A program made the translations under genes and the position numbers. The notes below the pieces were generated by a model that saw nothing but the letters and a program-made list of their open reading frames with translations, had not been told where the DNA came from and made no database searches. From a virus: a DNA stretch of 48,932 nt. The DNA is taken from positions 1 through 48,932 of the IMG/VR virus record IMGVR_UViG_3300037458_000314; one strand, written 5' to 3'. Shown here piece by piece: positions 1 through 48,932 of the stretch; within the stretch, counting starts at the first letter, position 1; every line of letters begins with the position of its first letter.

Positions 1-127
1 TTCCGGTTCCGCCCGGCGTAATTCCGCCCAACCAGACCGCGCTGGCAGCGGTGGCCGCCCAACAGCCGGCTGCAGAGCCCGTCATGGGCGGCGCAGGCGC
101 TCCGGAGGCGGCTGTGGCCCCTGTGGC
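1..127. repeat. Left copy of an exact 127-bp terminal overlap (identical to 48806..48932)
   Basis: Bases 1-127 recur verbatim at 48806-48932. A CDS reads in frame through the junction, so the window is one 48,805-bp circular unit plus 127 bp of redundancy. Confidence 0.95.
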
Positions 128-752
128 GCCCCCTGCCCCGCAGACCGGCCCACAGGCCGCCGTAGCGCCTCCTGGCTCGGCTTCCGGAGTGAAGACGCTG
201 GTCCCCGGCAACCCGCAGAACAAGGGGCTGCCCGAGCATCAGTCCCGCAACCTGTTCTTCCTCGACAGGATGCGCTTGGGGCACCAGGAGATGGCGCGGG
301 TGCTGGGCAACCAGGCGCCCTCGCTGGCCGGGTTCGCACTGGCGGCGCCGAAAGAGGGGCTTTGGTCGACGTTGGCGACGAACGCCCTTGCGCCCGACTC
401 GGCCAAGCAGTTTATGACGGGTGCGCAGCAGTTCATGTCCGCCGTCCTGCGTAAAGATACGGGCGCCGCGGCGCCGTTCCACGAGTACCCGCAATACTGG
501 GTCCAGTTCATCCCGATGCCGGGGGATTCGCAGGCGCTTCTCGCGCAGAAGGCGCAGGCCCGCGCGGTGGCAATGCAGTCCATCGAGCGTGGCTTGCCAC
601 CGGAGATGGTTATGGCGAGCGCACAGTCCATCGCCGGATCGCCGCAGGTGTCTCCAGCAGTCATGGAGCAGATGATGGCCTTGTCTCGGTCAATGAGCAG
701 TGGTGCAGACTCGCGTTCGGCTGCTGACGCCCTCGTCGGCTTCGGGAGGTAA
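1..752 (+). CDS. 3' part of a wrap-around CDS (starts at 47983; 524 aa in the circular molecule); hypothetical virion-module protein
   Basis: The frame of ORF 51..752 matches the open frame from ATG 47983 after subtracting the 48,805-bp unit. TAA at 750-752. Ala/Pro-rich middle; sits in the virion/ejection gene block. Confidence 0.7.
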   Translation, partial: PVPPGVIPPNQTALAAVAAQQPAAEPVMGGAGAPEAAVAPVAPPAPQTGPQAAVAPPGSASGVKTLVPGNPQNKGLPEHQSRNLFFLDRMRLGHQEMARVLGNQAPSLAGFALAAPKEGLWSTLATNALAPDSAKQFMTGAQQFMSAVLRKDTGAAAPFHEYPQYWVQFIPMPGDSQALLAQKAQARAVAMQSIERGLPPEMVMASAQSIAGSPQVSPAVMEQMMALSRSMSSGADSRSAADALVGFGR

Positions 753-755
753 GAA

Positions 756-3023
756 ATGCCCCTGTCCCCGGAAGACACGCAGCGCCTCGACACTTATGCG
801 CAGTGGCTCCTGGACAACCAGGCGCTCCAGGGCTCGCCGGACTGGGTCACGGTGGCCAATGCCTACCGGGGTCTGCGGCAGCAGGAAGTGGCCGGCACCC
901 AGCCTGCGCCGACGGAGGGCCTTACCAACGACCAGTCCGGCACGCTCGGCACCTTCGCGGGCGGCGCGGTGGAGGGCAACCCGTTCGTCGCCGTCCCGGA
1001 CCTCGTCACGCAGGGTGTGGGCTGGCTCGGCAAGAAGACCGGTCTCTACCCGGAGGACTACGAGATTCCGCAGATCGGCCCGTGGCTGTCTGAGCAGTTC
1101 GGGCTGAGCCCTGACCGGGACAATTGGGCCTACCTGGCCGGGAACATCTTCGGCGGCGGTGTTGGCGGTGGCGCGAGACAGATCGCAGCACGGACCCTAC
1201 AAGACGGCGTCCGCGCTGGGCTCGGCCAGACGGCGCGTGTCCTGGGGCAGGAGACGCTGGCAACCGCGGGCGGCCTGGCTGGCGCCGGCGCCGGCGGGGC
1301 CCTCGGTGGTGATGTCGGTGCCATCGTCGGCGGCCTCGCCGGCGGTATCACTCCGGAGGCCGCGCGGGCCGGGTTCAATGCGGGCACGCGCACCGCCTTC
1401 GGCCGCTCGGACGGCGCGAGCGGCGCGGTCTACGACGCCCTGATCCGGAACGAGGTGCCTCCGTCCGCTGGCCTCGTGGGCGGGCGTGGCGTGCCCTACC
1501 TGGAGAACGCGATGGGCTTGGCTCCCGTCCTGGGTGGCCAGGTGATTCGTCGGCAAGAGCGGCAGGTGGCTCAGGTCGGCGACATCCTGCGGCAGACCGC
1601 CGGTGGGATGCGAACCAACAACGTCGGCGCCCCGCCCCAGCCCCCGGACATCATGGCGGGACACCGGGGCGAGCCGGCGCAGATGCGTCCGGTTCCGCCC
1701 AATCCGGAAGCCTGGAATCAGCCGCGCCTCGGGGCGGCCGGTGTCGCGACGGATGACCTTGGCCAGCAAGTCCGAGACATCGCCGGGAACCACCTGGCGC
1801 AGACCCGAGACACGATCTCCCGGCAGAACACGGCGCTCGAACAGACCATCGGGGCGAACACGCCCATCCCGGTTCAGCCGACGATCAACCACCTGCAGGG
1901 GATGCGCGGCCAGCAGTCGACGGGCATCCAGGACATCATCGACCGGGACGTGGGGAGTCTGGAGCGAGCCCGGGGAGAGCATCAGCTGCCGGTGGATCAG
2001 GCGCTGCACTCGCAGCTCTCGCAGACACGCAATCAGGTCATGTCTCAGCTCCAGGCAGAGCGTGGCCGGATCAGCCCGGACCCCCGGAACATCGCCAACC
2101 TGGAGCGGCAGCTGCGCACGCTGGAGACACAGATTCGCGAGAACTACGGGCTGCCCTATGGCCAGATGCGGCGGCAGCGCACCGAGATGGGCGAGCCGCT
2201 GCACGGCAGCACGCGCGGCATGGCGGCCGGCGAGAAAGCGCAGGCCTACCGGCCGATGACCGAGGCGCTGGAGCAGGCTGCCGATCAGGCGGGCATCGGT
2301 GACGACTTCCGTCGCTGGCTGAGCGAGGAGTCGCAGCTGTATGCCCGCCGCGGGTCGCTGGCAGAAGGCGGTGATCTGGCGCAGTCGCAATCGCTGATCG
2401 ACATGAAGACCAACGCCGATGTCTTCAACTGGGTCATGGGCACCAAGCACAAGGCAGTCGAGAAGTTCGACTTCCTGCAACGCGCCGCTGGTGGCCCGGA
2501 CACCCCGCGGTGGCGGCAGTTCGTCGGCGATTTCTATGAGCGGCTTGGCCGGGCCAACCCGGGCGAACAACTCACCTCCGGGGCCAACAACGCGAACGCG
2601 CTGGAGACATTCTCCCCGAAGACGTTTCATCGCAACTGGGAGGACCTGGATCAGGGTCTGAAAGACATGCTGCGGCAGGTGGACCCGGACCTCGTGCAGC
2701 GCATCGACGACACCGTGCTGCTGTCCAGTGCGCTGAAGGAGCGCGGCAAGGCGTCCAACCCGTCTGGCACCACAGCTGCCGCGCTGCCCTACGGCATGGT
2801 CGCTGGCGGCTTCGGCCTTGGTGGGCTTGGTCCAACCGGCGCGTTGATGTCGGCTGGCAGTCTCCAGGGGATGATCAGCACCCTGCTCTCCGACGCTTTC
2901 TCCCGCGCCGTTGCGAACCGCACGGTGCCGTTTTCCACCCGAATGCAGCAGCAGATCGAGCAGCTGGCCGGTCGTGCTGGTGGTCTGGCTGTCAACGAGC
3001 TGCGCGACGAGGAGGCGCAATAA
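756..3023 (+). CDS. Large Gly/Ala-rich and coiled-coil virion protein (putative internal/ejection protein)
   Basis: 755-aa ORF. ATG 756 lies 7 nt after GGGAGG. High GC3. Gly-rich N-terminal third followed by long heptad-like helical region. The antisense 629-aa ORF is Arg/Val-rich noise. Confidence 0.6.
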   Translation: MPLSPEDTQRLDTYAQWLLDNQALQGSPDWVTVANAYRGLRQQEVAGTQPAPTEGLTNDQSGTLGTFAGGAVEGNPFVAVPDLVTQGVGWLGKKTGLYPEDYEIPQIGPWLSEQFGLSPDRDNWAYLAGNIFGGGVGGGARQIAARTLQDGVRAGLGQTARVLGQETLATAGGLAGAGAGGALGGDVGAIVGGLAGGITPEAARAGFNAGTRTAFGRSDGASGAVYDALIRNEVPPSAGLVGGRGVPYLENAMGLAPVLGGQVIRRQERQVAQVGDILRQTAGGMRTNNVGAPPQPPDIMAGHRGEPAQMRPVPPNPEAWNQPRLGAAGVATDDLGQQVRDIAGNHLAQTRDTISRQNTALEQTIGANTPIPVQPTINHLQGMRGQQSTGIQDIIDRDVGSLERARGEHQLPVDQALHSQLSQTRNQVMSQLQAERGRISPDPRNIANLERQLRTLETQIRENYGLPYGQMRRQRTEMGEPLHGSTRGMAAGEKAQAYRPMTEALEQAADQAGIGDDFRRWLSEESQLYARRGSLAEGGDLAQSQSLIDMKTNADVFNWVMGTKHKAVEKFDFLQRAAGGPDTPRWRQFVGDFYERLGRANPGEQLTSGANNANALETFSPKTFHRNWEDLDQGLKDMLRQVDPDLVQRIDDTVLLSSALKERGKASNPSGTTAAALPYGMVAGGFGLGGLGPTGALMSAGSLQGMISTLLSDAFSRAVANRTVPFSTRMQQQIEQLAGRAGGLAVNELRDEEAQ

Positions 3024-3496
3024 TGCGGATGGAAGGCCATGATGAGGAGCGCGAGCTGCGCGACATTCACCGACGTATCGACTCACTCAAGGAGGAGAAC
3101 GAGCGACAGTTCAATTCCTTGACCGAGAAGCTCCACGCGCTGGAGGTCGCAATCGCCCGTGGCGGGAAATTTCCGGCGCAAGCTACGGTCGCGGCTGTGG
3201 CGCTGGTTCTGGCCGTGATCGGGCACGGCGCCGTGCTTTATTCCGAGCTGCAAGCCACCAAGATGCAGAGTGCTACGGCGTATGGTTTGGTGGAGGAGCA
3301 CATCAAGGGGCTCGGAGTGAGGCAGCAGCAGTGGGCAGTGCTCGACGAACGGGTGAAGTCCCTGGAAGGTCGAGTCGTAGGCAAGTCGGAGCTGGGCTGG
3401 CACAAGCCCGACCATGATGCCTACGCGGCTGTCGTGGAGGAGCATTTCCGCCACGTCGAGACACGGCTGCGTGCGTTGGAGGAGAAGAAGCGATGA
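3023..3496 (+). CDS. Membrane-anchored coiled-coil protein next to the lysis genes (possible spanin-like or lysis accessory protein)
   Basis: ATG overlaps the upstream TAA (TAATG). One central TM segment (AQATVAAVALVLAVIGHGAVLY) is flanked by charged helical regions. Its stop overlaps the endolysin start (ATGA). Confidence 0.5.
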   Translation: MRMEGHDEERELRDIHRRIDSLKEENERQFNSLTEKLHALEVAIARGGKFPAQATVAAVALVLAVIGHGAVLYSELQATKMQSATAYGLVEEHIKGLGVRQQQWAVLDERVKSLEGRVVGKSELGWHKPDHDAYAAVVEEHFRHVETRLRALEEKKR

Positions 3497-3975
3497 GCTT
3501 CGACCGTGCGCTTCCCGTCATCATGCGCAACGAGGGCGGCTACTCCGACCACGATGCCGACCCTGGCGGCAAGACGAAGTTCGGCATCACGGAGCAGACT
3601 GCCCGCTCGTTCGGCTACACCGGCTCGATGATCGACCTCCCGCGGGAGTTCGCCGAGAACGTCTACCGCAAGGGGTACTGGGACGCCTGTCGGTGCGACG
3701 AGCTGCCCTGGCCGCTCGCGCTCTGTGTCTTCGACGCCGCGGTGAACACGGGGCCGAAGCCTGCCGCCATGCTGCTGCAACGAGTTCTGCAGGTGAAACA
3801 GGACGGCGTTATTGGGCCTGTCACCATTGCAGCGGCTCGGCACTCGTCGGACTACACCGTCACCGCGTACATGGCGGAGCGGGCGGCGTACTACCAGAAG
3901 CTGCCCAATTACGATGTCTTCGGCAAGGGCTGGCTGCGCCGCCTGTTCAGCACCCTCATGGAGGGCATGACATGA
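3493..3975 (+). CDS. Endolysin, glycoside hydrolase family 108 N-terminal domain plus PG_binding_3-type C-terminal domain
   Basis: N-terminus MRNEGGYSDHDADPGGKTKFGIT is the GH108 signature (EGGY..D.GG.T..GI). The C-terminal part has VKQDGVIGPVT, typical of the associated peptidoglycan-binding domain. Confidence 0.9.
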   Translation: MSFDRALPVIMRNEGGYSDHDADPGGKTKFGITEQTARSFGYTGSMIDLPREFAENVYRKGYWDACRCDELPWPLALCVFDAAVNTGPKPAAMLLQRVLQVKQDGVIGPVTIAAARHSSDYTVTAYMAERAAYYQKLPNYDVFGKGWLRRLFSTLMEGMT

Positions 3976-4376
3976 ACCCGTTGATCCTCGCGCCCATCCT
4001 CGAAATCGGCAAGACGCTCATCGACCGGTTGTTCCCCGACGAGCAGGAGCGGGCCAAGGCCGAGCTGGAGCTGCTGCGGCTGACGCAGGAGAACGACATC
4101 AAGCTCGTCCTGTCTCAGCTGGAGGTGAACGCCAAGGAGGCCGAGAACCCGAACCTGTTTGTCTCGGGCTGGCGCCCGGCGGCTGGTTGGGCCGGTGTCT
4201 TTGGCCTCGTCTACACCACGGTACTGCACCCATTCTTCACCTGGGGCGCAGCGGTGAAGGGTTGGCCGATACCCCCGGTGATCGACACCGATCTGCTGTG
4301 GATCGTGCTGACCGGAATGCTCGGCATCGGCACCATGCGCTCCTATGAGAAGGTCCGGGGGGTGGCCAAGAAGTGA
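3972..4376 (+). CDS. Holin, GTA-type 3-TM holin family (as I recall the family)
   Basis: ATG 3972 overlaps the endolysin stop (ATGA). 134 aa with an N-terminal amphipathic/charged region and then hydrophobic segments (WAGVFGLVYTTVLHPFF, LLWIVLTGMLGIGT). Lies immediately after the endolysin. Confidence 0.65.
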   Translation: MNPLILAPILEIGKTLIDRLFPDEQERAKAELELLRLTQENDIKLVLSQLEVNAKEAENPNLFVSGWRPAAGWAGVFGLVYTTVLHPFFTWGAAVKGWPIPPVIDTDLLWIVLTGMLGIGTMRSYEKVRGVAKK

Positions 4377-6184
4377 GCCTCGCCAACGTCTTTCGCCGGT
4401 TCGTTGGTGGCAGCGATCAGCTGCTGGACGAGGCTGTCCGGAAGGCGAACTTCGACCGCTGGCACAAGCAGTCGAAGGTGAAGCAACCGGTCTACCACGC
4501 GACGATGGCAGACGAGGACTTTGACACGTTCGCGCGTGGGGATATTGGCTACCACTTCGGGACGAAGGGCGCGGCCGAGGACCGGTTCTCCTCTCTCGGT
4601 GCCAAGGGCGCGATGTGGGATGAGCCGGAGTATCTGGAAGGTGCCCGGGTTCTTCCCGTGCATTTGTCCCTCCAGAATCCTATCCACTTGCCAGACATGG
4701 GCGGGTGGGATGTGCCGCAGCGATGGCGCGAAGATTTCCTGGCACAGCCGGACGAGGATCTGGCTCGGTGGTTTCCAGACCCGTACCTGCGGAACGACAT
4801 CCAGATGGCCGCAGAGACGGCCCTTGGGCCTAGGTTCGACCCCAATCCCGCCTTCGCAGAAGAAATACGCCGCATCCTGAAAGCGCACGGTTATGACGGG
4901 GTGCAGTACCGCAACGCCTACGAAGACCCGGGCCGGATGTCTTACATCGCCTTCGAGCCCACCCAGATCAAGTCGGTCTTCAACCAGGGGACGTATGACC
5001 CCACCAACCCCAGCTTCCTGAAGGCTGGCGCCGGTGGCGCTGTCGGCCTGGCGGCGTTGGGCGGGTCCGAAGACACGGAGGCCGCCCCCGGTTTCCGGCT
5101 CCAGAACGTGATGTCCATGCTCCGGCCCATCGACGAGGTGAAGGCTGCCGTCGGCAACCCTGTCTTGGGCGAGCAGACCTACCCGATGGCCGAGCTGATC
5201 CTGGAGCAGTTCCAGAAGGCGCAGCAGCAGGGCGTGTCTCCGCGGGACCTCCTCAAGTCCTACGGCATCACCACCTCCTCGGTGCAGCGCGGCGCCCTGG
5301 ACGCCGGCCAGTTCCCGCCGACCATGCGGGGCGGTGAGACAGGCCTGCTTCGGCCCGAGGACGCGATGGCGAACTGGTTCACCTCTCCCCCTGGGCAGGA
5401 CTACCTGGACTCGACCCTGGCCGGGGCAACGGACCCGGCGACGGTGCAGAACCTCCGGGAAGGGTTCCGGCCCTATGGCATGGCCGATGTCTTGGCCGGG
5501 CAGATGCTGCGGGCTGGAGACACGGTCCTGCCCGACCTCCCTGTCTTCCAGCAGATGATCGCCGGCGGGATGTCTCCAGACGAGGTCCTGGCCTACTTCG
5601 CCACTGCCGGGACGGTCCCGGGCATCGGCCCGGTGAAGGCCGGCTTCCAGCTGCCCATGCTCGGGCGGGGCGACCTCCCGGTGCCGGACGCCAACCAGCT
5701 CAACCTGCACCTGGCGCCTGGCGGCAAGAATCTCGTCGACGAGCTGAACCCCCGGCAGAAGGCGCAGGTGGTGAAGGAGATCGCCAACCGTCAGTCCGCC
5801 ATCGGGATGCAGATGCCCGAGCGGTACGAGCCGCTGCGGCAGTACCTGACCCACCACGATGTCTGGGACCGCACGCTGGGGACGCAGACCACGCACCAGC
5901 CGATCATCAACGCCATGCGCTACGGCGGCATGGGCGGCGCGGCGGCCGGTCTGGGGGCGTTGGCCTCGCCCGGAGACACACAGGCCGCTACACTCAGCCG
6001 GGAGATGTCTCACCAACAGCCCCAGGTGCCTCCAGTGACGACAGCCGTCAGCGACCTCATTCGGGATGCCGTTGCCGACCCGGAGAATGCGCTTGGGCTG
6101 CTCGGGTTGTTCGGGTCGATGCTGACGATGCCGCGCTCGCTGGCGGGCCCGGAGGCCGGGCGGCATAGCCCGACGTTCTACTGA
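4373..6184 (+). CDS. Large virion-module protein with an N-terminal domain resembling ART-PolyVal (ADP-ribosyltransferase-like domain of phage polyvalent proteins)
   Basis: GTG overlaps the holin stop (GTGA). Motifs VYHAT..DFDTF, GYHFGT, VLPVHLSLQNPIHLPD and GYDGVQYRN..E......YIAFEPTQIKSV fit my recollection of the ART-PolyVal pattern. The C-terminal 400 aa are unassigned. Confidence 0.5.
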   Translation: MSLANVFRRFVGGSDQLLDEAVRKANFDRWHKQSKVKQPVYHATMADEDFDTFARGDIGYHFGTKGAAEDRFSSLGAKGAMWDEPEYLEGARVLPVHLSLQNPIHLPDMGGWDVPQRWREDFLAQPDEDLARWFPDPYLRNDIQMAAETALGPRFDPNPAFAEEIRRILKAHGYDGVQYRNAYEDPGRMSYIAFEPTQIKSVFNQGTYDPTNPSFLKAGAGGAVGLAALGGSEDTEAAPGFRLQNVMSMLRPIDEVKAAVGNPVLGEQTYPMAELILEQFQKAQQQGVSPRDLLKSYGITTSSVQRGALDAGQFPPTMRGGETGLLRPEDAMANWFTSPPGQDYLDSTLAGATDPATVQNLREGFRPYGMADVLAGQMLRAGDTVLPDLPVFQQMIAGGMSPDEVLAYFATAGTVPGIGPVKAGFQLPMLGRGDLPVPDANQLNLHLAPGGKNLVDELNPRQKAQVVKEIANRQSAIGMQMPERYEPLRQYLTHHDVWDRTLGTQTTHQPIINAMRYGGMGGAAAGLGALASPGDTQAATLSREMSHQQPQVPPVTTAVSDLIRDAVADPENALGLLGLFGSMLTMPRSLAGPEAGRHSPTFY

Positions 6185-6981
6185 TGGACATCGAACTCGC
6201 CCGCTCCCTCACCCAGATTCAGCCGATGATCGACGGCTGGATGCGCTCGCCGCAGGGGATGCTGCTCAGCGGTGGCTTCGATGACCCCGAGGATGAGCCC
6301 GGAGAGGCGCAGGAAGACAGCCTGAACCCGCTCATGGGGGAGATGCTGGCCGCAGCCCTCCAGTCGGCGCAGCGCAGCTCTCAGGCCGTGAAAACGCTCG
6401 AATCGCTGCACGCCACCCAAGCGCAGGGGGCCGGCACCCAGCTGTCTCAGCTGAAGCAGGTGGTCGACACCCTGAGCCAGAATCAGAGCATCCTGGTCCA
6501 CCTCGTTTCCGCCCAGCTCAACCAGATGCACGAGCTGGCAGAGGCGGTGCGGGGTGACAGCAGGAGCATGGAGGAGAAGACCGGCGCCTTGGGCTCGACC
6601 ATCGAGCCCCTGGTAGCTGGCATTTCCGAGAGCCAGGCCAAGCTCGGCCGGATGCTCGAAGACCACTCGGCGCTGGTGAAGCCCATGCTGGCTGCTATAA
6701 CCGGGATTGAGGAGGCGATAACCCGCCTGGTCGAGCGTGTCTCGGAGACGACCAAGAAGTCTGTCTCGGCCATGACCCAGGTGGTGTCTTCCGCGCTTCA
6801 GGAGTCTTCCGTGTCTCGGGACACGGCCGGCAAGCAGGGGCAGGCCCTGGTAGAGGCTGTCAAAGCAGAACGCGCTGTCCTCCTCCAGGCCCTCCGGGAC
6901 AGCAAGCCGGCACCGTCGGTGCAGCTGCGGGTGAACCGCGACGCGGATGGGCTCATCACCACCATCGACATCGTGAGGTGA
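6184..6981 (+). CDS. Hypothetical helical protein (virion module)
   Basis: ATG overlaps the upstream TGA (TGATG). 265 aa, high GC3, Gln/Leu/Ala-rich helical composition. Confidence 0.7.
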   Translation: MDIELARSLTQIQPMIDGWMRSPQGMLLSGGFDDPEDEPGEAQEDSLNPLMGEMLAAALQSAQRSSQAVKTLESLHATQAQGAGTQLSQLKQVVDTLSQNQSILVHLVSAQLNQMHELAEAVRGDSRSMEEKTGALGSTIEPLVAGISESQAKLGRMLEDHSALVKPMLAAITGIEEAITRLVERVSETTKKSVSAMTQVVSSALQESSVSRDTAGKQGQALVEAVKAERAVLLQALRDSKPAPSVQLRVNRDADGLITTIDIVR

Positions 6982-6986
6982 GATCA

Positions 6987-7112
6987 ATGGAAGGCGAAGG
7001 TTCAATCTGGGGTCTGCTGCTGTTCCTGGCGCTGCTGGTTGGTTTCGTCGCCTGGAAGACAGGTGCGCTCAAGAAGCTGGCGCAGAAGATCGAGGAGCAC
7101 AAGAACCCGTGA
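6987..7112 (+). CDS. Small single-TM membrane protein (41 aa)
   Basis: ATG 6987 is preceded by GAGGTGAG. Sequence MEGEGSIWGLLLFLALLVGFVAWKTGALKKLAQKIEEHKNP has a clear TM helix and a basic tail. Below the length cut-off of the ORF track. Confidence 0.45.
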   Translation: MEGEGSIWGLLLFLALLVGFVAWKTGALKKLAQKIEEHKNP

Positions 7113-7234
7113 GCGAGGAGCGTAAAGCCGCTGCGGTGGTGGCGATCACCGTCGGTGTGATCGTCGCTGCCGTCATCGTCCTGTTTGGCGTGGCTGGTCA
7201 ATGGCTGGCGCGTTTCGTGTTGTCCGGGGGCTGA
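7109..7234 (+). CDS. Small single-TM membrane protein (41 aa), tentative
   Basis: GTG 7109 overlaps the previous stop (GTGA). Sequence MSEERKAAAVVAITVGVIVAAVIVLFGVAGQWLARFVLSGG. No independent RBS seen. Confidence 0.35.
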   Translation: MSEERKAAAVVAITVGVIVAAVIVLFGVAGQWLARFVLSGG

Positions 7235-7235
7235 C

Positions 7236-7634
7236 ATGGAATCCTGGCAGGTAACGTCCAAGGCAACCGGCGAGCCGGTGTTCCGGTATCAGTGCGACGA
7301 CGGCATCGGCCCTATCTACTGGGTCGGGATGGAAGCCGAGACGCACGATCACACGCTTGTCGAGGACGAGACACCCGAGACACCCCCGGTGACGGTCTAC
7401 GGCGGGCGGCGCATCCTCTCCAAGCTGGAGTTCCTGCGGCTGTTCAAGACCGAGGAGCGAATCACTCTCCGCACCGTCGCCAAGACAAACCCGGTGGTTG
7501 AGGACTACATGCAGCTTCTGGAGCTGGCGGAGGAGATCAACCTGGACGACGAGGACACGGTGGGCGGGGTGCAGATGATGGAGCAGGCTGGCCTGCTAGG
7601 CGAAGGCAGGGCTGCGGAGGTGCTGCGTGGCTGA
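7236..7634 (+). CDS. Hypothetical protein (132 aa)
   Basis: In-frame ATG 7236 inside track ORF 7185..7634, 2 nt after the stop of the preceding small ORF. The stop overlaps the next gene's start. Confidence 0.65.
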   Translation: MESWQVTSKATGEPVFRYQCDDGIGPIYWVGMEAETHDHTLVEDETPETPPVTVYGGRRILSKLEFLRLFKTEERITLRTVAKTNPVVEDYMQLLELAEEINLDDEDTVGGVQMMEQAGLLGEGRAAEVLRG

Positions 7635-9825
7635 GAAATACTGCGACCACGGGCTGTACGGTGCTTTTGTAGCTACCGCGAACCTGACCATCAATAGCGC
7701 CACGATGACCGTGACCGGACTCACGTCGGGTCGCATCGGCATCGGTGCCGAGGTATCTGGAACCGGCATCCCGGCTGAAACCTACATTTTGTCTCTGGGT
7801 ACTGGTCGTGGTGGGGCTGGCAGCACGACCTACACGTTGAGCAAGAACGCGACCGCAACCGGCACTGGCGTCACTGTGACCGGACAGTACGGTTGCCCAT
7901 CGCTCGATCCGGCGTGGGGCGTAGCGCAGGAGGGTGACGGCACCGCCAGCGGGGCAGCGACCCCGGCGACTGTCAGCGTGGACATGACGGGGTGGACGTT
8001 CAGCACGTCCTCGACTGTCTCGGTGATGGGCGCAACGTCTGCTATCACCTGTACGGCATCTGCTACGTCGTCGTCGGAGACAACGGCTCCGAACGCGCAG
8101 TACAACGCGACCCTGACGACGATGATCGACAACCTCGTGACCGCTATCAACTGGCATGGCGGCACGACGGTAAACATCCCCTCTGGCTGGACCGGAAGGA
8201 AGGTGCGCGACACCGTCTGGGCTCGCCGCAACGGCAACTCCCTGGAGTTGATGACGCGCTCCGGTAGTGCCTCGTGGAACGGCTTGACGGCTCTCGCGTT
8301 CACCAACGTCACCGGCTCGTCGTCGCAGACGTGGGCGAACGGCGCAGGCGGGGCGTGGGGCTACGTCAAGAACATGAACACGGCCTGCTGGCCGTCGTCC
8401 ATCGCCCAAAACTACTACGGGCTCTGGGTGTCCACCCCCCAGGCTGGCGTGTTGGCGGCCGGTGATGTCGTCAACATGCGAAGCAACAAGACGATGAAGC
8501 TCCTAAACGGAAACGCAGGGTCTACTACGATGACCCTGCCCAACATGGGCACCTACGCGAGTCCCGTGGTGTTCAAGTTCGATGACTCTACCATCTGGTC
8601 TGACGGGGCCAATCCCGTGTTCACCGTCAAGATGGCTGCGAATGGGCAGGGATTCCAAGCATCGTTTGGGTGGAATGGGTCGTCTTACTGGGCCATAGAG
8701 GCTCCGAATGATCCCGACACGGGGTACTACGGGCTCGTGATGGAGGGCGGCGATTCGGCCAACTCGGGCGGCAATACTGTCAATGGCCCGATGCGCTATA
8801 CCGGCGTGCATTTCAAGACGGTATCGGCGGGCGCGACCTCGACCTCTGGGATCGTTGATAGTGGCAACGGCTCAGTGGCGTTTGTCGCCAAGAAATGCAA
8901 GTGGACGCTGGGTTGCGACATCCGGCTCCTGAGCACGAACAACAACGGCAACTCTGGCTATCACTATCTTGAGGACTGCGTAATCGACAACGGGTCATAC
9001 GCTTCCGCCAACAACGGGCTGTTGTCGCTTCAGTCTGGTTGCCTAGAAGACGTGTTTCTAGTACGCCCGAAGTTCGTCAACTTCGTTGTGGGCTCGAAAC
9101 TCTGTTACGGCTGGACTACGAGTTATATTGCTAAGCGTGTCCTTATCACCGATCCATCGCTGGGCAATGTGTCTGGCTATGGCGCCAAGTTGGCAACTAC
9201 CTCTACTGGTATTGTCTACAGCATCCCGATGGCAGATACGTTGTGCGTATCGGGCGGGGCCGGTCGCGCCCTGATCCTCGACAATCGGCTGGGCTTCCAA
9301 GAGTGGAACCCAACCCGTGTTTACCCGACGCTGGGTGCCGAGCTGCCAGAGGGAACCAAGTGGTCGATGCGGGCGCATCCGACGACCATCTCGGGGCGGC
9401 TCGATGTCTATCGGCCCTTCAGGTTGCTGCCGGTCGTCAAGTACAACACCCTGGCCGACGGGGCGCGCACCTTCACGATTCCGCTTGCCGTTAAGGACGG
9501 CTTGTCTCTCACGAAGGCTACACTCTGGGCGGAGATCACTTACACCGATGTCAACGACAATCAGGTGACGTTGACCAGCTACGACGCAGGCGCAGGGTCG
9601 TTGACGACAGACACCGGGAACACTTGGTCGCAGGAGTCTGGTGGACAGGTGTATTGGGATGACGGTGGCTTGATCTACTTCAACAAGAAGAAGATCGAGC
9701 TTTCTACCCCTACCGGCAAGAACCTCAAGCAGAACACCGACGTGAAGTGCGTGCTTTGCATGGCTTACACGGCAGGAACGGTGTCCGACATGGTGTTCTT
9801 CGATCCTGACATTCAGATCGCATGA
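7627..9825 (+). CDS. Putative tail spike / tail fibre-like structural protein (732 aa)
   Basis: GTG 7627 overlaps the upstream gene's end. Ser/Thr/Gly/Asn-rich, beta-rich composition. The central part (about 8500-9300) has visibly lower GC than its neighbours. Located in the tail gene block. Confidence 0.5.
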   Translation: MAEKYCDHGLYGAFVATANLTINSATMTVTGLTSGRIGIGAEVSGTGIPAETYILSLGTGRGGAGSTTYTLSKNATATGTGVTVTGQYGCPSLDPAWGVAQEGDGTASGAATPATVSVDMTGWTFSTSSTVSVMGATSAITCTASATSSSETTAPNAQYNATLTTMIDNLVTAINWHGGTTVNIPSGWTGRKVRDTVWARRNGNSLELMTRSGSASWNGLTALAFTNVTGSSSQTWANGAGGAWGYVKNMNTACWPSSIAQNYYGLWVSTPQAGVLAAGDVVNMRSNKTMKLLNGNAGSTTMTLPNMGTYASPVVFKFDDSTIWSDGANPVFTVKMAANGQGFQASFGWNGSSYWAIEAPNDPDTGYYGLVMEGGDSANSGGNTVNGPMRYTGVHFKTVSAGATSTSGIVDSGNGSVAFVAKKCKWTLGCDIRLLSTNNNGNSGYHYLEDCVIDNGSYASANNGLLSLQSGCLEDVFLVRPKFVNFVVGSKLCYGWTTSYIAKRVLITDPSLGNVSGYGAKLATTSTGIVYSIPMADTLCVSGGAGRALILDNRLGFQEWNPTRVYPTLGAELPEGTKWSMRAHPTTISGRLDVYRPFRLLPVVKYNTLADGARTFTIPLAVKDGLSLTKATLWAEITYTDVNDNQVTLTSYDAGAGSLTTDTGNTWSQESGGQVYWDDGGLIYFNKKKIELSTPTGKNLKQNTDVKCVLCMAYTAGTVSDMVFFDPDIQIA

Positions 9826-10229
9826 CGAGTTTCCCCTTCGCCGCTGGCGCACCGTTCCTTTCCACCGTGGTAGAGGTGTGGTCTGCTCGCGGCCCGATGA
9901 AACCGCAGACGTGCGGGGTGTTTGCGAAGCAGCGGCTTTCCACCGATCCTATTGGCACCGCCACCGTGACCTTCTCCGGCATCAACGCCGACTCGGAGAT
10001 TCGCATCTACCTGCCTGACGGCACCGAAGCGGCGGGGGTGGAGAACTGCGACGCAGATCACGTCCTGACATGGGATGCCTACTCACAGGGCAACGCCAAC
10101 AACACGGTGACGATTCGCATCGTCCACCCGGACTACGAGATTCAGGAGTTCACCTACACGACACAGGTCGGGAACCAGTCGATCCCGATCCAGCAACTCC
10201 CTGACCGCTGGTACAGCAACCCGGCTTGA
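9822..10229 (+). CDS. Hypothetical structural protein ending in the ..PDRWYSNPA motif
   Basis: ATG overlaps the upstream TGA (ATGA). 135 aa. Its C-terminal RWYSNP motif is shared with the next gene product. Confidence 0.65.
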   Translation: MTSFPFAAGAPFLSTVVEVWSARGPMKPQTCGVFAKQRLSTDPIGTATVTFSGINADSEIRIYLPDGTEAAGVENCDADHVLTWDAYSQGNANNTVTIRIVHPDYEIQEFTYTTQVGNQSIPIQQLPDRWYSNPA

Positions 10230-10240
10230 GGCACTGAGAC

Positions 10241-11617
10241 ATGGCAAAGATTCTCGACCCTGATCTGCTGACCTACTCGGTCAACAGCGCGACCAACAAC
10301 CTCCGCTTCGACACCACGAACAAGACGATCCAGCTCGTCGCGGGCGGCAACCTCGTCGCGAAGGACGGTGTAACGGGTCAGTGCCTGTTCTCGAAGATCA
10401 AGGAAGTCATCAAGGCAGACGCGACCCTCATCAAGTACGCGCTGCCGGTCAGAGAGATGATCCATGACGAGAGCATGGAGCTGATCAACGGCTGGACGTT
10501 CAAGGACGCCACCACGATCAAGATGGTTCGGGACTGCGGCGTTGCCTACGTCAACACGTCGGGCGCGATCACTGCCATGTTCGCGTGCATGGTGACCCTT
10601 GGCGAGATCGCTGCGGGCACGTCCGAGTCCACTGATCTGTACTTCGTGCAGTCCAGCGCGAGCAACGCCACGCCCGCGTACTTCACGCACCTGAACACGG
10701 CAACGACGTTCGGTGTCAACGAGCTGGTGCAGATTTACTCCGACACCAACGGTGACGGCACGCCAGACTACGATTACCGCTCCTACTTCAAGGTGTTCCT
10801 GCGGCGGGCCGGGTACACCTTCGACGAGTCGAAGAACGCGGACATCGGCTACTCGTCTCTGACCTACAAGAAGTACAACTTCCCGATCACGCACGCGGTT
10901 GATGGTGGCGTGACGGTGGACGACACCACGCTCGCCGGCTACACCGGCATGTCGATCACCTGGTACAACTCGGCGCAGTCCTACTCGCTGGGCACGAACG
11001 GTCCCTACAACTTCCACCTTGTCGTCAACGCCAACGGCAAGACCCACGACCAGCTCTACTCCTGGTTGCAGTACCAGCTTCGGCAGTCTGGAGACATCGA
11101 CGCAGGGGCCGGGAACCGCACCGGCAAGGTCGCTCCTGCCCTGGTCTTTATGAATGGGTCTGTCCTGACGACGATCTACCAAGACACGAACGACTCCTAC
11201 GAGGGCGGCATTCACGTCACCAACCTTGCCGGGTCGAGTCTCAACAACATCGCGGAGCGCGACGACACCAACGCGCTGCGGACGTACCCCTACGTCGCCG
11301 CGATCACGTTCACGTTCGATGACTACCTCGTGGCGGATGGTGCCGACGGCAAGTTCTGGGTCTACGACGCAGCGACCTACCCCGGCAGCGGGGCGACGCT
11401 GCTCAAGGACGCCAGCAACAACGACATGACGGGGACCATCCCGCTCGATGGAGATGTCGCCTTCTCCTACAACTACTCGACAGACAAGAACTGGGTCGGG
11501 GTGGCGGTAGGCAAGTCGAACGCGAAGATCGCGGTAGCCTCTGGGACCATCGTGCAGAGCACCGGAAACGTCGGTGTCTTCGTGGCGGGTCAGGAGCGGT
11601 GGTACTCGAACCCGTAA
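10241..11617 (+). CDS. Hypothetical structural (tail-associated) protein ending in ..QERWYSNP
   Basis: 458-aa ORF with normal amino-acid composition. The 567-aa antisense ORF is Arg/Val/Gly-rich noise. Shares the C-terminal RWYSNP motif. Confidence 0.65.
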   Translation: MAKILDPDLLTYSVNSATNNLRFDTTNKTIQLVAGGNLVAKDGVTGQCLFSKIKEVIKADATLIKYALPVREMIHDESMELINGWTFKDATTIKMVRDCGVAYVNTSGAITAMFACMVTLGEIAAGTSESTDLYFVQSSASNATPAYFTHLNTATTFGVNELVQIYSDTNGDGTPDYDYRSYFKVFLRRAGYTFDESKNADIGYSSLTYKKYNFPITHAVDGGVTVDDTTLAGYTGMSITWYNSAQSYSLGTNGPYNFHLVVNANGKTHDQLYSWLQYQLRQSGDIDAGAGNRTGKVAPALVFMNGSVLTTIYQDTNDSYEGGIHVTNLAGSSLNNIAERDDTNALRTYPYVAAITFTFDDYLVADGADGKFWVYDAATYPGSGATLLKDASNNDMTGTIPLDGDVAFSYNYSTDKNWVGVAVGKSNAKIAVASGTIVQSTGNVGVFVAGQERWYSNP

Positions 11618-11623
11618 GCCGAC

Positions 11624-12133
11624 ATGGCATACACCTTCGACGGGGCCAACAAGCTCGTCATCCTCTCCACGGGGACCGAGAACATCGACCTTGCAGACCT
11701 CTGGAGCCGCTGGAAGGACTGGCTGCTCCAGGGGAATGCCGGGTACGCACGCGCCTTCGACACGGTAGGCGGCGAGGGTATCACCGAGGGTGTTCGCATT
11801 CCGCTCTACCTGTTCATGCAGAACGGTTGGCAGATTAGACCCGACGAGGCTGACCACACCCTATCAGTGTTCGGCGGGATTCTCATCGGTGACGGTGGCG
11901 GCGACCCGTTTGTCTCCACGCTGGGCGACTACACAGTGCGCGTGGTCTACCAGCAACCCGTACAGGCCATCGGCTACTCGACCGAGGGAGGGACGGGGCC
12001 AACTGCCGCGCAGATCGCCTCCGCCGTTGTGGCAGCTCTCCAGGCGACCACGATCCCGGTGGATGTCCGCAAGATCAACGCCACCACCCTGACCGGCACC
12101 GGCACTGCCGGCAACGAGTGGGGCCCGGCGTGA
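11624..12133 (+). CDS. Hypothetical structural protein (169 aa)
   Basis: ATG 6 nt after the previous stop. High GC3. Located in the tail gene block. Confidence 0.65.
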   Translation: MAYTFDGANKLVILSTGTENIDLADLWSRWKDWLLQGNAGYARAFDTVGGEGITEGVRIPLYLFMQNGWQIRPDEADHTLSVFGGILIGDGGGDPFVSTLGDYTVRVVYQQPVQAIGYSTEGGTGPTAAQIASAVVAALQATTIPVDVRKINATTLTGTGTAGNEWGPA

Positions 12134-12369
12134 ATCTGCTCGCCTGGGGCGGCGCCTGGAGAGACAACACCTGGGCCGCGGGCACCTGGGTAATCCTCAT
12201 CGCCAGGGTTCGCTTCGGGGGCGGCGGCCCGCTGAAGCGCCGACCTGAGATTCTGACAGAACCGCAGGTGGTGAGACTCACCGCCCGAGACATCGTGCTG
12301 CGGAGACAGGACGACGAAGACATCGTTCTCGTGATCGCTACCCTGATTGCCGACGACCAGCTGGAGTGA
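12130..12369 (+). CDS. Hypothetical Trp-repeat small protein
   Basis: GTG 12130 overlaps the upstream TGA (alternative start ATG 12118). N-terminus LLAWGGAWRDNTWAAGTW shows regularly spaced Trp. Confidence 0.5.
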   Translation: MNLLAWGGAWRDNTWAAGTWVILIARVRFGGGGPLKRRPEILTEPQVVRLTARDIVLRRQDDEDIVLVIATLIADDQLE

Positions 12370-12372
12370 CCC

Positions 12373-12582
12373 ATGCCGCTCAAGACAGTTCTGACCTGGG
12401 ACGACGTGTTGGTGAAACTGGAGCAGCTTGAACGGCGGCTGGAACTGCTGGAGGAGAAGAAGGTGCCCTCACCACCGGGCCAAAACACCCGCATGGTGCG
12501 GGTGTCCGGCGTCCCCTACGAAGTCCCGGTGGCGGACCTCGGCTGCGGCATAGTGCAGGACTGCGGCAGTCGGCCCGAGTGA
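12373..12582 (+). CDS. Hypothetical small coiled-coil protein (69 aa); last gene of the rightward virion block
   Basis: ATG 12373 lies 4 nt after the previous stop. Contains LEQLERRLELLEEKK. Followed by a hairpin. Confidence 0.55.
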   Translation: MPLKTVLTWDDVLVKLEQLERRLELLEEKKVPSPPGQNTRMVRVSGVPYEVPVADLGCGIVQDCGSRPE

Positions 12583-12620
12583 AAAACCCGCGGGGTCAGC
12601 CGCTTGGACAACCCCGCGGG
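12582..12620 (-). terminator. Intrinsic terminator facing leftward (possibly bidirectional)
   Basis: 9-bp GC stem (12587-12595 pairs with 12612-12620) with a 16-nt loop. On the minus strand it is followed by TTTTT (12586-12582). The stop codon of the leftward HTH ORF lies in the loop. Confidence 0.6.
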
Positions 12621-12808
12621 CTTCGGCCTACGTTGTACCCTCTCCCGTCAGTTGTCTTACCCCATACGGCGCGAGCGAGATCGCTCTGGGATAGCCCCTT
12701 GGTCAGCATCAACTGTTTCAGGCGGCGAGCGAACTGCTCAAGCTCCACCGTCTGCGCCTGGGTCCTGCCGGGCAGAAGTGGCTGGTCTGTGGTTTGGCGT
12801 CGTCCCAT
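12596..12808 (-). CDS. Short XRE/cI-type helix-turn-helix protein (70 aa), apparently truncated after the recognition helix
   Basis: FARRLKQLMLTKGLSQSDLARAVWGKTTDGRGYNVG matches the helix1-helix3 pattern of the XRE family. It has its own promoter, operator and terminator. Confidence 0.6.
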   Translation of the reverse strand: MGRRQTTDQPLLPGRTQAQTVELEQFARRLKQLMLTKGLSQSDLARAVWGKTTDGRGYNVGRSPRGCPSG

Positions 12809-12843
12809 TGTCCTTGGGCTCTCCTATCGGTGCCACTTCGGCA

Positions 12844-12860
12844 CCTAACAGTACGTTAGG
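12844..12860. promoter_or_regulatory. Operator-like palindrome CCTAAC-AGTAC-GTTAGG
   Basis: Perfect 6+6 inverted repeat with a 5-nt spacer. It overlaps the -10 of the leftward promoter. The same CTAAC-N5-GTTAG architecture occurs at 30257 and (imperfectly) at 25540. Confidence 0.5.
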
Positions 12861-12881
12861 TCCGTTGGGTCTGTCTGTCAA
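12853..12881 (-). promoter_or_regulatory. Sigma70-like leftward promoter for the HTH gene
   Basis: Minus strand reads TTGACA (12881-12876), 17-nt spacer, TAACGT (12858-12853), about 45 nt upstream of ATG 12808. Confidence 0.45.
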
Positions 12882-12886
12882 GGTGG

Positions 12887-12914
12887 TTGACAGGGGTTTT
12901 CAGGGTGTTATTTT
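12887..12914 (+). promoter_or_regulatory. Sigma70-like rightward promoter for the replication/early block
   Basis: Perfect -35 TTGACA (12887-12892), 16-nt spacer, TATTTT (12909-12914). Lies back to back with the leftward -35 (TGTCAA-N5-TTGACA). Confidence 0.55.
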
Positions 12915-12945
12915 TCTGGAGTGTCTTCCCTGGAGCCCGACACCG

Positions 12946-13194
12946 ATGACAACCACCGACACCCAACCCGTGAAGTGGAACTACCGCAAGCTGATCAACC
13001 TGCTCGGGGGAACCTCCGGGATCAGGTCCCTGTACCAGCAGTTTGGCGTCCCTCCCCCTTCTCAGGAAAACGTCCTGATGTGGATACGCCGAGACAGCAT
13101 CCCGTCCAACCGGATGGCGATGCTGACCTACTTCCTGGAGGAGGTGAAGGGCATCCCCCTCACAGAAGTCCGGGACGACACGGGGGTCCTGTGA
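12946..13194 (+). CDS. Small putative DNA-binding protein (Cro/YdaS-like), first gene of the rightward early block
   Basis: In-frame ATG 12946 of track ORF 12604..13194. KLINLLGGTSGIRSLYQQFGVPPPSQENVLMWIRRDSIP resembles Cro/YdaS-type HTH (weak, by eye). Position is opposite the XRE-like gene. Confidence 0.4.
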   Translation: MTTTDTQPVKWNYRKLINLLGGTSGIRSLYQQFGVPPPSQENVLMWIRRDSIPSNRMAMLTYFLEEVKGIPLTEVRDDTGVL

Positions 13195-13670
13195 GCGGGC
13201 TGGTTACCCTCGGCATCGACCCCGGCATCACCGGAGCACTGGCCTTCTTGGACGGGGACGAACTCACCATCCACGACATGCCTGTCGTCGCCACCCGCAC
13301 CGGCCGGAAGCAGGTTTCCCCGCATCTTCTGCGCAGCATCATCGAGGCCTACACCCCCTCCGGTCGCCTGCGTGCGGTGGTGGAGGAGGTTCACGCCATG
13401 CCGCGGCAGGGCGTTTCGTCCATGTTCTCGTTTGGCCAGAGTTTCGGCGTGATTCTCGGCGTCCTGGCTGGCATGTACGTTCCGTTTGATCTGGTGTCTC
13501 CGGCTGTGTGGATGAAATCCGCCGGGGTGCAGTCGAAGACACGAGACAAGGATTTCTCCCGGACACGGGCGCTCTCTGTTTTCCCGAGACACGCGAACTT
13601 GTTCAGTCTCAAGAAATATCACGGCCGGGCCGACGCCGCACTGATCGCCTGGTACGGGCAACTTAAATAA
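13191..13670 (+). CDS. RuvC-like Holliday junction resolvase
   Basis: GTG overlaps the upstream TGA. Catalytic-type motifs LGIDPGITGA, VVEEV and GRADAALIAWYG match phage RuvC-fold resolvases. Confidence 0.8.
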   Translation: MSGLVTLGIDPGITGALAFLDGDELTIHDMPVVATRTGRKQVSPHLLRSIIEAYTPSGRLRAVVEEVHAMPRQGVSSMFSFGQSFGVILGVLAGMYVPFDLVSPAVWMKSAGVQSKTRDKDFSRTRALSVFPRHANLFSLKKYHGRADAALIAWYGQLK

Positions 13671-13730
13671 TTTGCCTTTTTCATTTTGTTGGCCTAGTCT
13701 CCTGGCGACACCGACACACCGGACACCCGA

Positions 13731-15062
13731 GTGGACTTGTACGATTTTCAGAAGAAGGGCGCCGACTGGCTTGCCGGCCAGCGCAACGCGCTGTTGGCCG
13801 ACGAAATGGGCCTCGGAAAGACAGCACAAGCCATCGTCGCGGCCCAGAAAATCGGGGCCGAGAAAATCCTCGTCCTCTGCCCCGCCGTCGCCCGGATCAA
13901 CTGGGTCCGCGAATTTAAACGCTGGGGCGGGATCACCGCGCAGGCGGCGCTGACCTTCAAAGACCGACCCCGGTCCAACGTCTACGTCCTCGGCTACCCC
14001 GCCCTGTCCGAGAAGGACCACCCGCTCCGGGCCGCAGTCCTGAAACACGAGTGGGACCTCCTGATCTGCGACGAAGCGCACTGGCTCAAGGGCCCTTCCG
14101 AGCGGACCAAGGCTGTCTACGGCAAGGAGTTCAACGGTGGGCCCGGCTCTCTCGTCGCGCAGGCCGATCGGGTCTGGCTGCTCTCGGGTACGCCCATGCC
14201 CAACCACGCCGGGGAGCTGTACTCCCACCTGCGGGCGCTCCAACCGCAGCGGCTGGCGCACCCGCACTTCCACCGGCCGCTCACCGAGTACGAATGGCAG
14301 GACCGGTTCTGCAACATCCGAGACAGTGACTACGGGCGGCGCATCGCCGGCAGCCGGAACATCCCGGTCCTGAAGAAGCTCCTGGAAGGCTGGGTGCTGC
14401 GCCGGCGGAAAGCCGAAGTGCTCACCGAGCTGCCCTCGATCAGCATCGTCAACACGGTGCTGTCCGGCACGGTCAACAAGGCCATCCTGGCCGAGATAGA
14501 ACACGAGCTGCGGACCATCCTCAACTGCCCGTCAGACGATGTCGAGGCCGTTGTCTCCGCCCTGAAGGCCGCGGCGGTGCACATGGGCCGAATCCGTCGA
14601 CTCACCGGCCTGCTGAAAGCGCCGCTGGTGGCCGACCACGCCCAGACGATCCTGGACGGTGGCGAGCCCAAGGTCATCGTCTTCGTCCACCACCTGGAGG
14701 TGGCCGAGACACTGCGCAAGGCGCTGCTGAACTACCACCCGGTCGTGCTGACCGGGCAGACATCGGCCGCCGCCCGGCAGACCGCCATCGACAGCTTCCA
14801 GGGGGACCCGGAGGTCCGGGTCTTCATCGGCCAGATCACGGCCGCCGGCACCGCCATCACCCTCACCGCTGCCAAGCATGTCTTGATGGCAGAGGCGGAC
14901 TGGGTGCCTGCGAACAACTGGCAGGCCATGTCTCGGGCGCATCGCATCGGCCAGCAGGACGGGGTGCTGGTCGAGTTTCTTTCCATCCCCGACTCCATCG
15001 ACGAAGCCATCAGCGAGGTCTTGACACGCAAGGCCCGCGACTTCGCCGCCATCTTCGACTGA
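13731..15062 (+). CDS. SNF2-family helicase/ATPase
   Basis: Motif I LLADEMGLGKT, motif II ICDEAHWLKG, C-terminal helicase motifs GGTAITLTAA and QAMSRAHRIGQ. Confidence 0.9.
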   Translation: MDLYDFQKKGADWLAGQRNALLADEMGLGKTAQAIVAAQKIGAEKILVLCPAVARINWVREFKRWGGITAQAALTFKDRPRSNVYVLGYPALSEKDHPLRAAVLKHEWDLLICDEAHWLKGPSERTKAVYGKEFNGGPGSLVAQADRVWLLSGTPMPNHAGELYSHLRALQPQRLAHPHFHRPLTEYEWQDRFCNIRDSDYGRRIAGSRNIPVLKKLLEGWVLRRRKAEVLTELPSISIVNTVLSGTVNKAILAEIEHELRTILNCPSDDVEAVVSALKAAAVHMGRIRRLTGLLKAPLVADHAQTILDGGEPKVIVFVHHLEVAETLRKALLNYHPVVLTGQTSAAARQTAIDSFQGDPEVRVFIGQITAAGTAITLTAAKHVLMAEADWVPANNWQAMSRAHRIGQQDGVLVEFLSIPDSIDEAISEVLTRKARDFAAIFD

Positions 15063-15071
15063 GAGGAACCC

Positions 15072-15578
15072 ATGCTATCCATCACGTTCGACTCGAAGGA
15101 CCACCTGTTCCAGCAGATCGCCGAGCTGGGCTGGATGCCCGAGGCACAGACCGTGTCTGCGGCACCACGCGAGCTGTCGGCGCAGGAGTTGCTGGACCGA
15201 CTCCAGGCGGCGCTGCCGGACCAGGAGATCACCCTGCTGCCGAAGAAGCGCGGCCCGGGCCGACCGAAGGGCAGCACGAAGGCTGCGGCGGCGGCGGCGA
15301 AGCCGGCGCCTGAGCCGGTAGCACCGCCTGAGCCCGCGCCGGCGGCCGAGACACCGGTGGAACTCTCCCCGGAAGACGCCATGAAGGCGGCGATGGACAT
15401 CCTCACCCCGATGTACAACGACGCCGTCGGGAAAGAGGCGGTCCTGAAGCTGCGGGATCAGTTCAACGTCAAGAAGTTCGCGCTGCTCCCCAAGGAGCGT
15501 GCACACGAACTGCTCGACGCCGCGCAGAAGCTGGCCGAAGTGATCGTTGTTCCGGATACCGACGAGGAGGGCCTGTGA
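15072..15578 (+). CDS. Hypothetical protein with an AT-hook-like motif
   Basis: KKRGPGRPKGS (GRP core) is followed by an Ala/Pro-rich linker. 168 aa. Its stop overlaps the next start. Confidence 0.65.
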   Translation: MLSITFDSKDHLFQQIAELGWMPEAQTVSAAPRELSAQELLDRLQAALPDQEITLLPKKRGPGRPKGSTKAAAAAAKPAPEPVAPPEPAPAAETPVELSPEDAMKAAMDILTPMYNDAVGKEAVLKLRDQFNVKKFALLPKERAHELLDAAQKLAEVIVVPDTDEEGL

Positions 15579-16723
15579 GTCACGCGGAGCTGTCTCCCAG
15601 TTCGGCCCACCGCTGGATCGCCTGTCCCCGGTCCGTCGTCCTGTCTCGGGGCAAGCCTTCGACGACCTCCGCCTTCGCGGCGGAGGGGACGCTCGCGCAC
15701 AGCCTGGCGGAGCGCGTGCTTCGGCACCGGGAAGACCACACCTGTCTGCTCGGCACCAAACACTCGGTCGACGGCTACGAGATCACCGTCAGCGAGGAGA
15801 TGATCGACGCGATCAGCCTCTACGTTCAGACCGTCGACGCTTACCCGCAGGGGCCCGGCGTGGAGGTCCACACCGAGCTGAAGGTGAAGCTCAACGACGA
15901 TGTCTGGGGAACGGCGGACTGCGTCATCTGGGATGGTGACGCACGACACCTGACCGTCATCGACCTGAAGTACGGGAAGGGCGTCCAGGTCGACGCGGAC
16001 GACAACGAGCAGATGATGATCTACGCGCTGGCCGCCGCGAACACCCGCGGGCTCGCGCCCAAGACCGTCTGCTGCATGATCGTGCAGCCGCGTGTCTCGA
16101 ACCCGGTGAAGAAGACCAGCTTCGAGTATCTGGACTTGCTCATCTGGGAGGAGATGACGCTCGCCCCAGCCATGCAGGCTGTCTCCGATCCATTCACCAA
16201 GCTCAACGTCGGCAACCACTGCCGGTTCTGCCCGGCCAAGCCGGACTGCCCGGAGCTGCGTGGCGAGGTCCTGAAGGCAGCGCAGATGGAGTTCGCCGAG
16301 ACACCACCGGAGCCGAGCACGCTCACGTCCGAGGCGCTGGGCAAGATTCTCGACAAGGCCGAGCTGATCGCAGCCTGGGTCAGCGCCGTCCGTGCCGAAG
16401 CCTCTGGCCGGATCGACCGGGGCGAGGCGGTGCCCGGGTGGAAGCTCGTGCCGAAACGGGCGATGCGGAAGTGGTTCGGACCGCAGGCGGTGGACGAGAT
16501 CAAGAACGCCCTCGGGCTCAACGACGCCGATGTCTACGACTACGAGCCGCGGACTGTCTCGCAGATCGAGAAGCTGGTGAACAGTCTTCTTGGCAAGGGC
16601 GAGTTCACCGAGAGGTTCGGCTCGCTGGTGGTGAAGGAGTCATCTGGCACGACGCTCGCGCCGACGGACGACCCGAGACAGGCAGTGCCGGCCGGACCCA
16701 AGACAGACTTCGAGGAGGTGTGA
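15575..16723 (+). CDS. PD-(D/E)XK nuclease, DUF2800/Cas4-like
   Basis: N-terminus LSPSSAHRWIACPRS, core DCVIWDG....VIDLKYGKG, and C-terminal Cys cluster CRFCPAKPDCPE. Confidence 0.85.
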   Translation: MSHAELSPSSAHRWIACPRSVVLSRGKPSTTSAFAAEGTLAHSLAERVLRHREDHTCLLGTKHSVDGYEITVSEEMIDAISLYVQTVDAYPQGPGVEVHTELKVKLNDDVWGTADCVIWDGDARHLTVIDLKYGKGVQVDADDNEQMMIYALAAANTRGLAPKTVCCMIVQPRVSNPVKKTSFEYLDLLIWEEMTLAPAMQAVSDPFTKLNVGNHCRFCPAKPDCPELRGEVLKAAQMEFAETPPEPSTLTSEALGKILDKAELIAAWVSAVRAEASGRIDRGEAVPGWKLVPKRAMRKWFGPQAVDEIKNALGLNDADVYDYEPRTVSQIEKLVNSLLGKGEFTERFGSLVVKESSGTTLAPTDDPRQAVPAGPKTDFEEV

Positions 16724-16724
16724 C

Positions 16725-16976
16725 ATGCCGACGTTCGGTGAGCTGTTCCCCAAGCACTTCGCCAAGGTTGATGTACAGGACCGACAGGTTGGCGGTGACC
16801 ACTACGCCAAGCGCGTCATCCAACCGTGGGACATCGTGGCGGAGTACGGGCTCGACTTCTGGGAGGGCAACGCCCTGAAGTACCTGCTGCGCTGGCGCGA
16901 GAAGGGCGGGGTCGAAGACCTCCGCAAGGCGCAGCACTACATCGACTATCTGATCGAACGAGAGGTGAACCGATGA
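16725..16976 (+). CDS. DUF3310-family protein
   Basis: GGDHY...IQPWDI....FWEGNALKYLLRWREKGGVEDLRKAQHYIDYL matches the DUF3310 signature. Confidence 0.8.
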   Translation: MPTFGELFPKHFAKVDVQDRQVGGDHYAKRVIQPWDIVAEYGLDFWEGNALKYLLRWREKGGVEDLRKAQHYIDYLIEREVNR

Positions 16977-17350
16977 CTGAGCTTGCTCACAACTATCTGG
17001 AAGACAGCACGATAGTCCGTGCGTCGGCGGATGATGATTACGAGATGCTGACTGCCGTGCGCGGTGGCTTCGCCGGGGTAATCGACGCCCTCGTGGATGA
17101 AGACTTTGGCCTCATCGACGCAATCAAGGACGTTGACGTTACCATCCAGCACGCATTCGGCACCCGCCCGCATCCGCAAGACACAGAGGAAATGCGGAAG
17201 GCATACACCATCCCTGGACCGTCAGGCTGTGGCGTCGTTGGAACTTCCCTGGAGGCCATCATTGACGTGTCAGCGAGCGTCATGCAGTTGGTTTACGCCG
17301 TCCACGACCTGACACAAGCTGTCCGCGAACTGAAGGAGGAAACCCCATGA
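16973..17350 (+). CDS. Hypothetical acidic protein (125 aa)
   Basis: ATG overlaps the upstream TGA (ATGA). In-frame part of track ORF 16826..17350. Confidence 0.65.
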   Translation: MTELAHNYLEDSTIVRASADDDYEMLTAVRGGFAGVIDALVDEDFGLIDAIKDVDVTIQHAFGTRPHPQDTEEMRKAYTIPGPSGCGVVGTSLEAIIDVSASVMQLVYAVHDLTQAVRELKEETP

Positions 17351-17688
17351 CTGACCAGACCACCAACCCCATCGACGTAGAAGAAGCTGCGCAGGCGCTG
17401 CGCGAGGTCCAAGACATCTGCCCGGGCTGCGCGAGGGCTGCCGACCTCCTGGAGCAGCTGCACAAGTCCAACCAGGAGCTGGGCCAGCTCGTGCAGCAGA
17501 CCAACCAGGCCGCGTTGTACTTCCTCAACCTCGGGGACCAGCTCGACGCCCTGTGGGTGAACCACGTCGCGCTGCTCACGAAGCCCGAGCGGACGACCGA
17601 GGAAGCGGAGCAGTTGGCCGGCACGCTGTACCAGATTCACAACCTCAGTCTGATCCGCCAGGCGGCCAGGCAGGCGCCCAAGGCATGA
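17347..17688 (+). CDS. Hypothetical protein (113 aa)
   Basis: ATGA coupling at both ends. High GC3. Confidence 0.65.
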   Translation: MTDQTTNPIDVEEAAQALREVQDICPGCARAADLLEQLHKSNQELGQLVQQTNQAALYFLNLGDQLDALWVNHVALLTKPERTTEEAEQLAGTLYQIHNLSLIRQAARQAPKA

Positions 17689-17882
17689 TCGTGCACATGC
17701 TCTTTGGGACTGGCGCCGTCTGTCTCATGCTCTGGGCGGCGCTGTCTCTCCGAGACATAGAACTCACCCTGATCTGCGGGCTGTTCGCCTGGGTCGCCAC
17801 GGTGGCGATCTACCTCGCCGCCGGCACCCAGATCGACCAGCTCCAGGAGGAGGTGAAGCGGCTCAAAAAATATTCTTCTTGA
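17685..17882 (+). CDS. Small two-TM membrane protein (65 aa)
   Basis: ATG 17685 overlaps the upstream TGA. Hydrophobic segments FGTGAVCLMLWAALSL and LICGLFAWVATVAIYLAA. Confidence 0.55.
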   Translation: MIVHMLFGTGAVCLMLWAALSLRDIELTLICGLFAWVATVAIYLAAGTQIDQLQEEVKRLKKYSS

Positions 17883-17907
17883 TTTTTCCTAACACTTTGT
17901 CTAGTGT
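17879..17907 (+). promoter_or_regulatory. Possible sigma70-like promoter upstream of the SSB/polymerase block
   Basis: TTGATT, 17-nt spacer, TAGTGT in an AT-rich gap. The spacer contains a CCTAAC half-site and the inverted repeat AACACT..AGTGTT. Confidence 0.35.
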
Positions 17908-17979
17908 TGTTTGTGTTGGGCGACACCGCCCGACCCGACGCAAAGACGACTGAATCGCCCAGACGAGAGGTATCAACGT

Positions 17980-18555
17980 ATGGCAAGCAACACCCCTGCA
18001 ATCCGGACGCCCATCGGCATCCTGTCCTACCCCCACCTGTTCGTCCCGAAGCCGCCGGCGGAGGGCGCGGAGCCGCGCTTCTCCCTGGTCCTCGTCTTCC
18101 CCGAGGAGACGGTGAGGTCGCCCGAGTTCCAGGCTCTGAAGAAGGCCGCTGCGGCTGCCGTCAAGGAGCGGTGGGGCGACAAGGCTCCGGCCAACCTCCG
18201 GAACCCGTTCCGCAAGTGCTCCGAGAAGGAAGGCTCGCCGTTCGACGACCACCCCAACGGCATCTTCATCTCCGCCTGGACGAAGGTGGCCCCGGGGATC
18301 GTCGGCCCGCGCCTGGAGGAACTGATCGACCCGGCGGATGTCTTCGCCGGCCAGCTCGCCCGCTGCACCGTCCGCCCCTTCGCCTACGAGGCGGCGGGGA
18401 ACAAGGGCGTGTCTTTCGGCCTCAACAACATCCAGATCGTGAAACCCGACATGGACCGCCTCGACGGTCGCAAGCCGGCGCGTAACGACTTCGATGCGGT
18501 TGACGAGCCCGAGGCGGTGGCGGCCGGCGGCGACGACGCGGACGAGCCGTTCTAA
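17980..18555 (+). CDS. Single-stranded DNA-binding protein, DUF2815 type
   Basis: ATG 17980 is preceded by GAGAGG. GILSYPHLFVPKP....RFSLVLVFPEE resembles the DUF2815 N-terminus. Has an acidic C-terminal tail DDADEPF. Lies in the usual DUF2800/DUF2815/PolA neighbourhood. Confidence 0.75.
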   Translation: MASNTPAIRTPIGILSYPHLFVPKPPAEGAEPRFSLVLVFPEETVRSPEFQALKKAAAAAVKERWGDKAPANLRNPFRKCSEKEGSPFDDHPNGIFISAWTKVAPGIVGPRLEELIDPADVFAGQLARCTVRPFAYEAAGNKGVSFGLNNIQIVKPDMDRLDGRKPARNDFDAVDEPEAVAAGGDDADEPF

Positions 18556-18566
18556 CCACCCACCAC

Positions 18567-18598
18567 CACCGGGGGCCTCGCGCCCCCGGTGTCTTCCG
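18567..18598 (+). terminator. Hairpin / probable intrinsic terminator after the SSB gene
   Basis: 10-bp stem CACCGGGGGC/GCCCCCGGTG with a 5-nt loop, followed by TCTTCC. Confidence 0.5.
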
Positions 18599-18619
18599 CT
18601 GACACCGACGGAGACAACC

Positions 18620-18871
18620 ATGAACGACACCACCGAAACTCCCCGCCGTACCGTGGCAGAGGCCATGACGAACTGCACCACCAACATGAAGGCGCTCGAC
18701 GAAGCCCTGGAGTACCTGCTGGATCACGTCGAAGACGGTCCTGTGTCGATGAGTGTGGAGCAGATGCAGGGCATTGTCCGCCTGATGGGGTGCGCCCGGG
18801 ACGCCACCATGGCGTATCGGGAGATGCTGCAGACCATGCTGAAGGCGTCGGAGAAGGTGCCGTGTCACTGA
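18620..18871 (+). CDS. Hypothetical protein (83 aa)
   Basis: ATG 18620 is preceded by GGAG. In-frame part of track ORF 18494..18871. Confidence 0.6.
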   Translation: MNDTTETPRRTVAEAMTNCTTNMKALDEALEYLLDHVEDGPVSMSVEQMQGIVRLMGCARDATMAYREMLQTMLKASEKVPCH

Positions 18872-19296
18872 CACGCGCCGGCGTCATTCGTCTGCGGGCA
18901 GCCATCTACGGGGACACCGCAGGGTGTCCCTGTCAGACCGAGGCGACGCGGTGCCGGCACTACGAGAAGTGCCGAGACAAGGTGCTGGCCTGCCCCGCTT
19001 TCCGGATGTGGGCGTGTCGCATCACCAAAGCCAAGTACCGGGACTACTCGGACGAAGAACTGCGGACACCCACCAAGATCGACTACCTCCGCACCTTCCG
19101 CGACAACCGGGAGGAGGAGGACCTGGAGGACTACCTCTATGCTGTGGAAAACCAGAAAGGAAAAGCACGCCGAGCGGATGCGCGAGTGCTACAGGAGCGG
19201 GCTGAAGAAGACCCTCTCGACGGAGGCGGAGCGGAACAAGGAGGAAAGGATCCGCAACTGGGAGCGGCAATGGTCCTGGTACATCAAGCGCAGTGA
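18862..19296 (+). CDS. Cys-rich (zinc-binding-like) protein; 3' end uncertain
   Basis: GTG 18862 comes after GGAGAAGG. Contains CPCQTEATRCRHYEKCRDKVLACPAFRMWAC. After about 19139 this frame drops to about 46% GC3 and overlaps a better-coding frame. Confidence 0.5.
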   Translation: MSLTRAGVIRLRAAIYGDTAGCPCQTEATRCRHYEKCRDKVLACPAFRMWACRITKAKYRDYSDEELRTPTKIDYLRTFRDNREEEDLEDYLYAVENQKGKARRADARVLQERAEEDPLDGGGAEQGGKDPQLGAAMVLVHQAQ

Positions 19297-19354
19297 GATC
19301 AAGCGCCGAGACAGCAACGGTACGCTGGTCTTCGCCAAGGGACTGCTGAAGTGA
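19139..19354 (+). CDS. Small basic protein (71 aa) translationally coupled to the DNA polymerase
   Basis: ATG lies 8 nt after GGAGGA. About 87% GC3. Its stop overlaps the GTG of the polymerase (GTGA). Confidence 0.55.
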   Translation: MLWKTRKEKHAERMRECYRSGLKKTLSTEAERNKEERIRNWERQWSWYIKRSEIKRRDSNGTLVFAKGLLK

Positions 19355-21285
19355 TCACCCTCGACGTGGAGTCCTGCTCTCCGCTCGATCTGCGCCGTGT
19401 CGGGGCATACCGCTACTGGGCGCACCCCGACACGCGCGTCATCTGCCTGTCCTACAGCATCAACGGCGCGCTTCCGGCACTGTGGTTCCCGGACGATGCG
19501 CCGCCGCCGGTTTCCCTGATCGACGCGCTGACGGACGACAGCAATCTCGCCTACGCCCACAACGCGGTCTTTGAGCGGCTGGCGCTGCGAACCCTCCCGT
19601 TGCCGCAACTCGACCTCACTCGCTGGCGCTGCACGCAGGCGCGGGCGGCCTACTACGGGTTGCCCCTGTCTCTGGACAACGCTGCCGCCGCGCTCGGGCT
19701 GCCTGTGCAGAAAGACAAGGACGGTGCCGCCCTGATGAAGCGCATGGCCCGGCCGCGCAAGATCAACCCGGACGGTTCCTATGTCTGGTGGGACCGCACG
19801 GACCCGGACAAGCGTGACCGGCTCGGGCGCTACTGCACTCAGGACGTGATCGTCACCAACGCCCTCGTCGCTGCGCTGCCGGCAATCCCGGCGCAGGAGC
19901 GTTTGGTCTACCAGATGGACCAGGAGATCAACGACCTGGGGGTGCGGGTGGATGTCCCGCTGGTGCACAAGCTCGCCAGGTTGAGCGAACAGGCCAAGGC
20001 TCACCTGGACCAAGACATGGCGGCGGAGACAGGCGGCGCTGTCTTGGCCTGCTCGAACTCTGCCGCCCTGGTCCAGTGGCTGAAGTCCCATGGCGTGAAG
20101 ACCGAGTCCGTGAGCAAGCAGGCCATCATCGACCTGCTTGCCCTGCCCAACCTCCCGGACCAGATCAGGAAGGTGCTGACCCTGCGCCAGGAGGCCAGCA
20201 AGACATCCCTGGCCAAGCTGGATGTCCTGCTCGACGCAGCACTGCCCGATACCCACCGGGTCCATGGCACGCTGCAATACTACGGCGCCAACCGGACGGG
20301 CCGCTGGGCGGGCCGGCTGCTCCAGACACACAACCTGCCACGCCCGGCCTTCAAGCACCCCGAGCGGGCGGCGGACGCCGTCGCCGCGGGCATGGACCTG
20401 GAAGGCCTGGACCTGTTCTTCCCCACCACCCCGCTGACCACGATGTCTTCCGTGATCCGGGCGTGTTTCGTTCCCCGCCCGGGCCACCGCTTCGTGGTCT
20501 GCGACTTCGCCGGCATCGAGGCCCGGGTGGTGGCCTGGCTCGCCGGACAGCAGGACACGCTGGATGTCTTCGAGCGGGGCGAAGACATCTACGTCTACAC
20601 GGCAGCCAAGATCGGGTCTGACAGCCGGGCGCTGGGGAAAGCCCTGGTGCTGGGCTGCGGGTATGGCCTGGGGCCGGCGAAGTTCGCCGAGACAGCGCAC
20701 CAGTGGGGCGCCAAGGTGACACCAGTCCAAGCCGAGCAGGCTGTCTCAGCCTGGAGGCAGGCCAACCCCAAGATCGTCGAGTTCTGGTACTCCCTGGATC
20801 GGGCAGTCCGGATGGTTCTGCGCCAACGCGGTCCGCGCGAGGCGAGCTGTTCTTCGCCGCACATCAACGTCGCCCGCCACTACCTCGTCGGCGAGGAAGT
20901 GCTGACCCTCACCCTGCCCTCCAAGCGCAAGCTGTACTACTGGAGCCCACGGCTGACCGAGGACGACCAGATCGAGGTCTGGGGGCCGGACCCCGTCACC
21001 AAGGCCTGGGGCCCGCTGCGCACCTACGGCGGGAAGCTGGTCGAGAACGTCACCCAAGCCGTCGCTCGGGACCTCCTGGTCCGCGCCATGTGGGAGATGC
21101 GTCGGCTGGGCTGGGACATCGTGCTGCACGTTCACGACGAGATCGTCGTGGAAGCCCCTGAGAGGCTTTCCAGGCTGGCCTTGCGAGACATCAAGGCCGC
21201 GATGACATCACCGCCGCCGTGGGCCGCAGGGCTGCCCCTGGAGGCTGCAGGCGGCATCCTCACTCGCTACGGGAAACCTGACTGA
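19351..21285 (+). CDS. Family A DNA polymerase with 3'-5' exonuclease domain
   Basis: Exo motif ITLDVES; polymerase motif A VVCDFAGIEARV; motif B KALVLGCGYGLG; motif C LHVHDEIVVE. Confidence 0.92.
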   Translation: MITLDVESCSPLDLRRVGAYRYWAHPDTRVICLSYSINGALPALWFPDDAPPPVSLIDALTDDSNLAYAHNAVFERLALRTLPLPQLDLTRWRCTQARAAYYGLPLSLDNAAAALGLPVQKDKDGAALMKRMARPRKINPDGSYVWWDRTDPDKRDRLGRYCTQDVIVTNALVAALPAIPAQERLVYQMDQEINDLGVRVDVPLVHKLARLSEQAKAHLDQDMAAETGGAVLACSNSAALVQWLKSHGVKTESVSKQAIIDLLALPNLPDQIRKVLTLRQEASKTSLAKLDVLLDAALPDTHRVHGTLQYYGANRTGRWAGRLLQTHNLPRPAFKHPERAADAVAAGMDLEGLDLFFPTTPLTTMSSVIRACFVPRPGHRFVVCDFAGIEARVVAWLAGQQDTLDVFERGEDIYVYTAAKIGSDSRALGKALVLGCGYGLGPAKFAETAHQWGAKVTPVQAEQAVSAWRQANPKIVEFWYSLDRAVRMVLRQRGPREASCSSPHINVARHYLVGEEVLTLTLPSKRKLYYWSPRLTEDDQIEVWGPDPVTKAWGPLRTYGGKLVENVTQAVARDLLVRAMWEMRRLGWDIVLHVHDEIVVEAPERLSRLALRDIKAAMTSPPPWAAGLPLEAAGGILTRYGKPD

Positions 21286-21286
21286 C

Positions 21287-21451
21287 ATGAACCAGCCTAG
21301 AAAGCCCTTCCTGGCCAGGACAGAACACGCGATGGCCGATTACGAAACGATTGAGCGTGTACAAGCCGAGACGGAGGAGCAGGCTCGCTCGATACTGGAG
21401 AGCCACGGGTACACCGTCTACGAAGTCTGGGAGGACACCGAAGATGATTGA
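21287..21451 (+). CDS. Small acidic hypothetical protein (54 aa), tentative
   Basis: ATG is 2 nt after the polymerase stop. Below the track cut-off. Overlaps the next ATG by 8 nt. Confidence 0.4.
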   Translation: MNQPRKPFLARTEHAMADYETIERVQAETEEQARSILESHGYTVYEVWEDTEDD

Positions 21452-21656
21452 CCCCGACCCTATCCGTCGGCTTACCGGCCTGATCACCGAGCTTGAACAG
21501 GCCGCCCTGCACGAGGACCGGCGCTACAAGCACCCCGCGCCCCGTGTCCGCGAGTACGTCCGGGTCCCGGCTGCGCTCCTCCTGGCAGCCGCCAAGGAAC
21601 TCCGGAAGCTGCGAGCCGACCATGCTTGCAAAACACCACCGTCAGTGTCTCCCTGA
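21444..21656 (+). CDS. Hypothetical protein (70 aa)
   Basis: In-frame ATG 21444 of track ORF 21351..21656. High GC3. Confidence 0.55.
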   Translation: MIDPDPIRRLTGLITELEQAALHEDRRYKHPAPRVREYVRVPAALLLAAAKELRKLRADHACKTPPSVSP

Positions 21657-21817
21657 TTGGGCTACACTGAACACCACTGCTAGCACGGGGGTTTCATTCC
21701 ACCGTATTGCCGATGCGGGCCTGTTTGCTCTCCCCGTGCCACCGCCAGCCGGTGAAGATGTGGGGCGCAGGCAACTCCAACACCCCGCGCTGGGCGGGTA
21801 ATCGGCTGACCCAGCAC

Positions 21818-21846
21818 AAAAAAAAGCCCCGGGGGTTAGCCGGGGC
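21818..21846 (-). terminator. Leftward-facing intrinsic-terminator-like element (A8 plus GC hairpin on the plus strand)
   Basis: Stem GCCCCGG (21826-21832) pairs with CCGGGGC (21840-21846), with a 7-nt loop. Read on the minus strand it is followed by T8 (21825-21818). Confidence 0.45.
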
Positions 21847-21916
21847 GAAGACACCTACCGAGGAACGAGAACCTTACCCGAGAACCCTAGCGCCGCTCGC
21901 CGAGGAATCTCTGCCG

Positions 21917-24226
21917 ATGAAGTCTAGCACACCCGACACAAACGACAAGGCACTTCCTGGCACCACGTCAGGCATCACCACGACTGAGTACCCGGTCCAC
22001 TACGTCCCGGCCAAGGGGCTGTTGCGGAAGGTCTGGGAGAACTTCTCCAAGCGGGTCATCCCGCTCAAGCCCGGGGACAAGCGCCCCGAGATACCCGGCT
22101 GGCAGAAGCGCGGCGTGGCCACCCCGGGCGAGATCACCGGCTGGGAGATGACCTACGGCCCCCGCGCCGGGGTCGGCCTGCTGCTGGGCAAGGGCTGGTT
22201 TGCGCTGGACCACGACATCACCACGCCGTTGGTGCACGAGGTCGTAGGGTTCGCTGACCTCTGTCTCGGACCGACTGCCCGGAGACAGGGACAAGCCCCC
22301 AAGACGCTGCAGCTCTACCGTTTGGTCGACGACAAGGGCAACCCGGCGTCCTACCCCTCCACCAATATCCAGGTCGACGCGAACGACCCAACCCAACGCA
22401 TCCAGATCATGGGGACGACGGCGAACGGCGAATCCCACTCGCAGATCGTGATCGCCGGCATCCACCCGAAGACGAACGCCGCCTACGCCTGGACGCACGA
22501 TGTCTTCTCCCCCGGTGGCCTGGACCACATCGGGGTGGTGACGGTGGAAGAACTCCGGGCGTTCGAGCAGGCTCTGCGAAACCAGTTCGAGCGTGTCTCG
22601 GTCCCTGTCTCGGGGACCCCGGCACCTCCCAAACCCACCTCGCCAGTCACCGTCAGAATCCCACCTGTCTTCCAGCACGTCCCGGCGGACCTGCACGAGT
22701 GGGGTTTGGATGACCAGTTGATTTGTCGACTGAACGAGATCGAGTCCGCGCAGGACAAGAGCGCCGAGGTGCTGGGGATCGCCGACCAGCTGTACCAGTT
22801 GAGACTGCAGGACGAGCAAATCCTGTCTCTGCTGACAGACAGCAACCACTTCTCGCAAGCCTGGATCGAAGACAAGCACCGCCGAGGGAACAGACACGCC
22901 CGCGCCGACTGGCTGGCCAAGTACGTCTTGGCGAAGGCCAAGACCGAGTTCTGGGTGCCACCGGCGGCGGAGGACTTCGACCCGGTCGAGGACCAGCTCG
23001 CTGCCCCCGAGAAGGTGGCGAAGCACAACAAGCGGATCGAGGTGCGGGCTGTCTCCGCCCGCTCTCTGGCTGGCCTGGCGCCACCGGACCGCCCCTGGTT
23101 GATCCAGGACCTGATCCCGCGGAGGGTCGTGACAGCCCTCTACGGGCCGCCAGGGCTCGGCAAGACAATGGCCGGTGTCCAGGCCTGTCTTTCGGTCGCC
23201 TTCGGCGCTACATGGCTGGGAGAGCCTGTCCTGGGTGGTCCCGGCGTCGCCATCGGCCTGTTCTGCGAGGACGACGCGGACGAGATTCACCGCCGCATCG
23301 ACTGGACGTGCAAGGCGCTGGGCTACGACCTTGCACAGATGCCGGCTGACGGGGACTTCCTGATCCTCGATCGCTCCGCCGAGATCAGCAACACTTGGAT
23401 GGAGTTCCAGGGCGAACACGGCGAGGGCAAGGCGACCGAGCTGTTCCAGGCCTTCAGACAGTTCTGCGAGGCACGCCGGGGCAAGCTCAAGCTGATCGTC
23501 ATGGACGTGGTCGCGGACTTCTTTGGCGGCAACGAGAACTCCAGGAGACACGTCAACCAGTTCATCAAGGGGCCGCTGGCGCTGATCGCCAAAGAGTTCG
23601 ACATCGCGTTCATCTTCCTCGCCCACCCGTCGAAGGCTGGGCAGCTGGACGGCTCGGGGCACTCCGGGTCGACATCCTGGCAGGGATCAGTCAGGTCCCA
23701 GCTGAACCTGATGCCCTACCACACGGACGGAGACACGTCGAACAAGGCGACCCTGGTGGCGGACATGGCCCGCATGGTGGTGGTGAAGTCCAACTACACC
23801 GACGCCAAGAGTTCCCTGCGCACGGACGGTTTGGTGCTCCGGAGAGGCATGGGCGGCGTGCTGCTGCGCGATACCTCGATGGGCGCAGCCATCACCACCG
23901 CCCGCGAGGCGCAGGCCGAGGCGCTGGTGCGCGAGGCGGTGCGGGAGCTGACAACGCGAGGGCTGGCGCCGTCACTGTCCCGGTTCAAGCCGGACCAGTA
24001 CATCCCGGCCATCGCGGTGAAGATCGGGGCCCGGACCGGGACCACCATCAGCAAGGACGAGTGCCGAGACATGGCGGACAGGCTGGTGGCCCGGGGTGTC
24101 TTGGTCGAGATCAAGATCGGGCAGAGACACGGGCGCAAGCCGATCTACGGCTTGGGCCTGGCGGACGAGATGGGCGGAGGGACGGAGACAGGGAGCCCGG
24201 AGACAGACCCGGACTCCCCGTTCTGA
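21917..24226 (+). CDS. Bifunctional primase-polymerase (prim-pol) fused to a RecA-fold (AAA_25/RepA-like) helicase
   Basis: ATG 21917 comes after GAGGA. Prim-pol-type IPLKPGDKRPEIPGWQ and ALDHD. Walker A YGPPGLGKT, Walker B LIVMDVV. The upstream 70 codons of the track ORF are Arg/Cys-rich and cross a hairpin. Confidence 0.85.
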   Translation: MKSSTPDTNDKALPGTTSGITTTEYPVHYVPAKGLLRKVWENFSKRVIPLKPGDKRPEIPGWQKRGVATPGEITGWEMTYGPRAGVGLLLGKGWFALDHDITTPLVHEVVGFADLCLGPTARRQGQAPKTLQLYRLVDDKGNPASYPSTNIQVDANDPTQRIQIMGTTANGESHSQIVIAGIHPKTNAAYAWTHDVFSPGGLDHIGVVTVEELRAFEQALRNQFERVSVPVSGTPAPPKPTSPVTVRIPPVFQHVPADLHEWGLDDQLICRLNEIESAQDKSAEVLGIADQLYQLRLQDEQILSLLTDSNHFSQAWIEDKHRRGNRHARADWLAKYVLAKAKTEFWVPPAAEDFDPVEDQLAAPEKVAKHNKRIEVRAVSARSLAGLAPPDRPWLIQDLIPRRVVTALYGPPGLGKTMAGVQACLSVAFGATWLGEPVLGGPGVAIGLFCEDDADEIHRRIDWTCKALGYDLAQMPADGDFLILDRSAEISNTWMEFQGEHGEGKATELFQAFRQFCEARRGKLKLIVMDVVADFFGGNENSRRHVNQFIKGPLALIAKEFDIAFIFLAHPSKAGQLDGSGHSGSTSWQGSVRSQLNLMPYHTDGDTSNKATLVADMARMVVVKSNYTDAKSSLRTDGLVLRRGMGGVLLRDTSMGAAITTAREAQAEALVREAVRELTTRGLAPSLSRFKPDQYIPAIAVKIGARTGTTISKDECRDMADRLVARGVLVEIKIGQRHGRKPIYGLGLADEMGGGTETGSPETDPDSPF

Positions 24227-24227
24227 G

Positions 24228-25070
24228 TCATTGCCCCAGCCTCTTAGATGACAGGGCTTTCCCGATGCGGTGGTCAAGGTCTTTGTGGGCTGCGGTACTT
24301 CTAAAGACGGAATTCGCCCGCATGACCTTTCGGCATTCTTTCAACAAATCCCGCAGCTCTCCAACCTGAACTGTCCTACTAGCAGAGTGCTTCGCAAGCC
24401 GCTCTATCTCGGCTTCAAGTCCCTGAACGTAGGACAGCACGAACGCCCGATCTGTCTCAGCGTCCGTTATTTTTCGACCAAACCCTCTCTCGGCAATCCC
24501 GATCAAATACCTTAAGGATTCTGTCAGCCGCAGTACATCCAGCGCCCACTGTGCATCGCGTTCGCGTAGCCGCTCTATCTCTTTGAATTGTGCGGACCAC
24601 TCGTCCGTCACACGCTGCAGTGCTTGGGCGCGGCCCTCTGCGCGGTTCTGCCACAGAGTTAGCTCGCCAGTCAGCCGCTCGATTTCATTGTGCGCGTTCG
24701 CCAACTCACTCACGCAATCGTTGCCAGGATAGGCCGGTGGCTCGCACTCGGCGCAAGCCAGCTCATCTCTCAGCTGCTTGATCTCGGCATCCTGCCTATC
24801 GAGTCGCGTCAGTGCTTCGCCAACCAGCTTGGCTTCGTCTACTAGCTTCGCTGGGCTGCTTGCGATGCTGGAAGCAACGGAGGCGATGATGCCGTTCAGC
24901 CGTGCGATGTCTTCCGCCTGCCCCTTTATCACTGCATGGTCCACCAAGCGACACGCCTTGAGTTCTGCCTCTGCTTTGGCGAGGGCGTTCTGTAGCTCGG
25001 CCTTTTCGAGCATCAACTCCGCGGCCAGTGCTTTCATGGCCTCGTAGCCTTTCTGTGTCGTGTCTGTCAT
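24228..25070 (-). CDS. Coiled-coil hypothetical protein (280 aa), lower GC than the genome
   Basis: ATG 25070 comes after GGGAGAC. Long heptad-like helices. Visibly lower GC3 than neighbouring genes. Its stop is 1 nt from the convergent primase stop. Confidence 0.65.
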   Translation of the reverse strand: MTDTTQKGYEAMKALAAELMLEKAELQNALAKAEAELKACRLVDHAVIKGQAEDIARLNGIIASVASSIASSPAKLVDEAKLVGEALTRLDRQDAEIKQLRDELACAECEPPAYPGNDCVSELANAHNEIERLTGELTLWQNRAEGRAQALQRVTDEWSAQFKEIERLRERDAQWALDVLRLTESLRYLIGIAERGFGRKITDAETDRAFVLSYVQGLEAEIERLAKHSASRTVQVGELRDLLKECRKVMRANSVFRSTAAHKDLDHRIGKALSSKRLGQ

Positions 25071-25145
25071 GTCTGTCTCCCGTCTCTCACCATCCCGTGA
25101 CAGTGTCTTTGCCGCAGCCGGCGGGCAGGGACCAGCCAAAGATGC

Positions 25146-25514
25146 TCACGGGGCCTCCGTCGCGTTCTCGATGGCTTCCTGAATCAGGAAGTCCAGGTAG
25201 TCCAGGGTTTCACCCAGGTCTTTGTCGTTGAAGGGGAAGCGCAGGGTCTGCGCGGGTGTCTCGTACCAGCCTTCACCTGTCTCCGTGCCGGCCCGCAGGA
25301 CGATGCCTCTGCAGGGCTCGCATTCGGCCAGGACCGGGCTCGCCTCGTAGGGGATTTCCAGTTCGCCCGTTCGGTCGTGGTGGTTGGCGACCAGATAGCT
25401 CGTTTGCGGGGCGGACAGTCGGCAGGACTGGTAGATCGTCCGGCCGAAGGTGTAGGGGTTGGGCTCGGCGTGGGCGGCCAGAAGCTCGGGGAGGGTGGTG
25501 TAGATCGCGGCCAT
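25146..25514 (-). CDS. Hypothetical protein (122 aa), first gene of a leftward unit
   Basis: ATG 25514 comes after GGAG. Acidic. No recognisable motif. Confidence 0.65.
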   Translation of the reverse strand: MAAIYTTLPELLAAHAEPNPYTFGRTIYQSCRLSAPQTSYLVANHHDRTGELEIPYEASPVLAECEPCRGIVLRAGTETGEGWYETPAQTLRFPFNDKDLGETLDYLDFLIQEAIENATEAP

Positions 25515-25539
25515 TTCGGGGCTCCGTCGGTCAGTGAAT

Positions 25540-25556
25540 CCTAACGTCTTGTTATG
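25540..25556. promoter_or_regulatory. Imperfect operator-like palindrome CCTAAC-GTCTT-GTTATG
   Basis: Same half-site and 5-nt spacing as 12844 and 30257, with one arm mismatch. Lies just downstream of the predicted leftward -10. Confidence 0.4.
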
Positions 25557-25562
25557 TTGGTA

Positions 25563-25590
25563 ATGGTAGCAGACACGCCGAAAATGGCAA
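25563..25590 (-). promoter_or_regulatory. Possible sigma70-like leftward promoter for 25514..24228
   Basis: Minus strand reads TTGCCA (25590-25585), 16-nt spacer, TACCAT (25568-25563). Confidence 0.4.
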
Positions 25591-25616
25591 GAAATATTTA
25601 TTTAGGAATTAAAGTT

Positions 25617-25789
25617 TGCTCCGTCAGCTAATTCAGGTGCTCCGCCAGCCCGCTGTAAGTCATTGATTTTGCTCATGCTCCGTCAGCTACTACCCCAGGT
25701 GCTCCGCCTGCTCCGCCAGCCTTCTGTAAGCTATTGATTCACCAGCACTTCTTGCTCCGTCAGCTTTTTTTAGGGGTGCTCCGTCAGCT
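25617..25789 (+). repeat. Iteron array: TGCTCCGTCAGCT x4 plus TGCTCCGCC x3, all in direct orientation
   Basis: The 13-mers start at 25617, 25676, 25753 and 25777. The 9-mers start at 25638, 25700 and 25709. Two longer ~55-65-bp units (25617-25670 and 25676-25740) also share CTGTAAG.(C/T)ATTGATT. Adjacent to the AT-richest stretch, 25591-25616. Confidence 0.8.
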
Positions 25790-25822
25790 ACCCTCCCCCT
25801 AAAGGGGGAGAGGGGGAGGGTA
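25789..25822. other. GC-rich hairpin abutting the last iteron
   Basis: TACCCTCCCC (25789-25798) pairs with GGGGAGGGTA (25813-25822). 14-nt loop. An alternative inner hairpin CCCCC-TAAA-GGGGG is possible. Confidence 0.5.
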
Positions 25823-26047
25823 GACTGACCTGACATTGCGCGAGAGTTGGCGGGCTGGTGAATATTTCCGGGTCCTGAGTTTTTGGGCAGCAGGGAGATT
25901 TGCGGATTTCCCGGTTTCGAGTATTTGGGTCGCCGGTGTCTGTGGTTGCAGCGACCTGTCTCCCGGTGTAGGGTCTGTCCCAGACAACCACGAGGCGCTA
26001 CTGGCCCCGCCACCCCGGGCCAGCCACTCCCCAGAGGAGCAACACTC

Positions 26048-26281
26048 ATGGCTTTCAGCATCAAGGGCGTTCGCGTCTACCATCACGGGTCTTTCACCGT
26101 TGCCAACCTCCCCACGGCGGCGACCCACGGTTCCCGGCTTGAGCTGGGGGACACGGCCTACGCGACCAACGGCAGGCGGGCAGGTGAAGGCGCAGCCGCT
26201 GGCACGGGTGTCCATGTCTGCTGGTGCGGCTCCCCCGCCGCGTGGAAGGCCGCGGACACCGGCGCCACGGTGGCGGCCTGA
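26048..26281 (+). CDS. Small hypothetical protein (77 aa), lone rightward gene between two leftward units
   Basis: ATG 26048 is about 9 nt after GGAG. Good GC3. The pattern VANLPTAA..G.R....D........G.G..G.G..V...G....W resembles small tail-fibre-associated phage proteins I recall but cannot name. Confidence 0.55.
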   Translation: MAFSIKGVRVYHHGSFTVANLPTAATHGSRLELGDTAYATNGRRAGEGAAAGTGVHVCWCGSPAAWKAADTGATVAA

Positions 26282-26315
26282 CCTAGTCGAGTTCTCTGCC
26301 TTCATGTGTTTGGGT

Positions 26316-26346
26316 CGCCGGAGGGTTAACCCCACCCCCTCCGGCG
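26316..26346. other. GC-rich hairpin downstream of the 77-aa gene
   Basis: CGCCGGAGGG (26316-26325) pairs with CCCTCCGGCG (26337-26346). 11-nt loop. No clear U-tract on either strand. Confidence 0.45.
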
Positions 26347-26412
26347 GCCAGGTCCAGGCGGCGGGGCGGCTCCGGCCTCCCTCCCCGTCCCGCCCGCCGG
26401 GGCCACCCTCCG

Positions 26413-26444
26413 CCCGGTGTCCCGGTGTCCCGGTGTCCCGGTGT
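26413..26444. repeat. Perfect tandem repeat, 8 bp x 4 (CCCGGTGT)
   Basis: Read directly: cccggtgt cccggtgt cccggtgt cccggtgt, in non-coding DNA. Confidence 0.95.
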
Positions 26445-26459
26445 CCTGAGACAAGCCGG

Positions 26460-26528
26460 CCCCGAGCTACCCCGAGCTACCCCGAGCTACCCCGAGCTAC
26501 CCCGAGCTACCCCGAGCTACCCCGAGCC
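26460..26528. repeat. Perfect tandem repeat, 10 bp x 6 plus a partial seventh (CCCCGAGCTA)
   Basis: Read directly. Six identical units span 26460-26519, followed by ccccgagcc and then degenerate CCCTGGCC repeats to about 26560. Confidence 0.95.
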
Positions 26529-26697
26529 CCTGGCCCCGAGTCCCTGGCCCCTGGCCCCGGTCCCCGGGCCCTACGGTGGCGCGTGGGCCCTTCTAGCGGG
26601 CGGACCCATGCCGCCCTACCGGGTAGGCTGGCAGAAACGGCAGGGGGCCCCGTAGGGCCCCCGTATGGCGCCACCCCCGGGCGGGGGCGGTGGCCGA

Positions 26698-28680
26698 TCA
26701 GTCGGCGGGAGCCGCCGCCGTGATCTGGCGGGCGATCGCGGCGAGGCCTTCCGCCGGCAGGGTGGCGGGGTTCACGTCGATCACGTTCTCAGTGCCGAAG
26801 GCGGTACGGTAACGCCTAAGCTCGTCCCGGTCGCAGTCAAGGGCGAGTAGCAGTGTTTCAACGCCCCGAGAGCGTAGGTCAGTGTTGACGCGGGCAACCC
26901 ACGGCGAGCCGTAGCCGTCGGCGCCGTCGGTTATGCAAACCAAAAGGCGGCGGGGCGACGGTTGCGCCAAAAGCTCGGGGGCGACGGCGAGCATAGCCTC
27001 GCCTAGCGGCGTGCTGCCTAGCCGTAGATCGGCGAGCGCGGCGATCGCCGGGAGAGCGGTGGCGGTGCGCTGGCGGAAGGCCTTCGCCTCGCGGGCCCGG
27101 CTACCGCGCCCATCGGCCAACCCGTAAACGGCCACCGGGGCGGTAGCCGCCTCAACGGCTTCCGACAGTGCCACGGCGAGCGCCAACGCGGCCATTATTC
27201 GGGCGGCGCCGTAATAGTGCATACTCCCACTGGTATCGACCAAAAGCGCCACCGCCGTTTCGGTCCCGGGCGTCGCCCATCGGCGGGCGAAGACATCCGG
27301 GCGCCCTTGCGCGGCCCGGCAGAGTGCCCGCCGGTCAAGCCGGCCACCCAACCGGTGGCGGGCAAAGCCCCGGTCTTCCGGCGCCTTGACTAGGCGCCGC
27401 ACCGCACCGCGCAACGCCGCAGAGTTGCCGGCCCAAGCGCGGGCCGCCGCGATAGTGGCTTGCGCGTCGCCCCGTGTGTCTTCCTGCCGGCGGATGCGGC
27501 GGCCCGCAATTTCCGCTTGCGTGTCCGCTAGTAGCCGGTCGAAAACTTGCGGCCTGCCGTGGGCGTTGTGCGCGGCCTTCGCCAGTTCTTCCGCGTCCGG
27601 TTCCGCGTCCGCGATGTCCGCCGGGTCAAATGGCTTCGGGTTGTTGCCTTCGCCCTGGCCTTCGCCGCGCCCGGCGCCCTGGCCTTCGCCTTCGCCTTCG
27701 CCTTCGCCCTGGCCTTCGCCTTCGCCCTGGCCTTCGCCCTGGCCTTCGCCCTGGCCTTCGCCCTGGCCTTCGCCCTGGCCTTCGCCCTGGCCTTCGCCTT
27801 CGCCTTCGCCTTCGCCTTCGCCCTGGCCTTCGCCTTCGCCTTCGCCTTCGCCCTGGCCTTCGCCTTCGCCCTGGCCTTCGCCCTGGCCTTCGCCCTGGCC
27901 TTGCGGCTCGCGGGGCTGGCGGGGAGCGCGACCGTCACCCTGAGGCGGCTGCGGGGCGGTGGCGGCATCCGGCAGGCGGGCCAGGACCTCCCGGGCAATC
28001 GCCAGGACATCGGAAGTCGACCGGGCGGCCGGTAGGGCCGCCAGGGCGTCGTTGTAGACTTCGCGCAGTGCGGCCGGGATAAGGGCCCACGTCGCGGCTA
28101 GCGTTGAATGCTGGAACCCGTAGGACCCTACGCGGCCATAGATCGCCAACACGAAAGCCGCCTGTCTCGGGTCGCTCGCCCACGCCGGGCTATGGTTCGC
28201 CGTTGCCTTCTCAACGAGAGCCGCCGCGAGCGCGGACAGTGTCTCGCGGGCGTTCGCCGCACCGGTGGCGACGCATAGCCCCTCAATCCGCGCGTCTTCC
28301 AGGCCATTGAGGATGCGGGCGAGAGCTTGCCCGCCGGCGTGGCTCGCGCGGGCCATGCCGTCGGGTTCAGTCCATCTAACGTGCGACGCTTCATGCAGCC
28401 AATAGCCGGTGAGGCGATCCGCCTCCGCCCGCGTCAAGCGCGTTCCGGCCGCGAAGGCCGGGAGCAACAAGCGGGCCCGCAGGATAGGGCCGTCAACGGA
28501 CCATGACACTGCCGCCTGAGTGCCCCAGTGAGTCGGGTCCGGGGCCAGGATGTCGACAATGGTTCGCTTGCCGGGAAACCAACGGTCGACCGTAGCCGTG
28601 AAGGCTTTCACGGCGGCTAGCCGCCAATGATCGGCCGGGATGGTGGCGGCGGGGCGGGCGTTCTTTGTTGTGGCTTTCAT
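26698..28680 (-). CDS. vWA-domain protein (CobT-like / DUF2201-like) with an N-terminal HExxH motif and a (GE/GQ)n linker
   Basis: ATG 28680 lies 7 nt after GGAGA (the track's TTG 28701 is an alternative). HExxH in [15 protein letters not shown] motif [10 protein letters not shown], later ITDGADG. Partnered with the upstream AAA+ gene. Confidence 0.8.
27647..27903 (-). repeat. Hexanucleotide tandem tract encoding about 85 aa of GE/GQ dipeptide repeats
   Basis: The plus strand is a near-pure alternation of GCCTTC and GCCCTG units. All six frames are open, giving the artefactual ORFs 27386-28082. Confidence 0.9.
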
Positions 28681-28697
28681 CGACTTGTCTCCGGGGT

Positions 28698-30206
28698 TCA
28701 AATCTGGACAGGTTCAAACTCCGCCTGAGCGGAGGCGCCGGCCGATGTCGCCGGGGGCGGGACGGCGGGGGCGGCGTGGCCCCTGGCCAGCGCCTCAACA
28801 GTCGACGGGTTGTAGTGGGCTTGCCTCAGTTGCGCGAGGGTTTCGCTATCTTCCGGCGCCGCACCGTCGCCGATTGTCGCCGCCCACGCGGCGAGCGCAT
28901 TGCGGCCTGCCGTCAAGAGGCGGGCCAGGGCGATAAGCCGGCGCGGGCCGATCGGCGCGGTAAGCTCGCCCCGATCGGCGGCTTGCCGCGAGTAGCCGGC
29001 CAGTTCAACGAGTGCGGCGGCCAACGGCAGGGGGCAACCGGACCGGGCGGAAACCATGGCCGCCTCTTTTGCCGGCGGGAGATAGTCAAGGCGGGCCCGG
29101 AGTTCAAACCGGTCCAATAGGGCCCCATTCATGGCCTGCAAGCCGTTATATCTCCCCGTTGTGTCACCGTGGCCGGCGGAGTTGTCGGCGGCAATCCAGA
29201 GTGTGAGGGGGCTCGCCGGGATGACCTCGCCGGTTTCGCGGATTGACAGGGCGCCCCCGGTTTCTAGCGCACCGTGCAAGATTGCCAACACGCCGGGCGG
29301 GGCGGTGGCCGGTTCGTCAAGCAACACAACGGCGGCCGGCGAGCGCATGGCGAGGGCGAGTTGCCCGTCCTGCCAGCGCACGCCGCCGGTGCTGGCATCC
29401 GGCACCGTCATTCCAACTACGTCCGGGGCTTCGGTGGACCTGTCGAAATTTACTCTGAAAAACGGGCGGCCAAGCCTCGCGGCCAGTTGCGCGGCAAATG
29501 TTGTCTTGCCGGTGCCAGCGTCGCCGAAAAGCCATACCCGAGTGCCCCGACCGTCGGCGGCGAGCGCGAGGACATCCGGCAAAATGTCGGGCCACTGATA
29601 AGCGGCATCGACGGGCGGGGCTAGCGGCGAGTCGCCCACGGTGACGGCAAGCCGCCCGGCGGCGCCGCGAAGGCCGAAGACCCGGCCGGCGGTGTCCTGT
29701 CTCAGGGCGAGCGGTCGCCCGACCGGGGCGACACTGCCGGCCGGCGAAGACACGGCGACGGGGAGCGCCGCGAGCCGGGCGGCCTCGCCTTCGGCGGTCA
29801 CGGCGCGGGCGGCCAGCGCCTTTATGCGGTCCGGTAGGCTTGTCAGGTCACCCGCCAGGACATCGAGGACGGCGGCGGCCACCGGGTCAATTGCCGGGGC
29901 CGGCGGGGCGGCTTCCTGGCCTTCCGGGTCCTCGCCTTCCGGGTCCTCGCCGTCCTGGCCTTCCGGGTCCGTTGCAGGGGCGGCGGCGGCCACGGGGGCG
30001 GCGGGAGCGGTGGCGGGCATCATGGCGAAGGGGGCCGGGTCAATCCCCAGTGCGGCGGCGGCGGTGAGCAGGCCGTCGATGGTCAACGTGCCGGTGCCGG
30101 ATATCCCATGCTCCGCGCGGTAGGTTGGCCAGCCGGGGGCGGCAGAGATAGCGGTCTTAAGGGCTTGCCGGCCGGCGGCGGTGAAACGGTAAGCCGTTGT
30201 TGTCAT
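28698..30206 (-). CDS. AAA+ ATPase of the MoxR/CobS (AAA_5) type with an N-terminal extension
   Basis: Walker A LFGDAGTGKTT, Walker B VVLLDEP, LLDRF. The N-terminal ~200 aa include acidic DPEGQDGEDPEGEDPEGQE repeats. ATG 30206 comes after GAGAGGA. Confidence 0.85.
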   Translation of the reverse strand: MTTTAYRFTAAGRQALKTAISAAPGWPTYRAEHGISGTGTLTIDGLLTAAAALGIDPAPFAMMPATAPAAPVAAAAPATDPEGQDGEDPEGEDPEGQEAAPPAPAIDPVAAAVLDVLAGDLTSLPDRIKALAARAVTAEGEAARLAALPVAVSSPAGSVAPVGRPLALRQDTAGRVFGLRGAAGRLAVTVGDSPLAPPVDAAYQWPDILPDVLALAADGRGTRVWLFGDAGTGKTTFAAQLAARLGRPFFRVNFDRSTEAPDVVGMTVPDASTGGVRWQDGQLALAMRSPAAVVLLDEPATAPPGVLAILHGALETGGALSIRETGEVIPASPLTLWIAADNSAGHGDTTGRYNGLQAMNGALLDRFELRARLDYLPPAKEAAMVSARSGCPLPLAAALVELAGYSRQAADRGELTAPIGPRRLIALARLLTAGRNALAAWAATIGDGAAPEDSETLAQLRQAHYNPSTVEALARGHAAPAVPPPATSAGASAQAEFEPVQI

Positions 30207-30256
30207 TTGCGTTTCCTCTCGTCTCGGGTATGGTGTCCGCCCCGTCGGGCGACGGG

Positions 30257-30273
30257 GCTAACGGAATGTTAGC
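30257..30273. promoter_or_regulatory. Operator-like palindrome GCTAAC-GGAAT-GTTAGC in the 5' region of the AAA+/vWA unit
   Basis: Perfect 6+6 inverted repeat with a 5-nt spacer. On the minus strand it overlaps a candidate -10 TAACAT (TTCCAA-17-TAACAT). Next to an 8-bp-stem hairpin, GCCCCGTC-GGGC-GACGGGGC (about 30239-30258). Confidence 0.5.
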
Positions 30274-30366
30274 CTATCGTGCCCGACATTGGAAGACACT
30301 GCCCGACACGGCGCCCCTTCAAGTCGACCGGGCGGGCGCAAAGAGCAAAAAACGAGCCAAATCAGT

Positions 30367-30387
30367 TACTAACAGGATACTAACAGG
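30367..30387 (+). repeat. Direct repeat TACTAACAGG x2 with 11-bp period (two CTAAC half-sites)
   Basis: tactaacagga tactaacaggg, read directly. A TATAAA box lies at 30393-30398. Confidence 0.7.
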
Positions 30388-30537
30388 GTGTGTATAAACA
30401 TGTGGAAAACCCCTACGGGGCCCGTGGCGCCCTTCCAGTGTCTCGGGGGATGTCCCGGCATGGGTCCGGGCGTGCGCTTGTCTCAGAAGCTCTCAGGGGC
30501 TTACAAGGCCATTCCGACTAAATCACTCTTGTTACGC

Positions 30538-30565
30538 TTGTCTCGGGGCGTATGACCGGGATAAT
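30538..30565 (+). promoter_or_regulatory. Possible sigma70-like rightward promoter
   Basis: TTGTCT, 16-nt spacer, GATAAT. The -35 lies within a CGCTTGTCTC element that also occurs about 60 bp upstream. Confidence 0.35.
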
Positions 30566-30637
30566 ACTGCCGTGCGCCGTCGTCTGAGACACGGTAACAC
30601 CCCAATAGAATCAACCACTTAGCGGGGCACAGAACCA

Positions 30638-30883
30638 ATGGAGAACGAAAAAACTGCCATTTTGTCAGTCTGTCTCGGGACGCTTCGGAGCATTGCCGAA
30701 GACACCTCCGCGCCCCCTGCTGCGCGGGCCGCTGCGGCCCGGACGTTGCTTGAAGCTCTCGGGGTTGTCGGGGCGAAGGCCAGCCGGGGCGCGTCGTTGT
30801 CTGAGGGCCAGGACCGGCCCGCCGCCGCGATGTCGGATGCAGAACTCAGCGCGGCGATCGCCCGGCTAGCCGGTGGCAAGTGA
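30638..30883 (+). CDS. Hypothetical small Ala-rich protein (81 aa), tentative
   Basis: ATG 30638. Moderate GC3, weak RBS. It is the only ORF in the 0.9-kb gap. Confidence 0.4.
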   Translation: MENEKTAILSVCLGTLRSIAEDTSAPPAARAAAARTLLEALGVVGAKASRGASLSEGQDRPAAAMSDAELSAAIARLAGGK

Positions 30884-30954
30884 CCGTGTCTCCTGGCCTT
30901 TCCGGATTCTAGGTCAGACTCCCGGGGGTGTCCCGGGGCGGGGGTGTCTCGGGA

Positions 30955-30977
30955 CACGGGGAGACACGGGGAGACAC
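30955..30977 (+). repeat. Tandem 10-bp repeat CACGGGGAGA x2.3 carrying GAGACA motifs
   Basis: Read directly. Part of a cluster gtgtctcgggacacggggagacacggggagacaccggg...gggagacacgg. Confidence 0.8.
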
Positions 30978-31015
30978 CGGGCGGCGGGAGACACGGCCGC
31001 CGGTGGCGGCGGGCG

Positions 31016-31039
31016 CCCCCCACCCCCCGGCCCCCACCC
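31016..31039 (-). other. G-quadruplex-prone tract (minus strand)
   Basis: The plus strand has four C-runs (6, 6, 5 and 3 nt) separated by 1-2 nt: CCCCCCACCCCCCGGCCCCCACCC. Confidence 0.5.
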
Positions 31040-31126
31040 GCAGCCGCAAGCCGCGCGGACGCCCCGTCTCGCTACCATATGCGCAATTTTTAAGAAAAAC
31101 AGATAGTTAGCAGAGGTTTGGCCGGC

Positions 31127-31672
31127 ATGGGTATACCCCGCGGAAGCAAGCGGAACTTCTCGCCCGAGGTGCGGGCGGCGTGTGGTGAGCGAATCCGGCT
31201 GGCCCGGATTTACCTACCCCGCTGCTCGGCCCTGACGGTGCAGGGAGAGCCCTGCAAGATGCAGGCGCTCAAGGGTCAGCCGAAGTGCTGGCTCCACACG
31301 TCGGTCACGAAACGGGCGGAGCTGGGCTATCCGAAGGCGATCGCCCTCCTGCAGCGGGCGGCAATGGCCCGGGCGGCCCCGGAGGCGGTGAAACAACTGC
31401 CCTTGTGGAAGTGCCTCGGGGTCAACCAGCGGGTTGTGCTGCTCGAAGGCTGGCACGAGGAGGTGGAGCAGGGTGTTCATGGCGCCTGGTGGGCCGCCGT
31501 GCGCCGAGTTCTGGAGTGGAGACAGCGCAAACGGGAGGTCTACCACGTCAAGTCTTGGCCGACCTGGCTGCGCCGACCGCTGATTGGGACTGGTGGCGCC
31601 ACGCCTGTGCCGCCGACGGTCGTGTCTTGCCCGGTTGAGGAGACAGAACTACACTCGGACGAACTTTTCTAG
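31127..31672 (+). CDS. Putative zinc-ribbon DNA-binding protein
   Basis: ATG 31127 (track TTG 31118 is an alternative). CSALTVQGEPCKMQALKGQPKCWLH is a C-x9-C-x10-C-x2-H pattern common in small phage regulators. Confidence 0.55.
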   Translation: MGIPRGSKRNFSPEVRAACGERIRLARIYLPRCSALTVQGEPCKMQALKGQPKCWLHTSVTKRAELGYPKAIALLQRAAMARAAPEAVKQLPLWKCLGVNQRVVLLEGWHEEVEQGVHGAWWAAVRRVLEWRQRKREVYHVKSWPTWLRRPLIGTGGATPVPPTVVSCPVEETELHSDELF

Positions 31673-31717
31673 GGTTTTCGCGCCTTTCCGGGCGCCTGAC
31701 GAGGGTTCGAGACACCG

Positions 31718-34700
31718 ATGGCCGCCAAACCCACCCCGCCGAGCCAGTCCTACTCGTTCACCGACCACTCCATCAGCTTCCCCTCCACGCCACAGCCGGG
31801 TGACCGGCTCGATTCCGAGTTAGACGCCCTCCGAACCTTCGCTGCGCAGGTGACTGCGTGGGCCAGCACGGCTATCGCCGACGACGGCACCATCAAGGCG
31901 GGGGTTATCGGCACGGTGAACCTCGATCCGAGCCTGGTGCAGGGCATCGTCGACGATGTCGAGAGCGAAGTTCAGCCGTTGGTGAACGATGCGCAGGTAG
32001 CTGCGGGGCTCGCGGAGGCGGCGAAAGTGGCTGCCGAGGCTGCCAGAGACACGACGCAGGGGTATGTGGGCACCGTTCAGGGCGCTGCGAACGCCGCCAG
32101 CGCCGCTGCGGCAGCTGCGGCCACGTCTCAAGACAACTGCGTGCAGATTCTGTCGGAGACATCGGGCTACGCGACCCAGGCAGAAAGCAACGCGAGCTAC
32201 ATGGCCGCGCAGATTCCGGCGCTGAACGGCTGGCGTAACGACACCATCATGTTCGCCGAGTACATGGCGGGCCCGGTGTGGACCAGCGAGCAGTACGCGC
32301 TGATCGACCCGAGTGAATTGCCGCCTGGATTCGCCTACCAGCCGGTCGACGGGCTGCCGGCGGGTCTGCACTCCGCCAAGTGGTGGGCGGTGCAGGCCAT
32401 GCAGATCGTCGAGGCGATGCAGACGGACTTCCTGCTGCGGACCGGTGGCACCTTGACCGGTGCGCTGACGCTGGTTGGTGATCCGACGGACCCGCTGCAC
32501 GCGGCGACGAAGCAGTACGCCGACACGAAGGTGGCGAAGTCCGGTGACACCATGACCGGGTGGCTGACGCTGCACAGCAGCTCGCCCACGCAGGCGCTGC
32601 ACGCGGCGTCGAAGGGGTATGTGGACACGGCGTTGTCCGCGGCGATCGGCGGGACGTACCTGCCGCTGTCCGGTGGGACGATGACCGGGTTCATCACGGC
32701 GCACACGGACTACCCGACGGCGGACCGGCACGCGGCGACCAAGAAGTACGTCGACACGATGGTGGCAGCTGGCGGTCTGAACCCCTTGGTCTACGTCGCC
32801 AAGGCCGGCGACACCATGACCGGGGCGCTGGGGGTGATTCCGGGCACGGTCGGGGCGCCCGGGCTGAACTTCTCCGGAGACACGGACACCGGGCTGTATA
32901 GCGTGTCTTCAAACACGTTTGGGCTCGCTGCCAGCGGTCAAAGCGTGGCTGTCGCCTACCCGGGTGTCTTTGCTGTCGGTGCGGACTACAGCGGGGCCGC
33001 ACCCGCAGGGATGAGCTATGCCCTCCGGGTTTCCGCCCTATCTTCGGCTGCTGGTGTAGGGGTGCTGCGGTACACCGCTGACGCCAATGGCCCCACGCTG
33101 GGCCTCTACAAATCGCGCGGAACCAGCTACGGCACAGAAGTTGAGCCTCTGTTGAATGATGTGCTTGGCGTTATCACCTTTACCGGCTGGGATGGAGATA
33201 GCGTCTACCAAGCCTCGCAGATCCGAGCAATCGCTGCCGAAAACTGGACGACCTCGTTGGGGGGCAGCTGCCTGCTGTTCTATACCACTCCGACTGGCGG
33301 CCAGGCTCTGTCAGAACGGATGCGGATCGACGGCACAGGCAACCTCTGCGTGGGTACGACCAGCTCCGGCGGCTACCGGATGCGGGTTGGTGGGGCTTCG
33401 ACCACCATCAGCGCGTACTACGCCGCAGACGACGCGAGTGGGCCTAATCTGGCGTTTCAGAAGTACCGGGGTTCCGGCATCAACCTGGCCTATCTCGACG
33501 ACATCGGCGTCATCGACTTTCTCGCCATCAACGCCAGTGGCACCTCGCAGCGTGCTGCGAGCATCTTTGGCGAGGCCGACGGGGCTCACGGCACAGGGTC
33601 TTCGCCGGGACGGCTGTCGTTCAATACCACGCCTTCGGGTTCCACTACCGCGCTGCGGCGGATGCAGATACGCGGTGACGGTACGGTCTATTTTCAGCCA
33701 GACGGTACGAACGTCATTTGGACGATAACCAGTACCGGGCAGCTGCTCCAAAGCGCCAGCATCGGTGGGTCCGAGGGCTCTGTCATTCGCCTCTACAGCG
33801 GCCTGGCTTCGTCTTCGGCGTATCAGTACCTGGTTCACGCAAGCACGCCTGTCATGCCGACAGCTGCCGTGACCACCGTGTACGGCGCGAACTACCTGCC
33901 GCAGCTGCAGTCGTCCAGCTCGAACGTAGGCTCTGCTGTCGCCGTTCACGCACGGGTGGACACGCTCGCCAGCTATACCGGGGCGCTGACCACGATTACC
34001 GGCGTCCAGGTGGGCGGGGCAAGTGTCGCCGGAACGCAGCCGGTGACGAACTTCTACGGGGTGGACGTTTCCGACAACTCCGGCGCCGCCACTAACTCCT
34101 ACGGTGTGATCGCGCGGCAGTCCGCTGGCACGAACAAGTGGAACCTGTACTGCGTCGGTACGGCGGCGAACTACATGGCGGGTGCGCTGGGCATCGGTAC
34201 TACGTCGCTGACGGGTGCTCGCCTGGTAGTTGCAGGGAACCTCACTGGGGCCACAACCGCGATTGCCGGACTCGTCAATCCGACCGTTCAGAGTGATGTG
34301 ACGGCGAGCCACGGCATCCGTTCCGAACTCATCACGGCGGCAGCCTCCTTCACGCTGTCCTCACACGCCCACTTCAGGGCTCGTCAGTCTTCCATTGGCG
34401 CAGGGTCGGCTGTCACCTCCCAATACGGCTTCTGGGCGGATAACACCCTGACGGGCGGCACCAACAACTACGGGTTTGTGGGCGAGATTCCCGCCGCCAC
34501 GGGGGCGTGGAACCTGTACATGAATGGCACCGCCAACAACTACCTGGCGGGTGCGTTGGGTATCGGGTCTACGGTGCTGACCGGGATGTCGCTCCGTGTC
34601 TCGAAGGCGTTGACCGGCGCAACCGATGTCTTTGGGGTGCTGTCTTCTGGGACTATTCAGAGCGATGCCACTACGTCTGCGAAGATGTTCAACTCGCAGG

Positions 34701-35329
34701 TGTACACGCAAGCTGCCTCGTTCACTTGCGGCTACGTCTACCACTTCGTCGCGGATCAGGGCGCACTGGGCGCAGGGTCTGCCATCACCAACCAGTACGG
34801 GTTCGCCGTAAGCAATAGCCTGACCGGCGGCACCAAGAACTACGGCTTCTATGGGAACCTGTCAGCCGGAACGGGCCGGTGGAACCTGCACATGGATGGT
34901 ACTGCTCAGAACTTCATCCTGGGCAACCTGGGTATCGGTTCGGGCAAGACGGTTCCTGGTTACGCGGTAGACGTTGCTGGCACGGTCAGCACCGAAAACC
35001 TGAGGATCACGAAGCTCGCCTACTACGACGAGGTCTACGACAACGGCAACTCGGGAACGTCGAAGACCATCGACTGGACGAACGGCAACAAGCAGAAGGT
35101 GACGATGACGGGGAACTGCACCTTCACGTTCACCGCGCCGACGGGCCCGTGCGAGGGCAAGCTGGTGATGAAACAGGACGCGACTGGCGGGCGGACGACG
35201 ACGTTCCCGACGATGAAGAAGCTCGACGGGTCGGCGTTCGTGTTCAACACGGCAGCAAACGCGACCAACATCCTGAGCTGGTTCTACGACGGCACTAATT
35301 ACTACGGTGCGGTGGCGAGCTTCAGCTGA
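31718..35329 (+). CDS. Tail fibre protein (1203 aa)
   Basis: Four phage-fibre repeats of the type GGT(L/M)TGxLxL....HAATKxYVD (about 32440-32830). Gly/Ser/Thr/Ala-rich beta composition. Three ~123-aa tandem modules in the distal half. Confidence 0.85.
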   Translation: MAAKPTPPSQSYSFTDHSISFPSTPQPGDRLDSELDALRTFAAQVTAWASTAIADDGTIKAGVIGTVNLDPSLVQGIVDDVESEVQPLVNDAQVAAGLAEAAKVAAEAARDTTQGYVGTVQGAANAASAAAAAAATSQDNCVQILSETSGYATQAESNASYMAAQIPALNGWRNDTIMFAEYMAGPVWTSEQYALIDPSELPPGFAYQPVDGLPAGLHSAKWWAVQAMQIVEAMQTDFLLRTGGTLTGALTLVGDPTDPLHAATKQYADTKVAKSGDTMTGWLTLHSSSPTQALHAASKGYVDTALSAAIGGTYLPLSGGTMTGFITAHTDYPTADRHAATKKYVDTMVAAGGLNPLVYVAKAGDTMTGALGVIPGTVGAPGLNFSGDTDTGLYSVSSNTFGLAASGQSVAVAYPGVFAVGADYSGAAPAGMSYALRVSALSSAAGVGVLRYTADANGPTLGLYKSRGTSYGTEVEPLLNDVLGVITFTGWDGDSVYQASQIRAIAAENWTTSLGGSCLLFYTTPTGGQALSERMRIDGTGNLCVGTTSSGGYRMRVGGASTTISAYYAADDASGPNLAFQKYRGSGINLAYLDDIGVIDFLAINASGTSQRAASIFGEADGAHGTGSSPGRLSFNTTPSGSTTALRRMQIRGDGTVYFQPDGTNVIWTITSTGQLLQSASIGGSEGSVIRLYSGLASSSAYQYLVHASTPVMPTAAVTTVYGANYLPQLQSSSSNVGSAVAVHARVDTLASYTGALTTITGVQVGGASVAGTQPVTNFYGVDVSDNSGAATNSYGVIARQSAGTNKWNLYCVGTAANYMAGALGIGTTSLTGARLVVAGNLTGATTAIAGLVNPTVQSDVTASHGIRSELITAAASFTLSSHAHFRARQSSIGAGSAVTSQYGFWADNTLTGGTNNYGFVGEIPAATGAWNLYMNGTANNYLAGALGIGSTVLTGMSLRVSKALTGATDVFGVLSSGTIQSDATTSAKMFNSQVYTQAASFTCGYVYHFVADQGALGAGSAITNQYGFAVSNSLTGGTKNYGFYGNLSAGTGRWNLHMDGTAQNFILGNLGIGSGKTVPGYAVDVAGTVSTENLRITKLAYYDEVYDNGNSGTSKTIDWTNGNKQKVTMTGNCTFTFTAPTGPCEGKLVMKQDATGGRTTTFPTMKKLDGSAFVFNTAANATNILSWFYDGTNYYGAVASFS
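33760..34950 (+). repeat. Three tandem ~123-124-aa protein modules inside the tail fibre (boundaries approximate)
   Basis: The boundary motif (K/A/R)WNL(Y/H)..GTA.N(Y/F)..G.LGIG recurs with its Trp codon at 34139, 34508 and 34880 (spacings 369 and 372 nt). Confidence 0.7.
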
Positions 35330-36402
35330 TGAAAGTCTTCGAGACGATCTCTGAGCTGACTGTTCCGACAGCGAGCAGCTGGCAGACGATCAATCTGTCA
35401 TCCTACTTCGGAACGCAGGACAGTCCGGTTGGGCTGCTCCTGATGGTGACGAACAAGAGCACATCGGCCTACTACACTGCCGGCGCCCGCTGCTACGGCA
35501 GCTCTGAGACATACACCTGGAGGATGCACTACGGGGAACGGATGTTCCTCCCGGTTGGGCTCAGTTCCGACAAGAAGATTGACCTTTATTCGAGCAACCT
35601 GACCAACCTTGACTTCCACTTGGTCGCCTTCTTCGAGGACCACGAGGCCTACTTCCCCGTGACTCGCCACGCGGCGACGAAGACAGGATCGACGACAGCC
35701 AACTGGTCCGACATCGACCCGTCTTCAATCATCCAGGGGGGCGACGTTCCACGCGGCTATCTCGGAATCCTCTGTGCTGTCGCCACATGGAACTACGCGC
35801 GGTATACCGGTGCCCGGCCGAACGGTTCCACTGACACCGGAATCCAAAATGTTCTGTTTCCGGGCGCTGCGTCTTTCTTCGTGGCGACCAATGACGAGCT
35901 GATTGAGGTTTGCAATTACTCGCCTTTCGGTACGCCAGCCAACATCACTGTCTTGACGGCGGGTTATTTGAAGCAGAGCAGCAAGTTGCTCTCTGTGATC
36001 AACGCCGAGACGATTCAGTCACTGACGAGCAGCGATTCATGGGCCAATGTCCCCGACACGAAGACGCTGGGCGGCGTCCCTGCGATGGACTTCCTGTCGG
36101 CCTTCTCGCTGGGTGGGACAACGGATGACCCCTTGCCAGTGCGTATCGCCCTGGCAGCCAGCTCCTCGGACACGCCGTTGGCAACGCCAACCGCGCCAGG
36201 GGACTACGCCTGGTCTATCTATGGCGGCGCGTTGACCGGTCTGTCGCCATTCCCGCTCTTGCGCAGCCGGGCTACCGGTCGGACGCAGAGCGCGTACTTG
36301 AATGACTTTGACGCCGACACGGTGACGGCCAATCTCATCGCCTATCTGGCTTGGTCGAAGTCGTCCGGGGTGGCTGCTTTCATGCTTGGAGAGCTGTTCT
36401 GA
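35329..36402 (+). CDS. Hypothetical protein (357 aa), lower GC; possibly a fibre-associated/receptor-binding accessory
   Basis: ATG overlaps the fibre stop (TGATG). Visibly lower GC and GC3 than its neighbours. No motif recognised. Confidence 0.65.
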   Translation: MKVFETISELTVPTASSWQTINLSSYFGTQDSPVGLLLMVTNKSTSAYYTAGARCYGSSETYTWRMHYGERMFLPVGLSSDKKIDLYSSNLTNLDFHLVAFFEDHEAYFPVTRHAATKTGSTTANWSDIDPSSIIQGGDVPRGYLGILCAVATWNYARYTGARPNGSTDTGIQNVLFPGAASFFVATNDELIEVCNYSPFGTPANITVLTAGYLKQSSKLLSVINAETIQSLTSSDSWANVPDTKTLGGVPAMDFLSAFSLGGTTDDPLPVRIALAASSSDTPLATPTAPGDYAWSIYGGALTGLSPFPLLRSRATGRTQSAYLNDFDADTVTANLIAYLAWSKSSGVAAFMLGELF

Positions 36403-37244
36403 TGGACACCACGCAACGCCGTTACGACAAGGTGCCCTTCGGTTCGGTGCGGGCGGCCATCGACCCGGCCTACGTCGAGGCTTTGGCCGCCCTCACAGAA
36501 GCCTACTACGGGCCCCTGGACGAACGTGGCCGGCGCGTGCCGGGCACCGGCTGGCGCAACGGTGAGTCCCGCCCCTGGAATGGTTACGACGTGCAGAAGA
36601 CACGCGCTGAGTCCCTGGCGCAGTTTGAGCAGCTTCACACGGCGCTGCATCTTCAGTACGAGGTCGAGCTGGCGGACGCCCTGGCGGCGGCCCAAGACAG
36701 CCTGCCAATCGAAGACAAGGCGTTCTTGCCAGGGAGCCAGTCCGAGTTCGCGGTGAAAGCGTTGGAGAAGGCGCAAGAGGCCGTGCGTGCACTGCCCGCG
36801 GACAAGAAAGCCGTGTTGGTGGCGAGCTTGGTGTCCGGCGCCCTGGTGGCCGCGGAGAAAGAGGCAGAGCGCAACCGGCCGCTTCCGGTCGAGAAGCCGG
36901 TGGAGGAGCCGGTCGAGAAGCCGGTGGAGGAGCCGGTCGAGAAGCCGGTCGAGGAACCCCACGGCAAGCCGGAGGAGCTTGGTGGCAAGCCGGGGGAGCT
37001 TGGTGGCAAGCCGGAGGAGCTTCCTGAAAAGCCGGAGGAGCTTCCTGGCAAGCCGGAGGAGCCTTCGGCTCCGGAGCCATTGCCAGAGCGGGAAGAACCC
37101 CCTTGGACGCCCTCAGAGCCTCCTGTGGGGCCGCCTGTCGTGCCCGGCCCGCCCGACTCTGTCTGGGAGGAGCCAGTCCCCGAGGTTCACCCGCCGCAGC
37201 CGGAGCCCTCGGACACCGAGCGGGAGTGGCCCCTTGTCGACTGA
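36402..37244 (+). CDS. Hypothetical protein with a Pro/Glu/Lys-rich periodic C-terminal half, immediately upstream of terL (small-terminase position)
   Basis: ATG 36402 overlaps the upstream TGA. Repeats EKPVEEPV x3 and GKPEEL(G/P) x5. The small-terminase role is suggested by position only. Confidence 0.55.
   Translation: MDTTQRRYDKVPFGSVRAAIDPAYVEALAALTEAYYGPLDERGRRVPGTGWRNGESRPWNGYDVQKTRAESLAQFEQLHTALHLQYEVELADALAAAQDSLPIEDKAFLPGSQSEFAVKALEKAQEAVRALPADKKAVLVASLVSGALVAAEKEAERNRPLPVEKPVEEPVEKPVEEPVEKPVEEPHGKPEELGGKPGELGGKPEELPEKPEELPGKPEEPSAPEPLPEREEPPWTPSEPPVGPPVVPGPPDSVWEEPVPEVHPPQPEPSDTEREWPLVD
36888..37067 (+). repeat. In-frame tandem DNA repeats: 24 bp x2.9 (36888-36957) and 21 bp x5 (36963-37067)
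   Basis: Units gtcgagaagccggtggaggagccg and ggcaagccggaggagcttggt (with variants), read directly. Confidence 0.9.
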
Positions 37245-38838
37245 ATACGAGCTGGACCAGCTGATGGCGCTCGAAGACGAGCGTCAGCGGCGGCTGCGTG
37301 CTCTGTACGACGAGAAAGTGCGACGCGAGGCGCAGGGCAGCCTGCTGTCCTTCGTGCAGTACCTCATGCCGCACCCGGACCACGATGGCGACGCCAGGTT
37401 CTCGCTCTACACCCCGGAGAAGCACCACCGGATGATCGCTGCCCGGCTGGAGGCGGTGGCCGCCGGCAAGATCAAGCGGCTCATCATCAACGCGCCGCCG
37501 AGACACGGGAAGTCGGAGCTGGCCACCAAGAAGTTCCCGGCCTGGTATCTCGGCAAGCACCCACGCCGGTCGGTGATTGTCGGCACCTACAATGACACGT
37601 TCGCGGCGGACCTCGGGCGTGCGGTTCGTGATGCGTTCAACCATCCCAACTACACGAAGGTGTTCCCGAAGTCGGAGCTGAAAGACTCGGTGCAGGGCGT
37701 CCTGTACCAGGAGACAGCCGGCGGGGGTGTTCTCGCAGCCGCAGGGCGTGGTTCGTCGATCACGGGGCGCGGTGGTGACCTCATCATCATCGACGACCCG
37801 ATCAAGGACCGGAAAGAGGCGGACTCGGAGACGATCCGGAACCAGCTCTGGTTCTGGTTCACGCAGGTGATCCGGTCGCGCATGATGACGGATGCCGGCG
37901 CCATCGTTCTCATCCAGACACGTTGGCACGCAGACGACCTCGTCGGGCGGCTTACCGATCCGAACAACGACTATTACGACGCCTCGGAGGCGAAGACGTG
38001 GGAGGTAGTCGACCTTCCTGCGCTGGCCGAAGAAAACGACGTGTTGCGTCGCAAGCCGGGCGAGGCGCTGTGGCCTTCCCGGTTCTCCAAGAAGCACCTG
38101 GAGTCCGAACGAGCACTGGACCCTCGCGGTTTCTCGGCGTTGTACCAGGGTCGTCCGGCGCTTGGTGCGGAGGCCTTCTTTGTCGCCGAAGACATCAAGA
38201 CCTACGACAGGCGCAGCGATGCGCCGCGCGATCTGCGGTACTACATCGCTTCGGACCACGCCATCTCGGAGAAGCAGAACCGCGACAAGACTTGCATCAT
38301 CGTTGGCGGTGTCGACAAAGACGGGGTGCTCTGGATCGTTGATGTCTTCTGGAAACAGATTCCGTCGCACGTCCAGGTCGAGACGATGCTGCACTTTATG
38401 AAGCGGTACAGGCCGACGTTCTGGTGGACGGAGAAGACGCACATCAACATGGTCCTCGGGCCCTTCCTGCGAAAGCGGATGGCGGAGACAGGGACCTACT
38501 CGATGGTGGTGGAGCTGAGTGTCCAGAAGGGTGACAAGCAGTCTCGGGCGCAGTCGATCAAGGCGCGAATGGCAATGGGGATGGTGCGGTTCCCACGCAC
38601 CGCTTCCTGGTTCTACGACGCCAAGCGCGAGCTGTTGTCTTTCCCTTACGGGCAGCACGATGACTTTGTCGACGCTCTGGCCTTGCTTGGCATCGGCATG
38701 GACCAGTACACGAAGCCGAAAGCTCCGCAGAAGGAAGCAACGGCAGGTGCAAGGGTTGGCACACTGGCCTGGGTGAAAGAGGCGTCGAGACAGCGGCAGC
38801 GACAGCTGACGCTCGGTAAAACTACAGCGGGATGGTGA
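37234..38838 (+). CDS. terL: Terminase large subunit
   Basis: Walker A INAPPRHGKSE, Walker B DLIIIDDP, IQTRWHADD, nuclease motifs YIASDHAIS and HDDFVDALA. Start is TTG 37234 after GGGAG (alternative ATG 37264). Confidence 0.9.
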   Translation: MSTEYELDQLMALEDERQRRLRALYDEKVRREAQGSLLSFVQYLMPHPDHDGDARFSLYTPEKHHRMIAARLEAVAAGKIKRLIINAPPRHGKSELATKKFPAWYLGKHPRRSVIVGTYNDTFAADLGRAVRDAFNHPNYTKVFPKSELKDSVQGVLYQETAGGGVLAAAGRGSSITGRGGDLIIIDDPIKDRKEADSETIRNQLWFWFTQVIRSRMMTDAGAIVLIQTRWHADDLVGRLTDPNNDYYDASEAKTWEVVDLPALAEENDVLRRKPGEALWPSRFSKKHLESERALDPRGFSALYQGRPALGAEAFFVAEDIKTYDRRSDAPRDLRYYIASDHAISEKQNRDKTCIIVGGVDKDGVLWIVDVFWKQIPSHVQVETMLHFMKRYRPTFWWTEKTHINMVLGPFLRKRMAETGTYSMVVELSVQKGDKQSRAQSIKARMAMGMVRFPRTASWFYDAKRELLSFPYGQHDDFVDALALLGIGMDQYTKPKAPQKEATAGARVGTLAWVKEASRQRQRQLTLGKTTAGW

Positions 38839-38842
38839 CGGC

Positions 38843-40975
38843 ATGGCGATCAACGAGTATGGGTTCGACGACGGGATGGAGGAACAGTCCACTGAGACTG
38901 TGATCCCGCGAGACACGCCTGAGCCGAGCCTGGCCCGGGCCGCCCTTGTCTCGCAGTGGTGTGAGAAGGTGGTGGAGGCGAAAGACCACTGGGAGGAGAA
39001 AGCCTTCCGGCGCATCCGCGAGGATGTGGAGTTCGTGTTTGGCAAGCAGTGGCCGAACGAAGAACCTTACGAAGACGACTCCAAGTACGTCGCCAACGTC
39101 ACGTTGCGGCACGTTCAGCAGCGTGTCGCGGCGCTCTACGCGAAGAACCCGAAAGCGGTTGCGCGGGTGCGGCAGCGCATGGACTACCAAATTTGGGACG
39201 GCAACATGCAGTCCCTGATGATGGCCACGCGGGCGGCTATCGCCGGCGATCCGCTGACCGGGATGCCCAACCCGCAGGCACAGGCTGTCGTCATGGACTT
39301 CATGCAGGCAGCCGATCAGCAGAAGCAGATGCGCAAGATCGCGCAGACGCTGGAACTGCTCTACGACTACAACATCGACGAGCAGATTCCGCCGTTCAAG
39401 GTTGCGATGAAACAGGCGGTACGACGTGCGCTGGTTGCCGGCGTGGCTTACATCAAGCTCGGCTACCAGCGCATTCTTCAGCCGAAGCCCGAGGTGGCAG
39501 CGCAGATCGCCGACCTGACGCAGCGGCTGTCTCTGATCGAGCGGCTGGCGGCAGACCTTGCAGACAAGGAGATCGACGACACGCAGGCAGAGGCAGAGCA
39601 GCTTCGGCTCACCATTCAGGACCTGCAAGGCCAGCTCGACCAAGTGGTGCGCGAGGGCTTGCTGTTTGACTACCCGAGTGCCACCAGCATCATCCCTGAC
39701 AAGAACACCAAGAGCCTTCGGAACTTCGTCGGCGCGAGCTGGGTGGCGCAGGAGTACCTACTGACGCCGGAGAAGGTGCAGGAGGTCTACGGCATCGACG
39801 TGGGCAAGAGTTTTCACGCCTACCGGACGGCGCACGAGCGGCTGCCGTTGACGGAAGGCGACGCCGAGACACAGGACGACGGGCTTGCCTGTGTCTGGGA
39901 GATTTACAACCAGCCTGATCAGCTGGTCTACGTCGTCTGCGACGGCTACCCGGACTTCCTCCAGGAGCCGGCGGCGCCGGATGTCTGGATCGAGCGGTTC
40001 TGGCCTTGGTTCACCCTCATCTTCAACGACACGGGCAGCGAGACGGACATCTACCCGCCGTCCGATGTCCGGCTGATTTCGCACCAGCAGCGGGAGATCA
40101 ACCGGGCACGACAGGGGCTGCGCGAGCATCGGGTGGCAAACCGGCCGAAGATGGCGACGGCGGCCGGCGCCCTGGACGACGAGGACAAGTCCAAGCTCCA
40201 GAGTCACCCGCCGAATGCGGTCCTGGAACTCAACGGCTTGGCGCCTGGCGGGAAGATCGAGGACCTGTTGCAGCCGGTGAAGATGCCGGGTATCGACCCG
40301 AACCTCTACGAGACGAATGGGGCCTTCGAGGACATCCTCCGGACGGTTGGTGCGCAGGAGGCGAACCTCGGCGGCACCGCGGGGGCTACGGCAACCGAGT
40401 CGAGCATTGCCGAGGCTTCCAGGGCGTCAGCGCAGCAGTCGAACATCGACGACTTCGACGACCTTCTCACCGAGATGGCGCGGGCTGCCGGGCAGATTCT
40501 GCTGGCTGAGACAAGCCCGGAGACAGTGCAGATGGTGGTTGGCAAGGGCGCGATCTGGCCGCAGCTGTCTCGGGCTGACATCGCCAAGGAAATCTTCCTG
40601 GAGATCGAGGCTGGCAGCGCCGGTCGGCCGAATCAGGCGCAGGAGGTGGCCAACCTGGAGCGGTTGATGCCGGTGCTGATCCAGATTCCGGGGCTCAATC
40701 CCGAGTTCCTGGCTCGGGAAATCCTGCGCCGACTGGACGACCGGTTGAACCTGGACGAGGCATTTGCCGCCGGGATGCCGTCGATCATCGCCATGAACGC
40801 CATGAAGGGGCTTCAGCAGGCTGGTGTGTCTCCGCCCGGTCAGGAGCCGGGGCAGCAGGGCGCCAAGGGCGGGGCCAACGCGCCCCAGCCGCCCGGGAGA
40901 CAGGGGCCGGCGCCACAGCCGCCGGGACCCCCGATGACGGCCGGACCCCCCGGTCCGCCCTCCGCCATGCCATAA
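38843..40975 (+). CDS. Portal protein
   Basis: 710 aa, directly after terL. N-terminal W...KAFRRIREDVEFVFGKQW pattern is typical of portals. Gly/Pro-rich C-terminal tail. Confidence 0.8.
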   Translation: MAINEYGFDDGMEEQSTETVIPRDTPEPSLARAALVSQWCEKVVEAKDHWEEKAFRRIREDVEFVFGKQWPNEEPYEDDSKYVANVTLRHVQQRVAALYAKNPKAVARVRQRMDYQIWDGNMQSLMMATRAAIAGDPLTGMPNPQAQAVVMDFMQAADQQKQMRKIAQTLELLYDYNIDEQIPPFKVAMKQAVRRALVAGVAYIKLGYQRILQPKPEVAAQIADLTQRLSLIERLAADLADKEIDDTQAEAEQLRLTIQDLQGQLDQVVREGLLFDYPSATSIIPDKNTKSLRNFVGASWVAQEYLLTPEKVQEVYGIDVGKSFHAYRTAHERLPLTEGDAETQDDGLACVWEIYNQPDQLVYVVCDGYPDFLQEPAAPDVWIERFWPWFTLIFNDTGSETDIYPPSDVRLISHQQREINRARQGLREHRVANRPKMATAAGALDDEDKSKLQSHPPNAVLELNGLAPGGKIEDLLQPVKMPGIDPNLYETNGAFEDILRTVGAQEANLGGTAGATATESSIAEASRASAQQSNIDDFDDLLTEMARAAGQILLAETSPETVQMVVGKGAIWPQLSRADIAKEIFLEIEAGSAGRPNQAQEVANLERLMPVLIQIPGLNPEFLAREILRRLDDRLNLDEAFAAGMPSIIAMNAMKGLQQAGVSPPGQEPGQQGAKGGANAPQPPGRQGPAPQPPGPPMTAGPPGPPSAMP

Positions 40976-41014
40976 GTGTTGGTTTTTCCACGAGACAGTG
41001 CTAAACATAGCGAC

Positions 41015-42124
41015 ATGAATACCAACGAAACAGGAGCGTCACCGGCGGAACCCTCGCTCCCCGCCACCCCTGGCGTCACCTCTCCCGCGACTTCGCCAGA
41101 CGCGGAAAGCCCGGCGGAAAAGTCCGGACTGCTCGAAGCCATGACGCAGGGCTTGCAGCGTGTCTCGCCGCAAGCCTCGGCAGACGATGTCTTGGAGCTG
41201 GACGGATCGGAGGAAACGCCGCCTCCGGAGAGTACGGCAGAAGCTGGAGACACTGTCTCCGCGGATGCTGCGTCTCAAGACACGGACCTGGGCTCTGACC
41301 CGGACGAGCTGAAGCTCGACGCGGTTGATGCTCCCTCCAGCCAGACACCCCCCGCTGATGCCGAGGTGGACCTGCCGGAGGAAATCACCGACAAGGAGTT
41401 GCAGCAGTACGGCAAGCGGTCCCGGAAGCGCATCCAGCAGTTGCTGGCCCAGAAGACTGAGTTGCAGGCGCAGGTAGAGGCTGTCAGGCCCCTGGCAGAG
41501 GCGATTCTGCCGCACGGGCTCCGGCCGGACGACGTGAACAAGGGGCTCGGGCTCATCGCGGCGCTGAACCGCGGCGACTTCGAGGGCTTCCTGAAGGGCG
41601 TCGCCCCGTTTGTCGACCTTGCGCAACAGGCTACCGGGCAGGCGTTGCCGGCGGACTTGCAGCAGCAGGTATCGCAGGGCTACATCACGCTGGACCTGGC
41701 GCGGCAGCTGGCTGCTTCGCGGTTGCAGTCGCAGATGGCTACCGGCCGTCAGCGACAGACTGAGCAGCAGATGCTGGCCGAGCGGCGGGCAACTCTCGCC
41801 AACGCCATGCGCAAGACCGTGTCCGATTGGGAGGCAGCGACGCGAGCCAGCGACCCGGACTACGCCGCGAAAGAGGCGCTTGTCAGGAGTGAAGTGCAGG
41901 CTCGAATGGCGACGCAGGGCGTTCCGCAATCCCCGGAAGCTGCTTTGCAGATGGCGAAAGAGGCGTACCAGGAGATCAACTCCCGGATCGCTGCCTTCAA
42001 GCCGAAGCCGACGAGTACGCGCCCGGCCCCAAACAGTGCCTCATCCGTGTCCGCCCCGGTTCACACGCAGCCCAAGACAATGATGGAAGCGATGGTGCAG
42101 GGGCTTCGTTCCGCCCAACGGTGA
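41015..42124 (+). CDS. Scaffolding protein (putative)
   Basis: Lies between portal and capsid. Acidic, low-complexity N-terminus followed by long helices. ATG 41015 (the track's GTG 40976 is an alternative). Confidence 0.6.
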   Translation: MNTNETGASPAEPSLPATPGVTSPATSPDAESPAEKSGLLEAMTQGLQRVSPQASADDVLELDGSEETPPPESTAEAGDTVSADAASQDTDLGSDPDELKLDAVDAPSSQTPPADAEVDLPEEITDKELQQYGKRSRKRIQQLLAQKTELQAQVEAVRPLAEAILPHGLRPDDVNKGLGLIAALNRGDFEGFLKGVAPFVDLAQQATGQALPADLQQQVSQGYITLDLARQLAASRLQSQMATGRQRQTEQQMLAERRATLANAMRKTVSDWEAATRASDPDYAAKEALVRSEVQARMATQGVPQSPEAALQMAKEAYQEINSRIAAFKPKPTSTRPAPNSASSVSAPVHTQPKTMMEAMVQGLRSAQR

Positions 42125-42135
42125 GGTGACTCCAC

Positions 42136-43233
42136 ATGGCATTTACGCAGCAAGAACTCGACTCGATTGCCAACTCGGCAATCAACTACCACCTGAACAA
42201 GGGTGAGGTCTTCAAGCAGACCGTCCAGAACAAGCCGCTTCTGGCGCTGTTCGAGCGCAAGAAGAAGACGTTCCCCGGCGGCAAGGGTGCCATCACCCTG
42301 AACGTCAAGGGCGACTACGGCTTCCCGATCAACCGTTCGACGGGTGCCGATGTCACGGTGCCGTCTGGCGGTAGCGAGACGGTGAAGGGCTACACCCACG
42401 ACGACACGGTGCAGTTCTACACCCCGGCGAACGTCATCCAGGCGTCCTACACCTGGCGTGAGCATCACCTGGGTATCACGCTGACCCACACCGAGCTGAA
42501 GATGGACGGCATTTCGGTGACGGACACCAACGGCGAGGGTACTCGTTCGCACTCGCGGCGCGAGATGACCATGCTGGCCAACCTCCTTGAGGAGAAGCTG
42601 GACGACATGGCCGAGAAGTACGCCATCGACATGAATGCCCTGCTGTGGGGCGACGGTGGCGGCGACGCGAAAGCCCTGGCGGGTATCCGGTCCATCATTA
42701 CCGACAACCCGACGACCGGTACCGTTGGCGGCATCGACCGTGCTGCGGGCAGCGGCACTTACGCCTGGTGGAGGAACCGTTATCTGCTCAGCATCGCGTC
42801 CTCGCCGAACAACGGCGGCGTGCTGATCCAGAACCTCCAGAAGGAGTATCTGCAGCTGAAGCGGTACGGCGGCAACCCCGACACGTTCCTCGTTGGCTCG
42901 GACTTCCTCGACGCGCTGACGACCGAGATGCGGGCGAACGGCTACTACTCCGGCTCGGGCTTCGCCTCCGGTGGTGAGCTGTCCGTGGGCCAGCTGAAGC
43001 TGTTCGGCGTGCCGATCCAGTACGACCCGACCCTGGACGGGCTGTCCAAGTCCAAATACGGGTACTGGTTCGACTCCAACGCCATCTTCCTGATGACGAT
43101 GGAGAACGAGTGGCGCCGGCAGCATACCCCGGCCCGCCCGGCGAGCCAGTTCGTGCTGTACCGGTCGATCACCAGCACCGGCCAGCTGGTGGCGAATCGG
43201 TGCAATAGCTCGGGCGTGTACTCTATCGCTTGA
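42136..43233 (+). CDS. Major capsid protein
   Basis: 365 aa after the scaffold gene. GAGG RBS. Followed by the strongest terminator in the genome. Contains no copies of the otherwise abundant rare-codon hexamer. Confidence 0.75.
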   Translation: MAFTQQELDSIANSAINYHLNKGEVFKQTVQNKPLLALFERKKKTFPGGKGAITLNVKGDYGFPINRSTGADVTVPSGGSETVKGYTHDDTVQFYTPANVIQASYTWREHHLGITLTHTELKMDGISVTDTNGEGTRSHSRREMTMLANLLEEKLDDMAEKYAIDMNALLWGDGGGDAKALAGIRSIITDNPTTGTVGGIDRAAGSGTYAWWRNRYLLSIASSPNNGGVLIQNLQKEYLQLKRYGGNPDTFLVGSDFLDALTTEMRANGYYSGSGFASGGELSVGQLKLFGVPIQYDPTLDGLSKSKYGYWFDSNAIFLMTMENEWRRQHTPARPASQFVLYRSITSTGQLVANRCNSSGVYSIA

Positions 43234-43240
43234 CCCTAGT

Positions 43241-43279
43241 GTCGGGGGTGTCGCGAGACACCCCCGACTGTTCTTTCTT
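43241..43279 (+). terminator. Rho-independent terminator after the major capsid gene
   Basis: Perfect 12-bp stem GTCGGGGGTGTC/GACACCCCCGAC, GCGA tetraloop, then TGTTCTTTCTT. Confidence 0.8.
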
Positions 43280-43292
43280 GCAGGAGTTCTTC

Positions 43293-43604
43293 ATGCAACT
43301 CGTAAAGTGCTTGCTTCGACCTGGCAATGACAAATTCACCGTCGTCCCGAAAGGCGATGGCCCGCCGTTTGTCTCGTTCGCCGAGACATACGTCTTGGCA
43401 GCTATCCACGGTCCGGGCACTGTCACGAACATCGAGCCGGTTGGCGAGATGGAATCGACGCCCGAGGAGGAGTTTGCGCGGCTGCACGCCCTCTACGGGT
43501 CCGTTGTCCGGGAGCTGTTCCCGGGGGTGAATCCGCAGATTCCGATGGAGATGCCCGTGCCCAAGGCGGGCAAGAAGGGCAAGACCCAGGTGGATGAGCC
43601 CTGA
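43293..43604 (+). CDS. Hypothetical protein (103 aa)
   Basis: ATG 43293 lies 6 nt after AGGAG. In-frame part of track ORF 43230..43604. Confidence 0.65.
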   Translation: MQLVKCLLRPGNDKFTVVPKGDGPPFVSFAETYVLAAIHGPGTVTNIEPVGEMESTPEEEFARLHALYGSVVRELFPGVNPQIPMEMPVPKAGKKGKTQVDEP

Positions 43605-44278
43605 TGGCAGCGGGCGTCCAGCTTCGTGACCTCGTCACTGCCCTGCGCGTCGAGCTTGGGCACAGCCTCAACGTCGCGCAGGGAGTGAACTCCAAGGAGG
43701 CGCTGGCTGGCGTTCTCAAGCGAGTACAGGAGCAGCTTTATTCCGAGTACGACTGGCCGATGCTGACGATTCACGTCAAGCTCTCGGTCAACCAGAACGT
43801 CCGCTTCTACAGCTACCCGGTCGAGTTCGAACCCGAGCAGGTGCGCAAGATCAGCGCCAAGGTGTCGGACAAGTGGGTTCCTCTCAGCTACGGTGTCGGG
43901 CCGGAGCAGTATGCTTCTTCCGACCCGGACGAGGGCGCGACGGACTGGCCGCCGCAGCGGTGGGCACATCGGGCCGATCTTGGTCAGATCGAGCTGTGGC
44001 CGGTGCCTGGGGGCGACGACTCCCTCTATGTCTCCGGACAGGCCAAGCTCAAGCCGTTCATCCTGGACAGCGATGTCTGCACTCTGGACGGCACGCTGCT
44101 GGTCCTGCATTCCGCTGCCGAGCTGTTGGCTCGCAACAAGGCCGAAGACGCCTCGCTCAAGCTCCAGCAGTCTGCCCGGCTGCTGAACAAGCTCCTCGGC
44201 AAGCAAGGCGCCCGGCGCCGCGACCCCTGGATCATTGGCGGCGGTGACGTGAGTTCTGACCCACGGGGCCGGAGGTGA
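43604..44278 (+). CDS. Putative head-tail adaptor/connector protein (224 aa)
   Basis: ATG overlaps the upstream TGA. Call rests on its position downstream of the capsid gene and its size only. Confidence 0.5.
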   Translation: MAAGVQLRDLVTALRVELGHSLNVAQGVNSKEALAGVLKRVQEQLYSEYDWPMLTIHVKLSVNQNVRFYSYPVEFEPEQVRKISAKVSDKWVPLSYGVGPEQYASSDPDEGATDWPPQRWAHRADLGQIELWPVPGGDDSLYVSGQAKLKPFILDSDVCTLDGTLLVLHSAAELLARNKAEDASLKLQQSARLLNKLLGKQGARRRDPWIIGGGDVSSDPRGRR

Positions 44279-44279
44279 C

Positions 44280-45650
44280 GTGTACCAAGTCGTCACCGAC
44301 TTTCGCGCCGGGGTAGACACACGACGCCACCCCATCATTGCGCCGCCGGGTACGCTGCGCACGCTCGTCAACGGCTTCATCACCGCAGGCGGTGAGATCG
44401 AGAAGCGGAAGGCGTTCGTCAAGATTGCAGACCTTCCGACCACGCAAGGCTGCATCTGCCTTGCCGACAACATCCATGTCTTCGGGCCGGGTGTGGCTCC
44501 GACTTTTCCGACGGTCAGCGGTGTCTCCTGGACATACAAGCGGTTTGCCAACACGGCTGGAGACACGCTGCTCGATCTGGAGTTGTTCGACGGCAAGGTC
44601 TACACCGCCTATCGGGATGACGCCACGCAGACGGTCTACCATGACTATGATGGCGTTGCCGTAACGGGTGGTCAGGGTCACTACGTCGAGACATTCCGCT
44701 CCAAGATATACGGCATCAAGGACCGGGAGATTTTCTTCTCTGCCGTCGGCGATCCGACGGACTGGGCTGGCACCGGGTCCGGGTTTATCAACCTCTCGAT
44801 GGAGGACGCGGAGAGCTTCGAGCTGATCGGGCTGGAGGTCTACTACAACAAGCTGGCGGTGATGTCTCGGCGGGCGACGCAGTTCTGGAACATGGACGCG
44901 GACCCGTCGAAGAATCAGCAGGAGCAGGTGCTGCGCAACACCGGCACCCGGGCGCCGCAGTCAGTACGCCAGTTCTCCGGCGGTGATGTCCTGTACCTGG
45001 ACCTCACTGGTATCCGTTCGCTGCGCTCGAAGGACTCATCGCTGTCGGCCAGCCTCACGGATGTCGGCTCGCCGGTAGATTCGCTCGTTCGGTCCTGGGT
45101 GTCCGAGGTTGGCGAGGATTGGCAGTTCAAGGCCTTCGCCATCGTCGAGCCTGGCACCGGGCAATACTGGCTGGCGATCAAGGACAAGATATTTGTCCTG
45201 TCCTACTCCCCGTCGACCAAAGTCTCAGCTTGGAGTGTCTTCGAGCCAGGCTTTGACATCGCCTGGATGTCGCACTTCCAGGACACGATCTGTCTCCGGG
45301 ACACGAGCGGCGGGGTGTACCTCTACGGCGGCGTCAACGCCGACGAGTACGACGACGCCGCTGTCGAGATCGTTCTCCCCTACCTGAACGGCGACAAGCC
45401 CGCGGCGGTGAAGACGTGGAACGCGGTGGACCTCGTCGCCGACGGCACCTGGACCATGTTCTGCTCGTTCGACCCGCTTGTGGACGCTTTCGAGCAGGTT
45501 GGGACGTTCTCTGGCACCACGTTTCCGCTGGGCGATATGTCTGTGTCCGGACTCGGCTCGCACATCGGAATCAGGCTGGTTCATTCGGACACCGGGTACG
45601 CGCGTGTCTCGCAGGTAGCCGCGCATTTCAACCTGGGGCACTCCGGATGA
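44280..45650 (+). CDS. Putative tail hub/tubular protein (456 aa)
   Basis: GTG is 2 nt after the previous stop. Beta-rich composition. Call rests on position only. Confidence 0.5.
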   Translation: MYQVVTDFRAGVDTRRHPIIAPPGTLRTLVNGFITAGGEIEKRKAFVKIADLPTTQGCICLADNIHVFGPGVAPTFPTVSGVSWTYKRFANTAGDTLLDLELFDGKVYTAYRDDATQTVYHDYDGVAVTGGQGHYVETFRSKIYGIKDREIFFSAVGDPTDWAGTGSGFINLSMEDAESFELIGLEVYYNKLAVMSRRATQFWNMDADPSKNQQEQVLRNTGTRAPQSVRQFSGGDVLYLDLTGIRSLRSKDSSLSASLTDVGSPVDSLVRSWVSEVGEDWQFKAFAIVEPGTGQYWLAIKDKIFVLSYSPSTKVSAWSVFEPGFDIAWMSHFQDTICLRDTSGGVYLYGGVNADEYDDAAVEIVLPYLNGDKPAAVKTWNAVDLVADGTWTMFCSFDPLVDAFEQVGTFSGTTFPLGDMSVSGLGSHIGIRLVHSDTGYARVSQVAAHFNLGHSG

Positions 45651-46159
45651 GTGCGCTGGCCCAACGCATCAAGTCCGCGACCTACACCGTCGAGCTGGTG
45701 TCATTCGAGCAGTTCGAGAAGGAATGCTTGCCCATTCCTGGCATCTGCTGGAACTTCTTCCACGAGTCGCAGTATTCGAACGTGGCCGAGTACGACCCGG
45801 TGATGTTCGGCTACGCCATGCAGCGGGCGATGGAGACAGGCCATCGTTGCGTGATCCTGGGGCGGGCGAACGGCGAGGTCGTCGGCATGATCTCCGTCGA
45901 TTTCGCCAAGCACTTCACCAAGGAGCCGCTGGCGCACCTGTTCCTCATCTACGTCAAGCCGGAGTGGCGTGCGTCCCCGCTCGGTAGAATGCTGGCGCTG
46001 GCCGCCGTGGCCTTGGCGAAGGCGAAGAACATCACCGCGTTCTACGCGGGGATCACCAGTGGGATTTCAGAGCAGAACACTCACCGGCTCGGCAATATGT
46101 TCCGCCGCCTCGGTTTCTCCGATGTTGGCATCACCCTGAAACTACGATTGAGGGACTGA
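45647..46159 (+). CDS. GNAT-like N-acetyltransferase (putative) embedded in the virion operon
   Basis: ATG overlaps the upstream TGA (ATGA). VGMISVDF...LFLIYVKPEWRASPLGRMLALAAVALAK resembles GNAT beta4-alpha3 with the R/Q-x-x-G-x-G/A acetyl-CoA loop. Confidence 0.5.
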   Translation: MSALAQRIKSATYTVELVSFEQFEKECLPIPGICWNFFHESQYSNVAEYDPVMFGYAMQRAMETGHRCVILGRANGEVVGMISVDFAKHFTKEPLAHLFLIYVKPEWRASPLGRMLALAAVALAKAKNITAFYAGITSGISEQNTHRLGNMFRRLGFSDVGITLKLRLRD

Positions 46160-46161
46160 CA

Positions 46162-47208
46162 ATGGGTAGCTTGTTCGGTGGTGACGATAACGCTGCTGCG
46201 GAGGCTGCAGAGGAGGCGGCAAAAGAGGCAGCCGCGCGTGAGGCGAAGCGACAGGCCGACATCAAGAAAGGGCTGGCCGAGATCGACAAGATTTTCAACG
46301 GCACCATCACCGGCTACACGCCGGGGACGGCGTATGCGCCGGGGACTGCGCAGCTCAACCCGGGGACGTTCTATAACGCGCAGGGACAGCCCTTCGACTG
46401 GAACAATCGCTCCGGCAGCGGTTTTTTGAAGGATGGCGCTACGACTTACCCCGGGCTCGATCTGAACGCCTTCAACACTTGGGCCGGGCTGCCGACGGGT
46501 AACCAGCTTTGGGAGCCAAGCACCTACCAGACACCGTGGCCCGGCGGCGGTGGTGGCGGTACGTCGCCCCCGGCGTGGTATACCCAAGGCACTGATGAAC
46601 TCGGCAACACCAGTTACTCTCTCGACGCGAACGCCTACGTCAGGGCCATGCTGGACCAGCTCAACCAGCAGGGGAAGCTCTACTCGGCCGGCACCCCGAT
46701 CTACTCGGGCGGCTTCAATGACCCGTTCTACCAGGCCAAGGCGCAGGCCTACCTGGACTTCTACAACCCGCAGTTGCAGGAGCAGTACGGCGACGCGAAG
46801 GAAGACCTGACCTACGGGCTGGCGAACGCTGGTCTGTTGCGTTCTTCGGCGGCGAACAAGGAGAACGCGGACCTGTTCAAGCAGAACCAGTTCCAGCAGA
46901 TCGGGCTGAACCAGCAGGCACAGGCTGAGGCGACGAAGCTCAAGCAGCAGGTAGCGGACGAGAAGTCCGCTCTGATCTCGCAGTTGATGGTGAGCGCAGA
47001 CCCGGACCTCGCCGCGAATCAGGCGGCGGCAGCCGCCAAGACACTGCAGTCGCCGAACAACGCATGGGACCCGTTGAGCGAGGTCTTCAAGGCGGCGATC
47101 ATTGGCGGCGGCAATTATTACCAGGGCTACAACCAGGGGCAGTTTGCCTCTAAGTATCCGATCCCGAACCCGCTCGGCGGGCCCGGGTCCGGTAAGACCT
47201 ACGGTTAA
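46162..47208 (+). CDS. Hypothetical virion-module protein (348 aa)
   Basis: ATG is 3 nt after the previous stop. Charged helical N-terminus, Gly/Pro/Tyr/Asn/Gln-rich remainder. Confidence 0.65.
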   Translation: MGSLFGGDDNAAAEAAEEAAKEAAAREAKRQADIKKGLAEIDKIFNGTITGYTPGTAYAPGTAQLNPGTFYNAQGQPFDWNNRSGSGFLKDGATTYPGLDLNAFNTWAGLPTGNQLWEPSTYQTPWPGGGGGGTSPPAWYTQGTDELGNTSYSLDANAYVRAMLDQLNQQGKLYSAGTPIYSGGFNDPFYQAKAQAYLDFYNPQLQEQYGDAKEDLTYGLANAGLLRSSAANKENADLFKQNQFQQIGLNQQAQAEATKLKQQVADEKSALISQLMVSADPDLAANQAAAAAKTLQSPNNAWDPLSEVFKAAIIGGGNYYQGYNQGQFASKYPIPNPLGGPGSGKTYG

Positions 47209-47222
47209 GGGAGGGCTGCCTC

Positions 47223-47981
47223 ATGTGCACCGGACTTGAGTGGCTGGCTGTTGGTCTTACCGCGGCCAGCACTGTCTCCAGCATCGTTGGCCAGCAGCAA
47301 GCGCAGCAGGCGCAAGAGGCTGCTGTCGCGCGTGCGCGTCAAATTGCACAGCAGGAAGAAGCGCGACAGAAGCAGATGCGTGAGCAGGCGCAGCAGATGC
47401 ACCAGAAGACGGTGCAGCAGCATGGTCGTGAGCAGTACGACCAGGGTTTGCAGCAGGAGGCCACGCGACTGGAGGAGGCCTACCAGCCGTCCGGTACTGA
47501 GACGACGCTGGCCGACACCATGCTGTCTGGCCAGAACCTCGGCACTGACATCGTCAAGGACGACGCTGCGAAGCAGATGGCGGGCGCGGTGAACGAGGCC
47601 AAGCAGCGGGCGGCGAGCCTGGCGAAGCTGTCTGCCTACGGCGAGGTGGCCACCGGCCGGCAGCTTGGGAGACAGGAGACAGGGAACCAGCTCGATGTCT
47701 TGAACAACCTGCGCCGCGGCGGCCTGACGGCCTCCCAGTTCGGTCAGCAGGCGATTATGAACAACCTGCCGCAGTACAGGCCTAGCCCGCTGTCTACCCT
47801 GCTCTCCGCGGGTGCCTCGCTGGCGTCGTTTGGCGCCGGCCTCGGGGCGGGAACGAACGTCATCAACCCGGCCGGTGCCGCCGCGGGAACCTCGATGTTC
47901 TCCATGCCGGGTGGCCTGATGCAGACGGCGCCGTACAATCCGAGCCTGTGGACCAGCATGAAAGCTGGCATGGGGTTCTGA
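47223..47981 (+). CDS. Hypothetical membrane-anchored Gln-rich coiled-coil protein (252 aa)
   Basis: Strong RBS AAGGGAGGG. N-terminal hydrophobic segment LEWLAVGLTAASTVSSIV followed by a Q/A/E-rich helix. Confidence 0.65.
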   Translation: MCTGLEWLAVGLTAASTVSSIVGQQQAQQAQEAAVARARQIAQQEEARQKQMREQAQQMHQKTVQQHGREQYDQGLQQEATRLEEAYQPSGTETTLADTMLSGQNLGTDIVKDDAAKQMAGAVNEAKQRAASLAKLSAYGEVATGRQLGRQETGNQLDVLNNLRRGGLTASQFGQQAIMNNLPQYRPSPLSTLLSAGASLASFGAGLGAGTNVINPAGAAAGTSMFSMPGGLMQTAPYNPSLWTSMKAGMGF

Positions 47982-47982
47982 A

Positions 47983-48932
47983 ATGCCCATCTTCCTGACG
48001 CAGGACCCGCAGCTCAACGTCGCCCTGAAGGGGCTGGCGGACGCCATGTTCCCGGACCCGGCCACCGAGATGATGGCCGCGTACCGTCGCGCCGGAACCA
48101 TGAAGGTGCTTCAGGAGGGGGCAGACCTCCGCACGGCTGCCGAGGGAAGAAACCGGCTCTACGACATGATGGGCAGCCAGGCGTTCAACGTGGCCGACCC
48201 CAACAATCAGCGGCTCATGTACCGCGAGATGTTGCTGGGCGGCCCGGACACGATGAAGCAGGCCCCTGGCTTCCTGACCGCTTTCACCGGCGCCGGGGCG
48301 CCCGGCATCGACCAGGGCTACCTGGCGCAGATGCAGACCTCCTCCGGGGTGCAGCCTTATGGTGGCACCCGGCCCGGCTTCGAGCTGGGCCAGCGCACCG
48401 AGCTGGGCAAGGCCGGCATCATGGCAGGCGCCCACGTTCGGGGTGCGCAGATCGCGGCCAATCAACGGCAGCGCGAGTTCGAGATGTCGCCCTTCAAGCT
48501 GGGCGAAAACGATGTTGGCATCGTCCCGCTGGCCGGGCAGGCCATGTTCGGCGGGAAAGAGGTCATCGTGCCGCCCGCCGGCGCCGCGCTGGGGGCTGGT
48601 GGCGGCCTGCCCACCTACAAGGGCACCGGTGTCGAGCAGCAGGACACGAACATCGTGATGTCCTACAACGCCATGAAGAACCGTGGCATGGCGATCCCGC
48701 AGGACCTGGAACTGGCCTACGCCATCGCATTCACGCGGCTCTACGGGCCTAAGACCGAGCGCCGGACTGACGATCGGGGCAACATCGTCGAGATTCCGGT
48801 GTCTGTTCCGGTTCCGCCCGGCGTAATTCCGCCCAACCAGACCGCGCTGGCAGCGGTGGCCGCCCAACAGCCGGCTGCAGAGCCCGTCATGGGCGGCGCA
48901 GGCGCTCCGGAGGCGGCTGTGGCCCCTGTGGC
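47983..48932 (+). CDS. 5' part of the wrap-around CDS (continues at position 1..752)
   Basis: ATG 47983 is 2 nt after the previous stop. Open to the end of the window and in frame with 1..752 across the 127-bp overlap. Not listed in the ORF track because it has no stop within the window. Confidence 0.7.
   Translation, partial: MPIFLTQDPQLNVALKGLADAMFPDPATEMMAAYRRAGTMKVLQEGADLRTAAEGRNRLYDMMGSQAFNVADPNNQRLMYREMLLGGPDTMKQAPGFLTAFTGAGAPGIDQGYLAQMQTSSGVQPYGGTRPGFELGQRTELGKAGIMAGAHVRGAQIAANQRQREFEMSPFKLGENDVGIVPLAGQAMFGGKEVIVPPAGAALGAGGGLPTYKGTGVEQQDTNIVMSYNAMKNRGMAIPQDLELAYAIAFTRLYGPKTERRTDDRGNIVEIPVSVPVPPGVIPPNQTALAAVAAQQPAAEPVMGGAGAPEAAVAPV
48806..48932. repeat. Right copy of the exact 127-bp terminal overlap
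   Basis: Identical to 1-127. Confidence 0.95.

Follow-up and report, generated by a model that had tools for sequence, protein, structure and literature searches.

The question raised by this phage genome is why one short DNA word is so frequent in it and which factor this word serves. In the window, which is the whole stretch of 48,932 nucleotides analyzed here (positions 1-48932), GAGACA occurs 69 times and TGTCTC 63 times on the strand given, making 132 copies over both strands. This is in agreement with an earlier note on this DNA, which had counted about 130 copies by hand, split evenly between orientations, and had predicted about 20 from base composition (18.5 in our computation). Markov models of orders 1 to 3 predict 26.6, 24.0, and 44.3 copies, respectively. 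In coding DNA, 111 copies are seen versus 20.9 ± 4.1 (z = 21.8) in 300 synonymous-codon shuffles of the 44 CDS, and the maximum in any shuffle was 33. The count is therefore reproduced neither by the Markov nulls nor by the codon-shuffled nulls against which the note had proposed to check it, and the z value of the shuffles supports selection or drive on the DNA rather than on a peptide, for which the note had argued in terms of selection.

The hexamer itself had been suggested to be the selected unit, but the counts point instead to the pentamer AGACA with a purine in front of it. AGACA/TGTCT is present in 249 copies versus 72-81 expected and exceeds the codon shuffles by 3.85x (z = 23.8). 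The base at position -1 is G in 132 copies, A in 74, C in 36, and T in only 7. AAGACA, with 74 copies versus 13 expected at order 1 (5.6-fold), is enriched as much as GAGACA. We therefore describe the feature, on the basis of word counts and nulls, as a dispersed word AGACA/TGTCT, preferentially RAGACA, that extends over both strands of 1..48932. One base further upstream, the preference for C or G on the 5' side of GAGACA that the note had mentioned was found again (CGAGACA, 57; GGAGACA, 51). It is also true that GAGAC/GTCTC is mostly followed by A (132 of 162 copies, the others being followed by G in 20, C in 1, and T in 9), but this does not prove a hexamer, since the skew is partly caused by the avoidance of GGTCTC and CGTCTC.

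The word leaves a strong mark on codon choice. After GAG, the threonine codons are ACA (31), ACG (13), ACT (1), and never ACC, whereas elsewhere they are ACC (400), ACG (348), and ACA (64). Similarly, TCT accounts for 42 of the 118 serine codons that follow an xTG codon versus 81 of 776 elsewhere. The claim that the motif forces rare codons thus holds, and so does the claim that it is read in all frames and both senses, although the frames AGA-CAx and TGT-CTx are rare (15 and 5 sites). Sense and antisense copies relative to genes number 117 and 104 in the window, and the balance is similar in the relative Mae-Yong1326-1.

RAGACA/AGACA occurs at about 5 copies/kb on both strands of a circular genome of about 48.8 kb. 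On each strand, the mean spacing of AGACA is about 385 nt, with a largest gap of 2.6 kb, and the sites are slightly clustered rather than regular (CV of 1.17). No preferred spacing between pairs of sites was found, indicating that they act singly and unpaired, and no strand polarity was found around the putative origin, the split being 120 on the plus strand and 129 on the minus strand overall with no switch along the genome. The density is 8-9/kb in non-coding DNA versus about 4.8/kb in coding DNA, approximately a twofold difference. The positions of the sites vary between relatives; what is maintained is copy number, not position. The pattern had been called patchy, and it is indeed uneven (index of dispersion of 1.3-1.65), but only weakly so and near chance: random placements give a GAGACA void as long as the largest one, 2001 bp, in 42% of cases, and the largest AGACA gap, 1632 bp, has a P value of 0.05. 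The six stretches reported as free of GAGACA (8083-9502, 26454-28162, 32883-34596, 35512-37499, 41261-43254, and 45839-47272) do contain 0 copies, and all other coordinates quoted by the earlier note were confirmed. The major capsid gene (42136..43233, plus strand) contains no AGACA/TGTCT, and the gene of the family A DNA polymerase in the replication module (19351..21285, plus strand) contains 14 sites (7.2/kb).

No Nextera adapter remnants were found in an artefact check, and the same enrichment was seen in four independent assemblies of the window phage, in one cultured phage, and in one prophage of a bacterial isolate, so the enrichment is not an artefact. With the major capsid gene as the anchor for collecting the phage family, 23 of 49 loci were found to be word positive versus 2 of the 51 distant phages that have a RepB-type primase. 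A new observation here is that the trait is family-wide and lineage specific, relatives having different 5-6-nt words at a similar excess; literature searches found no published description of such a word. The cultured Microcystis phage Mae-Yong1326-1 is enriched in AGGACA (133 versus 22; codon-shuffle z = 17.8) and has only 14 copies of AGACA versus 45 expected. Close sub-clades with about 86% identical capsid proteins are enriched in AGGCAC (4.4x), AGACAC (5.0x), or GGACAC (4.4x), and in each of them the words of the others stay at background or close to it (0.2-1.8x). A GAC/GTC core is common to most of these words. GAGACA is common to phages of 57%, 64.5%, and 68% G+C, whereas near relatives at equal G+C carry other words.

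The word is more frequent in the non-coding region at 30207..31117 than in any other stretch of similar length (13 AGACA/TGTCT in 911 bp, with AT-rich stretches). This region lies between the divergent cobS-like gene, upstream of which it is situated, and gene 31118, and the 12 copies of GAGAC/GTCTC reported for it were counted again. The minimum of the cumulative GC skew, at about 27-30 kb, adjoins it, and the equivalent region of Mae-Yong1326-1 is that genome's densest in its own word. An array at 30923..30995 consists of GTGTCC, GTGTCTC, and then GGGACAC and three GGAGACAC/GGGAGACAC copies, which are 10-17 nt apart and inverted, then direct. The region is a candidate origin or control region. 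Its neighbor, a cobS-like AAA+ ATPase with a 200-aa N-terminal extension (28698..30206, minus strand), is family specific and is a secondary candidate for the reader of the word. The partner of this ATPase, a cobT-like vWA protein (26698..28701, minus strand), carries a (GGC GAA GGC CAG)n repeat, and the cobS/T pair is specific to the trait-bearing family and absent from the word-free relative RHph_N65.

The main candidate reader is the primase-helicase encoded at 21917..24226 on the plus strand (the ORF opens at 21707, and the start at 21917 was inferred from a homolog). It is composed of an AEP Prim-Pol domain, an all-helical middle, an AAA_25 helicase domain that resembles the RepA helicase of RSF1010, and a C-terminal helix-helix-helix-strand-strand segment. 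Its structure model is poor (mean pLDDT of 35), so a helix bundle and a winged helix are assigned from secondary structure only. In AEP prim-pols, a helix-bundle domain recognizes short template words, next to which synthesis starts, as in pRN1 ORF904, which reads GTG, and the NrS-1 prim-pol, which reads GTG(A/G) and TTTGGTTA (PMC8718748). When the words of this family are read on the template strand, GTGTCT, GTGCCT, GTGTCA, and GTGTCC also begin with GTG. Upstream, at 13206..18555 on the plus strand, lies a recombination and replication module with a RuvC-like resolvase, an SNF2 ATPase, a RecB-family exonuclease, DUF3310, and a gp2.5/Enc34-like SSB.

A search of 1.8 billion representatives yielded a single close homolog of the primase-helicase, 61% identical, and the contig that carries it has the same GAGACA/AAGACA enrichment. 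The ortholog of Mae-Yong1326-1 is only 23-27% identical, versus 39-47% for the DNA polymerase, SSB, SNF2, and RuvC proteins. At the same genome position, other relatives, with GGAC-core words, have a RepB-type AEP primase, an SF3 helicase, and a conserved Cys/His motif that is zinc-finger-like. Divergent primases thus go with different words, but all other genes follow the same clades, and primase similarity is confounded with relatedness. Distant phages with an AEP primase-helicase lack such words, and one family member (L174/L214) that has the primase and cobS/T is enriched only 1.5x; such an enzyme does not suffice for the trait. As far as these comparisons indicate, no clean covariation appears to tie the word to the primase, relatedness confounding all of them.

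It could be proposed that the signal comes from the host, as a Chi-like, uptake, or architecture sequence or as mimicked compositional amelioration. Chi, KOPS, and uptake sequences are the textbook cases of over-represented oligomers, and host Chi enrichment is known to occur in phages. However, a family prophage of Brucella anthropi carries AGACA at 5.7/kb (120 versus 42 expected), whereas 100 kb of the B. anthropi plasmid pOANT01, of the same G+C, a control taken from another strain's plasmid and not from the chromosome, carries it at 1.2/kb (121 versus 134 expected). The word is therefore phage intrinsic, and the host amelioration that the earlier note had named as a refutation is contradicted. 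The sharing of the word across 57-68% G+C, its differences among relatives of equal G+C, and the lack of strand polarity also count against a host signal, which we consider very unlikely. What maintains the word is a force on the DNA sequence as such, which prevails over codon preference and is the phage's, not the host's. A by-product of restriction-site avoidance, in which GGTCTC and CGTCTC were purged and their codons replaced by GAGACA, is less credible still. Such avoidance does exist: GAGACC (GGTCTC) occurs once versus 34-41 expected (1 versus 33.6 in codon shuffles), GAGACG (CGTCTC) occurs 20 times versus 33-52 expected (17 versus 34.5 in codon shuffles), GAG-ACC is never used, and other sites are avoided to an extreme degree, with nine palindromic hexamers at zero in the window genome, so that many restriction sites have been purged. 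GGTCTC is also missing from relatives with another word. However, only about 50 sites are in deficit, versus an excess of about 90 for GAGACA; AAGACA is in excess while AAGACC and AAGACG are above expectation, not depleted; and Mae-Yong1326-1 lacks GAGACC (0 versus 22) yet has no excess of GAGACA (8 versus 11). The near-absence of GAGACC and the deficit of GAGACG are a separate restriction-site avoidance, which covers part of the GAGACN skew only; as a full explanation it is largely refuted by AAGACA and Mae-Yong1326-1.

Covalent modification or site-specific nicking by an unrecognized phage enzyme, with the copies spreading the mark, is improbable in our judgment. The words do resemble the targets of asymmetric adenine methyltransferases (Type III, Type IIL, or BREX) in being 5-6 nt long, non-palindromic, and usually containing AC; EcoP1I, for example, recognizes AGACC. 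Many proteins of the phage have no known family, and a protein with an ART-PolyVal ADP-ribosyltransferase domain (4373-6184) is the only modification candidate. However, this protein has no counterpart in Mae-Yong1326-1, which shows the same phenomenon, and searches of PHROGs, Pfam, and NCBIfam found no methyltransferase, glycosylase-like, transferase, or nickase family, in agreement with the earlier note. In addition, a modification target needs no enrichment, nicks at 5/kb on both strands would fragment the DNA, and the purged restriction sites imply DNA that is exposed to restriction, not shielded. An equally improbable explanation is an unselected equilibrium of context-specific mutation or repair bias (errors of the family A polymerase or prim-pol, or VSP-like repair) that shifts between lineages. 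The excess is genome-wide, strand symmetric, phage specific, and stronger where coding constraint is absent, and its positions differ between relatives, all of which a drive would produce as well; VSP repair inflates CCWGG-related words in E. coli, and CCAGG is inflated in two loci (L138 and L146). However, all single-base variants of AGACA are at or below expectation overall, as fits a protein-like specificity. Their ratios (0.42-1.54) vary for transitions and transversions alike and for changes at each of the five positions, and no single neighbor is strongly depleted or is the source. A 5-6-nt context that changes in one base from one close sub-clade to the next does not resemble the error spectra known for polymerases, the clustered arrays in the control region suggest use, and no Vsr or cytosine methyltransferase gene was found in PHROGs, Pfam, or NCBIfam. 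A less remote but still unlikely reading is that the copies are sites for another phage DNA-binding protein in a non-priming role, such as coating, compaction, protection, or global regulation, the candidates being the cobS/T-like AAA+/vWA pair or one of the many large proteins without family assignment. Strand symmetry without polarity is expected of duplex binding, the word is densest in the control region beside cobS in both complete genomes, and cobS/T, absent from RHph_N65, goes with the trait-bearing family. On the other hand, L174/L214 has cobS/T and weak enrichment, and no DNA-binding domain was recognized in cobS/T. Single asymmetric sites of 5-6 bp, unpaired and with no fixed spacing, are unusual for HTH-type binders, and the Cro/DicA-like HTH protein of the window (75 aa; 12599..12823, minus strand), a homolog of the repressor of Mae-Yong1326-1, is conserved even between lineages whose words differ (E = 1e-15 to 1e-34).

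Our best guess, a tentative one, is that the copies serve as scattered sites at which the AEP primase-helicase of this phage recognizes the DNA. A priming or replication element was among the proposals of the earlier note, and it remains the best candidate, given the GAC/GTC core and the encoded AEP primase-helicase, but the T7-like form in which it was put is unsupported. More generally, the protein that recognizes the word would be encoded by the phage, evolve fast, be sequence specific, and belong to the replication apparatus; most likely it would be the enzyme encoded at 21917-24226. This enzyme might recognize TGTCT(Y) in exposed single strands through its recognition module or bind the duplex through its C-terminal domain, and binding would start primers or load the helicase. 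By chance, a 5-6-nt site should occur once per 1.7-5 kb per strand; this would be too sparse, so the genome would be under selection for about one per 0.4 kb per strand. Sites at that density would allow priming of either strand at any place where a fork or a displaced strand forms, a need that would fit a phage with a full recombination module, and the array in the non-coding region at 30.2-31.1 kb may be the primary loading site or origin. A signal for purely lagging-strand priming would be expected to be polar under theta or rolling-circle replication; since no polarity was seen, bidirectional forks or duplex recognition would be needed. As the specificity of the reader drifts, the word of the genome would follow. 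In its boldest form, which is possible but rather doubtful, each lineage of this widespread family would carry a private 5-6-nt "address word" at about 5/kb on both strands that is read by the AEP primase-helicase and effectively restricts priming or helicase loading to the phage's own DNA, and a one-base shift in specificity would cause the genome to be rewritten (AGGCAC to AGACAC to GGACAC). In literature searches, no description of genome-wide co-evolution of a replication enzyme and its recognition word was found for any virus.

If a phage protein reads the word, the specificity of an uncharacterized primase-helicase family, or of another reader, could be read from genome statistics and tested at once in cultured Mae-Yong1326-1. 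A virus would then have a means other than chemical modification of labeling its DNA for replication or some other transaction, and the single-base switches between words would be a natural series for finding specificity residues, which would be useful for engineering primases or DNA binders. The word is also a strong non-translational force on codon choice, for which codon-usage-based host prediction should allow. If a phage protein does read it, a private word would be a host-independent signature that could help to bin and classify metagenomic phage contigs and to detect recombination in them.

Among the closest known systems are the AEP prim-pols pRN1 ORF904 and NrS-1, which the window resembles in that it encodes a Prim-Pol domain fused to a helicase domain and in that its family's words are short, asymmetric, and in several cases begin with GTG. 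However, these words are 5-6 nt long and lineage specific, and priming at them is a proposal. The RSF1010 system of RepB' (with ssiA/ssiB) and the RepA helicase is similar in that the window helicase resembles RepA and relatives carry RepB-type primases; literature searches found no description of genome-wide enrichment of a recognition word in AEP prim-pol or RSF1010 systems. The primase sites of T7 gp4 have a 5'-GTC-3' core (GGGTC, TGGTC, and GTGTC). Most of the family's words share the GTC/GAC core, GTGTC occurs within AGACAC, TGACAC, and GGACAC, and the Cys/His motif of the RepB-type relatives is a further likeness. However, the window primase is of the AEP type, not DnaG/TOPRIM, and what the words specify beyond GTC is on its 3' side in the template strand. 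In the T7 genome, primase sites are enriched only 1.1-1.6x and no 5- or 6-mer exceeds a z value of about 7, so the primase reading would be a new phenomenon, not a T7-like one. T7 sites are also without clear strand bias, which makes lagging-strand bias a weak criterion.

Chi, KOPS, and uptake sequences are likewise short words far above chance that run across genes and against codon preference, but they are host-wide, and Chi and KOPS are polar, whereas the window word is non-polar and at the expected level in the B. anthropi plasmid. In the window genome, restriction-site avoidance also acts on this pentamer family (GGTCTC and CGTCTC), but it gives depletion and cannot explain AAGACA or the words of relatives. 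The stoperators of cluster A mycobacteriophages are 13-bp sites in tens of copies that follow the direction of transcription and to which the immunity repressor binds. They too are dispersed asymmetric sites within phage genes, but the analogy drawn in the earlier note fails on length (5-6 nt), copy number (132-249), and orientation to transcription, and the HTH protein remains conserved where the word differs. In the alpha protein of phage P4, primase and helicase are joined to a C-terminal domain for origin binding, whose targets are the iterons of ori and crr. The window polypeptide similarly joins a primase, a helicase, and a C-terminal HHH-strand-strand segment, and the array in the non-coding region is iteron-like; however, the P4 iterons are confined to ori and crr, whereas the window word is spread over the whole genome.

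The over-representation of the word in this phage is real, strong, intrinsic to the phage and family-wide. The earlier note had counted by hand about 130 copies of GAGACA/TGTCTC where about 20 were expected, and the machine count agrees with it, at 132 copies (69 + 63) against 18.5 expected from base composition and 24-44 from Markov models of orders 1-3. When synonymous codons were shuffled within each of the 44 CDS, the 111 copies in coding DNA compared with an expectation of 20.9 ± 4.1 (z = 21.8). The claim that the word forces otherwise rare codons was borne out, as were all the coordinates quoted for it, and codon choice is bent in context. After GAG, Thr is encoded by ACA 31 times, ACG 13 times, ACT once and ACC never, whereas the counts elsewhere are 400 for ACC, 348 for ACG and 64 for ACA; TCT makes up 42 of the 118 Ser codons that follow xTG codons and 81 of 776 elsewhere. 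Adapter contamination as the source of the word was ruled out, since no Nextera remnants were found in the window.

The selected unit is not the hexamer GAGACA, as had been proposed, but the pentamer AGACA/TGTCT. Its 249 copies (72-81 expected) put it far ahead of every other 5-mer of the window, and it exceeds codon shuffles 3.85-fold (z = 23.8). The base before it is preferably a purine (G 132, A 74, C 36, T 7), and C/S is weakly favoured further upstream; AAGACA (74 versus 13 expected) is as enriched as GAGACA, and the single-base variants of AGACA are all at or below expectation. The near-constant A after GAGAC is a real skew, but it combines two effects, the word excess and an avoidance of GGTCTC and CGTCTC. 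Two 8-mers, GCGAAGGC (37 copies) and AAGGCCAG (23 copies), are also over-represented; they were rejected as a second dispersed word because both derive from (GGC GAA GGC CAG)n, repeated in tandem at window ~27650-27900 within the coding sequence of the cobT-like vWA gene (minus strand, 26698-28701).

The sites are balanced between the strands (120 versus 129, sense and antisense being equally frequent), and neither a switch of polarity along the genome nor a preferred pairwise spacing or orientation was found. Paired or dimeric sites were thus rejected, and the sites act singly. A role as ribosome-binding site was also rejected, as the word lies within 30 nt upstream of the start in only 2 of 42 genes. 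The density is about 4.8 per kb inside genes and 8-9 per kb between them, which indicates that coding constraint limits the signal and does not create it. The richest place is the non-coding stretch 30207-31117, with 13 copies of AGACA/TGTCT. Close to AT-rich stretches it holds an array (30923-30995) in which GGAGACAC is repeated in inverted and direct orientation at distances of 10-17 nt; the minimum of the cumulative GC skew falls at ~27-30 kb. The patchiness noted earlier is present but weak (index of dispersion 1.3-1.65), and a 2-kb void of GAGACA arises in 42% of random placements. The major capsid gene (42136-43233) contains no AGACA/TGTCT, and genes with a GC3 as high (polymerase, primase-helicase and exonuclease) carry 7-10 sites per kb. 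Recent import of the word-poor stretches, among them the capsid gene and part of the tail fibre gene, is unsupported, as the word of another lineage is not enriched there.

The first and last 127 bases of the window (1-127 and 48806-48932) form an exact direct repeat, an assembly overlap which indicates a circular complete genome of ~48.8 kb; its G+C content is 64.5%. The same contig is also present in the MAG GCA_025490995.1, two JGI metagenomes and one Logan assembly, and with 16 kb of the window as query megablast gave no match among 50,697 phage records, so that there is no close relative among those deposited phages. Genes were mapped with PHROGs, Pfam and NCBIfam. The structural and lysis genes encode a terminase, portal, major capsid protein, tail fibre, endolysin, GTA-type holin and an ART-PolyVal ADP-ribosyltransferase domain protein of 603 aa (4373-6184), which is encoded downstream of the lysis genes and has no counterpart in Microcystis phage Mae-Yong1326-1. 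The recombination and replication module comprises a RuvC-like resolvase, SNF2 ATPase, RecB-family exonuclease, DUF3310 protein, gp2.5/Enc34-like SSB, family A polymerase and an AEP Prim-Pol fused to an AAA_25 helicase domain. There is also a leftward block, in which the cobT-like and cobS-like genes precede a 0.9-kb non-coding stretch. This early-region pair, a cobS-like AAA+ ATPase extended by 200 aa at its N terminus and a cobT-like vWA protein (26698-30206 in the window, 871-4337 in Mae-Yong1326-1), is kept across the phage family. The gene of a small Cro/DicA-like HTH protein occupies 12599-12823 of the minus strand, and the opposite strand has a longer open ORF there (12604-13194). An integrase, which many relatives carry, was not found in the window. 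Two sequences are depleted in the window: GACTC/GAGTC, which forms part of the CcrM site GANTC (52 versus 90-138 expected), and CACA/TGTG (152 versus 317-380). Taken with the presence of a GTA-type holin and of prophage relatives in Rhizobiales, these sequence features would fit an alphaproteobacterial host.

In metagenomes from water and soil the capsid protein has thousands of homologs (55-61% identity); the related sequenced isolates are Mae-Yong1326-1 (OP028995; 57% capsid identity) and the more distant Rhizobium phage RHph_N65 (40%). Mae-Yong1326-1 has a word of its own, AGGACA (133 versus 22 expected, codon-shuffle z = 17.8) or GGACA (382 versus 151, z = 20.1), and is depleted in AGACA (14 versus 45). 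Its G+C content is 71.8% and it is reported on Microcystis aeruginosa, the G+C content of which is ~42%. Its word positions recur at a 48,456-bp offset between the record ends, which suggests a putative terminal redundancy of ~366 bp. Taking as positive any locus with a non-palindromic hexamer at z ≥ 8 and at least 3.5-fold excess, we found words in 23 of 49 capsid-anchored loci (±10 kb around anchors, each at least 12 kb) versus 2 of 51 distant phages with a RepB-type primase. The words are AGACAC, AGACAG/TAGACA, AGGACA, AGGCAC, GAGACA, GGGACA, GGACAA, GGACAC, GGACGT, GGGACC, GGGGAC, GGAGAC, TGGACA, GTGGAC, CGGACG, TGACAC and CGGGAC, most of which share a GAC (GTC) core. A scan anchored on the DNA polymerase retrieved distant phages only, none of the capsid family, and cobS-anchored scans gave few loci. 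Inflated words are also present in other phage groups: TCGACA/GTCGAC is at ~3.5x in polymerase-anchored loci of 67% G+C (L104-L148), CCAGG at 2.2x in L138/L146 and CTCGAG at 5-6x in L285/L286.

Within one clade whose capsid proteins are 86% identical on average, sub-groups have different words that differ from one another by single bases: the AGGCAC sub-group has its own word at 4.4-fold and AGACAC at 0.85-fold, the AGACAC sub-group its own at 5.0-fold, and the GGACAC sub-group its own at 4.4-fold and AGACAC at 0.24-fold. Each sub-group genome has been rewritten to suit its own word. Relatives that are ~70% identical do not share word positions, even where they have the same word; what is maintained is density, not the positions of sites. 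Most of the 15 structural-region gene families track the AGGCAC and AGACAC groups weakly (S = 0.03-0.21; P < 0.05 for 13, 0.053 for the other two) and no gene stands out, and in pairwise identities among six relatives none of the primase, cobS, cobT, integrase, repressor, SNF2 and RuvC genes tracks the word alone.

Compositional amelioration toward the host is contradicted, and a host-derived word is very improbable. A family prophage in Brucella anthropi OA9225 has AGACA at 5.7 per kb (120 versus 42 expected), whereas 100 kb of plasmid pOANT01, which has the same G+C and comes from another B. anthropi strain, has 1.2 per kb (121 versus 134 expected); moreover, phages with GAGACA span 57-68% G+C. 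A search of plasmids for a family prophage, which would have given a host control on one replicon, found none. The same contrast and the lack of polarity disfavour a Chi-like or uptake-type host word. The genome does show sweeping restriction-site avoidance, of which the deficit of GGTCTC (1 versus ~40 expected) and CGTCTC (halved) is part. By two-strand counts in the window, nine palindromic hexamers (ACGCGT, AGCGCT, CACGTG, CGTACG, CTCGAG, GACGTC, GAGCTC, GCATGC and TCATGA) are at 0 versus 15-47 expected, CTCTTC is at 0 versus 26 and GCGCGC at 4 versus 126. However, the deficit of ~50 is smaller than the GAGACA excess of ~90, AAGACA is enriched although neither AAGACC nor AAGACG is in deficit, and Mae-Yong1326-1 lacks GGTCTC yet has no GAGACA excess. 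Avoidance could therefore contribute only in part, and it is extremely unlikely that the excess is its by-product.

The words resemble those recognised by asymmetric adenine methyltransferases, and an unrecognised enzyme might modify or nick them; but PHROGs, Pfam and NCBIfam revealed no methyltransferase, nickase or base-modifying enzyme in the window, modification or nicking would not need enrichment, and the genome behaves as restriction-exposed, which makes such a target quite improbable. A lineage-specific mutation or repair drive is equally doubtful, as there is no one precursor word that is depleted. An asymmetric word of 5-6 nt that switches by single bases between lineages, with near-misses at background, calls for a sequence-specific protein with drifting specificity. 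This reader could be another DNA-binding protein of the phage, such as the family-specific cobS/cobT-like pair, which adjoins the word-rich region, but we consider this rather unlikely.

We tentatively suggest that the word might be the recognition site of the AEP primase-helicase (21917-24226, plus strand). AEP prim-pols use a helix-bundle domain to recognise short template words and begin synthesis next to these words, which are GTG for pRN1 ORF904, and GTG(A/G) and TTTGGTTA for NrS-1 (PMC8718748). Among the family words, several begin with GTG when read on the template strand or include the T7 site GTGTC. By chance a 5-6-nt site would occur once per 1.7-5 kb per strand, whereas the observed spacing is ~0.4 kb (mean gap per strand ~385 nt, largest 2.6 kb). 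The protein consists of the Prim-Pol domain, an all-helical middle, the AAA_25 domain, which resembles the RSF1010 RepA helicase (PDB 1g8y, E = 2e-6), and a C-terminal segment predicted with low confidence as helix-helix-helix-strand-strand, from an AlphaFold model (two-sequence alignment, mean pLDDT 35) of insufficient quality for fold searches and used for secondary structure alone. Its single close homolog among 1.8 billion representative proteins (61% identity) lies on a contig with the same GAGACA/AAGACA excess. Word-based searches with the whole protein and its N-terminal 440 aa gave one relative only, and scanning the two-sequence alignment against viral and metagenome contigs gave nothing. 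The counterpart in Mae-Yong1326-1 (UUJ74485, 'RecA-family ATPase') is 23-27% identical, compared with 39-47% for other replication proteins. Other relatives have, at the same genome position, a RepB-type AEP primase with an SF3 helicase, a conserved Cys/His motif and GGAC-core words. In these proteins (L171:4571-7228 and five relatives) an invariant motif, C-P-x4-H ... C-x-H-x2-C, lies between the two domains, primase and helicase, and resembles the zinc finger of primases. We hold the primase-helicase reading as a possibility short of probable because the covariation of primase and word is confounded with phylogeny, the enzyme is not sufficient (distant phages and the loci L174/L214), the sites in the window have no lagging-strand polarity, and the T7 genome is not enriched in its own primase sites.

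The earlier interpretation is partly supported. It stands as to a real DNA-level phenomenon but fails in its analogy with stoperators: the length, number and orientation of the copies are all different, and conservation of the HTH protein also speaks against it. Nor is it a host Chi, KOPS or uptake sequence. A literature search, which left out the content of the papers on Mae-Yong1326-1, found no prior description of the phenomenon, and it belongs with functional over-represented oligomers or replication recognition words, with a fair chance of being new in principle. The candidate reader is directly testable in the cultured relative. The word set works most like primase or initiator recognition sites, although such density and genome-wide spread have not been described for T7, P4, pRN1, NrS-1 or RSF1010.
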